From positions 1-44,152 of the forward strand of contig QILQ01000048.1 of the NCBI GenBank assembly GCA_003233455.1: a stretch of 44,152 bases of DNA. The letters are read 5' to 3'. Each line of letters opens with the position of its first letter. The first letter of the stretch is position 1. The DNA comes from Candidatus Zambryskiibacteriota bacterium. GTDB lineage: Bacteria; Patescibacteriota; Minisyncoccia; Phycocordibacterales; WO2-35-19. This document shows, in pieces, positions 1 to 44,152 of the stretch. Under the pieces are notes generated by a model. That model made no database searches. It was not told the origin of the DNA and saw only the letters and a list, made by a program, of their open reading frames with translations. Made by a program: the position numbers and the translations under genes.

Positions 1-778
1 TTATATGATTATTTAAAGATTTATAAGATTTAAATTTATTTACATTATTCGCAATTTTATTTATTTGATATACGACCGGTTTATTTATAATAGGAGAAAA
101 TAATACACGTCCTTGTTTAATTTGTCTATGAATCCATACTCTTACAGTTTTGATTGATGTTGTTGAAGAGGTTGGCGATGTTGAAATTAAATTTCCTTTT
201 AAAGAAACATCATCAAGCCAAACTTTATCATTACTAGAATCAAAATTACCAACAAATTTTATAGCAAAATTTGAATCATTATTTATTTCAGATGGAAAAT
301 TCGTATAATCAAAATTATGCCATTTATTATCGTCTTTAGTATTATCAATTTGAGCGGGAGTGATTTCGGTCCAAGCAGCACCATTTATAGTGTAAAAAAG
401 TTTAACTTTATCATCGTTTCTAATATCAAGACTATATGCTTTATACCAAAAACTCAAATCAATATTTTCGTATCCAACCGTTGAAATATTTTTAGATAAA
501 GTCTGACTATTTTCCCCTCCAACCAAACGAGCCGATCTACTACCGGTATGCGCGGAATAACCGGAATTCCAACCATCCCCCATCCAATTGCTCAAATAGG
601 CGGGTGCTTCAAAACTATCGCCAAAAATTTCTACAGAAGTCTTTGCGGATACAGATAAACTAATCGCAAGCTGTATAAAAAAAATAAAAAACAAAAATAC
701 TAAAAAAGTTTTAGAGAAAACAGTTTTGGAATATAAATTTTTTATATTATCCGAATTATTTATTTTATTTTTTTTCAT
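1..778 (-). CDS. Partial (runs off window) exported protein with beta-sandwich/carbohydrate-binding-like domain
   Basis: Open frame from ATG at 778 to the window edge, missing from the ORF track. Basic N-terminus, hydrophobic signal segment (FLVFLFFIFFIQLAISLSVSA), then DSFE...LSFWY...VWLDDVSL and an S/T-rich linker. Confidence 0.7.
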   Translation of the reverse strand, partial: MKKNKINNSDNIKNLYSKTVFSKTFLVFLFFIFFIQLAISLSVSAKTSVEIFGDSFEAPAYLSNWMGDGWNSGYSAHTGSRSARLVGGENSQTLSKNISTVGYENIDLSFWYKAYSLDIRNDDKVKLFYTINGAAWTEITPAQIDNTKDDNKWHNFDYTNFPSEINNDSNFAIKFVGNFDSSNDKVWLDDVSLKGNLISTSPTSSTTSIKTVRVWIHRQIKQGRVLFSPIINKPVVYQINKIANNVNKFKSYKSLNNHI

Positions 779-790
779 ACAAAAATTGTA

Positions 791-1141
791 TCATATTTTT
801 GTTAAATTATTTTCAGAATTTTTATGGTTGTATTTTTCAAAAATTTCTTTTTTAACAAAATTAAACGCTTCTTCAATATTAACATCAAGTTGATTTGCAA
901 GACGACAGGTTCCAAAAAACAAATCACCTATACCATCAACAAAAATTTCTTTATTTTCTTCAACAAATTTTTTGCGTTCTTCCTCAGATTTATATCGTAA
1001 ATGTTGAGACATTTCAATAAGTTCTTCATGTAAATGATCAAACTTATCAACATTTGGAACATCTTTCCAATTATTACGCTCAGCAAAAAATTTGAGTAAT
1101 TTTTGAGCATCTTTCATTGTTGTGATTTGTTTTTCTTCCAT
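791..1141 (-). CDS. MazG-like nucleotide pyrophosphohydrolase (all-alpha NTPase)
   Basis: R-N-N-W, LHEELIE and DGIGD motifs in a 116-aa helical protein. Confidence 0.8.
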   Translation of the reverse strand: MEEKQITTMKDAQKLLKFFAERNNWKDVPNVDKFDHLHEELIEMSQHLRYKSEEERKKFVEENKEIFVDGIGDLFFGTCRLANQLDVNIEEAFNFVKKEIFEKYNHKNSENNLTKI

Positions 1142-1346
1142 AATTTTATTAGTTAATTATTTATAATATTTACAATTAAATTGTATCATAAATTATGTTC
1201 AACCTGAAATAAATTGCTAAAATATTTTAAGAATGATTTTTTAAAATTGCGTATAATGTCAGGAATATGCGAAATTAAAATCTAAAACGCAAATTTCTTA
1301 AACCTTATATACTTTGTTATTGGATGTAATTTTAAAATCTTGTTTT

Positions 1347-1751
1347 TCACAGCAGAGCGAAAAGTTTCTTAATGCTATTATGCCCAACCTCGTAATCATC
1401 ACCAAGAAATTCATCTTTTGTTACCCAGCGATACTCCGTAATATTCTCGTCAGCAGGATTTTTTGATAAATTAATATTATAATTATCAGCGGTACACAAA
1501 AATGTAGTACAAACAACCTGATCTTTATCTTGCCTAAAAAACCAAAAAAATCCGATGGGCTTTATAATATTGACAGAAAGATGAATTTCTTCCTTAACCT
1601 CACGCACTAATGTATCATATGGTGATTCGCCATAATCAACTTTACCACCCGGCAAATCCCAAACTATTTTGTTCAGTAATTCTTGTTTAATTATAAGAAA
1701 CTTTTCGCCTCGTTGGATTATTGCTTTAACTGCTGGATATACTTTGTTCAT
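1347..1751 (-). CDS. NUDIX hydrolase
   Basis: Nudix box GGKVDYGESPYDTLVREVKEEIH. Confidence 0.92.
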   Translation of the reverse strand: MNKVYPAVKAIIQRGEKFLIIKQELLNKIVWDLPGGKVDYGESPYDTLVREVKEEIHLSVNIIKPIGFFWFFRQDKDQVVCTTFLCTADNYNINLSKNPADENITEYRWVTKDEFLGDDYEVGHNSIKKLFALL

Positions 1752-1860
1752 ATTTTTGTAAAAGATTTTAAAATTATTTCTTATAACTCTTTTTTATCTA
1801 TACCTTATGACTAGATTATAACAATATCTTGTGTGCTATACAAATTTTTGATATATAAGC

Positions 1861-1936
1861 TGGTGCGCGGTAGAGGACTTGAACCTCTGACATCGTCAAC
1901 GTCAATGACGCGCTCTACCAACTGAGCTAACCGCGC
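1861..1936 (-). tRNA. tRNA-Val(GAC)
   Basis: Cloverleaf with anticodon arm CGTCA-TTGACGT-TGACG, GGTTCAAGTCC T-arm and encoded CCA. Confidence 0.97.
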
Positions 1937-1980
1937 TTTATTTTAAATTATTAAACAACTATTTGATTTATTTCCACAAA

Positions 1981-4377
1981 TTAAGAATGGTGCATTAATT
2001 TTATTTGTAAATCTTTCATCAACTCGGTAATTTGCATCCAAAGGAAAGTCCAAAGCCATACGAATGCCGCTGTTTTTAAAGATATGCCCGCTGGCATTAA
2101 GAATCCGGTTATGGCCAATATAGTCGCGATAATTTGAGTAGTGGTGGTAGCTATAATTACCGCCCTGCTTGGCAAAAATTTAAACCATCGTTCTTTGGTA
2201 TGAGCCACATAAATCAACATATGTCCAGATATGGTAAGCTTGAGGAAAAACATAGTTTGGATAATAGGCAAAGACAAATGCAGGAAGTTTTTCATCAATA
2301 AAAAGAATATAATACTGTTTAATATTCCAACAGAACCAAACAACAAACTTATGCCAAGCCTTCTTTTAGCTTTTATTTCCAAAGGTTTGGTAGAAATTTT
2401 TACTCTATCAACAGCTAAAGAAATAATCGGAATATCATTTAAAAAAGCTAAAAGAATAATCTGGATAGGCACTAATGGATAAGAACCGTACCACAAACCA
2501 AGCACTAAAATAGTAATAACTAATCTGAAACTTTCTGAAATTCTATAAACCGAATAATTGTAAAGTCGGATAAATATTTTCCGCGATTCCAAAATAGCGT
2601 CTTTTATAACGGAAATACCTTGACCAAGAAGGACAATATCAGCCATACTTTTTAAAGCGCTAACAGCGCCAGCGACAGCGATGCCAACATTGGCGATTTT
2701 AAGAGCCGGCAAATCATTGATACCATCGCCGGTTACAGCCACCACATAATTAGCTTTAAAAGTTTTGACAATTTCATATTTATCTTTAGGTAAAATTTCC
2801 GCAAAAGTGGCAATATCATTAAACCTGCTTTTTATAGCCTCTTTATTTTCAAAAAACTTTTTGGTTTCTTCCGCGGAAAGCACTTCGCCCGAAAGCGCTA
2901 CTTCTCTAGATATTCTTTCAGCAATTATTTTATTATCACCAGTAAGAATCTTCACATTAATTCCATTTTCTTGCATAAAATGTATCGTTTCTTTTGAACT
3001 TTCATCAAGTGGGTCAGTTAATAAAATTAAACCAACCATATCCATATCTTTCTCTTCATCATTATCTTTTTTTATAGCAACAGCTAAAACTCTAAATCCT
3101 TGAGAAGCTGCTTCATTGATATCTTTTTCAAATTGAGCTGCTTTTTCTTCAGAGTTGAATTTATTAAAGGTTCGTATTATTTGAGGAGCGCCCAAACTCA
3201 CTAACATTTTTTCTTGACCTTTTTGGATAAAAGCGGTGGATCTTTTTCTGTCTGAATCATAAGGAGTGAGATTTAAAATTTCCACTCTAGCTGAAAGGTT
3301 ACTATTTTTTTTAAATCTTTCAGTAATCGCCAGATCAATGGTATCTGGAGTATTTGAAGAAGCGGCGTAACTTGCCAATTCAATAATATCGTCGGCTTTT
3401 AAATTATCTTGATACGAAATAATATTAGTAACACTAATTTTATTTTTGGTTAAAGTTCCGGTCTTGTCGGTTAAAAGCAGATTAACATTGGCTAAGTCTT
3501 GCAAAGCGGAAAGCCTTCTGACTATCACCATTTTTTTAGCAAGTCCCGCGGCACCAATGCTGAGAATAATGGCCATCACTGCCGGTAGAGCAATTGGAAC
3601 TCCAGCAATTATAAGACTTAAATCAAGAGTCAAAAGTTCTTCAATTGAAAATCCCTTAAGAAAGAGAACAGTCGTTAAAATCAAAACTGACACAATGCTT
3701 ATAATCATCAAAAACCGAGTAATGCTCAAAATATCTTTTTCTAAAATACTTTTTTCGGTCGGTTGCTCTATTGAAAAAATTGTTTTGCCGAAATTGGTAT
3801 TTTTGCCAGTCGCGCTAATTTCAGCTTCAACATTACCGGTAGTGATAAACGAGCCTGAATAAATTTTATCCCCTACTTTTTTATCTTTTGGCATTGATTC
3901 GCCAGTCAACACCGCTTCATTTATTGATAAATTTTTTGAATCTATAACAGTGGCATCAGCCGGAATAATACTTCCTAAACCTAATCTGATATTATCACCC
4001 AGCACCAATTGTTTGGTATTGATAAAAATCCACTTTCCATCTCGTAAGGTTTGAACATTAAATGAGAGTTTATTTTGAAGTTCTTTAATGGCTTTATCCG
4101 CTTTGAATTCTTGCCATTTTTGAATTGAATAATTAACGAAATAAAGCGCTAAAATAAAATAAAAATCAAAAACCCTACCATTCAAAAGCGACAAAATCGC
4201 CGCACCCAAAAGCATAAGCGAGATAGGAGAATAAAGCGGTGCCAAAAGTTTTTTGATAAGTCCACTTTTTTGCTCAACAACATCATTCAAGCCATATTTT
4301 TTTAATCTTTTTTCAGCCTCAGTTGTTGATAATCCCGACTGGTTTTGATTTGTTATTTTTGTTAATGCTTCAACCAT
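1981..4377 (-). CDS. P-type ATPase, P3A (plasma-membrane H+-ATPase-like)
   Basis: TGES, DKTGTLT, TGDGINDLPAL; TM4 IAGVPIALP lacks the PEGL motif; TM6 LAFLNDIP retains the P3A proton-site Asp. Confidence 0.88.
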   Translation of the reverse strand: MVEALTKITNQNQSGLSTTEAEKRLKKYGLNDVVEQKSGLIKKLLAPLYSPISLMLLGAAILSLLNGRVFDFYFILALYFVNYSIQKWQEFKADKAIKELQNKLSFNVQTLRDGKWIFINTKQLVLGDNIRLGLGSIIPADATVIDSKNLSINEAVLTGESMPKDKKVGDKIYSGSFITTGNVEAEISATGKNTNFGKTIFSIEQPTEKSILEKDILSITRFLMIISIVSVLILTTVLFLKGFSIEELLTLDLSLIIAGVPIALPAVMAIILSIGAAGLAKKMVIVRRLSALQDLANVNLLLTDKTGTLTKNKISVTNIISYQDNLKADDIIELASYAASSNTPDTIDLAITERFKKNSNLSARVEILNLTPYDSDRKRSTAFIQKGQEKMLVSLGAPQIIRTFNKFNSEEKAAQFEKDINEAASQGFRVLAVAIKKDNDEEKDMDMVGLILLTDPLDESSKETIHFMQENGINVKILTGDNKIIAERISREVALSGEVLSAEETKKFFENKEAIKSRFNDIATFAEILPKDKYEIVKTFKANYVVAVTGDGINDLPALKIANVGIAVAGAVSALKSMADIVLLGQGISVIKDAILESRKIFIRLYNYSVYRISESFRLVITILVLGLWYGSYPLVPIQIILLAFLNDIPIISLAVDRVKISTKPLEIKAKRRLGISLLFGSVGILNSIIFFLLMKNFLHLSLPIIQTMFFLKLTISGHMLIYVAHTKERWFKFLPSRAVIIATTTTQIIATILAITGFLMPAGISLKTAAFVWLWTFLWMQITELMKDLQIKLMHHS

Positions 4378-4538
4378 AAAGTTACTTTTATAATATCACT
4401 CGCTATTTCATCAAGCAATGTCCATATCCCCATCCCCTCCATTTTTAGCCCAATGTTGGATATTGGGCTAGGGAATTAAGGTACCGCCAATTTACCATTT
4501 CGGCATTTTTAGCCGAAAAAGACAAAATCGCAAATTTG

Positions 4539-4623
4539 CGGAGGAGACAGGATTTGAACCTGCGGTGAGTTGCCCCACACTCGCTTTCCAAGCGAGCACC
4601 TTAAACCGCTCAGCCACTCCTCC
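4539..4623 (-). tRNA. tRNA-Ser(GGA)
   Basis: Anticodon arm CTCGC-TTGGAAA-GCGAG, long variable arm, GGTTCAAATCC; CCA not encoded. Confidence 0.96.
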
Positions 4624-4678
4624 ATAAACACTAAACAATCTAACATTTATCAGTAGTTTTGAAAAATAGATATTAAAT

Positions 4679-7378
4679 TTAAACCGCTATTTTCAATTTT
4701 ACCGCTTTTGATTTTTTCCACCTGACAAATATTTTACGAGCTTCTTCGGCAAATATTATAAGCAATGCCACTGGTGCGATAGCCAACCAATCAGAAACTC
4801 CCAAAGGAACAGTTTGCAAAAGATTTTGCATTACGGGTGCGTAAATAGCCAAAAGCTGGAGCAAAATAACAATGACAGTAGAACCGACTAAATATTTATT
4901 GGAAAAAGGATTGGCACCGAAAATTGATTTATCTTCCGACCGACAATTCCAAACATTAAACCATTGAAACATCGCTAAAACGGTGAGCGACATTGTCCAA
5001 GCTTTAGCCAGATTAGCTTCATAATAGTTGCTAAATAAATACAAAGCACCAACAGCCATTACTAAAGACATAAGCAACATTCTTTTTGTCATCAATTTAT
5101 CAATCAAATATTTTTTAGGTTTTTCAAATTTACCGTTAAGTAAATGTTTTTCTTTAGGTTCCATCGCTAAAGAAACATCAAGAAAACCGTCGGTAACAAA
5201 GTTTAGCCAAATAATCTGAGCCGGCAGGATTGGCAGAGGAAAACCCAAAACCATCGCTCCTATAATAACAAAAACTTCACCCATACTGGTGGAAGAAAGA
5301 TATAAGATAACTTTTTTAATGGTCTTATAAATACTGCGACCTTCTTCAATAGCGGAAACAATACTCTCTAAATTATCATCTAAAAGAATAATATCGGCCG
5401 CCTCCTTCGCCACTTCGGTGCCAATATTGCCCATAGCCACTCCTAAATCGGCAGCCACCAAAGAAGGAGCGTCATTTACTCCATCGCCGGTCATAGCCAC
5501 TATTTCACCGCGTGCTCTGTAAGCGTCAATAATTCTCATTTTATGTTCAGGGTTTACTCGGGCAAAAACAGAAACCGTATTTAACTTTTTAGAAAGTTCT
5601 ATATCAGAGAATTCATCAATCTCATTTCCAGTGAGTATTTCATCATTTTTACGCCAAATACCGACTTCCTCGGCAATAGTTTGAGCTGTTATTTTATGGT
5701 CGCCGGTTATCATCACTATTCTGACTCCGGCAGACATAGCTTTTTTTATAGCCAAAGCCGCTTCGGGTCTGGTAGTATCTTTCATTCCTAAAAAACCGAC
5801 AAAAGTAAGATTTTTTATTTTTTTTAAATCAAGAGTTTTGCCAGCATCCATATCAACAGCCAAAGCCACCACTCGCAACCCTTTTCGCGACATTTGATAA
5901 AAAACAGATTTAAAGTTTTCTCTATCAGTGGTAGCAAGTTTTTTATGTTTGCCATCAGACTGAAATGTTTCTGATAATTTCAAAATAATTTCCGGAGCAC
6001 CAACCACAGTCAAAAGATTTTTTTGGTCAATTTGGTGGAGGACAGCGTGATATTTTATTTTGTAATCAAAAGGGATTTCTCCAATAATGGGAGATTCTCT
6101 TTCAAGTTCTTCTTTATGAAAACCGAGTTTTTGAGAGAAAACCAACATAGCCGCTTCAGTTGGATCTCCGGCAACTTGCCAATGCTTGCTTTTTTCTAAA
6201 TATGTAACCCGAGCGGAAGCACAAAAGGCGGTTATCTTGCCGGCAAATAAAAGTTCCGGATGATTGGAAGCGTCAATAACTAAATCATTTAAACGAATAT
6301 CGCCTTTCGGCTCATAACCAACTCCACCAATATTAAACATTTTATTTGCTACATAAATTTTTTGCACTATGAGCTCGTTTTTAGTAATAGTGCCTGTTTT
6401 ATCAACTGCTATAATTTTGGCTTGCCCAAGAGCTTCAACAGCTTGCAATTTTTTTACCAACGCATTGCGTTTACTCATATTCCACACCCCCACCGCTAAA
6501 ATAAGAGTAACCACAATAGGCAATCCTTCCGGCACAATTGAGACTAATAAAGAAACAATAATGGCAAACATTTCTTTAATCGGCTGTCCAATCATCACCC
6601 CAAGTATAAAAACCAGTAGCGAAACAGCTGCCGCCACCGCAATAATTAAACGCGAAAGATAACGAATATTATTTTTAAGTGGTATTTCTGTATCAACAGT
6701 CGCCACTTTGCCAGCAATTGAACCCACAACTGTTTTTGAACCGGTAGCCACAACAATAGCCCGTCCATTACCAGCGACTATATTGGTTCCTTTATATACT
6801 ATATTTTTATATTGATTAATTTTATGACTAATAGCGATTTGAGGTTCGCTTATTTTATGTTTTGGTTCCGATTCCCCTGTTAAAGCGGCTTCATCCACTT
6901 TAAGATTATGAGATAAAATAACCCGTGCGTCGGCCGGAATTTTTTCTCCTTCTTGAAGAATTAGAATATCTCCGAGCGCAATTTCCGTATCCGGAATAAT
7001 AATTTCTTTATCCTCTCGTAGAACTGTCGCTTTGGTTTTAATAAATTTTTTAAGTGCCAATAAAGTATTTTGAGCTTTACCTTCCTGAATGGAACCAACC
7101 AAAGCGTTAAAAAGAAGAATAGCTAAAATAATTGAGCCGTCCACCACTTCGCCCATAATAAAAACCGCAACAGTGGCAGCTATTAAAATATAAATAAGCG
7201 GACTTTTAAATTGATTTAAAAAAATAGTAAAAAGACTATCTGTTTTTACTTCTGGCAATTTATTCAGTCCGTATTGTTTTAGTCTCAATACAGCTTCTTT
7301 ATCGCTTAAACCATGTTCGCTGGAATTTAACTCTTCAATGACAGCCACTTCGGATTTTGTATGCCAGAATTTATCCAT
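4679..7378 (-). CDS. P-type ATPase, P2A (Ca2+/cation-transporting)
   Basis: TGES, VPEGLP, DKTGT, GDPTE, TGDGVNDAP, WLNFVTDG motifs. Confidence 0.92.
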   Translation of the reverse strand: MDKFWHTKSEVAVIEELNSSEHGLSDKEAVLRLKQYGLNKLPEVKTDSLFTIFLNQFKSPLIYILIAATVAVFIMGEVVDGSIILAILLFNALVGSIQEGKAQNTLLALKKFIKTKATVLREDKEIIIPDTEIALGDILILQEGEKIPADARVILSHNLKVDEAALTGESEPKHKISEPQIAISHKINQYKNIVYKGTNIVAGNGRAIVVATGSKTVVGSIAGKVATVDTEIPLKNNIRYLSRLIIAVAAAVSLLVFILGVMIGQPIKEMFAIIVSLLVSIVPEGLPIVVTLILAVGVWNMSKRNALVKKLQAVEALGQAKIIAVDKTGTITKNELIVQKIYVANKMFNIGGVGYEPKGDIRLNDLVIDASNHPELLFAGKITAFCASARVTYLEKSKHWQVAGDPTEAAMLVFSQKLGFHKEELERESPIIGEIPFDYKIKYHAVLHQIDQKNLLTVVGAPEIILKLSETFQSDGKHKKLATTDRENFKSVFYQMSRKGLRVVALAVDMDAGKTLDLKKIKNLTFVGFLGMKDTTRPEAALAIKKAMSAGVRIVMITGDHKITAQTIAEEVGIWRKNDEILTGNEIDEFSDIELSKKLNTVSVFARVNPEHKMRIIDAYRARGEIVAMTGDGVNDAPSLVAADLGVAMGNIGTEVAKEAADIILLDDNLESIVSAIEEGRSIYKTIKKVILYLSSTSMGEVFVIIGAMVLGFPLPILPAQIIWLNFVTDGFLDVSLAMEPKEKHLLNGKFEKPKKYLIDKLMTKRMLLMSLVMAVGALYLFSNYYEANLAKAWTMSLTVLAMFQWFNVWNCRSEDKSIFGANPFSNKYLVGSTVIVILLQLLAIYAPVMQNLLQTVPLGVSDWLAIAPVALLIIFAEEARKIFVRWKKSKAVKLKIAV

Positions 7379-7389
7379 AATTTTTGAAA

Positions 7390-8043
7390 TTAATATAAAA
7401 AAGTAGTTACTTTATTACGACCATTATTTTTAGATTTATATAAAGCTCTGTCTGCCGCATCTAATAACGCTTCAAAATTTTTAAATTTTTGAGAAGCAGC
7501 CACTCCGGCACTAATTGTAACTTTAAGTTCGGAATATTTTTCAAATTGTATTTCACTTACTTTTTCTCTTATCCCCTCGGCTTTTTTTGTCGCTTCTTGT
7601 ATATTCATTTCTTCAAGAACCAAAACAATCTCTTCTCCTCCCCACCTAACAGCAATATCCGTATCTCTAACAGAATCTTGAATAGTCTGAGCTACAATTT
7701 TTAAAACTTTATCACCAACTAAATGTCCAAAAGAATCATTAACATTTTTAAATTTGTCTATATCAAAAAGAACGACACACACATTTCTATCATTTTCATC
7801 TGATTCTCGTTTTTTTTCCGACAAATTTTTTTTGAAAGAATTATGAAATAAATGTTGCATCTCTTCCTCAAAAAAAGCTCTGCTTTTAAGACCTGTTAAC
7901 TTATCATAAAAAGCGTTTTTGCTTAATTCTTCAATTTGTTGAAGCAATTCTTCATAAGCAATTCTTAATTTTTCATTTTCTTCCTCCAAAAGTTTTATCC
8001 TTTCTTCCGGTAGTAACATTGTTTCTTCCTTAAAATTTTCCAT
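7390..8043 (-). CDS. GGDEF-domain diguanylate cyclase with N-terminal coiled coil
   Basis: DKLTGL, DIDKFKNVNDSFGH, RDTD I-site, RWGGEEI active site, ADRALY. Confidence 0.92.
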   Translation of the reverse strand: MENFKEETMLLPEERIKLLEEENEKLRIAYEELLQQIEELSKNAFYDKLTGLKSRAFFEEEMQHLFHNSFKKNLSEKKRESDENDRNVCVVLFDIDKFKNVNDSFGHLVGDKVLKIVAQTIQDSVRDTDIAVRWGGEEIVLVLEEMNIQEATKKAEGIREKVSEIQFEKYSELKVTISAGVAASQKFKNFEALLDAADRALYKSKNNGRNKVTTFLY

Positions 8044-8064
8044 AATTTTAAAATTAAATATTAA

Positions 8065-8976
8065 CTAACTAACCATAGCACGCAAAGCCTTAACTCTTTC
8101 TTCTATTGGTGGGTGAGTTCTAAAAAGATTTGAAATTAAACTTTTTTTATTCTTAAAAGCTTGTCCATTAACAGGCAAAGGATTAGCGATAAAAAGATGG
8201 GCGGTGGCAGTGCTGGTTGTTTTCATTGGCATATTATAATTGGAAATTTTAAGGAGAGCATTAGCCAAACCCTCCGGATAACGAGTAAGAAGTGCTCCGG
8301 AAGCGTCGGCTAAAAACTCTCGACGGCGAGAAATAGCAAGCTTTATTAAAGTGGCGATAATTGGAGAAAGTATTATAAGAATAATGCCGATAATAGCTAA
8401 AAATCCGCCACCCCCTCTATCACTGTCTCGTCCCCCGCCAAAAATCATTCCCCTTAAAAATATATCAGAAATTATAGCCACAAAACCGACCAATACTACC
8501 ACCGCACTCATTAACAAAATATCTCGGTTGCCAATATGAGAAAGTTCATGAGCAATTACTCCTTCCAATTCCGGTCTTTCAAGTTTAGACAAAAGTCCAG
8601 TGGTAACCGCGACTACCGCATGTTTTTTATCGCGACCGGTGGCAAAAGCGTTTGGAGACGGATCATTAATAACATAAATTTTAGGCATTGGCAGACCGGC
8701 TGTAATAGCCAGATTTTCGGTTACTGTATAAAGGTCAAAAAATTCCTTTTTGTTGGCGGGACGGGCTTTGGAAATCTTAAGCACTATTTTATCAGAAAAC
8801 CAAAAACCGGCCACATTCATCAATAAACTAAAAATAATGGCGATATAAAGTATCGCTGAAGAATTATAATAGAGAGAAACAAGATAACCAAGTCCCACCA
8901 CTACCGCCAAAAATAATCCCATTAAAAGATATGTTTTGGCGACATTTGAACTTTGTTGGGTATAAACTGAAGCCAT
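8065..8976 (-). CDS. htpX: Zinc metalloprotease HtpX (M48)
   Basis: PNAFATG, HELSH, ISRRREFLAD, THPPIEER; multiple TM segments. Confidence 0.95.
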   Translation of the reverse strand: MASVYTQQSSNVAKTYLLMGLFLAVVVGLGYLVSLYYNSSAILYIAIIFSLLMNVAGFWFSDKIVLKISKARPANKKEFFDLYTVTENLAITAGLPMPKIYVINDPSPNAFATGRDKKHAVVAVTTGLLSKLERPELEGVIAHELSHIGNRDILLMSAVVVLVGFVAIISDIFLRGMIFGGGRDSDRGGGGFLAIIGIILIILSPIIATLIKLAISRRREFLADASGALLTRYPEGLANALLKISNYNMPMKTTSTATAHLFIANPLPVNGQAFKNKKSLISNLFRTHPPIEERVKALRAMVS

Positions 8977-9130
8977 ATTCGCATTATATCATACATATAA
9001 TAATCACAATATTTTTGTATTTCCTAAATGGACGATAGTTTGTTTAGGTAATAAAGTTATCCCCTTTTTACTCACATCTTTTTATTAGTTAAAATTTGGA
9101 GGAAAATAAATATTAGGATATTATTTAAGT

Positions 9131-10510
9131 ATGAATCCAAAAACAAAAAATTATCTAAGAGTGCCTCCAAATAATACCGAAGCGGAAAAAGCTTTGCTTG
9201 GTTCGGTAATGCTCCGACCGGAAGTGATGTATGAAATCACCGATTTAGTTTATGCTATTTCTTTTTATTCTGAAAAACATCGCTTGATATTTGAAACTAT
9301 GGTAGAGCTTTTTTCCAAACGCAACCCGACAGATTTGTTGACAGTTTCCGCTAGATTAAAAGAAAAAAATATTTTAGAGGAAATTGGTGGTAATAGTTAT
9401 TTGGGCGAATTGGTTAATTCGGTTCCATCGGCCTCAAACGCCTCTTATTACGCCGGCATAGTTCAAAAAAAACACATCGCCAGAAACTTAATTGGCGCGG
9501 CTGATTTTATTTCCGCATTGGGTTACGACGAAGCGGAAGAAATAGAAACTCTTTTAGATCAAGCTCAAAAAAAGATTTATGATGTGACCAATATATCAAG
9601 CATTCATAAATTTGTGGAACTAAAAGAAGAATTGGCGGAGGCTTGGGAAAGATTGGATAGACTTCAAAATTCCGGAGATGGTTTACGCGGAGTGCCAACG
9701 GGTTTTAAAGAACTTGATGAGAAACTTTCTGGTTTTCAAAAATCAGATTTGATAATTTTAGCGGCCAGACCTTCGGTGGGAAAAACCGCTTTAGCTTTGG
9801 ATATCGCTCGGCAGGCGGCTGTTTATCATAAAGTGCCGGTTGGCATCTTTTCTTTGGAAATGAGTTCCCAACAATTAGTAGACAGAATGCTCGCTTCCCA
9901 ATCAAATGTGGACGCCTGGAAACTTAGAACCGGCAAATTAAGCAAGGAAGATGATTTTGCCGCTATCCGCCAATCATTAGATGTTCTTTCCAAAGCTCCT
10001 ATTTTTATAGATGATCAACCGGGTAATAATATTTTAAAAATGCGTTCCGTTGCCAGAAGATTAAAAAAAGAAAAAGGTTTAGGTTTGATTATAGTGGATT
10101 ATCTCCAATTAATGATGACTAGTAAAAATTATGATTCTATGGTAAACCAAGTGACGGAAATTTCCCGCTCGCTGAAAAATTTGGCGAGAGAATTGGAAGT
10201 GCCAGTTTTGGCGCTTTCTCAACTTTCCCGAGCTATAGAGCAAAGAGGGGGTAAACCAAAACTCTCCGACTTGCGAGATTCCGGTTCTATTGAACAAGAT
10301 GCCGATTTGGTAATGTTTATTCATCGTGAAGATAAAGCTAAAAATACAGAGGAGTCGGAAAAAACAAATATTGCCGAGATTTTAATTGAAAAACATAGAA
10401 ACGGTGCCACTGGCAAAGTAGAATTATTCTTTAATGAAAAGAAAGCCACTTTTTTGCCTCTTGAAAAAGCTCAATTTAGCGGTGCTGAAAGTGAATTTAG
10501 AGAATTTTAA
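9131..10510 (+). CDS. dnaB: Replicative DNA helicase
   Basis: AARPSVGKT, FSLEM, IVDYLQL, LSQLSR, DLRDSGSIEQDAD, KHRNG; no intein. Confidence 0.98.
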   Translation: MNPKTKNYLRVPPNNTEAEKALLGSVMLRPEVMYEITDLVYAISFYSEKHRLIFETMVELFSKRNPTDLLTVSARLKEKNILEEIGGNSYLGELVNSVPSASNASYYAGIVQKKHIARNLIGAADFISALGYDEAEEIETLLDQAQKKIYDVTNISSIHKFVELKEELAEAWERLDRLQNSGDGLRGVPTGFKELDEKLSGFQKSDLIILAARPSVGKTALALDIARQAAVYHKVPVGIFSLEMSSQQLVDRMLASQSNVDAWKLRTGKLSKEDDFAAIRQSLDVLSKAPIFIDDQPGNNILKMRSVARRLKKEKGLGLIIVDYLQLMMTSKNYDSMVNQVTEISRSLKNLARELEVPVLALSQLSRAIEQRGGKPKLSDLRDSGSIEQDADLVMFIHREDKAKNTEESEKTNIAEILIEKHRNGATGKVELFFNEKKATFLPLEKAQFSGAESEFREF

Positions 10511-10517
10511 GATAAAC

Positions 10518-10560
10518 ATACTAATCTACAAATTATACAAATCAACAAATGGATACAAAT
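10518..10560 (+). repeat. Array of five TAC(A/T)AAT heptamers at the 5' end of the GxxExxY gene
   Basis: Units at 10519, 10527, 10536, 10544 (AACAAAT), 10554; array overlaps the ATG. Confidence 0.8.
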
Positions 10561-10929
10561 AAAAAAATAAATAAGAAAGTCATTTATCCAAAATTATCAT
10601 ATGTTATAACAGGCATATTGTTTGAAGCTCAAAATGAGCTCGGAAATTTTTCAAGAGAAAAGCAATATGGGGATTTAATAGAGACAAAATTAAAAGAAAA
10701 AGGTATTTTATACAAAAGAGAATTACCAATTTCTAATACAGGAAATATTCTTGATTTTGTAATTGAAGATAAAATTGTAATTGAGTTAAAAGCAGCAAAA
10801 TCTCTCACAAGAGAAAACTATAGACAAATACAAAATTATCTCCAAAGTACAGGTTATAAACTTGGTATGTTGGTTAATTTTAGAAGCAAATATTTAAAAC
10901 CAGAAAGAGTTATCAGAATTGATTCGTAG
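10549..10929 (+). CDS. GxxExxY family protein (PD-(D/E)XK nuclease superfamily)
   Basis: LSYVITG, ELGNFSREKQY, DFVIEDKIVIELKA, QIQNYL, GMLVNF. Confidence 0.9.
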   Translation: MDTNKKINKKVIYPKLSYVITGILFEAQNELGNFSREKQYGDLIETKLKEKGILYKRELPISNTGNILDFVIEDKIVIELKAAKSLTRENYRQIQNYLQSTGYKLGMLVNFRSKYLKPERVIRIDS

Positions 10930-10965
10930 TAATTTGTATTATTAGTAACATTTGTATATTAGTAT
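10922..10965 (-). repeat. Inverted array of five ATT(T/A/C)GTA heptamers at the 3' end of the GxxExxY gene
   Basis: Units at 10922, 10932, 10941, 10950, 10958; reverse complement of the 5' array; overlaps the stop codon. Confidence 0.8.
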
Positions 10966-10974
10966 ATTTATTTT

Positions 10975-11601
10975 ATGAACTCTATAGAAAAACTAATACA
11001 AATATTTTCCAATTTTCCGGGTATCGGACCGCGACAAGCTCGGCGATTTGTTTATTATTTGCTGACCAGAGCAAATGGAACTTTAGAAGAACTTTCTCAA
11101 AATATAAAAGATTTAAAAAATGATGTAATAATGTGTGCTGATTGTCAAAGATTTTTTGAGCACAAAAATAACAATTACAATGGTGCCCATTGTAAACATT
11201 GTAAAATATGTTCTGACAAAACTAGAGATGACTCTATTTTGATGTTAGTCCAAAGAGACGCAGACTTGGAATCAATAGAAAAAAACGGTGAATTTAAAGG
11301 TCTTTATTTTGTACTCGGAGGTTCGGTTCCGATATTAGAAAAAGAACCGGAAAAAAGAATTCGCATTAAAGAATTGAAAAAATTCCTTGAAAGAAAAGAA
11401 AATTTGAAAGAAATAATATTGGGAGTAAATTGGAATCCGGAAGGAGAAAATACCGGAGATTTTGTAGAAAAATTTATAAAACCGATTACAGAAAAAAATA
11501 AAATAAAAATTTCTCGTTTAGGTAAAGGACTTTCTATGGGTACCGAATTAGAGTATGCTGATAGTGAGACAATGAAAAATGCTTTGAAAAATAGGAGCTA
11601 A
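10975..11601 (+). CDS. recR: Recombination mediator RecR
   Basis: HhH motif FPGIGPRQARR, C4 zinc finger, Toprim domain (YFVLGG, NPEGE, GTELEYAD). Confidence 0.95.
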   Translation: MNSIEKLIQIFSNFPGIGPRQARRFVYYLLTRANGTLEELSQNIKDLKNDVIMCADCQRFFEHKNNNYNGAHCKHCKICSDKTRDDSILMLVQRDADLESIEKNGEFKGLYFVLGGSVPILEKEPEKRIRIKELKKFLERKENLKEIILGVNWNPEGENTGDFVEKFIKPITEKNKIKISRLGKGLSMGTELEYADSETMKNALKNRS

Positions 11602-11607
11602 AAAATT

Positions 11608-12189
11608 ATGAGCATCCAAAAATCTTATTTATATATTTTAATAACCGGCAGTATTATTGGTTTTGGAGCTTCTTTTTTGTTAATGATAGATACTTTAAAA
11701 CTTATAAAAAATCCGACCGCAATTCTTCCTTGCAATATTAATCCGTTTGTTAGCTGTGCTTCGGTTGCTGGTGCGTGGCAAAGCGAGATTTTTGGCTTCC
11801 CAAATCCCCTTTTAGGAATTGTATTTTTCAGTATGCTTTTAGTTATCGGTTTGATGCTTTATTTTAGAGGCAAAGTCGGTAGATTATTTTGGCTTTTGGT
11901 AAATCTAGGCACCCTAACCGCAATGTCTTTTGTTGTTTGGTTTTTCTACCAAAGTGTTTACAACATCGGCTCACTCTGTATCTACTGTATGGTAGTATGG
12001 ACAGTCACTTGGCCTATTTTTCTCTACACCACTATATGGAATTTCAAAGAAGAACATTTTAATGTTAAACACCGAGTGTTCAACATTTTAAATTTTGTTT
12101 CTCGTTATCATTTTCAAATTTTAATAGGATGGTATTTGATTATAGTTTTTCTAATATTATTTCATTTCCGCGATTTCTTTTTTGCTTAA
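11608..12189 (+). CDS. Vitamin K epoxide reductase (VKOR) family protein
   Basis: CNINPFVSC loop cysteines, FGFPNPLLG, LCIYC CxxC, TM helices. Confidence 0.92.
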   Translation: MSIQKSYLYILITGSIIGFGASFLLMIDTLKLIKNPTAILPCNINPFVSCASVAGAWQSEIFGFPNPLLGIVFFSMLLVIGLMLYFRGKVGRLFWLLVNLGTLTAMSFVVWFFYQSVYNIGSLCIYCMVVWTVTWPIFLYTTIWNFKEEHFNVKHRVFNILNFVSRYHFQILIGWYLIIVFLILFHFRDFFFA

Positions 12190-12200
12190 AAAAATTAAAT

Positions 12201-12617
12201 TTATACTATCTTATCTATTTTTACTTTGAAATATGGTTGACGATGACCGTTCTTTTTTAGATAACGGCTTTTGGCTTTATATTTGAGAACAATCACTTTT
12301 TTATTTCTACCTATTTCAATAAGAGTGCCGACTACTTTAGCCCCAGCAACATACGGTGTACCAATATCAGTCACATCTTTTCCATTATCCACTAGAAGCA
12401 CTTTATCAAACGTTATTTTATCCCCTTCTTTATGTTCCCCTTTGATTATCTCTATTTTTATGGTATCCCCAACAGCTAAACGGTATTGTTTTCCTCCCGT
12501 TTCTATTATGGCAAAACCGTTATTTTTTGTTGAAATTTCAGCCTTTTTTACCTTTTGGTCAATCTCTTTTTTCTCGGTTTTTTTTATGATTTTTGCGTCT
12601 TTTTTTGCTATTGACAT
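12201..12617 (-). CDS. rplU: 50S ribosomal protein L21 with Lys-rich N-terminal extension
   Basis: AIIETGGKQY, IGTPYV, GHRQPY. Confidence 0.96.
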   Translation of the reverse strand: MSIAKKDAKIIKKTEKKEIDQKVKKAEISTKNNGFAIIETGGKQYRLAVGDTIKIEIIKGEHKEGDKITFDKVLLVDNGKDVTDIGTPYVAGAKVVGTLIEIGRNKKVIVLKYKAKSRYLKKNGHRQPYFKVKIDKIV

Positions 12618-12694
12618 AACGGATACTACTTTACAGTATTTTTATAAAATACGCAAATTTCAACTTTCATTTCTATCAATAAAATAAAATTAAG

Positions 12695-13732
12695 TTAATT
12701 ATTGATATCCGGTTTTTCAATAGACTCTACTTCAAATTTAGGAGATTCACCAGTAATTCGCATAACATCTTTATCAATTAATTTAAAAGATTGATTGGTT
12801 TTATTGTAATGATTGACAGTAGTGCTAAGAGCATTGCCTAGTTTACTGTGATATTCCTCATAACTTTTTAAATGTTTACCAAGCTCTTCCACTCTTTTAT
12901 GGATTTCTTTTGCTTTCTCTTCAATCTTCAAAGCATTCAATCCCTGCAAAACAGTTTGCAAATAAGCCAAGAAAGAAGTTGGAGAAACAATCATTACATG
13001 ATATTTACCAGCCGCTCGTTGAATTAAATTTTCAGAATTGTCAGACGCACCAACAGTATTTACCAAAAGATCATAATAAATTGCTTCATGGGGGATAAAC
13101 ATAAAAGCAAAATCCATAGTTCCTTCTTCTGGTTGTATGTATTTACTGGTTTCTACAATTCGTTTTTTTAAATCATCTTCAAATATCTTTCCAAACCTTT
13201 TCTTTTCTGCAGGATCATTTGTTTCAGCCATACGGTTGTAGTTTTCAAGAGAAAATTTTGAATCAATAGGGATGATTTTTTCTTTAACAAAAACCGCCGC
13301 GTCTACTATAGTGCCGTTTGGAAAAGGATATTGCATTTGAAAACTCCCTGGTGGCAGAACATTTTTTAAAAGAGTTTCTAGATAATATTCGCCTAAAACC
13401 CCTCTTTGTTTAGGATTTTTTAAAATATCCTGCAAAGATTTTAGTTGCTCTGCAAAACCTTCTACTCTTCTTCCAGTATCTTTAACATGAGTAAGCTCTT
13501 CTGTAATTTCTTTTATAAGTTTTTGAGATTCTCCGAATTGTTTGTGTAATGAATCGCGCACAACTTTTGAAGATTCACCTAGTTTTTGGTCAACAGTATG
13601 AGAAAGATTATTCATCTGTTCAAGGAGAAGTTTTAGACCAATATCATCTGATTTAGCTTCTTTTTTGCGAAGCAATAGAAAAACAACGATAGCTAGTCCC
13701 GCGATAATTATTCCAAATAAAGCATTTTGCAT
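12695..13732 (-). CDS. rmuC: DNA recombination protein RmuC
   Basis: N-terminal TM, NPKQRGVLGE, IDSKF, DFAFMFIPHE, VSPTS. Start moved to ATG 13732, which follows a TGnTATAAT box and avoids overlap with truB. Confidence 0.92.
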   Translation of the reverse strand: MQNALFGIIIAGLAIVVFLLLRKKEAKSDDIGLKLLLEQMNNLSHTVDQKLGESSKVVRDSLHKQFGESQKLIKEITEELTHVKDTGRRVEGFAEQLKSLQDILKNPKQRGVLGEYYLETLLKNVLPPGSFQMQYPFPNGTIVDAAVFVKEKIIPIDSKFSLENYNRMAETNDPAEKKRFGKIFEDDLKKRIVETSKYIQPEEGTMDFAFMFIPHEAIYYDLLVNTVGASDNSENLIQRAAGKYHVMIVSPTSFLAYLQTVLQGLNALKIEEKAKEIHKRVEELGKHLKSYEEYHSKLGNALSTTVNHYNKTNQSFKLIDKDVMRITGESPKFEVESIEKPDINN

Positions 13733-13751
13733 ATTATATATTATAACAAAT

Positions 13752-14597
13752 TTATTTAATACTATCTTCAATTTTATAATCTCCCACTTTGTTTCTCTTA
13801 ATAGAAAGAATAGTCGCTCCGCAACCTAAAGTTTTACCTATATCATTTACCAAACTGCGAATATAAGTGCCAGAGGAAACATAAGCACTAAATCTGCCTA
13901 AAAAAAATTGTTCTTGAGAGTCTTTGAAAAGTATCTTTTTCCATAATGTTAAAATTTCGTGTTGTCTAAAATCTCCTTTTACTTTTGAAATATCCATTAA
14001 GAGTCTACCGAAAAGTTCTTTAGTATTTAAACTATCAAGTTTATGAAATTGAATTTTGTAGATAATAATTTTTTTCACCTCACCCCCTCTCCTTACAGGA
14101 TCTGTCCACTCATTGGATTTTTCTTCAAAAAATCTCAATGAGTCTTGCGAAGCTCCAAGTGTTCGCTTCTCACCCTTCTCCTTGCTAAGGCGAAGGGGGA
14201 CAGCTTTTTTATTATTATTACTAATAACTTTAGAAGAATAAGGTGGATATTTTTGCTTTCTTTTTCCTTTATAAATCATTGCTACTTTTCTCACTTCATT
14301 TTCTGAAAGATTTTTTATTTTTTTTACTTTTATTATTTTTCCCAAAATATCGTAAGTATCTGTGGTAAATCCAAAAAGAGAAACAAAATCATATTCTTTA
14401 TCAAGTCCAAAAAATTCTTCACGCCTACTCTGTGTCGTATCTTCTCCACTACCGACAAGCAAAACTCCTTCCGCCAAAGGATCCAATCTACCCAGATAAG
14501 TCATTTTTTCTTTTTTTAAACTGGGATTTTCCTTAATAAATCTTTGAATACACTCTAGCGGAGTTTCTCCTTTTTGTTTATATACATTAAATATCAT
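13752..14597 (-). CDS. truB: tRNA pseudouridine-55 synthase TruB-like, with in-frame insert
   Basis: GRLDPLAEGVL (catalytic Asp), TDTYD, YPPYSSK, VSSGTYIRSL; no PUA domain. Confidence 0.88.
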   Translation of the reverse strand: MIFNVYKQKGETPLECIQRFIKENPSLKKEKMTYLGRLDPLAEGVLLVGSGEDTTQSRREEFFGLDKEYDFVSLFGFTTDTYDILGKIIKVKKIKNLSENEVRKVAMIYKGKRKQKYPPYSSKVISNNNKKAVPLRLSKEKGEKRTLGASQDSLRFFEEKSNEWTDPVRRGGEVKKIIIYKIQFHKLDSLNTKELFGRLLMDISKVKGDFRQHEILTLWKKILFKDSQEQFFLGRFSAYVSSGTYIRSLVNDIGKTLGCGATILSIKRNKVGDYKIEDSIK

Positions 14598-14691
14598 AGT
14601 CTCCAGCTTATCCTAATTCAATCCAGAAATAAAGAATCCTAATTTCCACCGTAATATTTGACAAAATTAATTAAACGACTAGAGTGATATA

Positions 14692-14850
14692 TAGATGGAT
14701 TAGTATGGGTGGTTTTTTTAAATGGGAGAAGTGGTAAGAGTGTTTTAGACACAGCCCTCCTCGATCGCCGGTAAGTTCGAGGACAGTAAGCATTTAAAAA
14801 AACCACCCCACCTCCCACCAGTGTCACAGCCGGCGGGATTCTTTTTTATT
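14692..14850 (+). ncRNA. Putative structured non-coding RNA of unknown family
   Basis: Upstream TTGACA-16-TAGAGT; 18-bp closing stem GGGTGGTTTTTTTAAATG/CATTTAAAAAAACCACCC; internal hairpins; terminal GC hairpin plus T-tract. Confidence 0.45.
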
Positions 14851-16058
14851 TAATTAGCTTTATAAATCCTCAAAAACTCTTCTTTAAATTCAAAGAAATT
14901 ATTTTCTAAAATAGACTTCCTAATCTGAGACATTAAATTATTCAAAAAATAAATATTGTGAATACTAGCTAAACTGGCAGCCAACATTTCTTTAGCGCGA
15001 AAAAGATGTGAGAGATAGGCGGTAGTATAATTTTGACAAGTATAACAACCGCAATTTTTTTCAATTGGTTTTAAAAGATTTTTATATTTTGCATTTGTAA
15101 TATTTATTTTGCCGTGTTTGGTATAAAGAGAGCCATTGCGAGCCATTCGAGTAACCGCCACGCAATCAAAAGTATCGCAACCATTTTCCACTCCTAAAAT
15201 GAGATCAATCGGCTCACCTATTCCTAAAAGATGTCTCGGTTTTTCTTCCGGAAGGATTTGATTAACCCATCTAACCGCCGTCGCCATATCTTCTTTAACA
15301 AACGAACCACCAATACCAAAACCGTCAAAATCCATTTTTCCTATTATTTTAGCGCTTTTTTTTCTTAAATCTTCATAACGCCCACCTTGCACAATTCCAA
15401 AAAGTGCTTGAGGAAAATGTTTTTTCTTCTGACTTAAATCTCTGTGTTCTTTTAAACATCTTTCCGCCCAACAATGAGTTCTTTTCATAGATTCTTGTAA
15501 ATATTTTTTAGAAACGAGAGGAGAAGCACATTCATCAAAAGCAAATATAATATCAGCTCCAAGATTGTTTTGAATTTGGATTGATTTTTCCGGTGTAAAA
15601 AAATGTTTGCTTCCATCTATAACTGACTTAAATTCAACCCCATCTTCAGTAATTTTAGCCTTTTTTTCTTCATTTTTCTTGCTATAAACTTTTTTTATTT
15701 CTTCTAAAGTGAGAGGTTTTGTTCCAATAAATTTGCTCAAATTATTACCATAAGCCGCTCCTAAAGAAAAAACTTGAAAACCACCGGAGTCAGTCATTAT
15801 AGGTCCTTGCCAATTCATAAATTTATGTAAACCTCCAGCTTTTTTAATTATTTTTTCACCCGGTTCCAGATAAAGATGGTAAGTATTCGCTAAAACTACC
15901 TGAGAACCGGCACTTGCGACTTGCTCCGGAGATAGAGATTTCACAGTAGCTTTAGTGCCAACGGCTACAAAGGCCGGTGTTTGTATTTGACCATGAGAAG
16001 TGATTAAAACACCAGCTCGACCTAATGATTTCGAAATCTTTTTATTTATTTTAAACAT
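14850..16058 (-). CDS. tgt: Queuine tRNA-ribosyltransferase
   Basis: LANTYHL, TDSGGFQVFSL, GIVQGG, KPRHLLG, FDC, CGCYTC and H zinc site. Confidence 0.97.
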   Translation of the reverse strand: MFKINKKISKSLGRAGVLITSHGQIQTPAFVAVGTKATVKSLSPEQVASAGSQVVLANTYHLYLEPGEKIIKKAGGLHKFMNWQGPIMTDSGGFQVFSLGAAYGNNLSKFIGTKPLTLEEIKKVYSKKNEEKKAKITEDGVEFKSVIDGSKHFFTPEKSIQIQNNLGADIIFAFDECASPLVSKKYLQESMKRTHCWAERCLKEHRDLSQKKKHFPQALFGIVQGGRYEDLRKKSAKIIGKMDFDGFGIGGSFVKEDMATAVRWVNQILPEEKPRHLLGIGEPIDLILGVENGCDTFDCVAVTRMARNGSLYTKHGKINITNAKYKNLLKPIEKNCGCYTCQNYTTAYLSHLFRAKEMLAASLASIHNIYFLNNLMSQIRKSILENNFFEFKEEFLRIYKAN

Positions 16059-16555
16059 TATTGCACCAACTGAGGAGTGGTCTCTGTAGCATTTAATAAT
16101 TCAATAGTAAATATTAAAGTTGAATTTGGAGGTATCGGTCCGGCTTGTTTAGAACCGTAAGCGAGTTCCGGAGGAATAATAATAGTGCGCACACCACCAA
16201 CTTTCATATTAACAAAACCTCGCTCCCAACCCGGTATAACTTGACCAGCTCCGAGAGTAAATTTAAAAGGTGCTCCAAAATCTTTAGAATTTTGAATAAC
16301 AGTTCCATCGGAAAGAGAGAGAATATAATTAACAGAAAGTAATTGTCCTTTTTTAACTTCAACTCCTTTACCAACCACTATATCTTTTATAATTACCCCG
16401 TTGACAGGTTTTGAATCAGCTTTAAAAATTGAGGCGGAATTATTCATAATATTTTTTTGAAATAAACTTGTAATATTGCCACCAAATAAAGTATAACTAA
16501 CAAAGATAACAGCTATCGCCACCGCAATCCATTCTTTTTTAGATAATTTTTTCAT
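16058..16555 (-). CDS. FKBP-type peptidyl-prolyl isomerase with N-terminal membrane anchor
   Basis: GQVIPGWERG, MKVGG, IPPELAYG, IPPNSTLIF. Confidence 0.93.
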   Translation of the reverse strand: MKKLSKKEWIAVAIAVIFVSYTLFGGNITSLFQKNIMNNSASIFKADSKPVNGVIIKDIVVGKGVEVKKGQLLSVNYILSLSDGTVIQNSKDFGAPFKFTLGAGQVIPGWERGFVNMKVGGVRTIIIPPELAYGSKQAGPIPPNSTLIFTIELLNATETTPQLVQ

Positions 16556-16661
16556 ACACTTATTTACTCCTCCAAGAGGAGTGAAGTATTAAAATTTATA
16601 ATTAGAACTATTTTAAATATACCATATTGCCTTTTTATTTAAAACTATTAGAATAGATTAT

Positions 16662-17426
16662 ATGAAATATAAAAATAAACCTTTAACTTTATTTGAAATA
16701 AACGAAGCTCTTAAAAAAAGAGTGGCTCTTATTACCAAGGAATTTACCGATGGATTTGAATTTATAAAAAATTATCCTCGTTCAGTCACTTTTTTTGGTT
16801 CCGCCCGAACTAAAGAAGATGACCCTTATTATAAAAAGAGTAGAAACTTAGCTGGCAGAATAGTAAAAGAACTTCATTATTCGGTAGCCACCGGAGGCGG
16901 TCCGGGCATTATGGAAGCCGCTAACCGAGGAGCATTTGAAGCCGATGGTAATTCTTTAGGATTAACTATTGAATTACCTCATGAACAATTGAATAATAAA
17001 TATTTAACCGATAAAGAAGATTTCCATTATTTTTTTAGTAGAAAAGTTTGTCTCTCATTTTCAGCTGAAGCTTACATTTTTTTTCCGGGCGGTTTTGGCA
17101 CTCTTGATGAATTTTTAGAAATTCTGACTTTGATTCAAACAAATAAAATACCAAAAGCACCGATGATATTGGTAGGAGACTTTTTTTGGCGACCATTGGA
17201 ACAATTTTTTAAAGAAATACTTTTGGCAAACCAAAAAATAAAAGAAGAAGACCTTTCTTTATACACTATTACAGAGAATGAAAATCAAATAATAAAAATT
17301 ATAAAAGCGGCGCCAATACGCTTAGGTCTTAGGTATGATGAAAATTCAGAAAAATTAAAAAAGAATAATCATCAAATGAATGGACACGAACCATTAAGCG
17401 GACTCTTTGAAAAAGTTGATGATTGA
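16662..17426 (+). CDS. LOG family Rossmann-fold protein (TIGR00730-like)
   Basis: VTFFGSAR, TGGGPGIMEAANRGA, FFSRK, PGGFGTLDE. Confidence 0.93.
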   Translation: MKYKNKPLTLFEINEALKKRVALITKEFTDGFEFIKNYPRSVTFFGSARTKEDDPYYKKSRNLAGRIVKELHYSVATGGGPGIMEAANRGAFEADGNSLGLTIELPHEQLNNKYLTDKEDFHYFFSRKVCLSFSAEAYIFFPGGFGTLDEFLEILTLIQTNKIPKAPMILVGDFFWRPLEQFFKEILLANQKIKEEDLSLYTITENENQIIKIIKAAPIRLGLRYDENSEKLKKNNHQMNGHEPLSGLFEKVDD

Positions 17427-17468
17427 TGATAATTAGTTTTTAATTACACAACATCTAATTCCAAAAAT

Positions 17469-17497
17469 CTATACTAAACGCTCGGCGTCTAATATAG
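17469..17497. repeat. 29-bp palindromic repeat, copy 1 (between convergent genes)
   Basis: CTATACTAAACGCTCGGCGTCTAATATAG; its reverse complement matches 43619-43647 at 28/29. Confidence 0.8.
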
Positions 17498-17515
17498 ATT
17501 TTTTAGAAACTTGTG

Positions 17516-20281
17516 TTATAAAATATTATATTTTTGCATAATCAACTTCTCCACTTCCTCGCGAGGCCTGCCATATTTTTGATAAGAAATTTCTTTTAAC
17601 TTTTCTATTTGTTCTTTATTACCCAAAAGTGGTGGTGGCACTTCAATATTAAAAGGTTTGGCCGGTTTACCATTTACTAAAAGTCGCAAATAAGCGTTAT
17701 AATTGTCTATATTCATTAAATCACTAGCGATAAAAGTGGGAGTAAATTGTTTTTCCAAATATTCCGCATCTTCAGCGCCAACTCTAAAAGAACAAAGCGA
17801 GCCAACATTACCAAATACAGCATCACGAATATTATCTTCCAATTGAGCAATAAATTGATGAGCAATAGTTAAAGAAAGTTTATATTTTCTGGCTTCGGAT
17901 AAAATAGTGGCAATAGAATCAGTAGTAATATTTTGAAATTCATCAATATAAAGATAAAACGGAGGCAATTTGTTTGACGAAGGATTGAAAGTGTCTGCTC
18001 TAGAAAGAGCCGCCATCAAAATTTTGCCTACTAAAATAAGCCCGATTAAGTTTGCGTTTATGTCCCCCAATCTTCCTTTAGAAAGATTGACCAAAAGGAT
18101 TTTTTTATTATCCATAATATCGCGAAAGTTGAAAGAAGATTTTTCTTGAGCAATTACCGGTCGCATAATATCATTGGATAAAAAGACATCAAATTTATTG
18201 GTAACATATTGAACATAATTAGCTAGACCTTGCTCGCCGGTGGTTTTCTCGGCATTAATCCAAAATTGTTTAACTAAAGGATTTTTACATTTGGATATTT
18301 TAAGGTCCCGATAAGTTTTATCCGAAAGAGCTCGCGACATATCAACCAAAGTATTGCCGGAAGCCGGATCATCCATCACAAGAAGTGCGGAATTTCTGAA
18401 ATATTGTTCAAAAGCGGGACCCATTGATTCCGGCACATTACCGTAAAGTTTACGAAAAATACTGAAAAGTTCGTTAACTACAAAAGTTTTTTGCTCTGGA
18501 AATTTCTCGTCGTATTCAAGCATATTAAGAGCCATTGGTCGTGCCGTGTAAGCCGGGTCAAAATAAATAAGGTCGTTATATCGCTCAGCTGGCACATTAG
18601 AAAGAACATCTTGAACATCGGAGCCGTGCGGGTCAATCATACAAACACCATTACCCATTTTTATATCTTGAATAATCATCTCTTTTAATAAAGTGGATTT
18701 GCCGGTGCCAGTCTGACCTATGCAGTAAAAATGCCGTAATCTGTCATCTTCCGTCATTTTTATATCAGTTGAAATATTGCGATGTTTGTTAATACCGAGA
18801 AGTAAGCCTTTTTTACTTATGTCAAGAGCAGCCGGAGCCGTAGCCGATCTTGATTGACGCAAACCTTCGGAAGCACTCAAGGCTTTAGTTTGAAAATGAA
18901 TCAGAGAAGTTGCTTCTCTTAAATTTAGAGGTAAAGAGACGCTGTCATCAAAAATACGGAAGCTAAAATTTTTAACTAATTTCCGCAAATTGCCTTTTTC
19001 CGCTTTTTTCCATTCTAAAGAATTACCTAAAGTATCGTCAAATTGGTTAAAACTTGATTTAAGACTATCCAATATTTCCAAAGCTTCTTCTTTGCTGTTA
19101 GAAGAAGCCAAAAGTCGCAAATTACATCTTACTATCGGCGAATTTATTTTACGATTTATTTCTTCTACCGCCTTTTGGTCAATAGATTCCGGTTTTTCTT
19201 CTTTTTCATCTGTCTCTTTTTTAGATTTTGGAGAAGAAAATAAATCTTTAAAAGTATGAATAATCTCGCTGGAAATATTATCCGGAATATCTATCGCTTC
19301 TTTAAGAGGAACGCCATTTTGAATTTTGTTTAAAGCGTTTTTATATTTCTTAACATATTTATCTCCCGCTGGCGACCAGATAAGTTGAATAGCCGCTCCT
19401 TCACCATCTCTATCCACTTTTGAAAAACTTGAAAGAATAACATTAAGGGGATCATGAACGAAACTTTCATAAGTTTTTAGAGGAAAAATAGGATTTTTAG
19501 TGAAAGAAGCTGAAACGCCGGCGGTATATCCAGTTTGATTAAAAATATTATAATCATCCGGTTTTTCGGTAATTTTAGCATTATGAAATATGGAAAGTAT
19601 TTGTTTTTCAAAAAGACTTTTTCTATTGGTCGGCACTGCCACGTAAAAAATTATTTCTTGAGAAAAATTAGCGTTGGCAATCTCTAAAGCCATCCAACTT
19701 TCAGTTTGTTTACCTGAAGCTGAATTTGAAATAGAAAGCATACCAGCGTAAAATTGTTCCATTCCGGAAATAATTTCTTCCAGATTAAATTTGCTCTCGT
19801 CTTTCTTTTCTTCTGGAATTAAAATTTCATAAAGAGACATATGGAGACCTTTGAAAATTTTTTCCTTATCACTCAGTCCGGAAATAGTAAAACCTTCTTT
19901 TAAATATTCTGATATAAATCTATGAAAATCATCAGTGATATGAAAGTCGTGCATTTTTTCAACTACTGAGAGAGCGTTTTTAATACCTTTTTCTTTGGCC
20001 AGCGAAACTAACTCATTTATTTGTCGGTCATGTTCTTCCGGAGAAAGTTTTAAGGCTATTTTTTCTATTTCCTCTTTTTTTATTTCATATTCAGGATGAA
20101 GAACAGCAGTAGCCGGCATTGTTTTATACTCGGCTAAAGTTTCTCTGGCTGGAGTTAAAGATTCTTTTTTTAATAAGCCCAGCTCCTCTAGATTTTTTTC
20201 TTTTTCAGCGATTAGTTTACGTAAATGAGAGATCTCATCTTCGGAGTTTTCAAAAGGAGTTTTTGGTATTGGAAATTCCAT
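17516..20281 (-). CDS. VirD4/TraD-HerA-FtsK-like ATPase (type IV secretion DNA-binding domain protein)
   Basis: DRLRHFYCIGQTGTGKS Walker A, IDPHG, LYIDEFQN Walker B, LSEARKY, AHQFIAQL, FGNVG; start ATG 20281 follows TGTTATAAT. Confidence 0.88.
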   Translation of the reverse strand: MEFPIPKTPFENSEDEISHLRKLIAEKEKNLEELGLLKKESLTPARETLAEYKTMPATAVLHPEYEIKKEEIEKIALKLSPEEHDRQINELVSLAKEKGIKNALSVVEKMHDFHITDDFHRFISEYLKEGFTISGLSDKEKIFKGLHMSLYEILIPEEKKDESKFNLEEIISGMEQFYAGMLSISNSASGKQTESWMALEIANANFSQEIIFYVAVPTNRKSLFEKQILSIFHNAKITEKPDDYNIFNQTGYTAGVSASFTKNPIFPLKTYESFVHDPLNVILSSFSKVDRDGEGAAIQLIWSPAGDKYVKKYKNALNKIQNGVPLKEAIDIPDNISSEIIHTFKDLFSSPKSKKETDEKEEKPESIDQKAVEEINRKINSPIVRCNLRLLASSNSKEEALEILDSLKSSFNQFDDTLGNSLEWKKAEKGNLRKLVKNFSFRIFDDSVSLPLNLREATSLIHFQTKALSASEGLRQSRSATAPAALDISKKGLLLGINKHRNISTDIKMTEDDRLRHFYCIGQTGTGKSTLLKEMIIQDIKMGNGVCMIDPHGSDVQDVLSNVPAERYNDLIYFDPAYTARPMALNMLEYDEKFPEQKTFVVNELFSIFRKLYGNVPESMGPAFEQYFRNSALLVMDDPASGNTLVDMSRALSDKTYRDLKISKCKNPLVKQFWINAEKTTGEQGLANYVQYVTNKFDVFLSNDIMRPVIAQEKSSFNFRDIMDNKKILLVNLSKGRLGDINANLIGLILVGKILMAALSRADTFNPSSNKLPPFYLYIDEFQNITTDSIATILSEARKYKLSLTIAHQFIAQLEDNIRDAVFGNVGSLCSFRVGAEDAEYLEKQFTPTFIASDLMNIDNYNAYLRLLVNGKPAKPFNIEVPPPLLGNKEQIEKLKEISYQKYGRPREEVEKLIMQKYNIL

Positions 20282-20362
20282 TATATTTTTATTATAACAA
20301 AACAACAGCACCTAAAAAAGGCGCCACTGTTTATAAAGCCAAAATTAAAACCGAAACTTATA

Positions 20363-20575
20363 TTACATTTGTTGAGGAGTAGTCGGAGCAACGGGAGTAG
20401 CGGAAGACTTTGGTTTCAAAGCCACTAAAGCAGCAAGACCAATAAGGATATAGATAATCCTTGAAATAATAGCCCCTTGTCCACCAAACAATTGTCCTAT
20501 GTCCCAACCTGAAATACCAAGTAAAAGCAGATCCAAACCTCCGATAACTAGGAACCAATGCGCTGTTTTTTGCAT
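20363..20575 (-). CDS. DUF378-like small membrane protein
   Basis: LVIGGL...LFGG...SRIIYILIGLAA signature; start moved to ATG 20575. Confidence 0.8.
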   Translation of the reverse strand: MQKTAHWFLVIGGLDLLLLGISGWDIGQLFGGQGAIISRIIYILIGLAALVALKPKSSATPVAPTTPQQM

Positions 20576-20748
20576 AAAATTTTTATTAATTTTTAACTTC
20601 TTATAAAACGACCATAAACTTACTTCATTATATAATACCATCATTAATAATGGAATAAAAAATGTGTATAGCGAAATCATCCCTTTCAACCATTATTTCT
20701 TGATAAAAATAATATTATTGGTAGAATAGCATTTATAAATTAAATATT

Positions 20749-21162
20749 ATGCGGTCTTCATTAAAAAAAATTACCGTTTGGTTCGTTTTAATACCATTTT
20801 TAATGGTAGTCTTTTTCAGTCTCCCTCTTATGATACACGGGTCAAACGACAAGATAAATGATAATTGTCTATTTTCTATTATGGAATTAAATCCCTGTCC
20901 TCAAGATAATATAGCGTCAATTGCTCATCATTTCTCATTTTACGAATCATTTTTAAATGTCCCAATTAATTTTGGCGTAATGGTTTTAATTATTTCTCTG
21001 TTGTTTGTTACTTATATTATCTCTATATTTTCAACAAATCTGCTATTTTTAAAACTGCCTATATATTCAAGCAATTCAAACAGTCCTCCACCAAATATTT
21101 TACATAAAATAAAAATAATGCGTTGGTTTTCTCTTTTTGAAAATAGTCCGAATTTTGAATAA
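20749..21162 (+). CDS. Hypothetical membrane protein with Cys/His motif (possible metal-responsive leader)
   Basis: Two hydrophobic segments around C-x8-CP...HH; C-terminal WFSLFENSP; first gene of a four-gene run. Confidence 0.6.
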   Translation: MRSSLKKITVWFVLIPFLMVVFFSLPLMIHGSNDKINDNCLFSIMELNPCPQDNIASIAHHFSFYESFLNVPINFGVMVLIISLLFVTYIISIFSTNLLFLKLPIYSSNSNSPPPNILHKIKIMRWFSLFENSPNFE

Positions 21163-21198
21163 TCGTTTCCATTTATTCAAATTAAATTTTTAAACTTT

Positions 21199-21705
21199 AT
21201 GAAAACAAAAACAATTATTATTCTCATTGTTATCGCAATTGTAGGTCTGTTTGTTTGGGGTTATTTCTCAAAAGGAGGAACAGCGGCTTCTGTTCAGGGA
21301 GTTTCATTAAATACTTCTCAAAATTTTCTCACCGCTCCGAAAGTTTTTTACAACTTCGGCGTAATCTCAATGAAGGATGGCGATGTGAGCAAAGAATTCA
21401 AAGTAACCAATCCCAGTGATAAGGATATTACCATAAGCAAAGTTTTAACTTCTTGTATGTGCACCAGTGCCTTTATTGTAAAACCGAGTGGCAAGCTTAA
21501 AGGACCTTTTGGTATGGGTGGTATGGGTTATGTTCCTCCGGCTAACGAAATTATTAAGGCGGGAGAAAGTCGTATTATTCGTGTAGTCTTTAATCCAAAC
21601 GCTCACGGTCCAGCTGGCATCGGCAGAATAGACAGATTTGTTACCTTGACTGGTTCTTCTGGTAATACATTTCAGCTTGAGATAAAAGCTATCGTAACCC
21701 CTTAA
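21199..21705 (+). CDS. DUF1573-like Ig-fold exported protein
   Basis: N-terminal TM, YNFG, F.VTN, TSCMCT, VFNPNAHGPAG. Confidence 0.8.
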   Translation: MKTKTIIILIVIAIVGLFVWGYFSKGGTAASVQGVSLNTSQNFLTAPKVFYNFGVISMKDGDVSKEFKVTNPSDKDITISKVLTSCMCTSAFIVKPSGKLKGPFGMGGMGYVPPANEIIKAGESRIIRVVFNPNAHGPAGIGRIDRFVTLTGSSGNTFQLEIKAIVTP

Positions 21706-21712
21706 TACAATA

Positions 21713-22492
21713 ATGAAAAAATCAGTTATCAGTATAGGGATATTGCTCTTAGCTATTATAGGAATCGTAGCACTTAAATACAGTCCTAATTTTTCCGCTT
21801 TCTTGTGGAATACAAGTCAAGGAGGAGCTTGGCTCTTCCCGCTTGTAATATTTTCAGCTCTGCTTGATAGTGTCCACCCTTGTTCATTCTCCATTCTCCT
21901 TATCACCATTGCATTCTTATTCGGTTTGCAGATGACCAGAAAGAAAATTTTACAGATTGGAGGTATGTATATCGCCGGTATATTCGTCGCTTATTTCACC
22001 ATAGGTATCGGTATTTTAAAAATAATTCATATTTTTAATGTGCCACATTTTATGGGTAAACTTGGTGCTTCACTCTTAATTATTTTCGGACTTCTTAATC
22101 TTATTAAAGCAATCTTCCCCAAATTTCCCATTAAACTTAAAATTCCGGAAGTGGCACATCGCTCAATGGGAAAATTTATGAGCAAAGCCTCTATTCCGGC
22201 GGCTTTTATTTTAGGTTTATTGGTTGGTCTTTGTCAATTTCCATGTATGGGAGGTCCTTACCTTATGGTGATAGGTCTCTTGCATGACCATGTCACATAT
22301 CTTAAAGGTTTTAGTTATCTCTGGCTTTATAACATTATCTTAATAATTCCACTTGTTGTAACTCTTTGGATAGCCGCTAACCCCGTTCTTATTGAGAAAG
22401 TTAAGAAATGGAAGAAAACCCAAATGAGAGACGCTCATTTTTGGATAGGGATAGCTATGATTATTATCGGTATTTTAGTTTTATTCATCTAG
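21713..22492 (+). CDS. CcdA/DsbD-type transmembrane thiol-redox protein
   Basis: DSVHPCSF and FPCMGGPY cysteine motifs in a polytopic membrane protein. Confidence 0.85.
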   Translation: MKKSVISIGILLLAIIGIVALKYSPNFSAFLWNTSQGGAWLFPLVIFSALLDSVHPCSFSILLITIAFLFGLQMTRKKILQIGGMYIAGIFVAYFTIGIGILKIIHIFNVPHFMGKLGASLLIIFGLLNLIKAIFPKFPIKLKIPEVAHRSMGKFMSKASIPAAFILGLLVGLCQFPCMGGPYLMVIGLLHDHVTYLKGFSYLWLYNIILIIPLVVTLWIAANPVLIEKVKKWKKTQMRDAHFWIGIAMIIIGILVLFI

Positions 22493-22539
22493 CTTTCTGA
22501 TAAGTTTAGAGTTATGCTAAATTGCGTAAAAAATAAAAA

Positions 22540-23043
22540 ATGAAAACCCAAAATATAAAGCAAATTTCTTTGGAAGAATTTTTAGCAAAAATTGAACAAG
22601 CCAAAAAAGGTGGCGGAGTGGATCTTTCAACCACCGAAGATTTAAGTTTGGCGGTAATGAATTTAATCAGTCTAGAAGAACATTTCTTTTTCACCGCAAT
22701 GAAAACCGGCAAAGATGAATACTTGGATACTTCCGCGGAAATTAGAAATATACGTAAAGAATTATTGGCAGAACTGATGCCAAATCACGAAGGTGAAAGT
22801 TGGTGTGCTTCAAAACACCTTCTATCCACCACTATGAGATTGATTGAGGTTGGCAATAAATTACAATCGGAAAATAAAAAAGAAGAAGCTCTTAAAATAT
22901 TCAAAAAAGCTTATAAGACATATTCAATTTTTTGGGCACTTAAGTTAAAACTTATAAATCTTGAAAAAATCGTCAAAGCTTCAAAAGAAAGTTCTCAATT
23001 GGAAGATCTGGTCGCTAAGCTCGCAGATTGTTGCCAAGAATAA
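22540..23043 (+). CDS. Hypothetical helical protein with WCxxKH motif and C-terminal Cys-Cys
   Basis: 167-aa ORF co-oriented with the ccdA-like gene; NLISLEEH, WCASKHLL, ends LADCCQE. Confidence 0.75.
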   Translation: MKTQNIKQISLEEFLAKIEQAKKGGGVDLSTTEDLSLAVMNLISLEEHFFFTAMKTGKDEYLDTSAEIRNIRKELLAELMPNHEGESWCASKHLLSTTMRLIEVGNKLQSENKKEEALKIFKKAYKTYSIFWALKLKLINLEKIVKASKESSQLEDLVAKLADCCQE

Positions 23044-23106
23044 TTCCATTTAAATCTTGAGAAATGACTAAATTCAGGCATAATAGCCAAAATATCTTGC
23101 TCGTAT

Positions 23107-23134
23107 CACCAAATTATTTGTAAATAATTTGGTG
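23107..23134. repeat. 28-bp palindrome (13-2-13), left boundary of defence island
   Basis: CACCAAATTATTT-GT-AAATAATTTGGTG; matches 28779-28806. Confidence 0.8.
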
Positions 23135-23314
23135 AAGAATTACTAAACAAGTTTTACTTCTTACGAAGTATCGTTTGTTGTTTTTCTATTTCTTTGCGAA
23201 CTGTGTGACGCTCTTACCTTCAGTAAAAGGATTGTACTATCACACAACGATAGCACAAGCAAATCATATTGCACTTGCCCCAACCCACCCTATGCGTGCA
23301 CAAGCAAAGCTCCC

Positions 23315-24748
23315 TTACTCTTTACCTATACTTTCATACAATAAAGAATAAAATAACTTAACTTCCCAGGCATTGAGATGACTATTTAATGAAATAATAT
23401 CACTCTCTTTACCGTCTATTGTAATAGGATCCTTAATTGAAAAATCTTGAAATGGAATGTCTTTATTTTTGTATTTATTAATATATGCATGAATATCCCC
23501 CTCAAAATCTCTTAATATCTGAGTAGAAAAAGTTAAATAAGTTCTTTCTGGATTATTCTGTATAAGATCTTGTTTTGTACCATTCAAATTATCCTTTATT
23601 TCTTTAACTACTTCTTTAAATAAAGTCTTATCATCGAAAATTATCTTTAGTAATTCTATTCCTATTTTAATTGTCTCAAGCATTCCATTATTCCTACTAT
23701 TTGTATTTAAATTATATTCATCAAAAACGGGTAATTTATGCCTAACAATTTTCATTAACTGTCTTAAATCTAACTTCTTAAGATCTAACGATCTAATTAA
23801 AATATCTTCCAAAAAAATCTTTATATAATATGATCTGCCGACAAGACTTTTTTTAAGCTTTTCATTATCTGTTTTTATTTCTTTAAAAAAATTACTTAAA
23901 AATAATTTTACTACTTTGGAATTATCAAAATCAAAAATATTTATACTATAAAATTTATTAAAATATCCTTTTTCGCAAGTTTTTTCACCATATCTATGAT
24001 GAAAAATACTTTTAAGATTGTCATAGTCAGCAACTAAAATAATTTTATCAAATCCAAATTTATTCCTCCCATCTCTATCAAAAAATGCAGAGAATACATT
24101 TAGCACTCTAAATATATGTTCTGGATCTAGTCTGTCTAAGTCATCTAGTACCAAAACACTTTCTCTATTTTTTCCTCTCAGTTTCTTAATTGTATTATTT
24201 AATATGTAACTCAAATAGTCAGTTTCTGTTATGTTTTCTTCTTCAATTTTGGATATAAAATTTTTAACAAATTCCTCTTCGCTATTTTTATATTCCTTGT
24301 ATTTTTTATAAAACTCTGACATGTCTTTCAAAGGTCTCCCGAGTATTTTACCAAGCTCGTTAACTTCTAAATATGAAATGCTTTTCTTAAGAGCTGAGTT
24401 TAAAGAGAAATTTTGCTTTATATATTCAAATATACCAATGTCGTTTGTTTCAAATAATTCTTCTTTTCTATTTTTGTTTTTATTTAATAATGCTACCAAA
24501 ATGTCATACTTGAGAATATCAAAAATATCCTTGTTAGACGAAATTTGATAATTTACTGGAAATAAGTGAAAAACTTCATATTTTGTTTTATTTCTTTCAA
24601 AAAAATCTTTTAAAAAGAATGTTTTACCAATACCAAATTTTCCAGAAAATAAAATTCTTTCATTTCCTTTAATATCTAAATGCTCCTTAAAAGAGTCAAT
24701 AAAAGTATTATCAGGTAGCATATTTACTTCTTTTTGTTCTTTTTCCAT
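23315..24748 (-). CDS. KAP-family P-loop NTPase
   Basis: FSGKFGIGKT Walker A, LVLDDLDRLDP Walker B, YFNKF; very AT-rich; start set at ATG 24748. Confidence 0.85.
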   Translation of the reverse strand: MEKEQKEVNMLPDNTFIDSFKEHLDIKGNERILFSGKFGIGKTFFLKDFFERNKTKYEVFHLFPVNYQISSNKDIFDILKYDILVALLNKNKNRKEELFETNDIGIFEYIKQNFSLNSALKKSISYLEVNELGKILGRPLKDMSEFYKKYKEYKNSEEEFVKNFISKIEEENITETDYLSYILNNTIKKLRGKNRESVLVLDDLDRLDPEHIFRVLNVFSAFFDRDGRNKFGFDKIILVADYDNLKSIFHHRYGEKTCEKGYFNKFYSINIFDFDNSKVVKLFLSNFFKEIKTDNEKLKKSLVGRSYYIKIFLEDILIRSLDLKKLDLRQLMKIVRHKLPVFDEYNLNTNSRNNGMLETIKIGIELLKIIFDDKTLFKEVVKEIKDNLNGTKQDLIQNNPERTYLTFSTQILRDFEGDIHAYINKYKNKDIPFQDFSIKDPITIDGKESDIISLNSHLNAWEVKLFYSLLYESIGKE

Positions 24749-24752
24749 AATT

Positions 24753-25919
24753 TTATCTATTACCCTTCGCACGATTATGTGTCTTACACAACATCTCACA
24801 ATTTTTTATATTTGTTGCACCGCCCTTGCTCCAAGCAGTTACATGATCCGCATCCATATCAGAAAATCCCCAAATTTTTTCTTTGTTAGAATCGTGTCCA
24901 ATTGTACAGTGAGAACAATTTGATTTATTTTTCTTTTTTGCAACTTCTATTTGCTTTGCGTAAACTGATTTTTTGGTTGCCTCATCAAAGACTCGTATAT
25001 TTAATAATTTTGTATCTGTTGAGCCACCGAGAATAAATTCAAAAACACCTTTGCGATTCTTTACATACGGATCAGAATATAATTTGTGAACTTCTTCTGA
25101 TACTTTCTTTGGATCGTAAGCGTTTTTATGGTATTCCTCGTACATTCGCCCCCATTCCAAACCACGCATTTCACTCTCAACATCTATAAATACACTAGAG
25201 ACCCAATCAATCACGCTATTGAAGTAATTTTTTAGCTCTGTGATACTTGTATCTTTGCGATGACGACTCATATAATTATCAATATCGCCCTTACTTACCC
25301 AATCAAGCGCCCTCTCCAAAAAATCCTGACGATTTACAGCGCCTGTGATGTACGCGCTCCATTTTTGTGTATTAGCATTTTGACTGTTACTAAACTCTTC
25401 TTTTGCAAGTGTAACAAATGGTCCAGAATAAATAGCATTTAGCAATTCCTGTGGCTTAAGTGGAACACCAGCGATATTAATTGTCTTAAACCATTCTTTA
25501 ATCTGACTCTCAGTACCCTCACATTCATAAATGAGTAGTTTTGTTTCCAAAATCTTTGCTTTCTTGTCTTCTGCCATAGTGCCAAAATATTGCATTCCAT
25601 TTTCATCTTTGATAGCAAATTTATCAGTCACAAATCGTCCAATACTGGTGATACGCTGTTGTCCATCTAAAACCTCAAAATTCTTGTCATTTACTTTATT
25701 AAAATAAATCAATCCAATCGGGTAACCTTTCAAGATTGAGTCAATAACGGCAATTTCTCTTTTTCCGCCGTCAGAAGCATAGATATAGTTGCGTTGATAC
25801 TCCGGCTGAATAGTGAGTGTTCCAGACAAACCAAATAGCCCCTTGCCCTCCAGTTCGTTATATACAAAACCTTCGCAGATTTCTTTAACTGCAATATTGG
25901 TTTTTAGTGTTGTTTCCAT
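24753..25919 (-). CDS. DUF262 (ParB/Srx-like) plus C-terminal HNH endonuclease; putative restriction enzyme
   Basis: [24 protein letters not shown]; Cxx[13 protein letters not shown]...[13 protein letters not shown]. Confidence 0.9.
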
Positions 25920-27103
25920 ATTATTTTTTTCTTTTTTCGCGCTTCTTCGAAAGAATCATCGAAGATTTCGTAATAATCAGCATAAATATATTTTTGATCA
26001 TAATCAGCATCACCAAGAGGCTCAAGAATTCCCAAATTCTTGAGTCGTTCAATGACATTATATGCACCGGGTGCGGTAAACTTTGTCCATTTCATTATCT
26101 CTGCTACCCCAACGATTGGTTGACTAAACAAATTACGGACAATTTCTAATGTTGAAGCGGCGGATTTCTTGCCCAGTTTTTGCATTTTAGCAAAATCTCG
26201 ATCACGCAACGCGGTAATTTTTGTACATGTTTCTATTCCTGAATTTGCAATTTCAACTATGCCTTCAAGAAAAAAATTAAGCCATCCATCTATATCTAAT
26301 TCTTCATCGTGATAGGCCTGCAATTTTTGATAGTAAAGTTTTTGATACTTTTTGAAATAACTGGATAGATAAAGTACTGGCAATTCCAAAAGCTTTGCAT
26401 AGTGTATGTACATTACAATTAACATTCGACCTGTCCGGCCGTTCCCATCAGTAAATGGGTGAATTGTTTCAAATTGAGCATGTAAAAGACCGACCTTAAC
26501 CAACGAAGGATAGTCATCTTTCGCGTGTATAAATTTTTCTAAATCATTAAGAGATTTGTGCATATCGGACACCGCTGGGGGAACAAAAGAAGCATCTGTG
26601 GGTGTCTTCCCGCCAATCCAATTTTGAGATCGACGAAATTCACCTGGATAAGCATGTTGAGTAGAGCGAGCACTAGTCATCAATTTCTCATGAAGTTCTC
26701 TTATAAACCTTAGGGAAATGGGAAAATCTTTTGTTCTTTTTACACCATAATTTGCCGCCTCAATATAGTGCTCAATATCATCAACATCAGAAGTTTTACG
26801 ATTTTTTTCTTCTGTTACAGGAGCAGCAACGGCGTCTTGCATGGTAGCCTTTGTTCCTTCAATTTGACTCGAATAGGTTGCGTCTTTCACTATAAACATA
26901 GAGATGAAAAAATCTTTGTCGGGCAAAAGACGTGTGATTCCATCAAGCTTGCCGACCAACCTAATGGCTTCTTCGTGTTTCTTGTATAATTTAGCACTAA
27001 TGTCAAAACCACCTTTTGGAGGAAAATCAAAAGGAGTGAAGGCCTTAAAACCCTCTTTTTGCTCTACATATCTACCTATTTTTGGTTTGTTTATATTGGA
27101 CAT
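25904..27103 (-). CDS. Fic family protein (class II, N-terminal inhibitory motif, C-terminal wHTH-like region)
   Basis: [12 protein letters not shown] canonical motif; SSQIEG inhibitory helix; [11 protein letters not shown]. Confidence 0.93.
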
Positions 27104-27105
27104 AG

Positions 27106-27157
27106 TAATGTAAACATATTATACTATTTTGTTTACATTAGCAAGCGAGATGTAAAC
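27106..27157 (-). promoter_or_regulatory. Fic promoter with inverted-repeat operator
   Basis: TAATGTAAACA-13-TGTTTACATTA flanks a minus-strand TATAAT (27118-27123); third half-site ATGTAAAC at 27150. Confidence 0.65.
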
Positions 27158-27179
27158 TAAACGTATTTCAATTATCATA

Positions 27180-28343
27180 TTATTTTTTCTTATGCTTGAT
27201 AATTATTCTCATATAAGGAATAGTAGCCTTACCGTCCTCATTATAATAACCAAGAATTGGATGGTTCTCACTAATTGATCCTGTCCCTCCATTTTGATAA
27301 TAATTATCTACAAATTCTTTATTTAAACCCTTTGGTGTAAGCTCTCTATATAAGTTACCTTGACCTAATCCAATAATTTCAAATTGCTTAGGACTATATT
27401 TACTAAAAAAACTAATTGGCACTCCCATTGCTCCCTTGTAATCACTTGGAATATTTTTAACTTTCGAGACTTCTATGGCATTGTAATTATCGTATTTTTG
27501 AAATGGTTTTTTTGTTACAAATTTAACTACTTCTGCCTTAGTCATTAGTGGCAACGGTTGATGACGTCGCCCATGATCTATATTAGTAAACCAGATTGTT
27601 CCTGCAACAAATGCATATTTTTTGCCATTCTCCTTTTTATGAAAATTTTTATAACTATTGGGCACTTGATACCACACATTTCGTCCATCATTTTTGCCAG
27701 CTCCAAGCCAAATTTTGTTATTCTTCATTAGGGGAAATATTTTTGCATATTTTAAAGCATTCATACCGCCGATAATAATAAATTTTTTATCATAGTCGAC
27801 AAGTTGTTTTAGATACTCTCGAAATAAGCTGAATGGCGGATTTGTTATCACAATATCGGATTGTTTAAGTAGGTTTATACATTCATTACTTTGAAAATCA
27901 CCATCGCCATCAAGCGGTGCCCACTCGTTATTTTTATTTTTCTTTAATTGCAACGCAACATCCTTCAAGTTGAACTGACCGTCGCCGTCTATGTCGTGAA
28001 CTTCGTTGATAATAAATTTGTTCGCAGTAACTTTCGGACGACCTTTTGATTTGGCGAGAGTTTTATCATCGCCAAACAATCCGAGTTGTGTGTTGGCTAC
28101 TGGCGAGGACTTGTAGCTAGTGGTGATAAGTTGTTTCAATCCAAGCTTGTTGAAATTGAGCACGAAGTAGCGAAAGAAATTACTCTCAAACGGATCGTCG
28201 CAGTTGCAATATACCACCTTGCCTCGAAATACCTTAGGATTGTATTCCAAATACGCTTCAATCTCTTTTTGAATATCGCCGTACTGAGTATAAAACTCAT
28301 CGTTCTTTGCCTGTTTTGCGTTTGTAAGATTATTATTTGCCAT
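27180..28343 (-). CDS. Adenine-specific DNA methyltransferase, EcoRI-like family
   Basis: AKNDEFYT, VYCNCDDP, GDGDF, DIVITNPPFSLFREY, IPSDYKGAMGVPI. Confidence 0.92.
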   Translation of the reverse strand: MANNNLTNAKQAKNDEFYTQYGDIQKEIEAYLEYNPKVFRGKVVYCNCDDPFESNFFRYFVLNFNKLGLKQLITTSYKSSPVANTQLGLFGDDKTLAKSKGRPKVTANKFIINEVHDIDGDGQFNLKDVALQLKKNKNNEWAPLDGDGDFQSNECINLLKQSDIVITNPPFSLFREYLKQLVDYDKKFIIIGGMNALKYAKIFPLMKNNKIWLGAGKNDGRNVWYQVPNSYKNFHKKENGKKYAFVAGTIWFTNIDHGRRHQPLPLMTKAEVVKFVTKKPFQKYDNYNAIEVSKVKNIPSDYKGAMGVPISFFSKYSPKQFEIIGLGQGNLYRELTPKGLNKEFVDNYYQNGGTGSISENHPILGYYNEDGKATIPYMRIIIKHKKK

Positions 28344-28345
28344 AA

Positions 28346-28543
28346 TTATTTTATTAAATTATCAACACTCATTTCAAGTGCCTTGGATATTTTTTGCAAA
28401 GTATCAAGTGTTGGGTTTTGGTTTTTACCTGCTTCAATCTTGATTATGGTATTGTTAGCAACATCCGCCAATCTCGCTAATCGCTCTTGCGACAACCCTT
28501 TTTTCTCTCTCGCTTTTCGTAAATTTTTTGAAATGTTGGACAT
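28346..28543 (-). CDS. XRE-family HTH regulator (RM controller-like)
   Basis: LRKAREKKGLSQERLA...IE.G...PTLDTL..I..AL. Confidence 0.92.
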   Translation of the reverse strand: MSNISKNLRKAREKKGLSQERLARLADVANNTIIKIEAGKNQNPTLDTLQKISKALEMSVDNLIK

Positions 28544-28778
28544 AAATATTTTAGATAAAAGATATATTCTCTTTCTACTACTCTAATAGTATATCATATT
28601 TCTAAATTTATAGCGAACCCACAAAAACAAAAATTTCGCCTTTGCGTTTTTATCCTTTTTTTTGCCCCCAATTTTTTTTGAAAAAGGAAAAGGCAAAAGC
28701 GAAGCGTTTCGCTTTGTTACTTGCAATCGCTCTGCGATTGTTTGTCAAAGAAAATTCACGCAAAGGTTGCTATACCGT

Positions 28779-28806
28779 TACCAAATTATTTACAAATAAT
28801 TTTGTG
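28779..28806. repeat. 28-bp imperfect palindrome, right boundary of island, overlapping tRNA-Glu 3' end
   Basis: TACCAAATTATTT-AC-AAATAATTTTGTG; 26/28 identical to 23107-23134 inverted and 24/28 direct. Confidence 0.8.
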
Positions 28807-28876
28807 ACCCTACCGGGAGTTGAACCCGGATTACCGCCTTGAGAAGGCGATGTCCTAACCATTAGACGATAGGGCC
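28805..28876 (-). tRNA. tRNA-Glu(CTC)
   Basis: GGCCCTA acceptor, anticodon loop TTCTCAA, GGTTCAACTCC. Confidence 0.95.
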
Positions 28877-28915
28877 TTTATTAAAACGATTATAACAACT
28901 TTTAAACTAAAATAA

Positions 28916-28953
28916 ACTAAAAGCGTCCTGACATTCGTCAGGAAGCTTTTAGT
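28916..28953 (-). terminator. Hairpin/terminator downstream of small acidic ORF
   Basis: AACTAAAAGC-G-TCCTGAC-ATTC-GTCAGGA-A-GCTTTTAGTT, followed by T-rich sequence on the minus strand. Confidence 0.6.
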
Positions 28954-28972
28954 TTCTAGACTGCTAAATTTC

Positions 28973-29149
28973 TTACTCAGCAGCGGGAGTATCAGTAGCG
29001 GGAGTTGTTGACTCTTCCGCTGGAGTATCGGTAGCGGGAGTAACAGGAACTGTTGACTCTTCTGTAGAAGTAGTAGCAACAGGAGTATCAGTAGCGGGAG
29101 CTGTTGACTCATCTATAGGAGTTGCTCCATCATTGTTTTGATCATCCAT
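28973..29149 (-). CDS. 58-aa acidic Pro/Thr/Ala/Glu repeat protein
   Basis: MDDQNNDGATPIDESTAPATDTPVATTSTEESTVPVTPATDTPAEESTTPATDTPAAE*; synonymous third-position changes between repeats; below the ORF-track cutoff. Confidence 0.7.
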   Translation of the reverse strand: MDDQNNDGATPIDESTAPATDTPVATTSTEESTVPVTPATDTPAEESTTPATDTPAAE

Positions 29150-29276
29150 AATATTTATTATTAAATATAATAATCATACTAGTAATATCGACACCGACTT
29201 TGCCAATGCTATCAAATTATTATAAACAAATCAAGCTTCACCTCTGGATAATGCGTGGAAAAGCATTTTGTATAAT

Positions 29277-30977
29277 TTATTCTGGGCGATCAGGGGGAAT
29301 TTGATAATAATTTATAAGAAATTTAGTAATATCAAGAAAAGGATCGGTTAAAGTTTGAGAAGCGTAAAGAGCTCCTTTAGGGTCGGTATGATAAAGAAAA
29401 ACTAAAAATCTGGGATTATAAGACGGGAAATATCCAAAGAAAGAGTGTAGATATTTACCTTTTACATAACCGGCTTTGCCTTCATCTGTCATTTGAGCAG
29501 TGCCGGTTTTACTGGTTACCGAATAACCTGGAATCTTAACCGTACCGCCACGTAAAGCTTTATCAAATACCTCAGTTAACATTCTGCTTATTTCTTCAGA
29601 AGTTGATTTTTTAATTACTCGTTTACCGGGTGCGAAAGAGATTTTTTTAGTAAGACCATTTTGATATTTTATTTCTTTAACTATATGAGGAGTAATAAGA
29701 GTTCCTCCGTTTGCCAAAACAGAAAGAGCTCGGACAGTAGCAATAGGAGTAAAAGCGACACCTTGACCGTAGGCAGCAGTGGCCATTTCTATTTTTCTCT
29801 TACTATCTAAATTTTTAATAAGACCCCTGCCTTCATTTGGCAGGTCAATACCAGTTTCAGTGCCAACACCAAAACTTTTCATATATTTTGAAAACTTTTT
29901 ATTGCCCATTTTTAAAGCCACATAAGCAGCTCCAGTATTTAGAGATTGACTTAAGACTTGTTGCATATCAATCAATCCCCGACCTCTATTATCATAGTTT
30001 GCGATGCGTCTACCGTTTAAATATAAAAAACCAGCGTCAAAATAAGTGCTGGTAGCGGAAACGGTATTTGAATCAATACCCGAAGCCATAGTTATAGATT
30101 TTACAATAGAACCCATTTCATAAGCATCTTCCACTATTGGATTAGCAAAAAGTCTAACATTACCATCCCTAAAATTATTTAAATTAAATGAAGGACTAGA
30201 AGCCATAGCTACAATTTCTCCATTTATCGGATTTATTATTATGCCACCAGCTTCATTACTTTTCCATTTTTTTCTAATATTTTTTAATTTATTTTCAAGA
30301 AAAGATTGAACAGTCGGTTCAATAGTAGTGATAATATCACCCTCCCCTTTTGGATATTCACTCAGAGAATCTTTAACATTTGAGAAAAATTCGGCAAAAA
30401 AATTATTATAAATTCTTGAAGGATCTCTTTTGAGCACATCTTCGTAATATCTTTCCAATCCATAACGACCCGCTAATTTATTTTTCTTAAAAGCGACAAA
30501 ACCGATAACATTAGCGGCTAATTGTCCCCCCGGATAAAAACGCCATTTGTCGGTAGAAAGAGTTACTCCATAAATATTGAGAGCTTTTATTTTATCAGCA
30601 GTTTCTGAATTTAAATGTTTTGCGATTTCTTCATAAGGATCGTTCTTTTTAGTGGCTTGAGTTAAAAATTTTTCTTTGTTTAAATCTAAAAATTTTTCCA
30701 AATTTTTATAAACTTTCTCAGGGTTTTTAATAATTTTAGGATTTATGGCGACAGTAAAACCGGACCTTGAAATAGCGGCTGGAATAATTTCTCCAGTTCG
30801 GCTTTGAAAATAAATATTTCCCCTATTATAAGGAATGGTATTCTCATTTATATTTTGTCTTTTAGACACTTCAGAGAAAGATTTTCCGTAAACTACCTGT
30901 AAAAAATACAAGCGAACAAATATAACCAAAGCTGCTAAAATTATAAAAACAGAGATGAAACGAATCCTTCCTATCAT
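29277..30977 (-). CDS. ftsI: Class B penicillin-binding protein (FtsI/PBP3-like)
   Basis: N-terminal TM, RGNI, RFYP, GLE, GSIVK (SxxK), SLN, KTGT; follows mraZ-rsmH-ftsL. Confidence 0.88.
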   Translation of the reverse strand: MIGRIRFISVFIILAALVIFVRLYFLQVVYGKSFSEVSKRQNINENTIPYNRGNIYFQSRTGEIIPAAISRSGFTVAINPKIIKNPEKVYKNLEKFLDLNKEKFLTQATKKNDPYEEIAKHLNSETADKIKALNIYGVTLSTDKWRFYPGGQLAANVIGFVAFKKNKLAGRYGLERYYEDVLKRDPSRIYNNFFAEFFSNVKDSLSEYPKGEGDIITTIEPTVQSFLENKLKNIRKKWKSNEAGGIIINPINGEIVAMASSPSFNLNNFRDGNVRLFANPIVEDAYEMGSIVKSITMASGIDSNTVSATSTYFDAGFLYLNGRRIANYDNRGRGLIDMQQVLSQSLNTGAAYVALKMGNKKFSKYMKSFGVGTETGIDLPNEGRGLIKNLDSKRKIEMATAAYGQGVAFTPIATVRALSVLANGGTLITPHIVKEIKYQNGLTKKISFAPGKRVIKKSTSEEISRMLTEVFDKALRGGTVKIPGYSVTSKTGTAQMTDEGKAGYVKGKYLHSFFGYFPSYNPRFLVFLYHTDPKGALYASQTLTDPFLDITKFLINYYQIPPDRPE

Positions 30978-30986
30978 TTTTTTATT

Positions 30987-31313
30987 TTAATCTGTTTTAA
31001 GAGAAAGAGCGGTTTTTCTAGAACCTTTTATTATAAAAATCGGATGCTTAATTTCCACAAAACCCAAACTTAAAGCTTTTTCCGCACCAACGCTATTTTC
31101 AGCAAATAGACGTTTTGATTCCATTTCACTTACTTTTATATTTAAGGATTGTATCTGTATTTTGGTTTTTTCCAAAACGGTAAGATTACGCACCGTTACA
31201 TTCGCAAAATACATATAAAAAAGCGCTGACATTCCAATCAAAACAATAAGACTATAATTGGTAAATTTATTTATTGATAGAGTTTTTGTTTTTTGTTTTA
31301 TTAAATTAGTCAT
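30987..31313 (-). CDS. FtsL-like bitopic cell-division protein
   Basis: Single TM plus coiled coil ending in A..LGF; syntenic position between rsmH and ftsI. Confidence 0.7.
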   Translation of the reverse strand: MTNLIKQKTKTLSINKFTNYSLIVLIGMSALFYMYFANVTVRNLTVLEKTKIQIQSLNIKVSEMESKRLFAENSVGAEKALSLGFVEIKHPIFIIKGSRKTALSLKTD

Positions 31314-32215
31314 ATTTTTTTTATTATTCTCAACTTAGCACTTCTTGACCTTGGATTTTTATTTATTTCATCAATAGTTGGGATGATTGGTTTTTTGTTT
31401 ATAAATTTCGCTTTCTTTTGATTTACTTGTTCTCTAAAAAAATTTTTTACTATTCTATCTTCTAAACTATGGAATGAAATTATAGCCATCCTGCCTTCTT
31501 TTGCTAAAATAGCAAAACCTTTTTCAATACCTTCCTCCAGAGCTTTTAATTCATCATTAACCGCTATTCTAATGGCTTGAAAAGTTCTGGTGGCTGGATG
31601 AATTCGACCAAAACGGTAAGATATCGGCACCGCGTTTTTTATAATCTCTGCCAGTTGAACCGAAGATTTGATTGGCTCTTTCTTCCTATTCTCCACGATA
31701 GCTTTGGCAATCCTTCTGGAATATCTTTCTTCGCCATATCCATAAATTACATCGGCAAGATTTTCCTCAGTCCATTGATTAACAACATCGTAAGCGGTGG
31801 TATCTTCATCTTTAATTTTCCGCTTAAAAGTCATCAATAATGGTTCATCTTTTTGAAAACTAAAACCTCTGCCACTTTTACCGACTGGTGATTCAAGTTG
31901 ATCAGAACTCCAACCAAGATCAAACAGTATTTTAGTCGGATTTTTGATATTAAGCACTTCCGGAACTTTATTAATGTTTCTAAAATTAAATACCGCTAAT
32001 TTTGGTTTGGCTCCAATAAGCTCAAGTCTTTCTTTGCCTATATTTATAGACATTTCATCCGCATCAATGCCGGCGATAGTTACTTTATTTTTCATTTTCC
32101 GCCAAACCTCTTCCATATGACCACCAGAACCTAAAGTAGCGTCCAAATAAATATCTCCATTTTTGAAAGCGAACCCCTCTATTATTTCTTTTAAAAGAAC
32201 ACTTTGGTGAATCAT
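31310..32215 (-). CDS. rsmH: 16S rRNA m4C1402 methyltransferase
   Basis: HQSVLL, DATLGSGGH, DLG.SS.QL, HPATRTFQAIRIAVN, SFHSLEDR, NPRSRSAKLR. Confidence 0.97.
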   Translation of the reverse strand: MIHQSVLLKEIIEGFAFKNGDIYLDATLGSGGHMEEVWRKMKNKVTIAGIDADEMSINIGKERLELIGAKPKLAVFNFRNINKVPEVLNIKNPTKILFDLGWSSDQLESPVGKSGRGFSFQKDEPLLMTFKRKIKDEDTTAYDVVNQWTEENLADVIYGYGEERYSRRIAKAIVENRKKEPIKSSVQLAEIIKNAVPISYRFGRIHPATRTFQAIRIAVNDELKALEEGIEKGFAILAKEGRMAIISFHSLEDRIVKNFFREQVNQKKAKFINKKPIIPTIDEINKNPRSRSAKLRIIKKI

Positions 32216-32653
32216 TTACATTATGCCCAAACCTGATAATTTTTCCGCCAAGCCCAGAGCTTCTTTTTCTACTTGCTTTTTGTAATCAATCCACGACTTC
32301 TCATTCCATATTTCCAATCTATTTTGCACTCCAATTAAAACTACTTTGGTTTTAAGATTAGCGCGATTTCGCAAGAAATCCGGAACCAGAACTCGCCCTA
32401 TGTTATCCACTGTTACTTCACTAGCTCCTCCAAACATATATCTGGTGAAGCTTCGCATATCAGAAGAAAGCATTGATGAATTTTCTGAGAGTTTTTCCGC
32501 TATCTTCTGCCACTCTTTAAGAGTAAAGACGAATAAACATTGATCCAAACCCGGAGCGATAACAATTTTTTTGCCCATAAGAGACCTGATTTTAGATGGC
32601 AGAGAAACTCTGTTTTTATCATCTATCGTGTGTGTATATTCTCCTATAAGCAT
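32216..32653 (-). CDS. mraZ: Transcriptional regulator MraZ
   Basis: GEY.HTIDDKNRV, D..GRVLVP, EIW. Confidence 0.96.
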   Translation of the reverse strand: MLIGEYTHTIDDKNRVSLPSKIRSLMGKKIVIAPGLDQCLFVFTLKEWQKIAEKLSENSSMLSSDMRSFTRYMFGGASEVTVDNIGRVLVPDFLRNRANLKTKVVLIGVQNRLEIWNEKSWIDYKKQVEKEALGLAEKLSGLGIM

Positions 32654-32662
32654 AATAATTGG

Positions 32663-32746
32663 TTATCCACTTCTTCCCACTTAGTTCCATCTTATACCAC
32701 CTCATTATATTCGTCTACCACTTTAACCTGTGGATAAGTGGATAAC
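32663..32746 (-). promoter_or_regulatory. mraZ promoter with 10-bp-phased GTGG repeats and DnaA-box-like sites
   Basis: CCAC/CCAT at 32667, 32677, 32687, 32697; perfect TGTGGATAA at 32729-32737; one-mismatch boxes at 32663 and 32737. Confidence 0.7.
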
Positions 32747-32748
32747 TT

Positions 32749-32776
32749 AAAATTGCCTTAAATTAAGGCAATTTTA
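32749..32776 (-). terminator. Likely lysS terminator
   Basis: AAAATTGCCTTAA/TTAAGGCAATTTT inverted repeat just downstream of the lysS stop. Confidence 0.6.
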
Positions 32777-32799
32777 AAATTTTTTATTTTTAATCTAAT

Positions 32800-34278
32800 T
32801 TATTCCTTTGGTTTCATCAGTGGAAAAGTTTGGAGTTCACGGAGAGGTTTACCAGCTAAAACCGCAAATAGACGCTCACCAAAACCATAACCGCAAGTCG
32901 GTGGCATTCCATACTCCAACATTTCTATAAATTCAAAATCTGGCATCATCGCTTCTTCATCTCCTTCATCAATCAATTTTTGTTGAATCTCAAATCGTTC
33001 TTTTTGGTCTATCGGATCATTCAATTCAGAATAACCTCTACCCACTTCACTGCCAGCGATAATCGGTTGGAACATTTGAGTTACATTTTTTCCTAAAACT
33101 TTTTTAGCTAATGGTGCCACTAAAGAAGGATGATTGATAAGAAAAGCCGGACCGGAAATATTTTTGCGACAATGTTTCCAAAGAGTATCTATCAAACGTT
33201 CTCTATTTGTTCCTTGATAAGAAACTTTAAATTCATCTAATTTATTTTTCATTTCTTCTTCACTCGCTTTTTCAATATTTATGCCGGTTTGTTTTTTAAT
33301 CTCACTCACATAATCAATCTCTCGCCACTCATTATTTAAATCAAAAGTATGTCCATTATATTCAAACTTGGTTTTACCAAAAATTTTTTTGGCGATAATT
33401 TTGTAAAGTTCTTCTACTAATTTCATCCCATCTCGGTAATCAGCATAACCCCAATAAAATTCCATATTTGTAAATTCCTGTAAATGTTCCGGACTAGTGC
33501 CTTCGTTTCTATAAATCCTGCCTATTTCAAAAGTTTTAGGAAAACCAGCCGCCATCAATCTTTTTTGCCATAATTCTCCAACCGAAATCCGTAAATACAT
33601 ATCCAAATCAAAATCATTATGATGAGTTTTAAAAGGTCTGGCCTCGGCACCGCCGGTGGTTAATTCTAAAGTTGGAGTTTCCACTTCCAAAAATTCTCTT
33701 TCTTTAAAAAAGGCTCTGATAACATCCCAAAACTTTGATTTTTTTATTATTAATTTTTTTAATTCACCATTCATTAACAAATCTAAATATCGTTTGCGAT
33801 AACGTTCTTCTGTGTCTTGTAAACCATGCCATTTTTCCGGCAAAGGTCGCAGACTCTTACTTAATATTTTCCAATCGGAAACTTGCATAGTTTTTTCTTT
33901 TCTTTTAGTTATAAAAAGAGTTCCTTTAACTTCTATAAAATCTCCAATATCTATTGTTTCAGTGAATAAATTAAAATCTTTATCGTTTATATTTTCTCTT
34001 TTTTTGAGCAATATTTGAAATTTTCCGGCCTGCCTGCCGTCAAGAGAGGTGCCATCAAAAAGATCTGCGAAAACAATCGCTCCTTGAGCTCGCAAAGCCA
34101 TTATCCTGCCGGCAATAGTTATTGGTTTATTTTCTTTCCGTAGTTTTTCAAATTCTTTTGTTAATTTCCCAATTTCAAAATTTCTATCTGTTTTTGCAGG
34201 ATAAGGATTAACACCCGCTTTTTGCAGTTTTTGCAATTTTTTTAATCTTGCTATCCGAATTTCTTCTAAAGAAGCCAT
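32800..34278 (-). CDS. lysS: Lysine--tRNA ligase (class II)
   Basis: RYRKRYLDL, GGAEARPF, IGRIYRNEG, HLQEFT, YSELNDP, YGMPPT. Confidence 0.97.
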   Translation of the reverse strand: MASLEEIRIARLKKLQKLQKAGVNPYPAKTDRNFEIGKLTKEFEKLRKENKPITIAGRIMALRAQGAIVFADLFDGTSLDGRQAGKFQILLKKRENINDKDFNLFTETIDIGDFIEVKGTLFITKRKEKTMQVSDWKILSKSLRPLPEKWHGLQDTEERYRKRYLDLLMNGELKKLIIKKSKFWDVIRAFFKEREFLEVETPTLELTTGGAEARPFKTHHNDFDLDMYLRISVGELWQKRLMAAGFPKTFEIGRIYRNEGTSPEHLQEFTNMEFYWGYADYRDGMKLVEELYKIIAKKIFGKTKFEYNGHTFDLNNEWREIDYVSEIKKQTGINIEKASEEEMKNKLDEFKVSYQGTNRERLIDTLWKHCRKNISGPAFLINHPSLVAPLAKKVLGKNVTQMFQPIIAGSEVGRGYSELNDPIDQKERFEIQQKLIDEGDEEAMMPDFEFIEMLEYGMPPTCGYGFGERLFAVLAGKPLRELQTFPLMKPKE

Positions 34279-34282
34279 GCTT

Positions 34283-34750
34283 CTATTTTATACCAATTAT
34301 CTTATAAGTAACAGGACCGGAAGGAGTATCAAATGAAAATTCTTCTTTTTTCTTTTTACCCATAACAGCTTTACCAAAAGGAGAACTCATGGAAACTTTA
34401 CCGGAAGAGAGATCAGATTCTTCATTGCCAACTATGGTATAAATGCTTTCATCTTTATTATCATCAGCTTTAACCACTGTTACTGTAGAACCGATTTCCA
34501 CTGATTCAATATTATGAGAGGATACAATAACCGCATTTTTTAGAATAGATTCTAATTTTCGGATTCTGTCTTCCACTACTCCTTGCATATCGCGAGCTTC
34601 GTGATATTCAGCATTTTCAGAAAGGTCACCTAAAGATTTGGCATATTCTAATTTTTCAACCACTTCTTTACGTCTTGTTTTTTTTAAATATTGAAGTTCC
34701 TCGGAAAGAGTTTTATGACTTTCTTTTGTTAAATATTCTTTGTCATTCAT
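34283..34750 (-). CDS. greA: Transcription elongation factor GreA
   Basis: GDLSENAEYH, IVG..E, S..SP.GKA. Confidence 0.96.
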   Translation of the reverse strand: MNDKEYLTKESHKTLSEELQYLKKTRRKEVVEKLEYAKSLGDLSENAEYHEARDMQGVVEDRIRKLESILKNAVIVSSHNIESVEIGSTVTVVKADDNKDESIYTIVGNEESDLSSGKVSMSSPFGKAVMGKKKKEEFSFDTPSGPVTYKIIGIK

Positions 34751-34947
34751 ATTTTTAAATTTGAGATAATTTGAATTTTAAATAATAAACAGCTTTAAAT
34801 AATAAACAACATTGTATTTAATTTCAGCCAAAAGTCAACCTTAAAAAATTCAGTTCCGCGACAAACTAAGATAGAGATAATTCTGTAGATAATGTGCCTT
34901 TTAAACTTCGCTAAAAAAGTGTCTAGTTTTTGAAGAACAGTTCACAG

Positions 34948-35030
34948 TGCGCCGGGTTGGATTCGAACCAACGTAGCCCGAAGGCGATGGTTTTACAGAC
35001 CATTGCGATTGACCGCTCCGCCACCGACGC
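34948..35030 (-). tRNA. tRNA-Tyr(GTA)
   Basis: ATGGT-CTGTAAA-ACCAT anticodon arm, long variable arm, GGTTCGAATCC. Confidence 0.96.
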
Positions 35031-35107
35031 ATATTTACCAAAAAAGTTTACCAGAAATTACTCCCCTTTACCAGTATTTACTCATAAATTAACTCTAGAA
35101 TCTATTT

Positions 35108-37801
35108 TTAAACTCCTACTCCAGTAGGAAAAGTTTTAAGTATTGAGGCTTCAATAATAGCACCACGACGACCTTTTTTTATATCAAACACTAATTCACC
35201 CTCTTTAACAGAGATAGAGACAACCCCTCCTTTCAAAATCTTTTTAGAAATTATTAAAGAAGCTACTTGATTTAGTATTTTATTTTGAATTACTCGTTTC
35301 AAAGGTCTGGCTCCATACTGAGGATTATAACCTTCTTTGGCTAAATATTCATAAGCTTCATCTGTCAGTTCCAAAGAAATTTCTTTAATAGAAAGTCTTT
35401 CTCTAACTAAATTAATTTGAATTTTAACAATTTCCCTAATAGCTTCCATTGATAAAATATCAAAGATAACAGTATCATCTACCCTATTCAAAAATTCTGG
35501 ACGGAAGAAATCTTTCATCGCTTCCATTACTTTTTCTTTGACATTGGTATATTCTCCACCTTCTATATTCCTATCACCAAACCCCATCTTTTCCATTTTA
35601 TCTATATAGTTGGCTCCAATGTTTGAAGTCATAATAATGATTGTATTTTTGAAGTTAACCGTCCTTCCTTTTGAATCAGTAAGTCTACCGTTGTCCAAAA
35701 CCTGTAAAAGCACATTAAAAACTTCCGGATGAGCTTTTTCAATTTCATCAAACAAAACTATAGAATAAGGTCGGTGTCGCACCATTTCAGTCAAACCTCC
35801 CCCATCATCAAAACCAACATATCCCGGAGGAGCCCCAATAAGTTTAGAGACAGAGTGTTTTTCCATAAATTCTGACATATCCACCCTAATAAGAGCTTTT
35901 TCGTCATCAAACATAAATTTTGCTAAAGCTTTAGTTAACTCTGTTTTTCCAACACCTGTTGGACCTAAGAATATAAATGAACCAATTGGTCTGTTTGGAT
36001 CAGCAACACCAGCCCGACTTCGCCTAATAGTATCACCAATTTTTTTAACTGCTTCATCTTGACCAACTATGCGTTTTTTCAATTCATCTTCCATTCTAGA
36101 AAGTTTTTCAGCTTCTTCTTCAAGCATTCTAGAAACTGGAATACCGGTCCACTTTGCCACAATATTCGCAATATCATTTTCAGTAATTTCTTCTTTCAAA
36201 ATTCTACGAGAACTTTGAAGTTTTTTAAGTTTTTTGAGATTAACATCAAGATCTTTCTTTAAAACGGGAATTTTACCGTAACGAACTTCCGCTGCTTTAC
36301 TAAGATCCACCTGAGACTCGGCTGTCTCAGCTTCCAAGCGAGCAAGTTCAAGTTCTTTTTTAATCCTTTTTATCTCTCCCATACTTTCTTTTTCATTTTT
36401 CCATTTCAAATCAATTTCATATGTTCTTTCTTTAAGATCAGCTATTTCCTTTTCAATATCGTGCAGACGATTTTTAATTTTATCGTTTTTACCTTTAGCT
36501 TCTTTTTTGAGAGCTTCTTTTTCAATTTCAAGTTTTATTACTTTTGAATTGGTTTCTTGCAATATAGGTGGCATATTCTCAAGCGAAATTTTCAGATGAC
36601 TGGAGGCTTCATCAATCAAGTCAACCGCTTTGTCCGGCAAAAATCTGTCAGCGATATATCTAGCGGAAAGATTAACCGCCGCTTTAATAGCATCATCAGT
36701 GATATGAACACCATGATAAAGTTCATATTTTTCTTTTAATCCTCGCAATATTGTTATTGCATCATCAACAGAAGGTTCATTCACATATACAGGTTGAAAA
36801 CGACGAGTAAGAGCTGGGTCTTTTTCTATATGTTTTTGATATTCTTTTATGGTGGTGGCTCCAATAGCTCTAAGATCGCCTCTAGATAAAGGAGGTTTAA
36901 GCATATTAGAAGCGTCAAGTGAACCTTCAGCAGATCCAGCACCAACGATGGTATGAATTTCATCAATAAACAAAATTGTTTTACCTTCTAATTTTTCTAT
37001 TTCTTTTATTATATTTTTAAGTCTTTCTTCAAATTCACCTCTATATTTGGTTCCCGCTACCAGAAGACCTAAATCAAGCGAGACTATATCTTTATCTTTT
37101 AAAGATTCTGGTGCATTATTAGAAGCTACTCTTATAGCCAAACCTTCAACAATAGCTGTTTTACCCACCCCAGCTTCTCCTATAAGTATCGGATTATTTT
37201 TAGTGCGACGAGAAAGAATTTGAATGATACGGGAAATTTCTTCATCTCTGCCTATCACTGGGTCAAGTTTATTTTCTTGAGCAAGTTTGGTGAGAGAACG
37301 AGTATATTTTATGATATTTCTATTTTTGCGGGATGATTTAATATCAGGCATCCGACCTTGTTTTATTTCTTGAATTAAAAATAACACTTTTTCCTTCTCA
37401 ATTTTGAAACGAGAAAGGGTATTTTTGGCTTGGCTGGGAATATCAAGACAAGCTATAAAAAGATGTTCAGTGGAGACAAATTCATCATTCATTAAAGAAG
37501 CCACTTTTGAAGAATGTTCAATAATCTGAGCTAATTCCGGAGTAAGAAAAATTTGATAAGCCGGCGAAATAGTATCGCTGGAAGTAGTTCCTTCCATTGC
37601 TTCAAAAATTGTGTCAGTCAAAAGAATAGTGTCCACTTCCATTTTATCCAAAATAGAAATAACCATACTTTCTTCTTGTAAAATAAGAGCCGCTAAAAGA
37701 TGCAACGGTCCTACATAATTTTGACCACGCTCAATAACCAATTCGTGAGCTTTTCTAATAACATCCTTAGCTTTAGTTGTAAAATGATTAAATGGTGTCA
37801 T
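35108..37801 (-). CDS. clpB: ATP-dependent chaperone ClpB
   Basis: Clp N-domain, two AAA+ modules ([16 protein letters not shown]), long M-domain coiled coil (AAEVRYG). Confidence 0.92.
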
Positions 37802-37873
37802 AACGCATAATATTATAACAAATTTATAGCAAAAAGCTATAAATTACATAAAGTCACCTATTTTTGATAACTT

Positions 37874-38695
37874 CTATTTACTTAATTCTTTTAAAGCATT
37901 AAGGGTTGCTTCTTTTACGATATTTATCGGAATATAAGAATATCTAATACTTGATTCATTAAATGGTGCTTCTATACCCACTACTTCGCCAGAGAGATTA
38001 AGAGCCGGACTACCAAAATGACTTTTTGAAATTTTTATATCGGAAATAATACTTTCCACTGTTTTCTTATTATTATTGTCAAAAATAAGTTGAAATATTC
38101 TACCAACAGAAGCGGCATTTGAATTTCGACCGCTGATAGCTATTAAAGTCTGACCTATTTTAAGTTTATTAGAATTACCAAATATGACCGGATAGAAAGT
38201 ATATTTAGGATTCTCATTCTTGGGAATAGCTGTTTTTATAAAGATTAGTTTATCTTCTTTATCAATTAAGACTTTTCCAGCGGAATATTTTTTACCATCA
38301 TAAAATGAAATATTGTAAATAGAAGAATTATTATAACTTCTTAAATCAGAAACAATTATTCCACTAGCAGAAACAACCAAACCAAGTCCAGAAACTATTT
38401 CTGAACCGTCGGCTCCGGTAGTTTTTAGTCGTACTATAGATTTTTCATTTTTAGCGATAGAGTCAAGTATTTTATTTTCTTCATTCACAATCACCGTAGT
38501 GATTATTTTTTCGGATTTACCCTTTTCCGGTGCCACTTGTTGAATAGTTCTTTCCACCACCCGATTGATAGTTTGGGTTACTTCCACTGGAGCTTCCGAA
38601 AGTAAAGTAAAGGTAATAATACCGGTGGCAATAGAAGTCACAAAAGTAATTAGTAAAACAATAAGTATAAGTTGATGTTTAGTTAAATCTTCCAT
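37874..38695 (-). CDS. Membrane-anchored trypsin-like (HtrA/S1C-fold) protein, probably catalytically inactive
   Basis: SGLGLVVSASGIIVS, FGNSNKLKIGQTLIAI, GSPALNLSGEVVGI; TNxH and GNSGG motifs replaced. Confidence 0.75.
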   Translation of the reverse strand: MEDLTKHQLILIVLLITFVTSIATGIITFTLLSEAPVEVTQTINRVVERTIQQVAPEKGKSEKIITTVIVNEENKILDSIAKNEKSIVRLKTTGADGSEIVSGLGLVVSASGIIVSDLRSYNNSSIYNISFYDGKKYSAGKVLIDKEDKLIFIKTAIPKNENPKYTFYPVIFGNSNKLKIGQTLIAISGRNSNAASVGRIFQLIFDNNNKKTVESIISDIKISKSHFGSPALNLSGEVVGIEAPFNESSIRYSYIPINIVKEATLNALKELSK

Positions 38696-38836
38696 CCCGT
38701 AGTGAGAAATGGCATTGCTTTTTTGGAAAGCGCCACTTTATTAATTAAAATTAAATTTATAATATTTCTATATATGAATAATACCATATCATTATCAATA
38801 ACAAAAGCTTTCCGATGCCATTTTCTACTACGGGAT
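38694..38836. repeat. Imperfect inverted repeat pair (CCCGTAGT...ACTACGGG) next to GIY-YIG gene
   Basis: 38694-38731 ATCCCGTAGTGAGAAATGGCAT...GGAAAGC versus reverse complement of 38807-38836 ATCCCGTAGTAGAAAATGGCATCGGAAAGC. Confidence 0.75.
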
Positions 38837-38853
38837 CCATCTGTTTATTTCAA

Positions 38854-39120
38854 TTATACTTTATTTTCTTTACTAAAGAATTCCTTTAATCTTTTTCCTA
38901 CTAATCTTCTACCTTGAGTAGTTTTTAAATATCCTTCCCTTCTTTTACTATCATTTTTATTCAAACAGGCTTCATAATAAATAAGCTTCCAGGGCTTATA
39001 TCTTTTAGTAGAAGGAGTTACACCTTTATTATGTTCTACTAATCTACGTTTTAAATCATTAGTTCGTCCAGTATAAATTTCCCCATTTTTTTCACTTTGT
39101 AAAATATAATTATAAAACAT
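38854..39120 (-). CDS. Stand-alone GIY-YIG nuclease family protein
   Basis: YNYILQS, YTGRT.DL.RRL.EHN, PWKLIYYE, RE.YLK. Confidence 0.92.
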   Translation of the reverse strand: MFYNYILQSEKNGEIYTGRTNDLKRRLVEHNKGVTPSTKRYKPWKLIYYEACLNKNDSKRREGYLKTTQGRRLVGKRLKEFFSKENKV

Positions 39121-39149
39121 ATTGAAATAAATATTATTTTTATGGGTAA

Positions 39150-40592
39150 TTACTTAATTATTTTTTTCAGAGCTATAATCAGTTTATCTAAGTCAGTTTT
39201 TTTAGTATCACGACCGAGAGTAAAGCGAAGAGAAGATGAGGCGCATTCCGGTTTACCTAAACTTTCAATAACATAAGAGCTATTTTCCAACGAGAGAGTA
39301 TGACAGGCCGAAGCGGCCGAAACAGCAAAACCAAGAGTATCTAATTTAATAACAAGAAATTCCGAATTTAAAGGGTCACCCTTTGGGGCAAAATTCTTCA
39401 AGGGTGACCCTTGGGAACCAAAAGCCAAAGGCAGTTCTCTCGAGGTAGGAATCTTCAAGAGTAACTCTTGGGATTGGGAACCAAAAGCCAAGGGCAACCC
39501 TTGAACTGCCCCTGCCCCAAAGGGTTGCCTTTGGCTTTTTCCAAAACAAATATTTATATTATTCGGCAATCTGTTTTCTAAATCACCATTAAGTGAAGAA
39601 TTCGGAATTTCTTTTAAAATTTTAGAGATAGCGTAGTCGCGTAATTTCGTTAAACGCAACGACTCTTTCTCTCTCATTTTAACGGTTATTTCTAAAGCCT
39701 TAGCCAAACCGACCGCGCCAACCACATTTTCTGTCCCCGGTTTTAAACCTCTTTCTTGTCCTCCGCCAAAAATAATAGGAGAAATGTTTGTTCCATTTTT
39801 AACTACCAAAATTCCCATCCCTTTTGGTCCATATATTTTAATACCGTCAAAAATAAGCAAGTCAGCTCCTAATCTTTCCAGAGAAACTTTTTCATAAGCG
39901 ATACTTTGACCAGCATCAACCAAAAAATATGGTTCCACCAAAGGCTTATTTTGTACAAGGTTTAACCTTGTATTTTTTTTGTATTCTTTGATTATTTTTG
40001 AGATTTTTTGAATTGGTTGTATTGTCCCGATTTCACTGTTTGCATGTTGAACTATCACCAAAACAGTATTTTCTTTTATTTCTTTTTTTATTGATTCTGG
40101 ACTAATAATTCCTTTTTTATTCGGAGCAACAAAAGAAACTTCTATTTTTTTTTCTTTGAGTAAATATTTTATTGGTTCCAAAACAGCCGAATGCTCTATT
40201 AAAGAAACTATTATATGAGAAATTAAAGGGTCACCCTTTGGGGCAAAATTCTTCAAGGGTGATCCTTGGGAACCAAAAGCCAAGGGCAACCCTTGAACTG
40301 CCCCTGCCCCAAAGGGTTGTCCTTGATTTCTGATAACACCTAAAATGGCAATATTTAATGACTCAGTGCCACCACTGGTAAAAAATATCTCACTGGCGCG
40401 ACAACGCAACAAGCGAGCTATTTTTATTCTAGCTTTCTCTAATGTTTCTTTGGTTATCTCTCCTTCTGTATGCAAAGAAGAAGGATTAGCCCAAAATTTT
40501 TTTTGGGTTTTTTCCATTTCTTTCGCCACTTTATAATCAATCGGTGTAGCCGCAGCGTAGTCTAAAAATATTCTTTGAGTTATTTTTTTCAT
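39150..40592 (-). CDS. iscS: Cysteine desulfurase (IscS/NifS group I) with in-frame repeat insertions
   Basis: LDYAAATP, FTSGGTES, NSEIGT, DAGQS, KIYGPKG (PLP Lys), GGGQE, SAASAC (catalytic Cys). Confidence 0.92.
   Translation of the reverse strand: MKKITQRIFLDYAAATPIDYKVAKEMEKTQKKFWANPSSLHTEGEITKETLEKARIKIARLLRCRASEIFFTSGGTESLNIAILGVIRNQGQPFGAGAVQGLPLAFGSQGSPLKNFAPKGDPLISHIIVSLIEHSAVLEPIKYLLKEKKIEVSFVAPNKKGIISPESIKKEIKENTVLVIVQHANSEIGTIQPIQKISKIIKEYKKNTRLNLVQNKPLVEPYFLVDAGQSIAYEKVSLERLGADLLIFDGIKIYGPKGMGILVVKNGTNISPIIFGGGQERGLKPGTENVVGAVGLAKALEITVKMREKESLRLTKLRDYAISKILKEIPNSSLNGDLENRLPNNINICFGKSQRQPFGAGAVQGLPLAFGSQSQELLLKIPTSRELPLAFGSQGSPLKNFAPKGDPLNSEFLVIKLDTLGFAVSAASACHTLSLENSSYVIESLGKPECASSSLRFTLGRDTKKTDLDKLIIALKKIIK
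39370..39533. repeat. In-frame array of six ~15-bp palindromes inside iscS
   Basis: (C/A)AAGGGYNACCCTT(G/T)-type units at 39370, 39399, 39426 (degenerate), 39456, 39489, 39519. Confidence 0.9.
40225..40325. repeat. In-frame array of four ~15-bp palindromes inside iscS
   Basis: Units at 40225, 40254, 40281, 40311; spacers identical to those of the 39370-39533 array. Confidence 0.9.
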
Positions 40593-40637
40593 TTTGATAT
40601 TTTGAATAATATCATAATTAATGTATAATGCTTAATT

Positions 40638-41129
40638 ATGATAATAGATTGGAATTCAGCTGTTTTTTTTACGCCTTTTATCGCCTTAGCGATTTCTTTA
40701 ATCGCTCTTATTTTTTCAGTAGCGATGCATATCAGAGTCTCTAAAATATTCAGAAGTGCCAACACTCCTGATATAGAAAGACTTTTAAAACTTCATACTA
40801 AAACTTTAGAAAACCTTATAAAATTTCAAACAGAGTCAACCTCTTATATGAAATTATTAAGTGACAGAATAAAAGAAAAAATGAGAAGCGCCCCTACTTT
40901 AAGATTTAATCCATTCAAAGGAGGTAAGTTTGGCGGTAATCAAAGTTTTTCTTCAATTTTTGCGGACGAAGAAGGAAATGGGGTGATAATAACCAGTATG
41001 CACACAAGGGAAAGAACCAATGTCTTTGCTAAACCATTAAAAAATTGGAAGAGTGAACACGAATTAACGGTTGAAGAAAAAGAAGTAATAAAAAATTCAG
41101 TCAGTCAATTAAAGCAAAAAGAAAAATAA
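40638..41129 (+). CDS. DUF4446-like membrane-anchored protein
   Basis: N-terminal TM, RFNPF..GGNQSFS, GNGVIITS, FAKP, L..EE. Confidence 0.8.
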   Translation: MIIDWNSAVFFTPFIALAISLIALIFSVAMHIRVSKIFRSANTPDIERLLKLHTKTLENLIKFQTESTSYMKLLSDRIKEKMRSAPTLRFNPFKGGKFGGNQSFSSIFADEEGNGVIITSMHTRERTNVFAKPLKNWKSEHELTVEEKEVIKNSVSQLKQKEK

Positions 41130-42635
41130 ATGGAACAAGAAAATAAAAAAGAAAAAATAAGTGAAGTTGTTCGCCCACCGGTAGTGGTGGTAATGGGTCA
41201 TATTGACCATGGCAAATCTACTCTGCTTGATTACATAAGAAAAACAAATACTACCGAAAAAGAGAGTGGCGGTATTACTCAACATATATCAGCTTATGAA
41301 GTGGAAAAAGAAATTGGCGGTCAGAAAAGAAAAATCACTTTTTTAGACACTCCCGGACATGAAGCTTTTTGTTCCATTAGAGAGCGTAGCGTGGAGGTGG
41401 CAGACATAGCCATTTTAGTGGTATCAATAGAAGATGGGGTAAAAAATCAAACTATGGAAGCCTCAAACTGTATCTGCAAAAATATAATTCCCTTTATTGT
41501 GGCTTTAAATAAAATTGATAAAATAGGAACCAGTGTAGATAAAGCGAAACAAAACTTGACAGAAAATGGAATTCTGGTGGAAGGTTGGGGTGGTACCGTA
41601 CCAGTGGTATCTATTTCGGCCAAAACCGGAAAAGGTATAACTGAACTTTTAGAAATGATAATTCTTCAATCAGATATTGAAGAATTGAAAGGCGATTCTG
41701 CTATTCCGGCGGAAGGTTTTGTTATAGAAAGTAACCTGAACCCAAAGCGAGGTATTTCAGCCATCTTGATAATAAAAAACGGGTCTCTTAAAACAGGTCA
41801 GTTTATCGCCACCCAAAATGCTTATACTCCCGTCCGAATGATAGAAAATTATAAAGGGGAAAATATTAAAGAAGCGAGTTTTTCCAGTCCGGTTAGAATA
41901 ATAGGTTGGAATACTCAACCAAAAGTAGGTAGCCAATTTAAAACTTTTTTTAAAAAAGAAGAAGCTGTAAAATTTGCTTGTCAAAAAGTAGAAGTTAAAA
42001 TAAAAGGAACACAAAATACTTCAAGCGGAAAAATTATCTTGGGAGTAGTTATAAAAACAGATACTTTTGGTTCTTTAGACGCGATAGAATATGAACTTCA
42101 AAAATTAACCAATGAAAAAATAGTGGTTAAAATAATTTCAAAAGGAATCGGGGCTATCACAGAAAGAGATTTAAAAACGGCAAATATAAAAAATAGTTTG
42201 ATTTTAGGCTTCAATGTAAAAGTAAATAAAAACGCCGAGGTGCTCGCTCTCCGAGACGATATAAGAATAAAAACACATCAAATAATATATGAATTGGTTG
42301 ATTATGTAAAAGAAAAAATAAAAGAAGCCACTCCAACCGAAACGGTTGAAGTAATAACCGGTGAAATTAAATTGCTTAGAATTTTTAATAAGAATAAAGA
42401 CAAACAAGTGGTCGGCGGACGAGTGAATAAGGGAGAGATAAAAAAAGAATCAACAGTTAAAATATTTAGAAGAGAAACCTTAATTGGTGAAGGGAAAATA
42501 AAAGAACTCCAAATGCAAAAAATAAAAACTGATGTAATTCAAGAAGGTCAAGAATTTGGGATGATGATAGAATCAAAAATAGAATTAGCTCAAGGAGATA
42601 TTTTAAAAGCTATTTCTCTTATTAAACAAAAATGA
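41130..42635 (+). CDS. infB: Translation initiation factor IF-2 (minimal form)
   Basis: RPPVVVVMGHIDHGKS, GGITQHISAY, DTPGHEAF, NKID. Confidence 0.96.
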   Translation: MEQENKKEKISEVVRPPVVVVMGHIDHGKSTLLDYIRKTNTTEKESGGITQHISAYEVEKEIGGQKRKITFLDTPGHEAFCSIRERSVEVADIAILVVSIEDGVKNQTMEASNCICKNIIPFIVALNKIDKIGTSVDKAKQNLTENGILVEGWGGTVPVVSISAKTGKGITELLEMIILQSDIEELKGDSAIPAEGFVIESNLNPKRGISAILIIKNGSLKTGQFIATQNAYTPVRMIENYKGENIKEASFSSPVRIIGWNTQPKVGSQFKTFFKKEEAVKFACQKVEVKIKGTQNTSSGKIILGVVIKTDTFGSLDAIEYELQKLTNEKIVVKIISKGIGAITERDLKTANIKNSLILGFNVKVNKNAEVLALRDDIRIKTHQIIYELVDYVKEKIKEATPTETVEVITGEIKLLRIFNKNKDKQVVGGRVNKGEIKKESTVKIFRRETLIGEGKIKELQMQKIKTDVIQEGQEFGMMIESKIELAQGDILKAISLIKQK

Positions 42636-42982
42636 AACCAGTAAATAAATTTAAAGACCAAAAATCCATCTCTCTTATTTCCAGATTTGCAGCTGAATAT
42701 TTTAGTATGGAATCAAATCAAGATTCTTTGATAACTGTCACCAAAACAGAAATATTTAATCGTGGCAGAAGAGCCACAATATTTTTTACCGCCTTGCCGA
42801 TAGAAAAAGAAGGCGCCGCTTTGGAGTTTGCCAAACGACGGCGGCAAGATTTTCGCCAATTTGTAATGTCTAAAAAATCTTTTGGTTTTACTCCAAAAAT
42901 AGATTTCTGCCTAGATGAAGGCGAACATAATCGCCAAAGAATAGATGAATTATCAAACGAATCCGTCGTTGAAAATTTATAA
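42632..42982 (+). CDS. rbfA: Ribosome-binding factor A
   Basis: Overlaps the infB stop (ATGA); ITVT, A.IFF, TPKIDF..D, RIDEL. Confidence 0.85.
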   Translation: MKPVNKFKDQKSISLISRFAAEYFSMESNQDSLITVTKTEIFNRGRRATIFFTALPIEKEGAALEFAKRRRQDFRQFVMSKKSFGFTPKIDFCLDEGEHNRQRIDELSNESVVENL

Positions 42983-43010
42983 AATAAAAGCTAAAATGCA
43001 TCTCATATAC

Positions 43011-43082
43011 GGCCACGTAGCCAAGGAGTAAGGCATTCCTCTGCAAAAGGAATATACGCGAGTGCAATTCTCGCCGTGGCCT
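43011..43082 (+). tRNA. tRNA-Cys(GCA)
   Basis: TTCCT-CTGCAAA-AGGAA anticodon arm; U discriminator; atypical T-loop TGCAATT. Confidence 0.93.
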
Positions 43083-43116
43083 CCCTAATTTATTAAAGTT
43101 AGGATTGTAAATTGTT

Positions 43117-43203
43117 GCTCGGGTGGTGGAATTGGTATACACGAGGGACTTAAAATCCCTTGGTCGCAAGACCTTGCGGGTTCAACTCCCGCCCCGAGCA
43201 CCA
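43117..43203 (+). tRNA. tRNA-Leu(TAA)
   Basis: AGGGA-CTTAAAA-TCCCT, long variable arm, encoded CCA. Confidence 0.96.
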
Positions 43204-43204
43204 T

Positions 43205-43277
43205 CCGCTCATAGCTCAGTTGGTAGAGCAGCTCCCTCTTAAGGAGATGGTCCTAGGTTCAAATCCTAGTGAGCGGA
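43205..43277 (+). tRNA. tRNA-Lys(CTT)
   Basis: Anticodon loop CTCTTAA, TAGCTCAGTTGGTAGAGC D-arm, GGTTCAAATCC. Confidence 0.94.
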
Positions 43278-43330
43278 CAAGACAAAAAATCTGCGACGAT
43301 AGATATTTTTTGTGTTATATTATTTCAGTC

Positions 43331-43411
43331 GGGCAAGTGGTGGAATGGTAGACACGCTAGCCTTAGGAGCTAGTGCCGCAAGGCGTGGAGGTTCAAGTCC
43401 TCTCTTGCCCA
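43331..43411 (+). tRNA. tRNA-Leu(TAG)
   Basis: CTAGC-CTTAGGA-GCTAG, long variable arm, GGTTCAAGTCC. Confidence 0.96.
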
Positions 43412-43591
43412 CAATAGAAAATATCCCCCTTGTGGGGGATATTTCATTGTGGGCAAGAGGTCTAGGATTTTGTAATCAAAATCCGTAAGACGGACTTGAA
43501 AACCTTTGATAGTTTTTTGTAAGTTCGCGAAACAAAAAACAGAAAAGGTGTACAGATTCTGTAAGAATCAAGATTCCTCTCTTGCCCACAA
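43398..43591 (+). repeat. tRNA-Leu 3'-end duplication element (direct and inverted copies)
   Basis: TCCTCTCTTGCCCACAA at 43398 and 43575; inverted ATTGTGGGCAAGAG at 43446 and GGACTTGAA at 43492. Confidence 0.85.
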
Positions 43592-43618
43592 AATAACACC
43601 ATATTTTTTAAGTAATTT

Positions 43619-43647
43619 CTATATTAGACGCTGAGCGTTTAGTATAG
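43619..43647. repeat. 29-bp palindromic repeat, copy 2 (upstream of rnpB promoter)
   Basis: CTATATTAGACGCTGAGCGTTTAGTATAG; inverted match to 17469-17497. Confidence 0.8.
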
Positions 43648-43681
43648 TAATTATGATAATTAAGTGATATAATATAAACAA

Positions 43682-44000
43682 GTTTTCATTTCGACAGCTA
43701 CTCTATAAAATAGATTATAAATTATCTTATAGAGAGGAAAGTCCGAACGCTTACTCATCTTTATGATGATTAAAACGGTAGCGGGTAACACCCGTCGTGC
43801 GTGAGCATAGAGTTGCGAACAGAAACGATCCGGTTAAGTCCGGCTGAAACGGCAAAATACTTACTGGGGCGCAAGGCCGTGTCCGCCTTTGGCGGAAGTG
43901 CCGCTTGAGCTTTAGAGTAATCTAAAGCCTAGATAAATTGCTGTTACCTGCCCGCAAAAAACAGGTGGGGAAACAGAATTCGGCTTATGAAAATGAAAAC
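43682..44000 (+). ncRNA. rnpB: RNase P RNA
   Basis: GAGGAAAGTCCGAA and ACAGAATTCGGCTTA (P4 pairing), P1 GTTTTCATTTC/GAAAATGAAAAC, TGAAACGG, GCAAG, GCTTGAG...AGATAAAT; upstream TGATATAAT. Confidence 0.93.
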
Positions 44001-44008
44001 CAACATAT

Positions 44009-44042
44009 GCAAAAACCGTCCGCAAGGTCGGTTTTTGCTTTA
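44009..44042 (+). terminator. Rho-independent terminator of rnpB
   Basis: GCAAAAACCG...CGGTTTTTGC hairpin followed by T-rich sequence. Confidence 0.75.
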
Positions 44043-44152
44043 TTCTCTCAAAAATAAAATTTGTTTTAGACACAGACATCTGTCGGTTTTAGTTAACTAA
44101 TAATAACACTTGATTTGGCGATTTTCCATTTAAACCACAGTGAGCTAAATCA

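What the first reader, a model, noticed from the sequence alone, without database searches (positions are those of the whole stretch)
10518..10965. GxxExxY nuclease gene enclosed by inverted heptamer arrays between dnaB and recR
Seen: five TAC(A/T)AAT-type units precede and overlap the start codon, and five reverse-complement units overlap and follow the stop codon. The outer 16-mers are 15/16 complementary (ATACTAATCTACAAAT versus ATTTGTATATTAGTAT). The flanks could pair into a stem that loops out the whole gene, as RNA or ssDNA. Established: GxxExxY proteins are PD-(D/E)XK-fold proteins with no defined function. Inference: a minimal selfish element (nuclease plus its own binding/hairpin arrays), or an intervening sequence processed out of the dnaB-recR transcript. 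No transposase or target duplication is visible.
Basis: partly seen in the sequence, partly recalled or inferred. Interest (0 to 1): 0.75.

Follow-up and report, generated by a model that had tools for sequence, protein, structure and literature searches.

The report
Nuclease cassette framed by heptamer arrays
A small nuclease gene wedged between the dnaB and recR genes is framed by mirror-image runs of a 7-base motif; its relatives and some gene-less copies share this layout, which marks it as a poorly known kind of selfish DNA cassette.

Summary
An intact GxxExxY (PF13366) gene (10549-10929) lies between five forward T-R-C-N-A-A-T units and five reverse units. The outer arms form a 35-nt, 83% inverted repeat. 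Among 668 ORFs of this genome, no other has such flanks.

The layout is a property of the family. In 49 of 79 related loci the gene has at least two inward-pointing units on each side, against 0 of 73 control ORFs. Eleven of 30 dnaB-recR junctions in relatives are empty (spacers of 20 nt or less, some only 2 nt). Two hold gene-less array pairs.

This genome also carries three near-identical gene-less copies in ribosomal-protein operons, with the same termini as the window element. Arrays occur in 13 of 13 gene-bearing relatives and in 9 of 28 others.

The arms agree at 93% of six unit positions but only 26% at the centre base. This fits a unit read as sequence, not a stem kept by pairing.

Best reading (0.6): a selfish, probably mobile cassette whose nuclease recognises its own terminal arrays. 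The mechanism is inferred, not shown. The closest known systems are REPIN-RAYT and ORF-bearing 23S rRNA intervening sequences. I found no published description. This scan has noted the same layout before on other DNA (122 notes).

The parts
9131..10510 (+). dnaB (replicative helicase), upstream host gene. Its TAA stop (10508-10510) is the outermost part of the left arm.
   Evidence: Pfam DnaB_C 1.1e-101 and DnaB 2.9e-32. The arm begins at 10508.
10511..10972 (+). The whole cassette (about 462 bp, boundaries +/- 2 nt), inserted in what is a 2-3-nt stop-to-start spacer in relatives. GC is 24%, against 33.5% for the window.
   Evidence: Empty junctions in relatives read stop + 2-3 nt + ATG (L021, L026, L033, L043, L045). 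Composition.
10511..10518 (+). Left terminus (GATAAACA, running into ...TAC). It is shared with the gene-less copies of this genome and with the closest homolog-bearing elements.
   Evidence: Alignment of own copies. The motif AGATAAACAT is seen at L050, L052, L055, L057 and L067.
10519..10560 (+). Left array: five forward units T-R-C-N-A-A-T at 10519, 10527, 10536, 10544 and 10554, with 8-10-nt pitch. Unit 4 supplies the ATG; unit 5 lies in codons 2-4.
10549..10929 (+). GxxExxY / PDDEXK_3 nuclease gene, 126 aa, intact. Putative catalytic residues are E37, D69, E79 and K81.
   Evidence: Family matches. Invariant columns. It agrees at all 37 positions that are at least 90% conserved in 78 relatives, with 0 deviations. 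AF2 model pLDDT 88, with restriction-endonuclease-like fold matches.
10922..10964 (-). Right array: five units on the minus strand (10922, 10932, 10941, 10950, 10958). The first overlaps the TAG stop.
10965..10974 (+). Right terminus (AT-rich, ...TATTTATTTT) abutting the recR start.
10508..10542 (.). Left arm of the long inverted repeat (pairs with 10941-10975).
   Evidence: 35 nt, 83% complementary. Paired in both the MFE and centroid folds.
10941..10975 (.). Right arm of the long inverted repeat.
10975..11601 (+). recR, downstream host gene, co-directional.
   Evidence: Pfam RecR_HhH, Toprim_4 and RecR_C. dnaB-recR synteny holds in 29 of 30 relatives' loci; the 30th ends at a contig edge.

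Best explanation
Window 10511-10972 is one copy of a compact selfish cassette found widely in Patescibacteria. It consists of an intact 126-aa PD-(D/E)XK nuclease gene of the GxxExxY family, packed from start codon to stop codon between two inward-pointing arrays. Each array has 4-5 heptamer units (T-R-C-N-A-A-T, 8-10-bp pitch).

The cassette sits in the 2-3-nt spacer between the dnaB stop and the recR start. It has no promoter-like or terminator-like site of its own, so it is probably transcribed with its neighbours.

I read the arrays as terminal repeats made of sequence-specific protein-binding sites, most probably for the encoded nuclease. This resembles the multiple transposase sites at transposon ends, or REP sequences around a RAYT gene. 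I read the gene-less array pairs elsewhere in the genome as non-autonomous derivatives.

Shown: the architecture, its generality in the family, empty and gene-less sites, occupation of many different junctions, co-occurrence of arrays with the gene, and an intact active site.

Inferred: that the nuclease binds the units, that it cuts at the cassette ends or at target junctions, and that cutting followed by host repair or replication spreads the cassette.
For: 1. Family-wide layout. Of 79 homolog loci from 198 relatives found in genome contigs, 49 have at least 2 forward units within 60 nt upstream and at least 2 reverse units within 60 nt downstream, against 0 of 73 neighbouring control ORFs. 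A best 20-nt flanking inverted match of 16 or more occurs in 44 of 79 loci against 1 of 73 controls. The unit consensus is aT[A/g]C[G>T,A,C]AAT, with spacings of 8 nt (113 cases), 9 (116), 10 (64) and 11 (37). The ATG is the end of a unit in 37 of 79 loci, and a reverse unit starts within -6..+10 nt of the stop in 61 of 79.

2. Mobility-type distribution.
- A homolog was found in 13 of 41 related genomes.
- The 79 loci have neighbours in 80 clusters, 58 of them singletons. Recurrent sites are upstream of an ABC ATPase (13), after dnaB (9), and ruvA|fpg (4).
- The dnaB-recR junction is empty (20 nt or less) in 11 of 30 loci, filled with the gene in 5, and holds gene-less array pairs in 2 (L028, L034) and solo right arrays in 3.
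- The window protein's nearest relatives (L050 at 71%, then L052, L055, L057) sit at a different junction yet share its left terminus. Other dnaB|recR copies fall in two separate starred clades.

3. Gene-less derivatives in this genome. Three near-identical copies of about 100-115 nt lie in rpsS|rplV, rplN|rplX and rplF|rplR, with the same termini as the window element. There is one further pair of another unit type and two solo arrays. The rplN|rplX spacer is 8 nt or less in 8 of 27 relatives.

4. Arrays track the gene. A triple-unit pattern matches in 13 of 13 gene-bearing genomes (151 overlapping matches) and in 9 of 28 others (13 matches). The reversed-pattern control gives 6 matches in all.

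5. Units are read as sequence. In 13 elements (53 unit pairs, outer-anchored register), six positions agree in 297 of 318 cases (93%), but the centre base agrees in only 14 of 53 (26%).

6. A unit variant follows a protein clade. TACGAAA-type units occur in 13 loci of one starred clade plus L102.

7. The enzyme looks functional. E37, D69 and K81 are invariant and E/D79 is conserved, with 0 deviations at 37 conserved positions.

8. The gene is co-directional with both neighbours in 60 of 79 loci, with median gaps of 36.5 and 40 nt. No promoter-like or terminator-like site lies in the arrays.
Against: - No binding or cleavage data exist.
- No target-site duplication is visible, and the AT-rich ends blur the boundaries.
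- PD-(D/E)XK nucleases hydrolyse DNA and are not known to join strands (established knowledge, recalled), so a complete transposition chemistry is missing.
- G019 has the most array matches (32) but only a divergent GxxExxY copy embedded in recG, and 9 of 28 genomes without a detected gene still have an array. Arrays can therefore outlive, or spread without, a cognate gene. Alternatively the gene was missed, since relatives were searched with one protein only.
- The clade-level link between unit type and residues 28-29 is a single evolutionary event.
- The protein tree is a quick one with an unresolved backbone, so repeated insertion at dnaB|recR is not proven against ancient insertion followed by loss.
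- 30 of 79 loci fail the two-sided array criterion.
- Of five distant homologs on named plasmids, only two have clear flanking inverted repeats, one has a nearby array hairpin, one has direct repeats and one has nothing clear.
- Related genomes are not independent samples.
Confidence: 0.6

Rival explanations
1. The arms act as a nucleic-acid stem rather than as protein sites. In the dnaB-cassette-recR transcript (or in single-stranded DNA) the two arrays pair and loop out the gene. RNase III or a structure-specific nuclease then cuts the stem, as in ORF-bearing intervening sequences of 23S rRNA. This could coexist with DNA-level mobility.
For: - The window region folds with the outer arms paired: z -3.91 as RNA and z -3.28 as DNA.
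- Eight of 8 gene-less pairs fetched from relatives fold better than shuffles, with z from -3.2 to -7.8.
- The Coxiella IVS is a 428-nt element with a 28-bp terminal stem, tandem heptamer repeats just upstream of its small ORF, and RNase III excision (PMC4990558, passages read).
- An RNase III gene is present in this genome.
- The gene is co-directional with its neighbours in 60 of 79 loci.
Against: - The centre base of the units is complementary between arms in only 14 of 53 unit pairs, against 93% for the other positions, so most units would carry a central mismatch that is never compensated.
- Register-specific mirroring is barely above an order-shuffled null: 0.67 against 0.62, p about 0.03.
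- The three gene-less copies of this genome fold no better than shuffles: z 0.09, -0.19 and -1.2.
- Any inverted array of one unit folds well whether or not pairing is selected.
- No Rfam match.
Confidence: 0.2
2. The arrays belong to some other mobilising or binding protein, or to a host process, and the GxxExxY gene is only frequent cargo or a hitch-hiker inside a palindromic repeat.
For: - Gene-less pairs and solo arrays are common.
- G019 has many arrays without a cognate gene found.
- Another small gene of this genome (PF05635, four-helix-bundle 'IVS protein') has four upstream short units of a different sequence.
- Other palindromic repeat families and a RAYT-type system are noted in this genome (unchecked AI notes).
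Against: - The ORF is fitted into the arrays at single-base precision: the ATG lies inside a unit in 37 of 79 loci.
- Arrays occur in 13 of 13 gene-bearing genomes against 9 of 28 others.
- A unit variant follows a protein clade.
- No other conserved gene accompanies the cassette across 80 neighbour clusters.
Confidence: 0.1
3. This is a vertically inherited host module. GxxExxY would be a housekeeping or regulatory nuclease of the dnaB-recR operon, and the arrays would be its operator sites. The patchy distribution would reflect repeated loss.
For: - The dnaB-recR site is occupied in several genera and families (G000, G006, G007, G023, G029).
- The protein is well conserved.
- The backbone of the tree is unresolved.
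Against: - The same family sits at dozens of unrelated junctions.
- Same-genus genomes have 2-3-nt empty spacers.
- Near-identical gene-less copies lie in ribosomal-protein operons of the same genome.
- The window element's termini group it with copies at another site.
- The cassette's GC of 24% is below that of its neighbours.
Confidence: 0.07
4. The arrays are a chance product of AT-rich low-complexity sequence.
For: The word TACWAAT is not enriched in the window as a whole (28 found, 23.9 expected).
Against: - 9 of the 28 matches cluster in 485 nt.
- This is the only one of 668 ORFs with at least 4 units on each side.
- 0 of 73 control ORFs show the layout.
- The reversed-pattern control is near zero.
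Confidence: 0.01

Closest known systems
REPIN-RAYT systems (REP doublets and REP-associated tyrosine transposases; Bertels & Rainey 2011, PMC3116915, abstract read)
   Same: A single-copy gene is flanked by the same short repeats that also occur, without the gene, as inverted doublets in intergenic space. The repeat populations co-occur with the gene. The doublets are predicted to form hairpins.
   Different: The gene here is a PD-(D/E)XK nuclease, not a Y1 HUH transposase. Each arm is an array of 3-5 heptamers, not one palindromic REP. The centre base of the units is not complementary between arms. Copy numbers are small, at most tens per genome.
ORF-bearing intervening sequences of 23S rRNA (Coxiella burnetii IVS with S23p; PMC4990558, abstract and passages read)
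   Same: An element of about 430-460 nt with terminal inverted repeats enclosing one small ORF, and tandem heptamer repeats running up to the start codon. It lies inside a transcribed unit and is regarded as selfish, with unknown origin.
   Different: This cassette lies between protein genes, not in helix 45 of 23S rRNA. Its ORF is a nuclease-fold protein, not the four-helix-bundle S23p. The Coxiella stem is near perfect (28 bp with one mismatch and one bulge), whereas here most units would mismatch at their centre. RNase III excision has not been tested here.
Insertion sequences with MITE-like non-autonomous derivatives, and transposon ends with several transposase-binding sites (Tn7, Mu; recalled, not from a call)
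   Same: Inverted ends are built of repeated oriented sites, and internally deleted gene-less copies keep both ends.
   Different: There is no DDE, HUH, serine or tyrosine recombinase, and no target-site duplication is seen. The only protein is a 126-aa nuclease. In Tn7 the PD-(D/E)XK protein TnsA works together with a DDE partner (recalled).
Free-standing homing endonuclease genes between conserved genes (phage-type 'intronless homing'; recalled; listing of PMC10055350 seen)
   Same: A small nuclease gene is inserted precisely between conserved essential genes, with empty sites in relatives and the same junction used repeatedly.
   Different: Homing endonuclease genes do not carry inverted arrays or leave gene-less array pairs. 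Spread to unrelated junctions within one genome is not explained by homing.

Membership tests
GxxExxY / PDDEXK_3 (TIGR04256, PF13366) | Profile match above the curated cut-off | tested here: met
   PF13366 scores 75.3 bits (cut-off 22). TIGR04256 scores 72.4 bits (cut-off 35).
GxxExxY / PDDEXK_3 (TIGR04256, PF13366) | PD-(D/E)XK catalytic residues (E ... D ... E/D-x-K) present | tested here: met
   E37, D69 and K81 are invariant, and E79 is E or D in 16 of 16 sequences. There are 0 deviations at 37 conserved positions.
GxxExxY / PDDEXK_3 (TIGR04256, PF13366) | Restriction-endonuclease-like fold | tested here: met
   AF2 model has pLDDT 88. Best structural matches are the BpuSI nuclease domain (Z 8.2), 3ijm (Z 7.8), Cas4 SSO0001 (Z 7.4) and Hjc (Z 6.5). 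All are of generic level only. No solved member was found by sequence.
REPIN-RAYT | The associated gene is a RAYT (Y1 HUH transposase) | tested here: not met
   The gene is PF13366.
REPIN-RAYT | Repeats occur as inverted doublets that form hairpins | tested here: inconclusive
   Eight of 8 pairs in relatives fold with z from -3.2 to -7.8. The three copies in this genome do not, with z from 0.09 to -1.2. The centre base is not complementary between arms.
REPIN-RAYT | The repeat population co-occurs with the flanked gene | tested here: met
   Arrays occur in 13 of 13 gene-bearing genomes against 9 of 28 others. Gene presence was judged with one protein query only.
ORF-bearing rRNA intervening sequence (IVS) | Located inside a 23S (or 16S) rRNA helix | tested here: not met
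   It lies between dnaB and recR, and there is no Rfam rRNA match in 10300-11200.
ORF-bearing rRNA intervening sequence (IVS) | Terminal inverted repeats enclosing a small ORF, with short tandem repeats up to the start codon | tested here: met
   compared with PMC4990558.
ORF-bearing rRNA intervening sequence (IVS) | Excised from the transcript by RNase III | not testable with these tools
   An RNase III gene is present, but no RNA run was listed.
Classical IS / MITE | Encodes a known transposase class | tested here: not met
   The only ORF is PF13366.
Classical IS / MITE | Target-site duplication at the ends | tested here: inconclusive
   None is visible at the window copy or the three gene-less copies when compared with empty junctions. 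The AT-rich ends leave 1-5 nt ambiguous.
Homing endonuclease gene | The nuclease cleaves the empty allele of its own insertion site | not testable with these tools
   Only the site pattern (empty and filled junctions) could be seen.

The most novel reading that the evidence does not exclude
GxxExxY proteins are the mobilising enzymes of a previously unrecognised class of prokaryotic mobile element. A nuclease of about 125 aa (PD-(D/E)XK fold) would recognise iterated heptamers at both ends of its own cassette and would drive its spread into stop-start junctions of operons, along with that of gene-less array pairs. This would happen without any classical transposase. It would also explain where ORF-bearing rRNA intervening sequences and a class of intergenic palindromic repeats come from.
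Probability: 0.4. Interest if true: 0.85.

Novelty: new variant of a known kind. Interest (0 to 1): 0.7.

Why it matters
GxxExxY/PDDEXK_3 is a large family whose function is listed as unknown. The 2012 PD-(D/E)XK survey gives 'Unknown' (PMC3424549). My searches found 3 papers holding 'GxxExxY', none on its function in the listings and the one passage I read, and none for TIGR04256.

The comparative data here give the family a concrete and testable role: a nuclease tied to its own inverted heptamer arrays, with gene-less derivatives.

If confirmed, this would add an enzyme class to the repertoire of mobile DNA. It would link REPIN-like repeats to the long-unexplained origin of rRNA intervening sequences. 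It would also show how selfish DNA survives in 0.7-Mb genomes, by fitting exactly between the stop and start codons of essential operons.

The protein-unit pair could also be useful as a small, sequence-specific DNA-binding module.

Tried and rejected
- Promoter or terminator reading of the arrays: no promoter-like or terminator-like site falls in 10510-10560 or 10920-10975, and the units of relatives (TACGAAT) do not resemble a -10 box. Rejected.
- Rfam: only two sub-threshold chance hits, both outside the arrays.
- Base-composition explanation of the variable centre base: the G fraction at that base does not correlate with flank GC (rho about 0, 68 loci), and CpG observed/expected in the window is 1.0. 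Rejected.
- Specificity residues: K28/K29 against H28/N29 separates the AAA-type from the AAT-type units (13/14 against 0/52). This is one clade, so it is a lead and not evidence.
- Sequencing runs: none was listed for window 9800-11800, so no RNA holder was listed.
- Exact 31-nt dnaB-end word in metagenome contigs, used to look for polymorphic empty sites: 0 matches.
- Viral contigs: 81 pattern matches, but none encodes a relative.
- PDB by sequence profile: no relative found; one chance hit at E 0.35.
- Complex prediction (homodimer): the queue was full in seven hand-ins and the tool was then declared unavailable. Nothing was folded, so the oligomeric state is untested.
- The careful tree did not finish. 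Only the quick tree was used.
- The 3' junction of the recG-embedded copy (L014) could not be read because 10 bases are masked.
- Supplementary files of the papers were not opened.

Full report
**What is there**

The window comes from a 736-kb, 33% GC genome in 52 contigs. Records that hold close homologs are all titled as Patescibacteria/CPR, apart from some evidently mislabelled bins.

Between dnaB (9131-10510) and recR (10975-11601), both identified by Pfam, lies a 126-aa ORF (10549-10929). It matches PF13366 PDDEXK_3 (6.4e-21) and TIGR04256 GxxExxY (3.9e-20), both above their cut-offs.

- Forward units lie at 10519, 10527, 10536, 10544 (a variant whose last bases form the ATG) and 10554.
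- Reverse units lie at 10922 (overlapping the TAG stop), 10932, 10941, 10950 and 10958.
- The quoted 16-mers are 15/16 complementary.
- The repeat extends to 35 nt at 83% complementarity (10508-10542 / 10941-10975).

**Is it more than chance?**

The heptamer as a word is not enriched in the window (28 found, 23.9 expected), but 9 of the 28 copies lie within 485 nt.

Among 668 ORFs of 100 aa or more in this genome, this is the only one with at least 4 forward units upstream and at least 4 reverse units downstream. Its best 20-nt flanking inverted match (18/20) ranks second.

The 486-nt region folds with the outer arms paired, at z -3.91 as RNA and z -3.28 as DNA. None of 100 shuffles folds as well.

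**The layout belongs to the gene family**

With the window protein I found homologs in 13 of 41 related genomes. With a 16-sequence alignment I found 198 relatives in genome contigs, of which 80 loci were kept and 79 could be delimited.
- In 49 of 79 loci there are at least 2 forward units within 60 nt upstream and at least 2 reverse units within 60 nt downstream. None of 73 neighbouring control ORFs shows this.
- A 20-nt flanking inverted match of 16 or more occurs in 44 of 79 loci against 1 of 73 controls.
- The 30 loci that fail mostly have an array on one side, variant units, or arrays set further away.
- From 517 units, the consensus is aT[A/g]C[G>T,A,C]AAT. Spacings are 8 nt (113), 9 (116), 10 (64) and 11 (37).
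- The start ATG is the end of a unit in 37 of 79 loci. A reverse unit begins within -6..+10 nt of the stop in 61 of 79.
- The gene is co-directional with both neighbours in 60 of 79 loci. Median gaps to them are 36.5 and 40 nt, so the arrays fill the spacers.

Outside the phylum I read the flanks of five distant homologs on named plasmids.
- Bacteroides finegoldii has a 30-nt, 90% inverted repeat built of a different 9-mer.
- Treponema saccharophilum has a 16-nt, 88% inverted repeat.
- Gemmatirosa has an array hairpin just downstream.
- A Fusobacteria plasmid has a 22-nt direct repeat on both sides.
- Persicobacter shows nothing clear.

**Empty, filled and gene-less sites**

dnaB-recR synteny holds across the order. 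Of 30 loci:
- 11 have spacers of 20 nt or less. Four have 2 nt, one has 3 nt, and one overlaps by 4 nt. Five of the 11 are in the same genus.
- 5 hold the gene.
- 2 hold gene-less array pairs of about 105 nt (L028, L034).
- 3 hold solo right-type arrays directly before the recR ATG.
- 1 (L039) has a 29-nt spacer with only a weak unit-like stretch.
- 4 hold unrelated hairpin inserts (three GC-rich, one other).
- 3 hold larger other inserts.
- 1 ends at a contig edge.

Set against the empty junctions, the window cassette spans about 10511-10972, with no visible target duplication.

The 79 loci have neighbours in 80 protein clusters, 58 of them singletons. Recurrent sites are upstream of an ABC ATPase (13), after dnaB (9, with recR downstream in 6), and ruvA|fpg (4).

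In a quick tree with an unresolved backbone, copies at dnaB|recR fall in two separate starred clades plus scattered rows. The window protein is nearest to L050 (71%), L052, L055 and L057. These sit at another junction but share the window's left terminus. This favours repeated use of the site over a single ancient insertion, but it does not prove it.

**Gene-less copies in this genome**

The genome has only one GxxExxY gene, but it has more arrays.
- Three near-identical copies of about 100-115 nt lie in rpsS|rplV, rplN|rplX and rplF|rplR. They differ by one base and one 16-nt deletion, and they have the same termini as the window element.
- A pair of the TACGAAA type lies between a histidine kinase gene and a response regulator gene.
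- One solo array lies before fpg, and one solo array supplies the ATG of a SpoU/TrmH-like gene.
- In relatives the rplN|rplX spacer is 8 nt or less in 8 of 27 loci. Other relatives have solo arrays or a gene-less pair there.

A triple-unit pattern matches in all 13 gene-bearing genomes (151 overlapping matches) and in 9 of 28 genomes without a detected gene (13 matches, eight of these genomes with a single match). The reversed-pattern control gives 6 matches in all.

Exceptions and caveats:
- G019 has the most matches (32) but only a divergent copy embedded in recG.
- Gene presence was judged with a single protein query.
- Related genomes are not independent samples.

**Stem or binding sites?**

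Eight of 8 gene-less pairs fetched from relatives fold better than shuffles (z from -3.2 to -7.8). Six further fetched arrays had no partner in the stretch. The three copies in this genome do not fold better than shuffles (z 0.09, -0.19, -1.2).

The more telling result comes from comparing units between arms. In 13 elements (53 unit pairs, outer-anchored register; two elements are near duplicates), the six conserved positions agree in 297 of 318 cases (93%). The centre base agrees in only 14 of 53 (26%), which is about chance.

In 39 gene-bearing loci, the arms of one locus resemble each other in centre-base make-up (0.67 against 0.50 across loci). Register-specific mirroring is barely above an order-shuffled null (0.67 against 0.62, p about 0.03).

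A stem would therefore carry an uncompensated mismatch in most units. This is the pattern expected for a unit that is read as sequence with an unread centre base, not for a structure kept by pairing. It does not exclude an imperfect hairpin as a physical intermediate.

**The protein**

E37, D69 and K81 are invariant, and position 79 is E or D. The window protein agrees at all 37 positions that are at least 90% conserved among 78 relatives.

The AF2 model (pLDDT 88) matches only generic restriction-endonuclease-like folds: the BpuSI nuclease domain (Z 8.2), 3ijm (Z 7.8), Cas4 SSO0001 (Z 7.4) and Hjc (Z 6.5). No solved relative was found by sequence.

TACGAAA-type units are confined to one starred protein clade (13 loci) plus L102. 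That clade has K28/K29 where the others have H28/N29. This is a single evolutionary event, so it is a lead only.

The cassette's GC (24%; GC3 16.5%) is below that of dnaB, recR and the window.

**Mechanism**

Most likely (0.6) this is a selfish, probably mobile cassette. Its nuclease would recognise the oriented units at both ends, and the gene-less pairs would be non-autonomous derivatives. The cassette survives because it fits exactly between the stop and start codons of co-transcribed genes.

Binding, cleavage and the joining chemistry are all inferred. PD-(D/E)XK enzymes are not known to join strands (recalled), so host repair or replication would have to complete any move.

The main rival (0.2) is an IVS-like RNA or single-strand stem. 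The published Coxiella IVS has strikingly similar anatomy: 428 nt, a 28-bp terminal stem, heptamer repeats up to the ORF start, and RNase III excision (PMC4990558). This genome does have an RNase III gene. The two readings can coexist.

**Known or new**

Six paper searches were answered. None returned a description of this layout.
- 'GxxExxY' occurs in 3 papers. None concerns its function in the listings and the one passage I read.
- PDDEXK_3 occurs only in the 2012 survey, which lists its function as unknown.

Earlier AI notes of this scan describe the same layout on other DNA: 122 notes in at least 114 genomes. I used them as leads and re-tested the main claims here.

I class this as a new variant of a known kind, namely REPIN-RAYT-like and IVS-like selfish elements, here with an unprecedented enzyme family.

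Noticed in passing
G000:C9:37731-37846, G000:C9:40193-40306, G000:C11:4553-4652 (minus strand); outside the window: Three near-identical gene-less array pairs sit in the rpsS|rplV, rplN|rplX and rplF|rplR spacers. In the rplF copy the element's first three bases serve as the rplF stop codon.
   Followed up: yes
G000:C9 about 37840-37850 (start of rplV): Next to one gene-less copy, rplV has no ATG, GTG or TTG in frame before its conserved N-terminus. The frame reads TAT ATT AAA ACG GCA, where relatives read ATG AAT GAA ATA ACA GCA. Either ATT within the element's right end acts as the start codon, or the assembly is wrong.
   Followed up: partly
window 10947-10971 and 10984-11008: The right array can also pair locally with a unit-like stretch inside the first codons of recR (25 nt, 72%). 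This hairpin would span the recR start codon. It could be chance or a translational effect.
   Followed up: no
G000:C22:201-569 (minus strand): The genome's single PF05635 (four-helix-bundle '23S rRNA IVS protein') gene has four short ATTTTCAAT-like units just upstream of its start. Downstream it has a GC-rich terminator-like hairpin but no reverse array.
   Followed up: partly
L022, L023, L025, L027, L047, L049 (dnaB|recR); L137, L145, L146, L150 (rplN|rplX); L173, L174: A second, GC-rich palindromic insert family (CCTCACCCC ... GGAGAGGGG type) occupies the same stop-start junctions in relatives. It is even nested in the loops of two heptamer-array pairs.
   Followed up: no
L014 (G019:C53), about 1480-1900 in the orientation of the gene: A divergent GxxExxY domain lies in frame inside recG, just after helicase motif II (DEQH), preceded by ACGCAGA-type units. 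The 3' junction could not be read because 10 bases are masked.
   Followed up: partly
G000:C50:1071-1604: The peptide deformylase gene is flanked by a 19/20 inverted repeat of a different sequence. This is the only ORF in the genome with a better flanking inverted match than the GxxExxY gene.
   Followed up: no
G000:C4:57748-57790 and 60221-60262: Two solo arrays. One has a last unit (ACAAATG) that provides the start codon of a SpoU/TrmH-like methylase gene. The other lies between a RelE-type toxin-antitoxin pair and the fpg start; ruvA|fpg is a recurrent cassette site in relatives.
   Followed up: partly
L067 (DAOWHH010000002.1): A 31-nt copy of the 5' end of the downstream ABC ATPase gene is duplicated upstream of the GxxExxY ORF. 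This gives a direct repeat around the gene plus its right arm.
   Followed up: no
L165 (Fusobacteria bacterium ZRK30 plasmid): A distant GxxExxY gene is flanked by a 22-nt direct repeat, not an inverted one.
   Followed up: no

Follow-up and report, generated by a model that had tools for sequence, protein, structure and literature searches.

RAYT transposases of the HUH-Y1 type each have short GC-rich hairpins of their own next to the gene, on one side or on both, with further copies scattered over the genome, and the hairpins also occur as inverted doublets; in the accounts cited here, each RAYT type is single-copy with orthologues in related species (PMC5581495, PMC6006769), RAYTs number 1.3-1.8 per replicon (PMC5581495), a GTAG or CGTC tetranucleotide is conserved beside the hairpin (PMC3733652) and the repeats of REP/RAYT are described as predominantly extragenic. 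The RPE of Rickettsia, as presented in PMC10969869 after Ogata et al. 2000/2002, are in-frame palindromes of ~150 bp that add peptides to numerous housekeeping genes, unrelated to each other, in a reduced genome. Ssn with its NTS/SRM repeats (Chenal et al. 2025, PMC11893778) is described as a single-domain GIY-YIG nuclease of ~90 residues that has its own inverted-repeat motif on both sides, a layout that, according to its authors, resembles an insertion sequence. Bacterial MITEs (reviewed in PMC10969869) are below 300 bp and comprise gene-less and gene-bearing forms with common terminal inverted repeats and short junction duplications.

The window analysed here, a stretch of 44,152 nucleotides, belongs to the genome of a Candidatus Zambryskiibacteriota bacterium (736 kb, AT-rich, of the CPR/Patescibacteria type and ~88% coding). 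As in REP/REPIN-RAYT systems, HUH-Y1 genes with their own dispersed hairpins, inverted doublets and single-copy RAYT types with orthologues in related species are all found; unlike in the published systems, ten diverged RAYT-like genes share 0.74 Mb, their proteins have about 215-240 residues and score under the NCBIfam equivalog cut-off, families have 3-14 copies, and many copies are intragenic and translated. The likeness to the RPE lies in the in-frame palindromes and added peptides; phylum and sequences differ (the RPE were compared by their published description), most elements are only ~20-110 nt long and candidate partner genes can be named. As in Ssn, a small GIY-YIG nuclease has its own inverted repeats, but here these are few, the elements sit on start codons, and a search with the degenerate SRM consensus as published gave 0 matches in the genome versus 0-1 in 10 shuffles. 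The MITE architecture recurs too, the difference being that gene-bearing forms hold only a small nuclease (GIY-YIG or DUF559) and not a DDE, serine or tyrosine transposase.

We consider it likely that this genome has become host to several families of mobile palindromic elements, very small in size and independent of one another, and that each family has a partner gene of its own. The repeats, their adjacency to genes, the conservation in relatives, the insertion polymorphism and the empty sites were seen directly; the partner proteins would move their repeats, by whatever chemistry. The suggestion of a possibly undescribed class of minimal selfish elements, made in a preliminary description of the window, holds at most in part: REP/RAYT is established, and Ssn/NTS (PMC11893778) is a published small GIY-YIG nuclease with its own flanking repeat. 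A description of such elements in CPR bacteria was not found in the literature.

RAYT-like genes and dispersed palindromes

Self-BLAST of the genome (G000; G006, G012 and G014 are among the relatives' genomes, and C7, C8, C14, C15 and C52 are other contigs) yielded 90 repeat families, the biggest with at least 34 loci, and motif counts greatly exceed those in shuffled sequence. Each repeat of the preliminary description was found in place in the window, and its proposal that non-autonomous copies persist between genes or in frame within loops agrees with the data: copies are dispersed, polymorphic and insertion-like, and the in-frame sites are variable loops. Inserts in same-genus orthologues are polymorphic, being present or absent with clean empty sites, and copy numbers among species of one genus range from 0 to 24 for family B and up to 46 for family A. 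As the genome is ~88% coding, many insertions would land in genes; 26 of 73 repeat loci are intragenic, which is below the coding share, yet far more than for classical REPs. Repeats have no excess of stop-free sequence when compared with random segments of equal length.

The absence of a transposase, noted in the preliminary description, is true for the 44 ORFs scanned in the window, but not for the genome, which has 10 RAYT-like (HUH-Y1) genes. Pfam Y1_Tnp matches these genes at 36-46 bits (eight genes) or 22 bits (two genes, whose matches count only jointly with neighbouring matches in frame), and all 10 translations keep the HUH and YxHxNP motifs (NH[FY]H, YIHxNP). With the NCBIfam model for REP-associated tyrosine transposases (NF047646), 7 of the 10 proteins were tested and all score 41-72 bits, below the equivalog cut-off of 80. 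Every one of the 10 genes has a palindrome at, or no more than 76 nt from, the gene, and nine of these palindromes are dispersed, with 3-14 copies at up to 2 mismatches. The same arrangement is seen in relatives: a palindrome with an arm of at least 9 nt lies within 200 nt of 14 of 15 RAYT-like genes (the same one on both sides in six), and orthologous RAYTs with 61-80% identity retain palindromes that are similar by eye; paralogues within one genome are at most 65% identical.

Four repeat families of the window map to RAYT-like genes, namely those of AGACGCNGAGCGT, of recR, of a VKOR-family gene and of the third site in iscS. AGACGCNGAGCGT is found at 17478 and 43626 and has 7 matches in the genome (both strands) versus 0 in shuffles; the two window copies belong to self-BLAST family F8:

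17462..17498, no strand assigned: AGACGCNGAGCGT palindrome, family F8, intergenic between convergent genes
43618..43647, no strand assigned: AGACGCNGAGCGT palindrome, second F8 copy of the window, 35 nt upstream of the RNase P RNA gene (43682-44004)

An inverted F8 doublet precedes the RAYT-like gene C7:855-1508 by 76 nt, and the orthologue of this gene in G012 (78% identical) has the same doublet 46 nt away. By analogy with characterised RAYTs, each RAYT-like enzyme would have its own hairpin as substrate, which it would bind and cleave in single-stranded form and thereby spread.

Repeat copies inside housekeeping genes

At least 15 housekeeping genes of the genome contain in-frame repeat copies: iscS, truB, lepA, ksgA, tsaD, topA, a DUF4131 gene, dus, a class-I tRNA synthetase gene, recO, tsaE, an M50 protease gene, fmt, a pseudouridine synthase gene and gatA; the window adds recR and the VKOR-family gene. 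The intragenic sites of the window are:

11163..11195, plus strand: in-frame palindrome in the zinc-finger loop of recR, encoding NYNGAHCK, self-BLAST family F3
12061..12088, plus strand: in-frame palindrome near the C-terminus of the VKOR-family gene, of the family that flanks the RAYT-like gene C52:374-1042
14076..14200, minus strand: composite element of family A, degenerate and in frame with truB (about residues 133-173)
34021..34056, minus strand: GC-rich stretch in lysS that encodes 7 residues (SLDGRQA), an indel shared by 4 of the 13 genus orthologues in the alignment
39364..39539, minus strand: iscS insert block 2 (residues 352-410), AAGGGYNRCCCTT doublets of family B, REPIN-like
39953..39975, minus strand: iscS site 3, in-frame palindrome encoding NTRLNLVQ, of the family that flanks the RAYT-like gene C8:1843-2490
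40219..40325, minus strand: iscS insert block 1 (residues 90-125), family B

The palindromes of recR, the VKOR-family gene and iscS site 3 had been overlooked in the preliminary description. The recR palindrome is of the family that flanks the RAYT-like gene C15:4755-5480, and among 16 orthologues five additional residues are unique to G000. The iscS gene has three variable sites that are occupied by different elements in different species. AAGGGTNACCCTT occurs in this gene at three exact sites, or in eight units if one mismatch is allowed, and the two insert blocks are mutually 96-100% identical; block 2 is missing or different in 10 orthologues and coincides with a gap when the protein is aligned to a solved IscS structure. 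The AAGGGTNACCCTT doublets look REPIN-like and were probably spread by RAYT-like enzymes.

The truB insert has a hairpin with an 11-nt arm at 14173-14197 and a second GC-rich end at 14076-14099 that bears the family-A end motif; orthologues have other inserts, or next to none, at the same site. It is probably a decayed, gene-less copy of a terminal-repeat/hairpin unit whose full form would bear a DUF559 (Vsr-like) nuclease gene. The probable insert previously suggested for lysS is indeed an indel that varies among orthologues, but it could be matched to none of the repeat families. Among insertions into genes, the survivors would be those that keep the frame, are free of stops and lie in tolerant loops, with a gain of 5-60 residues.

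Small nucleases flanked by inverted repeats

Two small nuclease-fold genes of the window, each the sole copy of its type in the genome, have repeats beside them:

10518..10548, no strand assigned: upstream arm of the GxxExxY cassette, ACTAAT/TACAAAT units
10549..10929, plus strand: GxxExxY/PDDEXK_3 small nuclease-fold gene
10927..10974, no strand assigned: downstream arm, ATTTGTA/ATTAGTA units, reverse complements of the upstream units; the first unit holds the stop codon
38696..38841, no strand assigned: gene-less 146-bp element with terminal inverted repeats of ~30 nt, on the start codon of a protease gene
38854..39120, minus strand: gene for a single-domain GIY-YIG nuclease of 88 residues (Pfam 4e-16, residues 2-71)

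CCCGTAGT at 38696 (+) and 38834 (-) marks the two ends of the 146-bp unit, whose arms start ATCCCGTAGT. The 8-mer CCCGTAGT alone has 9 matches in the genome versus 7.6 in shuffles, no excess over chance; the 17-nt arm of the repeat has 4 versus 0. The element hit a protease gene (37874-38695, minus strand) and rebuilds its start codon: ATGG is found at both junctions, a duplication of 2-4 nt with ambiguous limits, and nine of nine relatives have an uninterrupted ATGGAAGAT-type start (GTG in one) without the terminal inverted repeat, i.e. an empty site. The second and last copy in the genome, on C14 (about 6454-6600), is likewise on a start codon. G000 has just one GIY-YIG gene, one GxxExxY gene and two gene-less elements of the GIY type. 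Common terminal inverted repeats, a target-site duplication and an empty site, as in a MITE with an autonomous parent, were all found for the GIY-YIG unit. The GIY-YIG gene of G000 adjoins the 146-bp element but lies outside its ends, and the spacer between iscS and the protease gene lacks it in 9 relatives; among solved structures, the nearest to its product are UPF0213 proteins (E about 1e-3).

GIY-YIG homologues are present in 32 of 41 genomes, patchily and in multiple copies. In 11 of 16 loci of relatives, the 6-mer TCCCGT lies within 250 nt of the gene (2.7 per kb versus 0.31 per kb farther off), and in 7 of 9 loci inspected the ORF is bracketed by terminal inverted repeats of the ATCCCGT(T)AG type, 14-25 nt in length. 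In seven elements, the repeat end supplies the ATG start of an ORF with 146 residues or more. The inverted CCCGTAGT pair is probably the gene-less form of a terminal-inverted-repeat unit of ~300 bp, with a small GIY-YIG nuclease as its sole gene, which would land on start codons and restore the ATG.

Heptamer arrays around the GxxExxY gene, as reported previously, are present at the window locus, and similar arrays exist in relatives. The gene matches PDDEXK_3 (Pfam, 6e-21) and TIGR04256 (NCBIfam, 4e-20). Its array in G000 is short, with a common 5-mer four times upstream and twice, as reverse complement, downstream; in relatives, 13 of 15 loci have arrays on at least one side (by eye) and about 9 of 15 have units common to both sides (5-mer count). 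The gene with its mirrored arms appears to form a cassette suited to the gap from one neighbour's stop codon to the next one's start codon: the dnaB|recR spacer is just 2-20 nt in five genomes of the genus, and the cassette is found there in G000 and G006.

Both DUF559 genes of G000 are bracketed by family-A hairpins. Such a hairpin is found upstream in all 14 DUF559 loci examined (by eye) and downstream as well in 8; DUF559 is Vsr-like, the nearest solved structure being 3hrl, an 'Endonuclease-Like Protein'. The idea that small nucleases each pair with a cognate palindrome is borne out in part: relatives consistently have, beside GIY-YIG, GxxExxY and DUF559 genes, a repeat type particular to each of the three, but four window families pair with RAYT-like genes instead.

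Movement of the repeats and its meaning

Across the genomes of relatives, which are not independent points, the copy number of family A, one of the two big repeat families, correlates equally with the numbers of DUF559 and RAYT genes (rho 0.58 for both) and that of family B, the other, with RAYT number (rho 0.79, n = 25; 0.27 for DUF559), while neither tracks the GIY-YIG count (rho -0.11 for A, -0.19 for B) and the GxxExxY count gives rho 0.08 with A and 0.43 (p = 0.03) with B. None of the candidate partner genes adjoins a family B copy in G000, and the link between family B and RAYTs thus rests on this correlation among related genomes and on the flanks of one orthologue.

A more far-reaching version of the mobile-element explanation is possible, and we offer it tentatively: Patescibacteria may host a set of the smallest autonomous mobile elements known, of ~300-480 bp, each with one small nuclease from among several unrelated folds as sole 'transposase'. 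Such elements, along with a tenfold-expanded RAYT repertoire, would be a main source of new protein sequence in streamlined genomes. The folds would be GIY-YIG, Vsr-like DUF559 and PD-(D/E)XK GxxExxY, each acting on its own inverted-repeat arms and gene-less derivatives, and insertion would spare the host by taking place at a start codon, in the gap from a stop codon to the next start codon or, in frame, within a protein loop.

Free-standing homing endonuclease genes are small nucleases wedged between conserved neighbours and patchy across relatives. The nuclease genes could be cargo or homing genes, with the repeats spread in trans by RAYTs or another factor; they would home into, or be tolerated inside, existing palindromes, which would leave repeat halves on their flanks. 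This agrees with the equal correlation of family A with RAYT and DUF559 numbers, with G014, which has 7 family-A matches and no DUF559, with the dnaB|recR junction, where four genomes have family-A hairpins alone, and with the recurrence of GxxExxY at few fixed junctions (dnaB|recR, nusG|rplK and upstream of an ABC ATPase gene). We nevertheless regard it as unlikely: each nuclease family has its own repeat type, covarying with the gene across genera, and GIY-YIG units, near which no RAYT gene lies, end in exact inverted repeats, show short duplications at their junctions and occupy many sites that are unrelated to one another. Homing endonuclease genes also differ from these genes in that the latter have inverted repeat arms on their flanks, derivatives without a gene and insertion sites that are numerous and unrelated.

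That all the palindromes are propagated by tiny stand-alone nucleases (GxxExxY, GIY-YIG, DUF559 and others), without a conventional transposase, seems quite improbable. The conserved adjacency of the three nuclease types to repeats and the transposase-free window would fit, but the ten RAYT-like genes have palindrome families of their own, to which four window families map, and family B follows RAYT number rather than GIY-YIG or DUF559, with a weaker correlation with GxxExxY. Finally, immobile host sequences (terminators, operators, methylation or restriction sites, or palindromes iterated by repair, as biased repair has been proposed to do for cyanobacterial HIP1) would suit the terminator- or promoter-like places of 17462-17498 and 43618-43647, the GGTNACC within AAGGGTNACCCTT and the Vsr-like nature of DUF559, but are highly improbable given presence/absence polymorphism with clean empty sites at orthologous positions, copies within unrelated essential genes, copy numbers within one genus that vary from 0 to 24 in family B and reach 46 in family A, and terminal inverted repeats accompanied by junction duplications.

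If the repeats are indeed moved by their partner proteins, HUH-Y1 enzymes would be joined, as drivers of miniature mobile DNA, by three nuclease folds that are not known as transposases, and the GIY-YIG unit would rank with the smallest mobile elements that are self-contained. Whatever the mechanism, dozens of essential proteins of this 0.74-Mb genome (IscS, TruB, RecR, TopA, LepA, TsaD and others) tolerate and keep species-specific peptide inserts from selfish DNA. This is relevant to the annotation of CPR proteins, whose length often exceeds that of their homologues, to how reduced genomes gain new sequence and to the long-standing question of what spreads coding palindromes of the Rickettsia type.

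The genome and its repeat families

The Candidatus Zambryskiibacteriota genome (736,150 bases in 52 contigs, 96.6% complete, about 33% G+C), of which the window is contig C1, has a gene content that points to an organism of the CPR/Patescibacteria type: a short IF-2, DUF4446, VKOR and a minimal housekeeping set. All items listed in the preliminary description were found in the window. Its statement that no transposase is present holds for the window, where a Pfam scan of 44 ORFs found none, but not for the genome, which has 10 matches to the transposase family Y1_Tnp.

Genome-wide, CCCTCTCCTT has 45 hits (0.6 in shuffled sequences), GGGGTGAGGT has 42 (0.2 in shuffles), AAGGGTNACCCTT has 24 when both strands are counted (12 sites; 0 in shuffles) and AGACGCNGAGCGT has 7 (0 in shuffles). 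The 8-mer CCCGTAGT by itself shows no enrichment in the genome (9 versus 7.6 in shuffles); its 17-nucleotide arm does (4 versus 0). BLAST of the genome against itself yielded 90 repeat families, several small ones of which are mere contig-end overlaps of 87-91 nucleotides. The largest has at least 34 loci and consists, as read from 30 loci among those listed, of two modules: family A, with the layout ACCTCACCCC ... CCCCTCTCCTTAnTAAGGAGAGGGG ... GGGGTGAGGT, and family B, in which AAGGGYNRCCCTT units are paired as a doublet with about 17 nucleotides between them. Rfam found only eight tRNAs and the RNase P RNA in the window, and no repeat there reaches the gathering score of any RNA family.

Further repeats were observed. 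A 20-nucleotide perfect palindrome, TGTAGCGATnnATCGCTACA, has six clear copies, all intergenic (C13:16694, C13:26300, C16:21510, C17:11032, C5:4419 and C8:6663); no partner gene was identified for it in this genome. The last 91 nucleotides of the window (44062-44152) are identical to the ends of C22, C32 and C35, an assembly-graph overlap at a repeat, and C22 holds the only four-helix-bundle (23S rRNA IVP-type) gene of the genome. Three tandem repeats of 45-51 nucleotides (28979-29122) lie within a small ORF without Pfam match (28855-29112, minus strand). Repeats with 88-94% identity to stretches on C4, C6 and C11 (window 23225-23317, 28336-28609 and 28606-28697) bracket a defence-type island at 23.3-28.3 kb, beside tRNA-Glu, with a KAP NTPase, GmrSD/HNH, Fic and an EcoRI-like methylase. 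At tRNA-Leu(tag), the sequence of the 3' end, cctctcttgcccaca, recurs as a direct repeat about 165 nucleotides downstream and, in between, as an inverted copy that adjoins a terminator-like hairpin (43399-43413, 43448-43460 and 43577-43591); a small element that once integrated there may have left these repeats as a scar.

RAYT-like transposases and their palindromes

All 10 Y1_Tnp proteins of the genome (about 160-300 residues) have the HUH and YxHxNP motifs, and no two of them exceed 65% identity. The NCBIfam model of REP-associated tyrosine transposases (RAYTs), with which seven of the 10 were tested, scores them at 41-72 bits, under its cut-off of 80; we refer to them as RAYT-like. All 10 genes have a palindrome at or within 76 nucleotides, often on both sides, and nine of these 10 palindromes, with hairpins taken from the genome by coordinates, recur 3-14 times genome-wide with at most two mismatches. 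Four of the families have copies in the window, and those within genes, all in frame, were missed by the preliminary description.

Window copies of palindromes that flank RAYT-like genes
17462-17498 and 43618-43647: AGACGCNGAGCGT; matches the RAYT-like gene on C7
11163-11195: in recR, encoding NYNGAHCK in the zinc-finger loop; matches the gene on C15
12061-12088: in a VKOR-family gene; matches the gene on C52
about 39953-39975: in iscS (site 3), encoding NTRLNLVQ; matches the gene on C8

A search of 41 genomes found Y1_Tnp proteins in 32, among them all 16 relatives in the genus; the genome described here has the most copies. Of 20 loci taken from relatives, 15 contain a frame that can be recognised as RAYT-like; a palindrome lies within 200 nucleotides in 14 of the 15, and six have the same palindrome on both sides. 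Orthologous RAYT pairs (61-80% identity) retain similar palindromes when compared by eye; also by eye, the orthologue of the C7 gene in the relative G012 has the same inverted doublet 46 nucleotides away. The orthologue of the C8 gene in G006 (79% identity) is flanked by AAGGG-type palindromes. Beyond the downstream palindrome, several RAYT-like genes (on C13, C3, C16 and C15) have a TGTGGTATAAT box that resembles an extended -10 element, and the 12-mer is present nine times in the genome; units with this box may carry outward-facing promoters.

Family B is arranged as doublets, the form of a REPIN (inverted REP doublet), and has between 0 and 24 copies across relatives. Its copy number correlates with the number of RAYTs (rho 0.79, n=25) but not with DUF559 (rho 0.27) or GIY-YIG (rho -0.19); with GxxExxY, rho is 0.43 (p = 0.03). 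The genomes compared are related and not independent, so that the p-values overstate significance. No partner gene adjoins family B in this genome and its links to RAYTs are indirect only.

Small nuclease genes with repeats of their own

The 88-residue GIY-YIG gene is the sole copy in the genome; homologues are patchy and multi-copy (32 of 41 genomes, up to six copies). TCCCGT, the 6-mer that opens the arm seen in the window, is found within 250 nucleotides of the gene at 11 of 16 loci, with a density of 2.7 per kb near GIY-YIG versus 0.31 per kb farther off. Terminal inverted repeats of 14-25 nucleotides enclose the ORF exactly at seven of the nine loci inspected, and the 3' repeat provides the last codons and the stop. 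In seven elements, which include both gene-less copies of this genome and of which two represent one orthologous site, the outer repeat end is ...ACGGGATG, and its ATG opens an ORF of 146 residues or more. ATGG is present at both junctions of a 146-bp element in this genome. In all nine relatives compared, the spacer between iscS and the protease gene is short, the start is uninterrupted and there is neither a GIY-YIG gene nor a repeat. Small GIY-YIG nucleases (Ssn) with NTS/SRM repeats of their own on the flanks have been described, in an arrangement that the authors compare to an insertion sequence (Chenal et al. 2025, PMC11893778); the SRM consensus, as available from that paper, has no match in our genome.

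Two DUF559 genes are present, both close to hairpins of the family-A type.

DUF559 genes
C16:10173-10487: full family-A elements on both sides
C14:9010-9330: family-A-like hairpin 12 nucleotides away

By eye, a GC-rich hairpin of the family-A type, with a lineage-specific sequence, lies at most 170 nucleotides upstream of DUF559 at all 14 loci examined (from 13 relatives and this genome), and a mirrored copy lies downstream at eight of the 14. In two relatives, large ORFs contain DUF559 together with both of its hairpins as one entire in-frame unit (about 1013-1324 of locus L034 in G031 and about 1501-1815 of L045 in G033), and the flanking peptides suggest that the hosts are leuS and tgt. The number of family-A matches correlates equally with DUF559 count and with RAYT number (rho 0.58 each), and one genome has seven matches and no DUF559.

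GxxExxY is single-copy in this genome, and the family is present in 14 of 41 genomes with one to three copies each. Arrays of ACGAAT/ACAAAT-type units lie upstream of the gene and their reverse complements downstream, from the stop codon onward; arrays are found on at least one side at 13 of 15 loci, judged by eye, and on both sides at about nine, by a count of shared 5-mers. Among genomes of the genus, the junction between dnaB and recR, where the cassette resides (window 10511-10974; loci L131-L145), is a hot spot for insertions.

States of the dnaB-recR junction
Empty, spacer of 2-20 nucleotides: five genomes
GxxExxY cassette: G000 (this genome) and G006
Family-A-type hairpins alone: four genomes, one also with leftover heptamers
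Other inserts: the remaining genomes

Copies inside genes and overall reading

Simple gene calling gave 781 genes and a coding fraction of 88%; on these calls, genes contain five of the 23 family-A hairpins, 29 of the 44 family-B units and one of nine sites of the AGACGCNGAGCGT family. Counted over seven repeat families, 26 of 73 loci in this genome are intragenic. Pfam identified the family of all 13 host proteins scanned (lepA, ksgA, tsaD, topA, a DUF4131 gene, dus, a class-I tRNA synthetase, recO, tsaE, an M50 protease, fmt, a pseudouridine synthase and gatA); iscS and truB of the window are two more hosts. One element is translated in frames that differ with the host, as VSRVTLELPLSQRVTLDT in topA and AKGHPLGQGQFKGDPWQ in lepA. 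The idea that the repeats are translatable by design was dropped: stop-free frames are no commoner than in random segments of the same length.

Ten iscS orthologues from the genus vary at three places, namely the family-B blocks at residues 90-125 and 352-410 and site 3, each of which is absent, shorter or swapped for another element; the family-A peptide PLSLLRRGG occupies site 3 in one species. Insert placement was taken from the alignment to solved IscS proteins, as an AlphaFold2 model from an 11-sequence alignment (mean pLDDT 34) was of no use for placing inserts in loops. The solved proteins align to residues 9-88, 125-351 and 409-479; both family-B blocks are therefore in alignment gaps, and site 3 is a gap inside the second aligned stretch. 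The truB insert of the window is degenerate but has the family-A end motif and a family-A-like hairpin; in the 11 orthologues, compared with it by eye, the site holds long inserts of unrelated sequence, nearly nothing or, in two genomes, the family-B peptide DPLGQGQFKGHPLE. The five extra residues at the recR palindrome are found only in this genome among 16 orthologues. An indel of 7-8 residues in lysS (4 of 13 orthologues) matched no palindrome family.

The preliminary description had proposed palindromes propagated by tiny stand-alone nucleases. The pattern is confirmed and extends further than was seen then. RAYT-like transposases, which are of a known kind, account for most families of the window. 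Published precedents are REP/RAYT, the Rickettsia palindromic elements (RPE) and Ssn/NTS. Literature searches found no description of such elements from CPR/Patescibacteria; the main text of PMC11893778 does not contain the word 'Patescibacteria', and its supplementary tables may list such genomes. As for nuclease-only elements, the candidates are the units with GIY-YIG, DUF559 and GxxExxY, and for every family the role of the partner protein in moving its repeat is putative. The best reading is that this genome would host several families of miniature mobile palindromes side by side, each family having a partner gene of its own.

Follow-up and report, generated by a model that had tools for sequence, protein, structure and literature searches.

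In-frame palindromic hairpin repeats in a cysteine desulfurase gene of a Patescibacteria-like genome suggest a REP/RAYT-type system

By definition, REP and REPIN repeats lie outside genes, and the transposases that accompany them are domesticated genes present in a single copy. The IS200/IS605 family uses a single-strand mechanism that leaves no target duplication. Hairpin-guided cutting and copying of single strands is the activity of HUH-Y1 enzymes, and it is the basis of the movement of repeat copies proposed below. REPINs consist of inverted repeat doublets around a spacer that form a long hairpin (PMC3337134), while BIMEs are clustered repeats in alternating orientation (PMC2817692). A GTAG or CGTC tag at one palindrome end marks the classical REP superfamilies (PMC3733652), and RAYTs are typically single-copy (10.1101/119735). 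Rickettsia palindromic elements (RPEs), of about 150 bp, are reported to insert in frame into numerous genes and to be tolerated in the protein; their families reportedly encode a conserved peptide, and the excerpted text names no transposase that mobilizes them (PMC10969869). TIGR arrays, found in the bacterial group studied here, lie beside Nop-domain Tas genes and have units of 8-12-nt repeats and 9-nt variable spacers (PMC12045711). Among the matches listed in our literature search, which covered papers apart from their supplementary files, none joined REP/RAYT terms with Patescibacteria, Parcubacteria or CPR, and the terms Parcubacteria, Candidatus and 'candidate phyla' are absent from PMC6006769.

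We analyzed a stretch of 44,152 bases (the window) from a Candidatus Zambryskiibacteriota bacterium, in which a cysteine desulfurase gene had been predicted to carry two copies of a palindrome-spacer array, with REP/BIME arrays and RPEs named as precedents. We find these precedents apt. The desulfurase ORF matches Pfam Aminotran_5 (PF00266, E 7.9e-51), and its top NCBIfam matches are of the NifS/IscS type. The class-V aminotransferase fold with its PLP lysine and catalytic cysteine is present; Lys252 and Cys430 are invariant across 33 aligned sequences, and the catalytic motifs are intact, as predicted. Alignment with the solved IscS 4R5F (E 2e-64) falls into three blocks. At site A, 36 residues stand where the solved chain has 6, and at site B 57 residues stand where it has 2; at a third site, approximately 16 further residues have no counterpart. 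In an AlphaFold model built with the 33-sequence alignment, the core is confident, with pLDDT ≥90 at 312 of 480 residues; the only stretches under 50 are residues 1-4, 94-114 and 354-404. The inserts contain 52.5% GC, compared to 33.1% in the remainder of the gene. The protein scores below every NCBIfam equivalog cut-off, which may be explained by inserts that split the family match.

The sequence of the two palindrome-rich blocks, A and B, was as the original prediction described. Allowing up to two mismatches, AAGGGTNACCCTT has 10 matches in the window, of which nine fall within the blocks and one lies at 39957; shuffled windows contained a mean of 1.38, and none of 100 shuffles reached 10. 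The blocks are 97% identical across 66 nt and 100% identical across 54 nt, and both peptides that were said to appear twice do so (QPFGAGAVQGLPLAFGSQ from residues 92 and 356; GSPLKNFAPKGDPL from residues 110 and 395). Block B is not a plain second copy: it equals A plus an internal degenerate unit. A third insert, a single palindrome, had been missed; it is a member of a different palindrome family, the one that flanks a RAYT-like gene on contig C8 (1843-2490). The coordinates of all features are given in Table 1.

Table 1. Features of the desulfurase gene, numbered from the first base of the window
Feature	Position	Strand	Description
Host gene	39150..40592	minus	Class-V aminotransferase / NifS-IscS-type cysteine desulfurase; single ORF, 480 aa; Lys252 and Cys430 kept
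Insert B	39371..39533		Residues ~353-408; A-type composite plus one additional degenerate unit in the middle
Unit B1	39371..39414	minus	Counterpart of A1; perfect arms AAGGGTCACCCTT / AAGGGTGACCCTT
Degenerate third unit of B	39421..39469	minus	60% like B1; contains self-complementary arm AAGAGTAACTCTT (39457-39469)
Unit B3	39488..39533	plus	Counterpart of A2; stem reaches 20 bp (AAAAGCCAAGGGCAACCCTT / AAGGGTTGCCTTTGGCTTTT)
Third insert	39951..39969		Lone 19-nt palindrome TACAAGGTTTAACCTTGTA; fold z -4.67
Insert A	40226..40325		Residues ~90-124; two oppositely oriented hairpin units and a short linker
Unit A1	40226..40269	minus	Arms AAGGGTCACCCTT / AAGGGTGATCCTT; 16-nt spacer TGGGGCAAAATTCTTC (second spacer type)
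Unit A2	40280..40326	plus	Arms AAGGGCAACCCTT / AAGGGTTGTCCTT; conserved 17-nt spacer GAACTGCCCCTGCCCCA

Each arm is a small palindrome in its own right, of the form CAAGGG-NNN-CCCTTG, and arms in inserts A and B are spaced at 27-33 nt. Palindromes are present as predicted. The view of palindromes separated by spacers in an array did not hold, however, since the working unit is an inverted arm pair that makes a hairpin: two complementary 13-nt arms around a conserved 16-17-nt spacer, giving a 13-20-bp stem and a doublet of ~45 nt. The spacers had been described as distinct; instead, they are conserved modules that recur at other loci, and the second spacer type, TGGGGCAAAATTCTTC, occupies the other unit of each insert. 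The outer units of both inserts match our model on opposite strands, giving the regular spacing and alternating orientation that characterize BIMEs. As single-stranded DNA, insert A has a predicted folding energy of -31.5 kcal/mol (z -5.5 versus shuffles) and insert B of -41.1 kcal/mol (z -4.67). Insert A in its entirety also folds as a single long imperfect palindrome, and in the predicted structure of insert B the AAGAGTAACTCTT arm is self-folded. The compensatory double change that had been pointed out in this arm is real, and is a small instance of stem covariation that extends across the genome.

Short palindromes at regular spacing are also what an assembly artefact or a guide-RNA array of the CRISPR or TIGR type could present, and TIGR arrays do occur in this bacterial group (PMC12045711). 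We give this explanation almost no weight. Other species, assembled independently, carry the same composites in the corresponding loops, arguing against an artefact. The 'spacers' are themselves conserved repeats, at odds with the 8-12-nt repeats and 9-nt spacers of TIGR units (PMC12045711), and a search for the Nop domain (PF01798) gave no match in this genome, whose completeness is 96.6%. We therefore rejected a TIGR or CRISPR array on unit size, spacer conservation and the lack of a Nop-domain gene.

The motif is not private to the desulfurase gene. A scan of the Patescibacteria-like genome (52 contigs, 736,150 bases, 32.7% GC) revealed a multi-copy palindromic family, with 21 units detected by nhmmer at E<0.01, 54 matches to a covariance model (E ≤0.01) and 33 single CAAGGGnnnCCCTTG-type arms (at most one mismatch). 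Alignment of 19 units showed 85.3% pairing in the 19-bp stem, compared to 28-53% in slid controls. Double changes occurred at 12 of the 19 stem pairs, and none of 500 shuffles reached the observed covariation score. An exact 25-nt word consisting of spacer plus arm was found in three species-representative contigs, all assigned to Ca. Zambryskibacteria or the Patescibacteria group, and had no match among viral contigs. No direct target duplication was visible at units in this genome.

Two-thirds of the units (14 of 21) fall within 11 ORFs of 100 aa or more, seven in sense and seven in antisense orientation to the host gene, and the encoded peptides are unrelated. The intragenic hosts of the repeats include essential enzymes, the desulfurase and LepA among them; two further repeat-bearing genes, judged from sequence alone, appear to encode a topoisomerase I and a DNA ligase. 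All 14 intragenic units are free of stop codons in the host frame, although units are open in an average of 3.2 of six frames, compared to 2.4 for random genomic 55-mers. Since this bias is modest and units are open in just 3.2 of six frames, many insertions must be removed, and filtering must occur mostly by selection. A wider motif census recovered 109 palindromes in ten families, with three loci counted in two families. ORFs of 100 aa or more contain most of them (63 of 109) but also make up 87.8% of the genome, so that coding sequence has fewer palindromes than expected by chance (binomial p 4e-15).

The frame-keeping of the units bears on whether the inserts are removed from the message, as had been suggested, or skipped by the ribosome, leaving an enzyme without them. 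In yeast mitochondria, GC-rich hairpin inserts are bypassed by ribosomes, and this precedent, rather than anything direct, speaks for such an explanation. However, removal would need neither frame-keeping nor stop-free units, while here every intragenic unit is stop-free in its host frame, insert lengths keep the frame, and the seven units outside long ORFs all lie between complete genes, with none splitting a gene. Removal or bypass is thus unsupported, and we regard it as very improbable.

We examined how the same loops are filled in relatives. With the covariance model (E ≤0.01), 14 of 16 genomes of the same genus had at least one match (range 0-55). Neither of two sister genera of the same family had a match, and in six of 12 other families of the order we found 1-14 matches each, all far weaker than those in the genus. 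Orthologues proved to have the same loops occupied, empty or differently filled: across the genus and in metagenome orthologues, the desulfurase loops are empty or contain one palindrome, one unit, or doublets with other arms. The empty loop, of 15 residues from PNNIN to DSEF, occurs in two species. In one example (L068), AAAGTCGGACTTT arms stand at both desulfurase sites; the spacer is shared and the arms are different. By coordinates, three paralogous desulfurase genes of relatives also have a model match at site A. A metagenome scan for strain-level relatives with exact empty sites gave a best match that was just 71% identical.

LepA behaves similarly, and its insert boundaries are clearer. 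Among the 14 genus orthologues listed, the linker that follows K-[IV]-P-x-P has 7 residues in four and 11-29 residues, mostly palindromic, in the others. The linker of the LepA studied here has 22 residues, and the 15 it has beyond the empty form correspond exactly to a 45-nt doublet. At this site, an outer stem, (C/G)TTGCCAA, is common to four species while the cores differ, being single palindromes or doublets. One spacer was found with several different arm types in the desulfurase and LepA loops of relatives.

Insert DNA is more conserved than the gene around it. Insert A and its counterpart in one relative (G009) are 89.5% identical, with 85.7% identity at third codon positions, compared to 74.4% and 56.8%, respectively, for the desulfurase gene outside the insert. 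The site-B unit held in common with another relative (G012) is 90% identical, versus 76% for the gene. Moreover, sites A and B of this gene are closer to each other than either is to its orthologue. Since insert identity exceeds that of the host gene and A and B are so alike, the inserts do not seem to be drifting as free peptide loops would; these comparisons indicate that they are constrained, or repeatedly homogenized, as DNA. Together with the stem covariation and the unrelated peptides, the conservation supports the original proposal that the hairpin is maintained rather than the peptide.

Conservation that includes third codon positions, strong stem covariation and folding energies far below those of shuffles could also mean that the hairpins are kept for a function in the cell, for instance as structures in the mRNA that retard translation or govern message stability, or as sites bound by a DNA-binding protein, with the peptides as a by-product. 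We think this improbable. Occupancy of the same loop varies freely among species and includes empty loops, and an equal division between sense and antisense units means that the RNAs differ. Homogenization among repeat copies explains the conservation without function. Moreover, a search against Rfam gave no family at threshold; the sub-threshold matches were to animal and plant microRNA models and one bacterial sRNA model.

A search for linked RAYT/HUH genes, which the original prediction had proposed, was positive. Pfam Y1_Tnp has ten matches in this genome and a protein search found 11 RAYT-like genes, most of them flanked by a short palindrome of their own, with more copies of those palindromes in other genes. 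The same protein search found 1-7 matches in 24 relatives and none at threshold in six more. Eight aligned paralogues share an invariant HUH triplet (H-F-H) and Y-I-H-x-N-P motif. Comparison of a lone RAYT-like protein with solved structures found nothing; a profile of the eight paralogues was required, and its best match was E. coli TnpA-REP (4ER8, E 1.3e-6), with both motifs aligned, while the IS200-family transposase 2XM3 gave E 0.11. NCBIfam RAYT (NF047646) was the top match of three scanned paralogues, at 46.5-71.9 bits against a cut-off of 80.

Several findings bear on a link between these genes and the palindromes. Among the RAYT-like genes, only the paralogue on contig C10, which has ATA at the position of the other paralogues' ATG, carries a terminal palindrome with the CAAGGG...CCCTTG core of the desulfurase arms and none upstream. 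Flanking of an HUH-tyrosine gene by its cognate repeat was seen for other palindrome families both here and in a relative. In a genome of another family of the order, a RAYT-like gene has flanking palindromes and a nearby doublet. In other species, orthologues of one transposase paralogue have palindromes that agree in the outer stem but differ in the core.

Other observations count against a REP/RAYT-type reading. No RAYT-like gene in this genome is bracketed on both sides by the exact desulfurase doublet, and around the best model matches in relatives a RAYT-like ORF occurs at only two of 30 loci, at one of which the flanking repeat is of a different family. A query with the C16 gene, which is paralogous to that on C10, found no close orthologue (best match 46% identical) in a relative with 36 model matches (G016). 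The repeats could instead be a selfish, RPE-like palindromic element that spreads by recombination or replication slippage at hairpins, with the RAYT-like genes serving solely their own flanking palindromes. The missing bracketed transposase gene fits this alternative, as do RPEs, which lie in frame in many genes and have no transposase named for them in the excerpted text of PMC10969869; the occurrence of one spacer with several arm types is consistent with recombination between repeats. On the other side, the arms share build and core with palindromes that flank RAYT-like genes. In addition, the two genus genomes that have no model match contain a single distant RAYT-like match each, compared to 3-7 in unit-rich genomes, although the correlation is weak and the genomes are related. 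On balance, we consider a transposase-free element unlikely, though a more serious contender than the functional hairpins discussed above.

Two other kinds of gene were examined as movers and rejected. The GIY-YIG gene beside the desulfurase is the sole GIY-YIG match in the genome, and a GIY-YIG gene adjoins the desulfurase at just one of 22 related loci, where it is a partial match at the locus edge. The two DUF559 nuclease genes are flanked by a different repeat family and have no link here to the desulfurase repeats.

A model that probably accounts for these data is a REP/RAYT-type system whose intragenic repeats are read through as disordered loops, with an outcome like that of RPEs. Two CAAGGG-NNN-CCCTTG arms, inverted around a 16-17-nt spacer, form a ~45-nt hairpin doublet, and doublets in alternating orientation build the ~100-nt and ~165-nt composites of the desulfurase gene. 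This repeat family is one of at least ten palindrome families in the genome. Cutting, copying and homogenizing would take place on single-stranded DNA, most likely through the 11 RAYT-like HUH-tyrosine transposases; which paralogue serves the desulfurase repeats is a link that we infer. Copies would land or persist in permissive surface loops, and either loop targeting or survival solely of harmless insertions would give the same picture. With a length divisible by three and no stop codons, a copy would be read through as a disordered peptide, and selection or homogenization would act on the DNA hairpin and not on the peptide.

More tentatively, we suggest that in the present group of ultra-small bacteria REP/RAYT-type systems may have multiplied to about ten paralogues with their own palindromes and colonized loops of essential proteins, where a hairpin-bearing loop could become a fixed docking site whose outer stem persists and whose inner core is exchanged or duplicated by copying from other repeats. 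This possibility, to which we give somewhat less than even chances, would explain why orthologous loops have shared outer stems and different cores, and why the palindromes of orthologous transposases likewise have one outer stem and different cores. It would also explain why inserts A and B resemble each other more than their orthologues, and how insert DNA outlasts the sequence of its host gene. If true, such docking would constitute a transposase-driven engine of protein-loop evolution.

If the link to the transposases holds, it offers a testable mechanism for in-frame palindromic insertions and a source of loop variation in the proteins of streamlined genomes. It would also serve as a warning to annotators that such inserts depress family scores, as with the desulfurase that falls short of each equivalog cut-off.

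Compared with described systems, TIGR arrays share with this locus short interspaced repeats or stem-loops and the bacterial group, but the unit sizes here are different, the spacers are conserved, the repeats are intragenic and no Nop-domain gene was found in the genome; the locus is not a member. The resemblance to IS200/IS605 elements and their transposase-less derivatives lies in the HUH-Y1 transposase, the hairpin ends and the absence of any visible direct target duplication. In contrast to that family, the match to 2XM3 is weak, and the tyrosine motif aligns with that of TnpA-REP proteins. Like RPEs, the repeats lie in frame within unrelated housekeeping genes, with composites of ~100-165 nt. 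Unlike RPEs, a single DNA unit occurs in different reading frames and in both orientations, which argues against a conserved peptide, and the elements are made of 13-nt arms and accompanied by candidate transposases, features that set them apart from RPE descriptions.

The system is most like REP/BIME/REPIN-RAYT systems, with which it shares many short palindromes, inverted doublets around a spacer that form a hairpin, clusters in alternating orientation, and HUH-tyrosine genes that are mostly flanked by their own palindrome and whose profile best matches TnpA-REP among solved structures. It departs from them in that the repeats are mostly intragenic rather than extragenic (63 palindromes out of 109, and 14 doublet units out of 21), and the transposase exists as 11 paralogues, each with its own palindrome type, rather than as a single copy. 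A GTAG or CGTC tetranucleotide occurs within 14 nt of the end in only one of 19 units, scores are under the NCBIfam RAYT cut-off, and the host is a 0.74-Mb Patescibacteria-like genome. This combination suggests that a REP/RAYT-type build and an RPE-type in-frame outcome have come together in one small genome.

Within each of two species, the two loops of the cysteine desulfurase that hold hairpin inserts, sites A and B, resemble each other. In L068, a metagenome contig of another species, both loops carry one type of doublet (a hairpin unit of about 45 nt in which two palindromic arms surround a conserved spacer), with AAAGTCGGACTTT arms. Since the sites match inside each genome and differ between the two species, these data suggest that sites A and B undergo within-genome homogenisation. 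In LepA, loop variability in the genus extends beyond the doublet-bearing loop: across the orthologue loci (L162-L188), at least four loops are hypervariable and carry insertions specific to individual lineages.

The window also contains palindromes of three families, all distinct from that of the desulfurase doublets. For each of these copies, a different RAYT-like gene (an HUH-tyrosine transposase paralogue) outside the window is flanked by a matching palindrome. Palindromes also still flank a RAYT-like gene on contig C6 that has lost its HUH region, with a different core type on each side. Elsewhere in the source genome, G000, some single genes hold several different palindrome families together.

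Features in the window and on other contigs of G000
Feature	Location	Strand	Context
Palindrome, family TACAATGG..CCATTGTA	window 11176-11194		within ORF of 212 aa
Palindrome, family GTTAAACAC..GTGTTCAAC	window 12064-12084		within ORF of 195 aa
Palindrome, family TAAACGCTCGGCGTCTA	window 17475-17491		
Stand-alone GIY-YIG nuclease gene, 88 aa	window 38854-39120	-	immediately downstream of desulfurase
ORF of 373 aa	C30:2782-3900		three palindrome families, at 3165, 3399 and 3735
ORF of 795 aa	C15:5465-7849		doublet immediately adjoining other-family palindrome (6526 and 6549)
RAYT-like gene	C6:5033-5436		HUH region lost by internal deletion
Two DUF559 nuclease genes	C16:9913-10750 and C14:8950-9010		flanking repeat family ..CCTCACCCCTAGCCCCTCTCCTTAnTAAGGAGAGGGG..

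The genome contains no GIY-YIG match other than the nuclease gene next to the desulfurase. Among 22 related loci, GIY-YIG adjoins the desulfurase in only one, where the match is partial and lies at the edge of the locus. The nuclease gene appears to be a stray of accessory or mobile type.

The repeat flanking the DUF559 genes constitutes a further family, separate from the other palindrome families. It also adjoins intergenic doublet copies on contigs C14 and C15 and, in the third variable loop of one relative's desulfurase, appears translated, as ..NPLSLLRRGGK...
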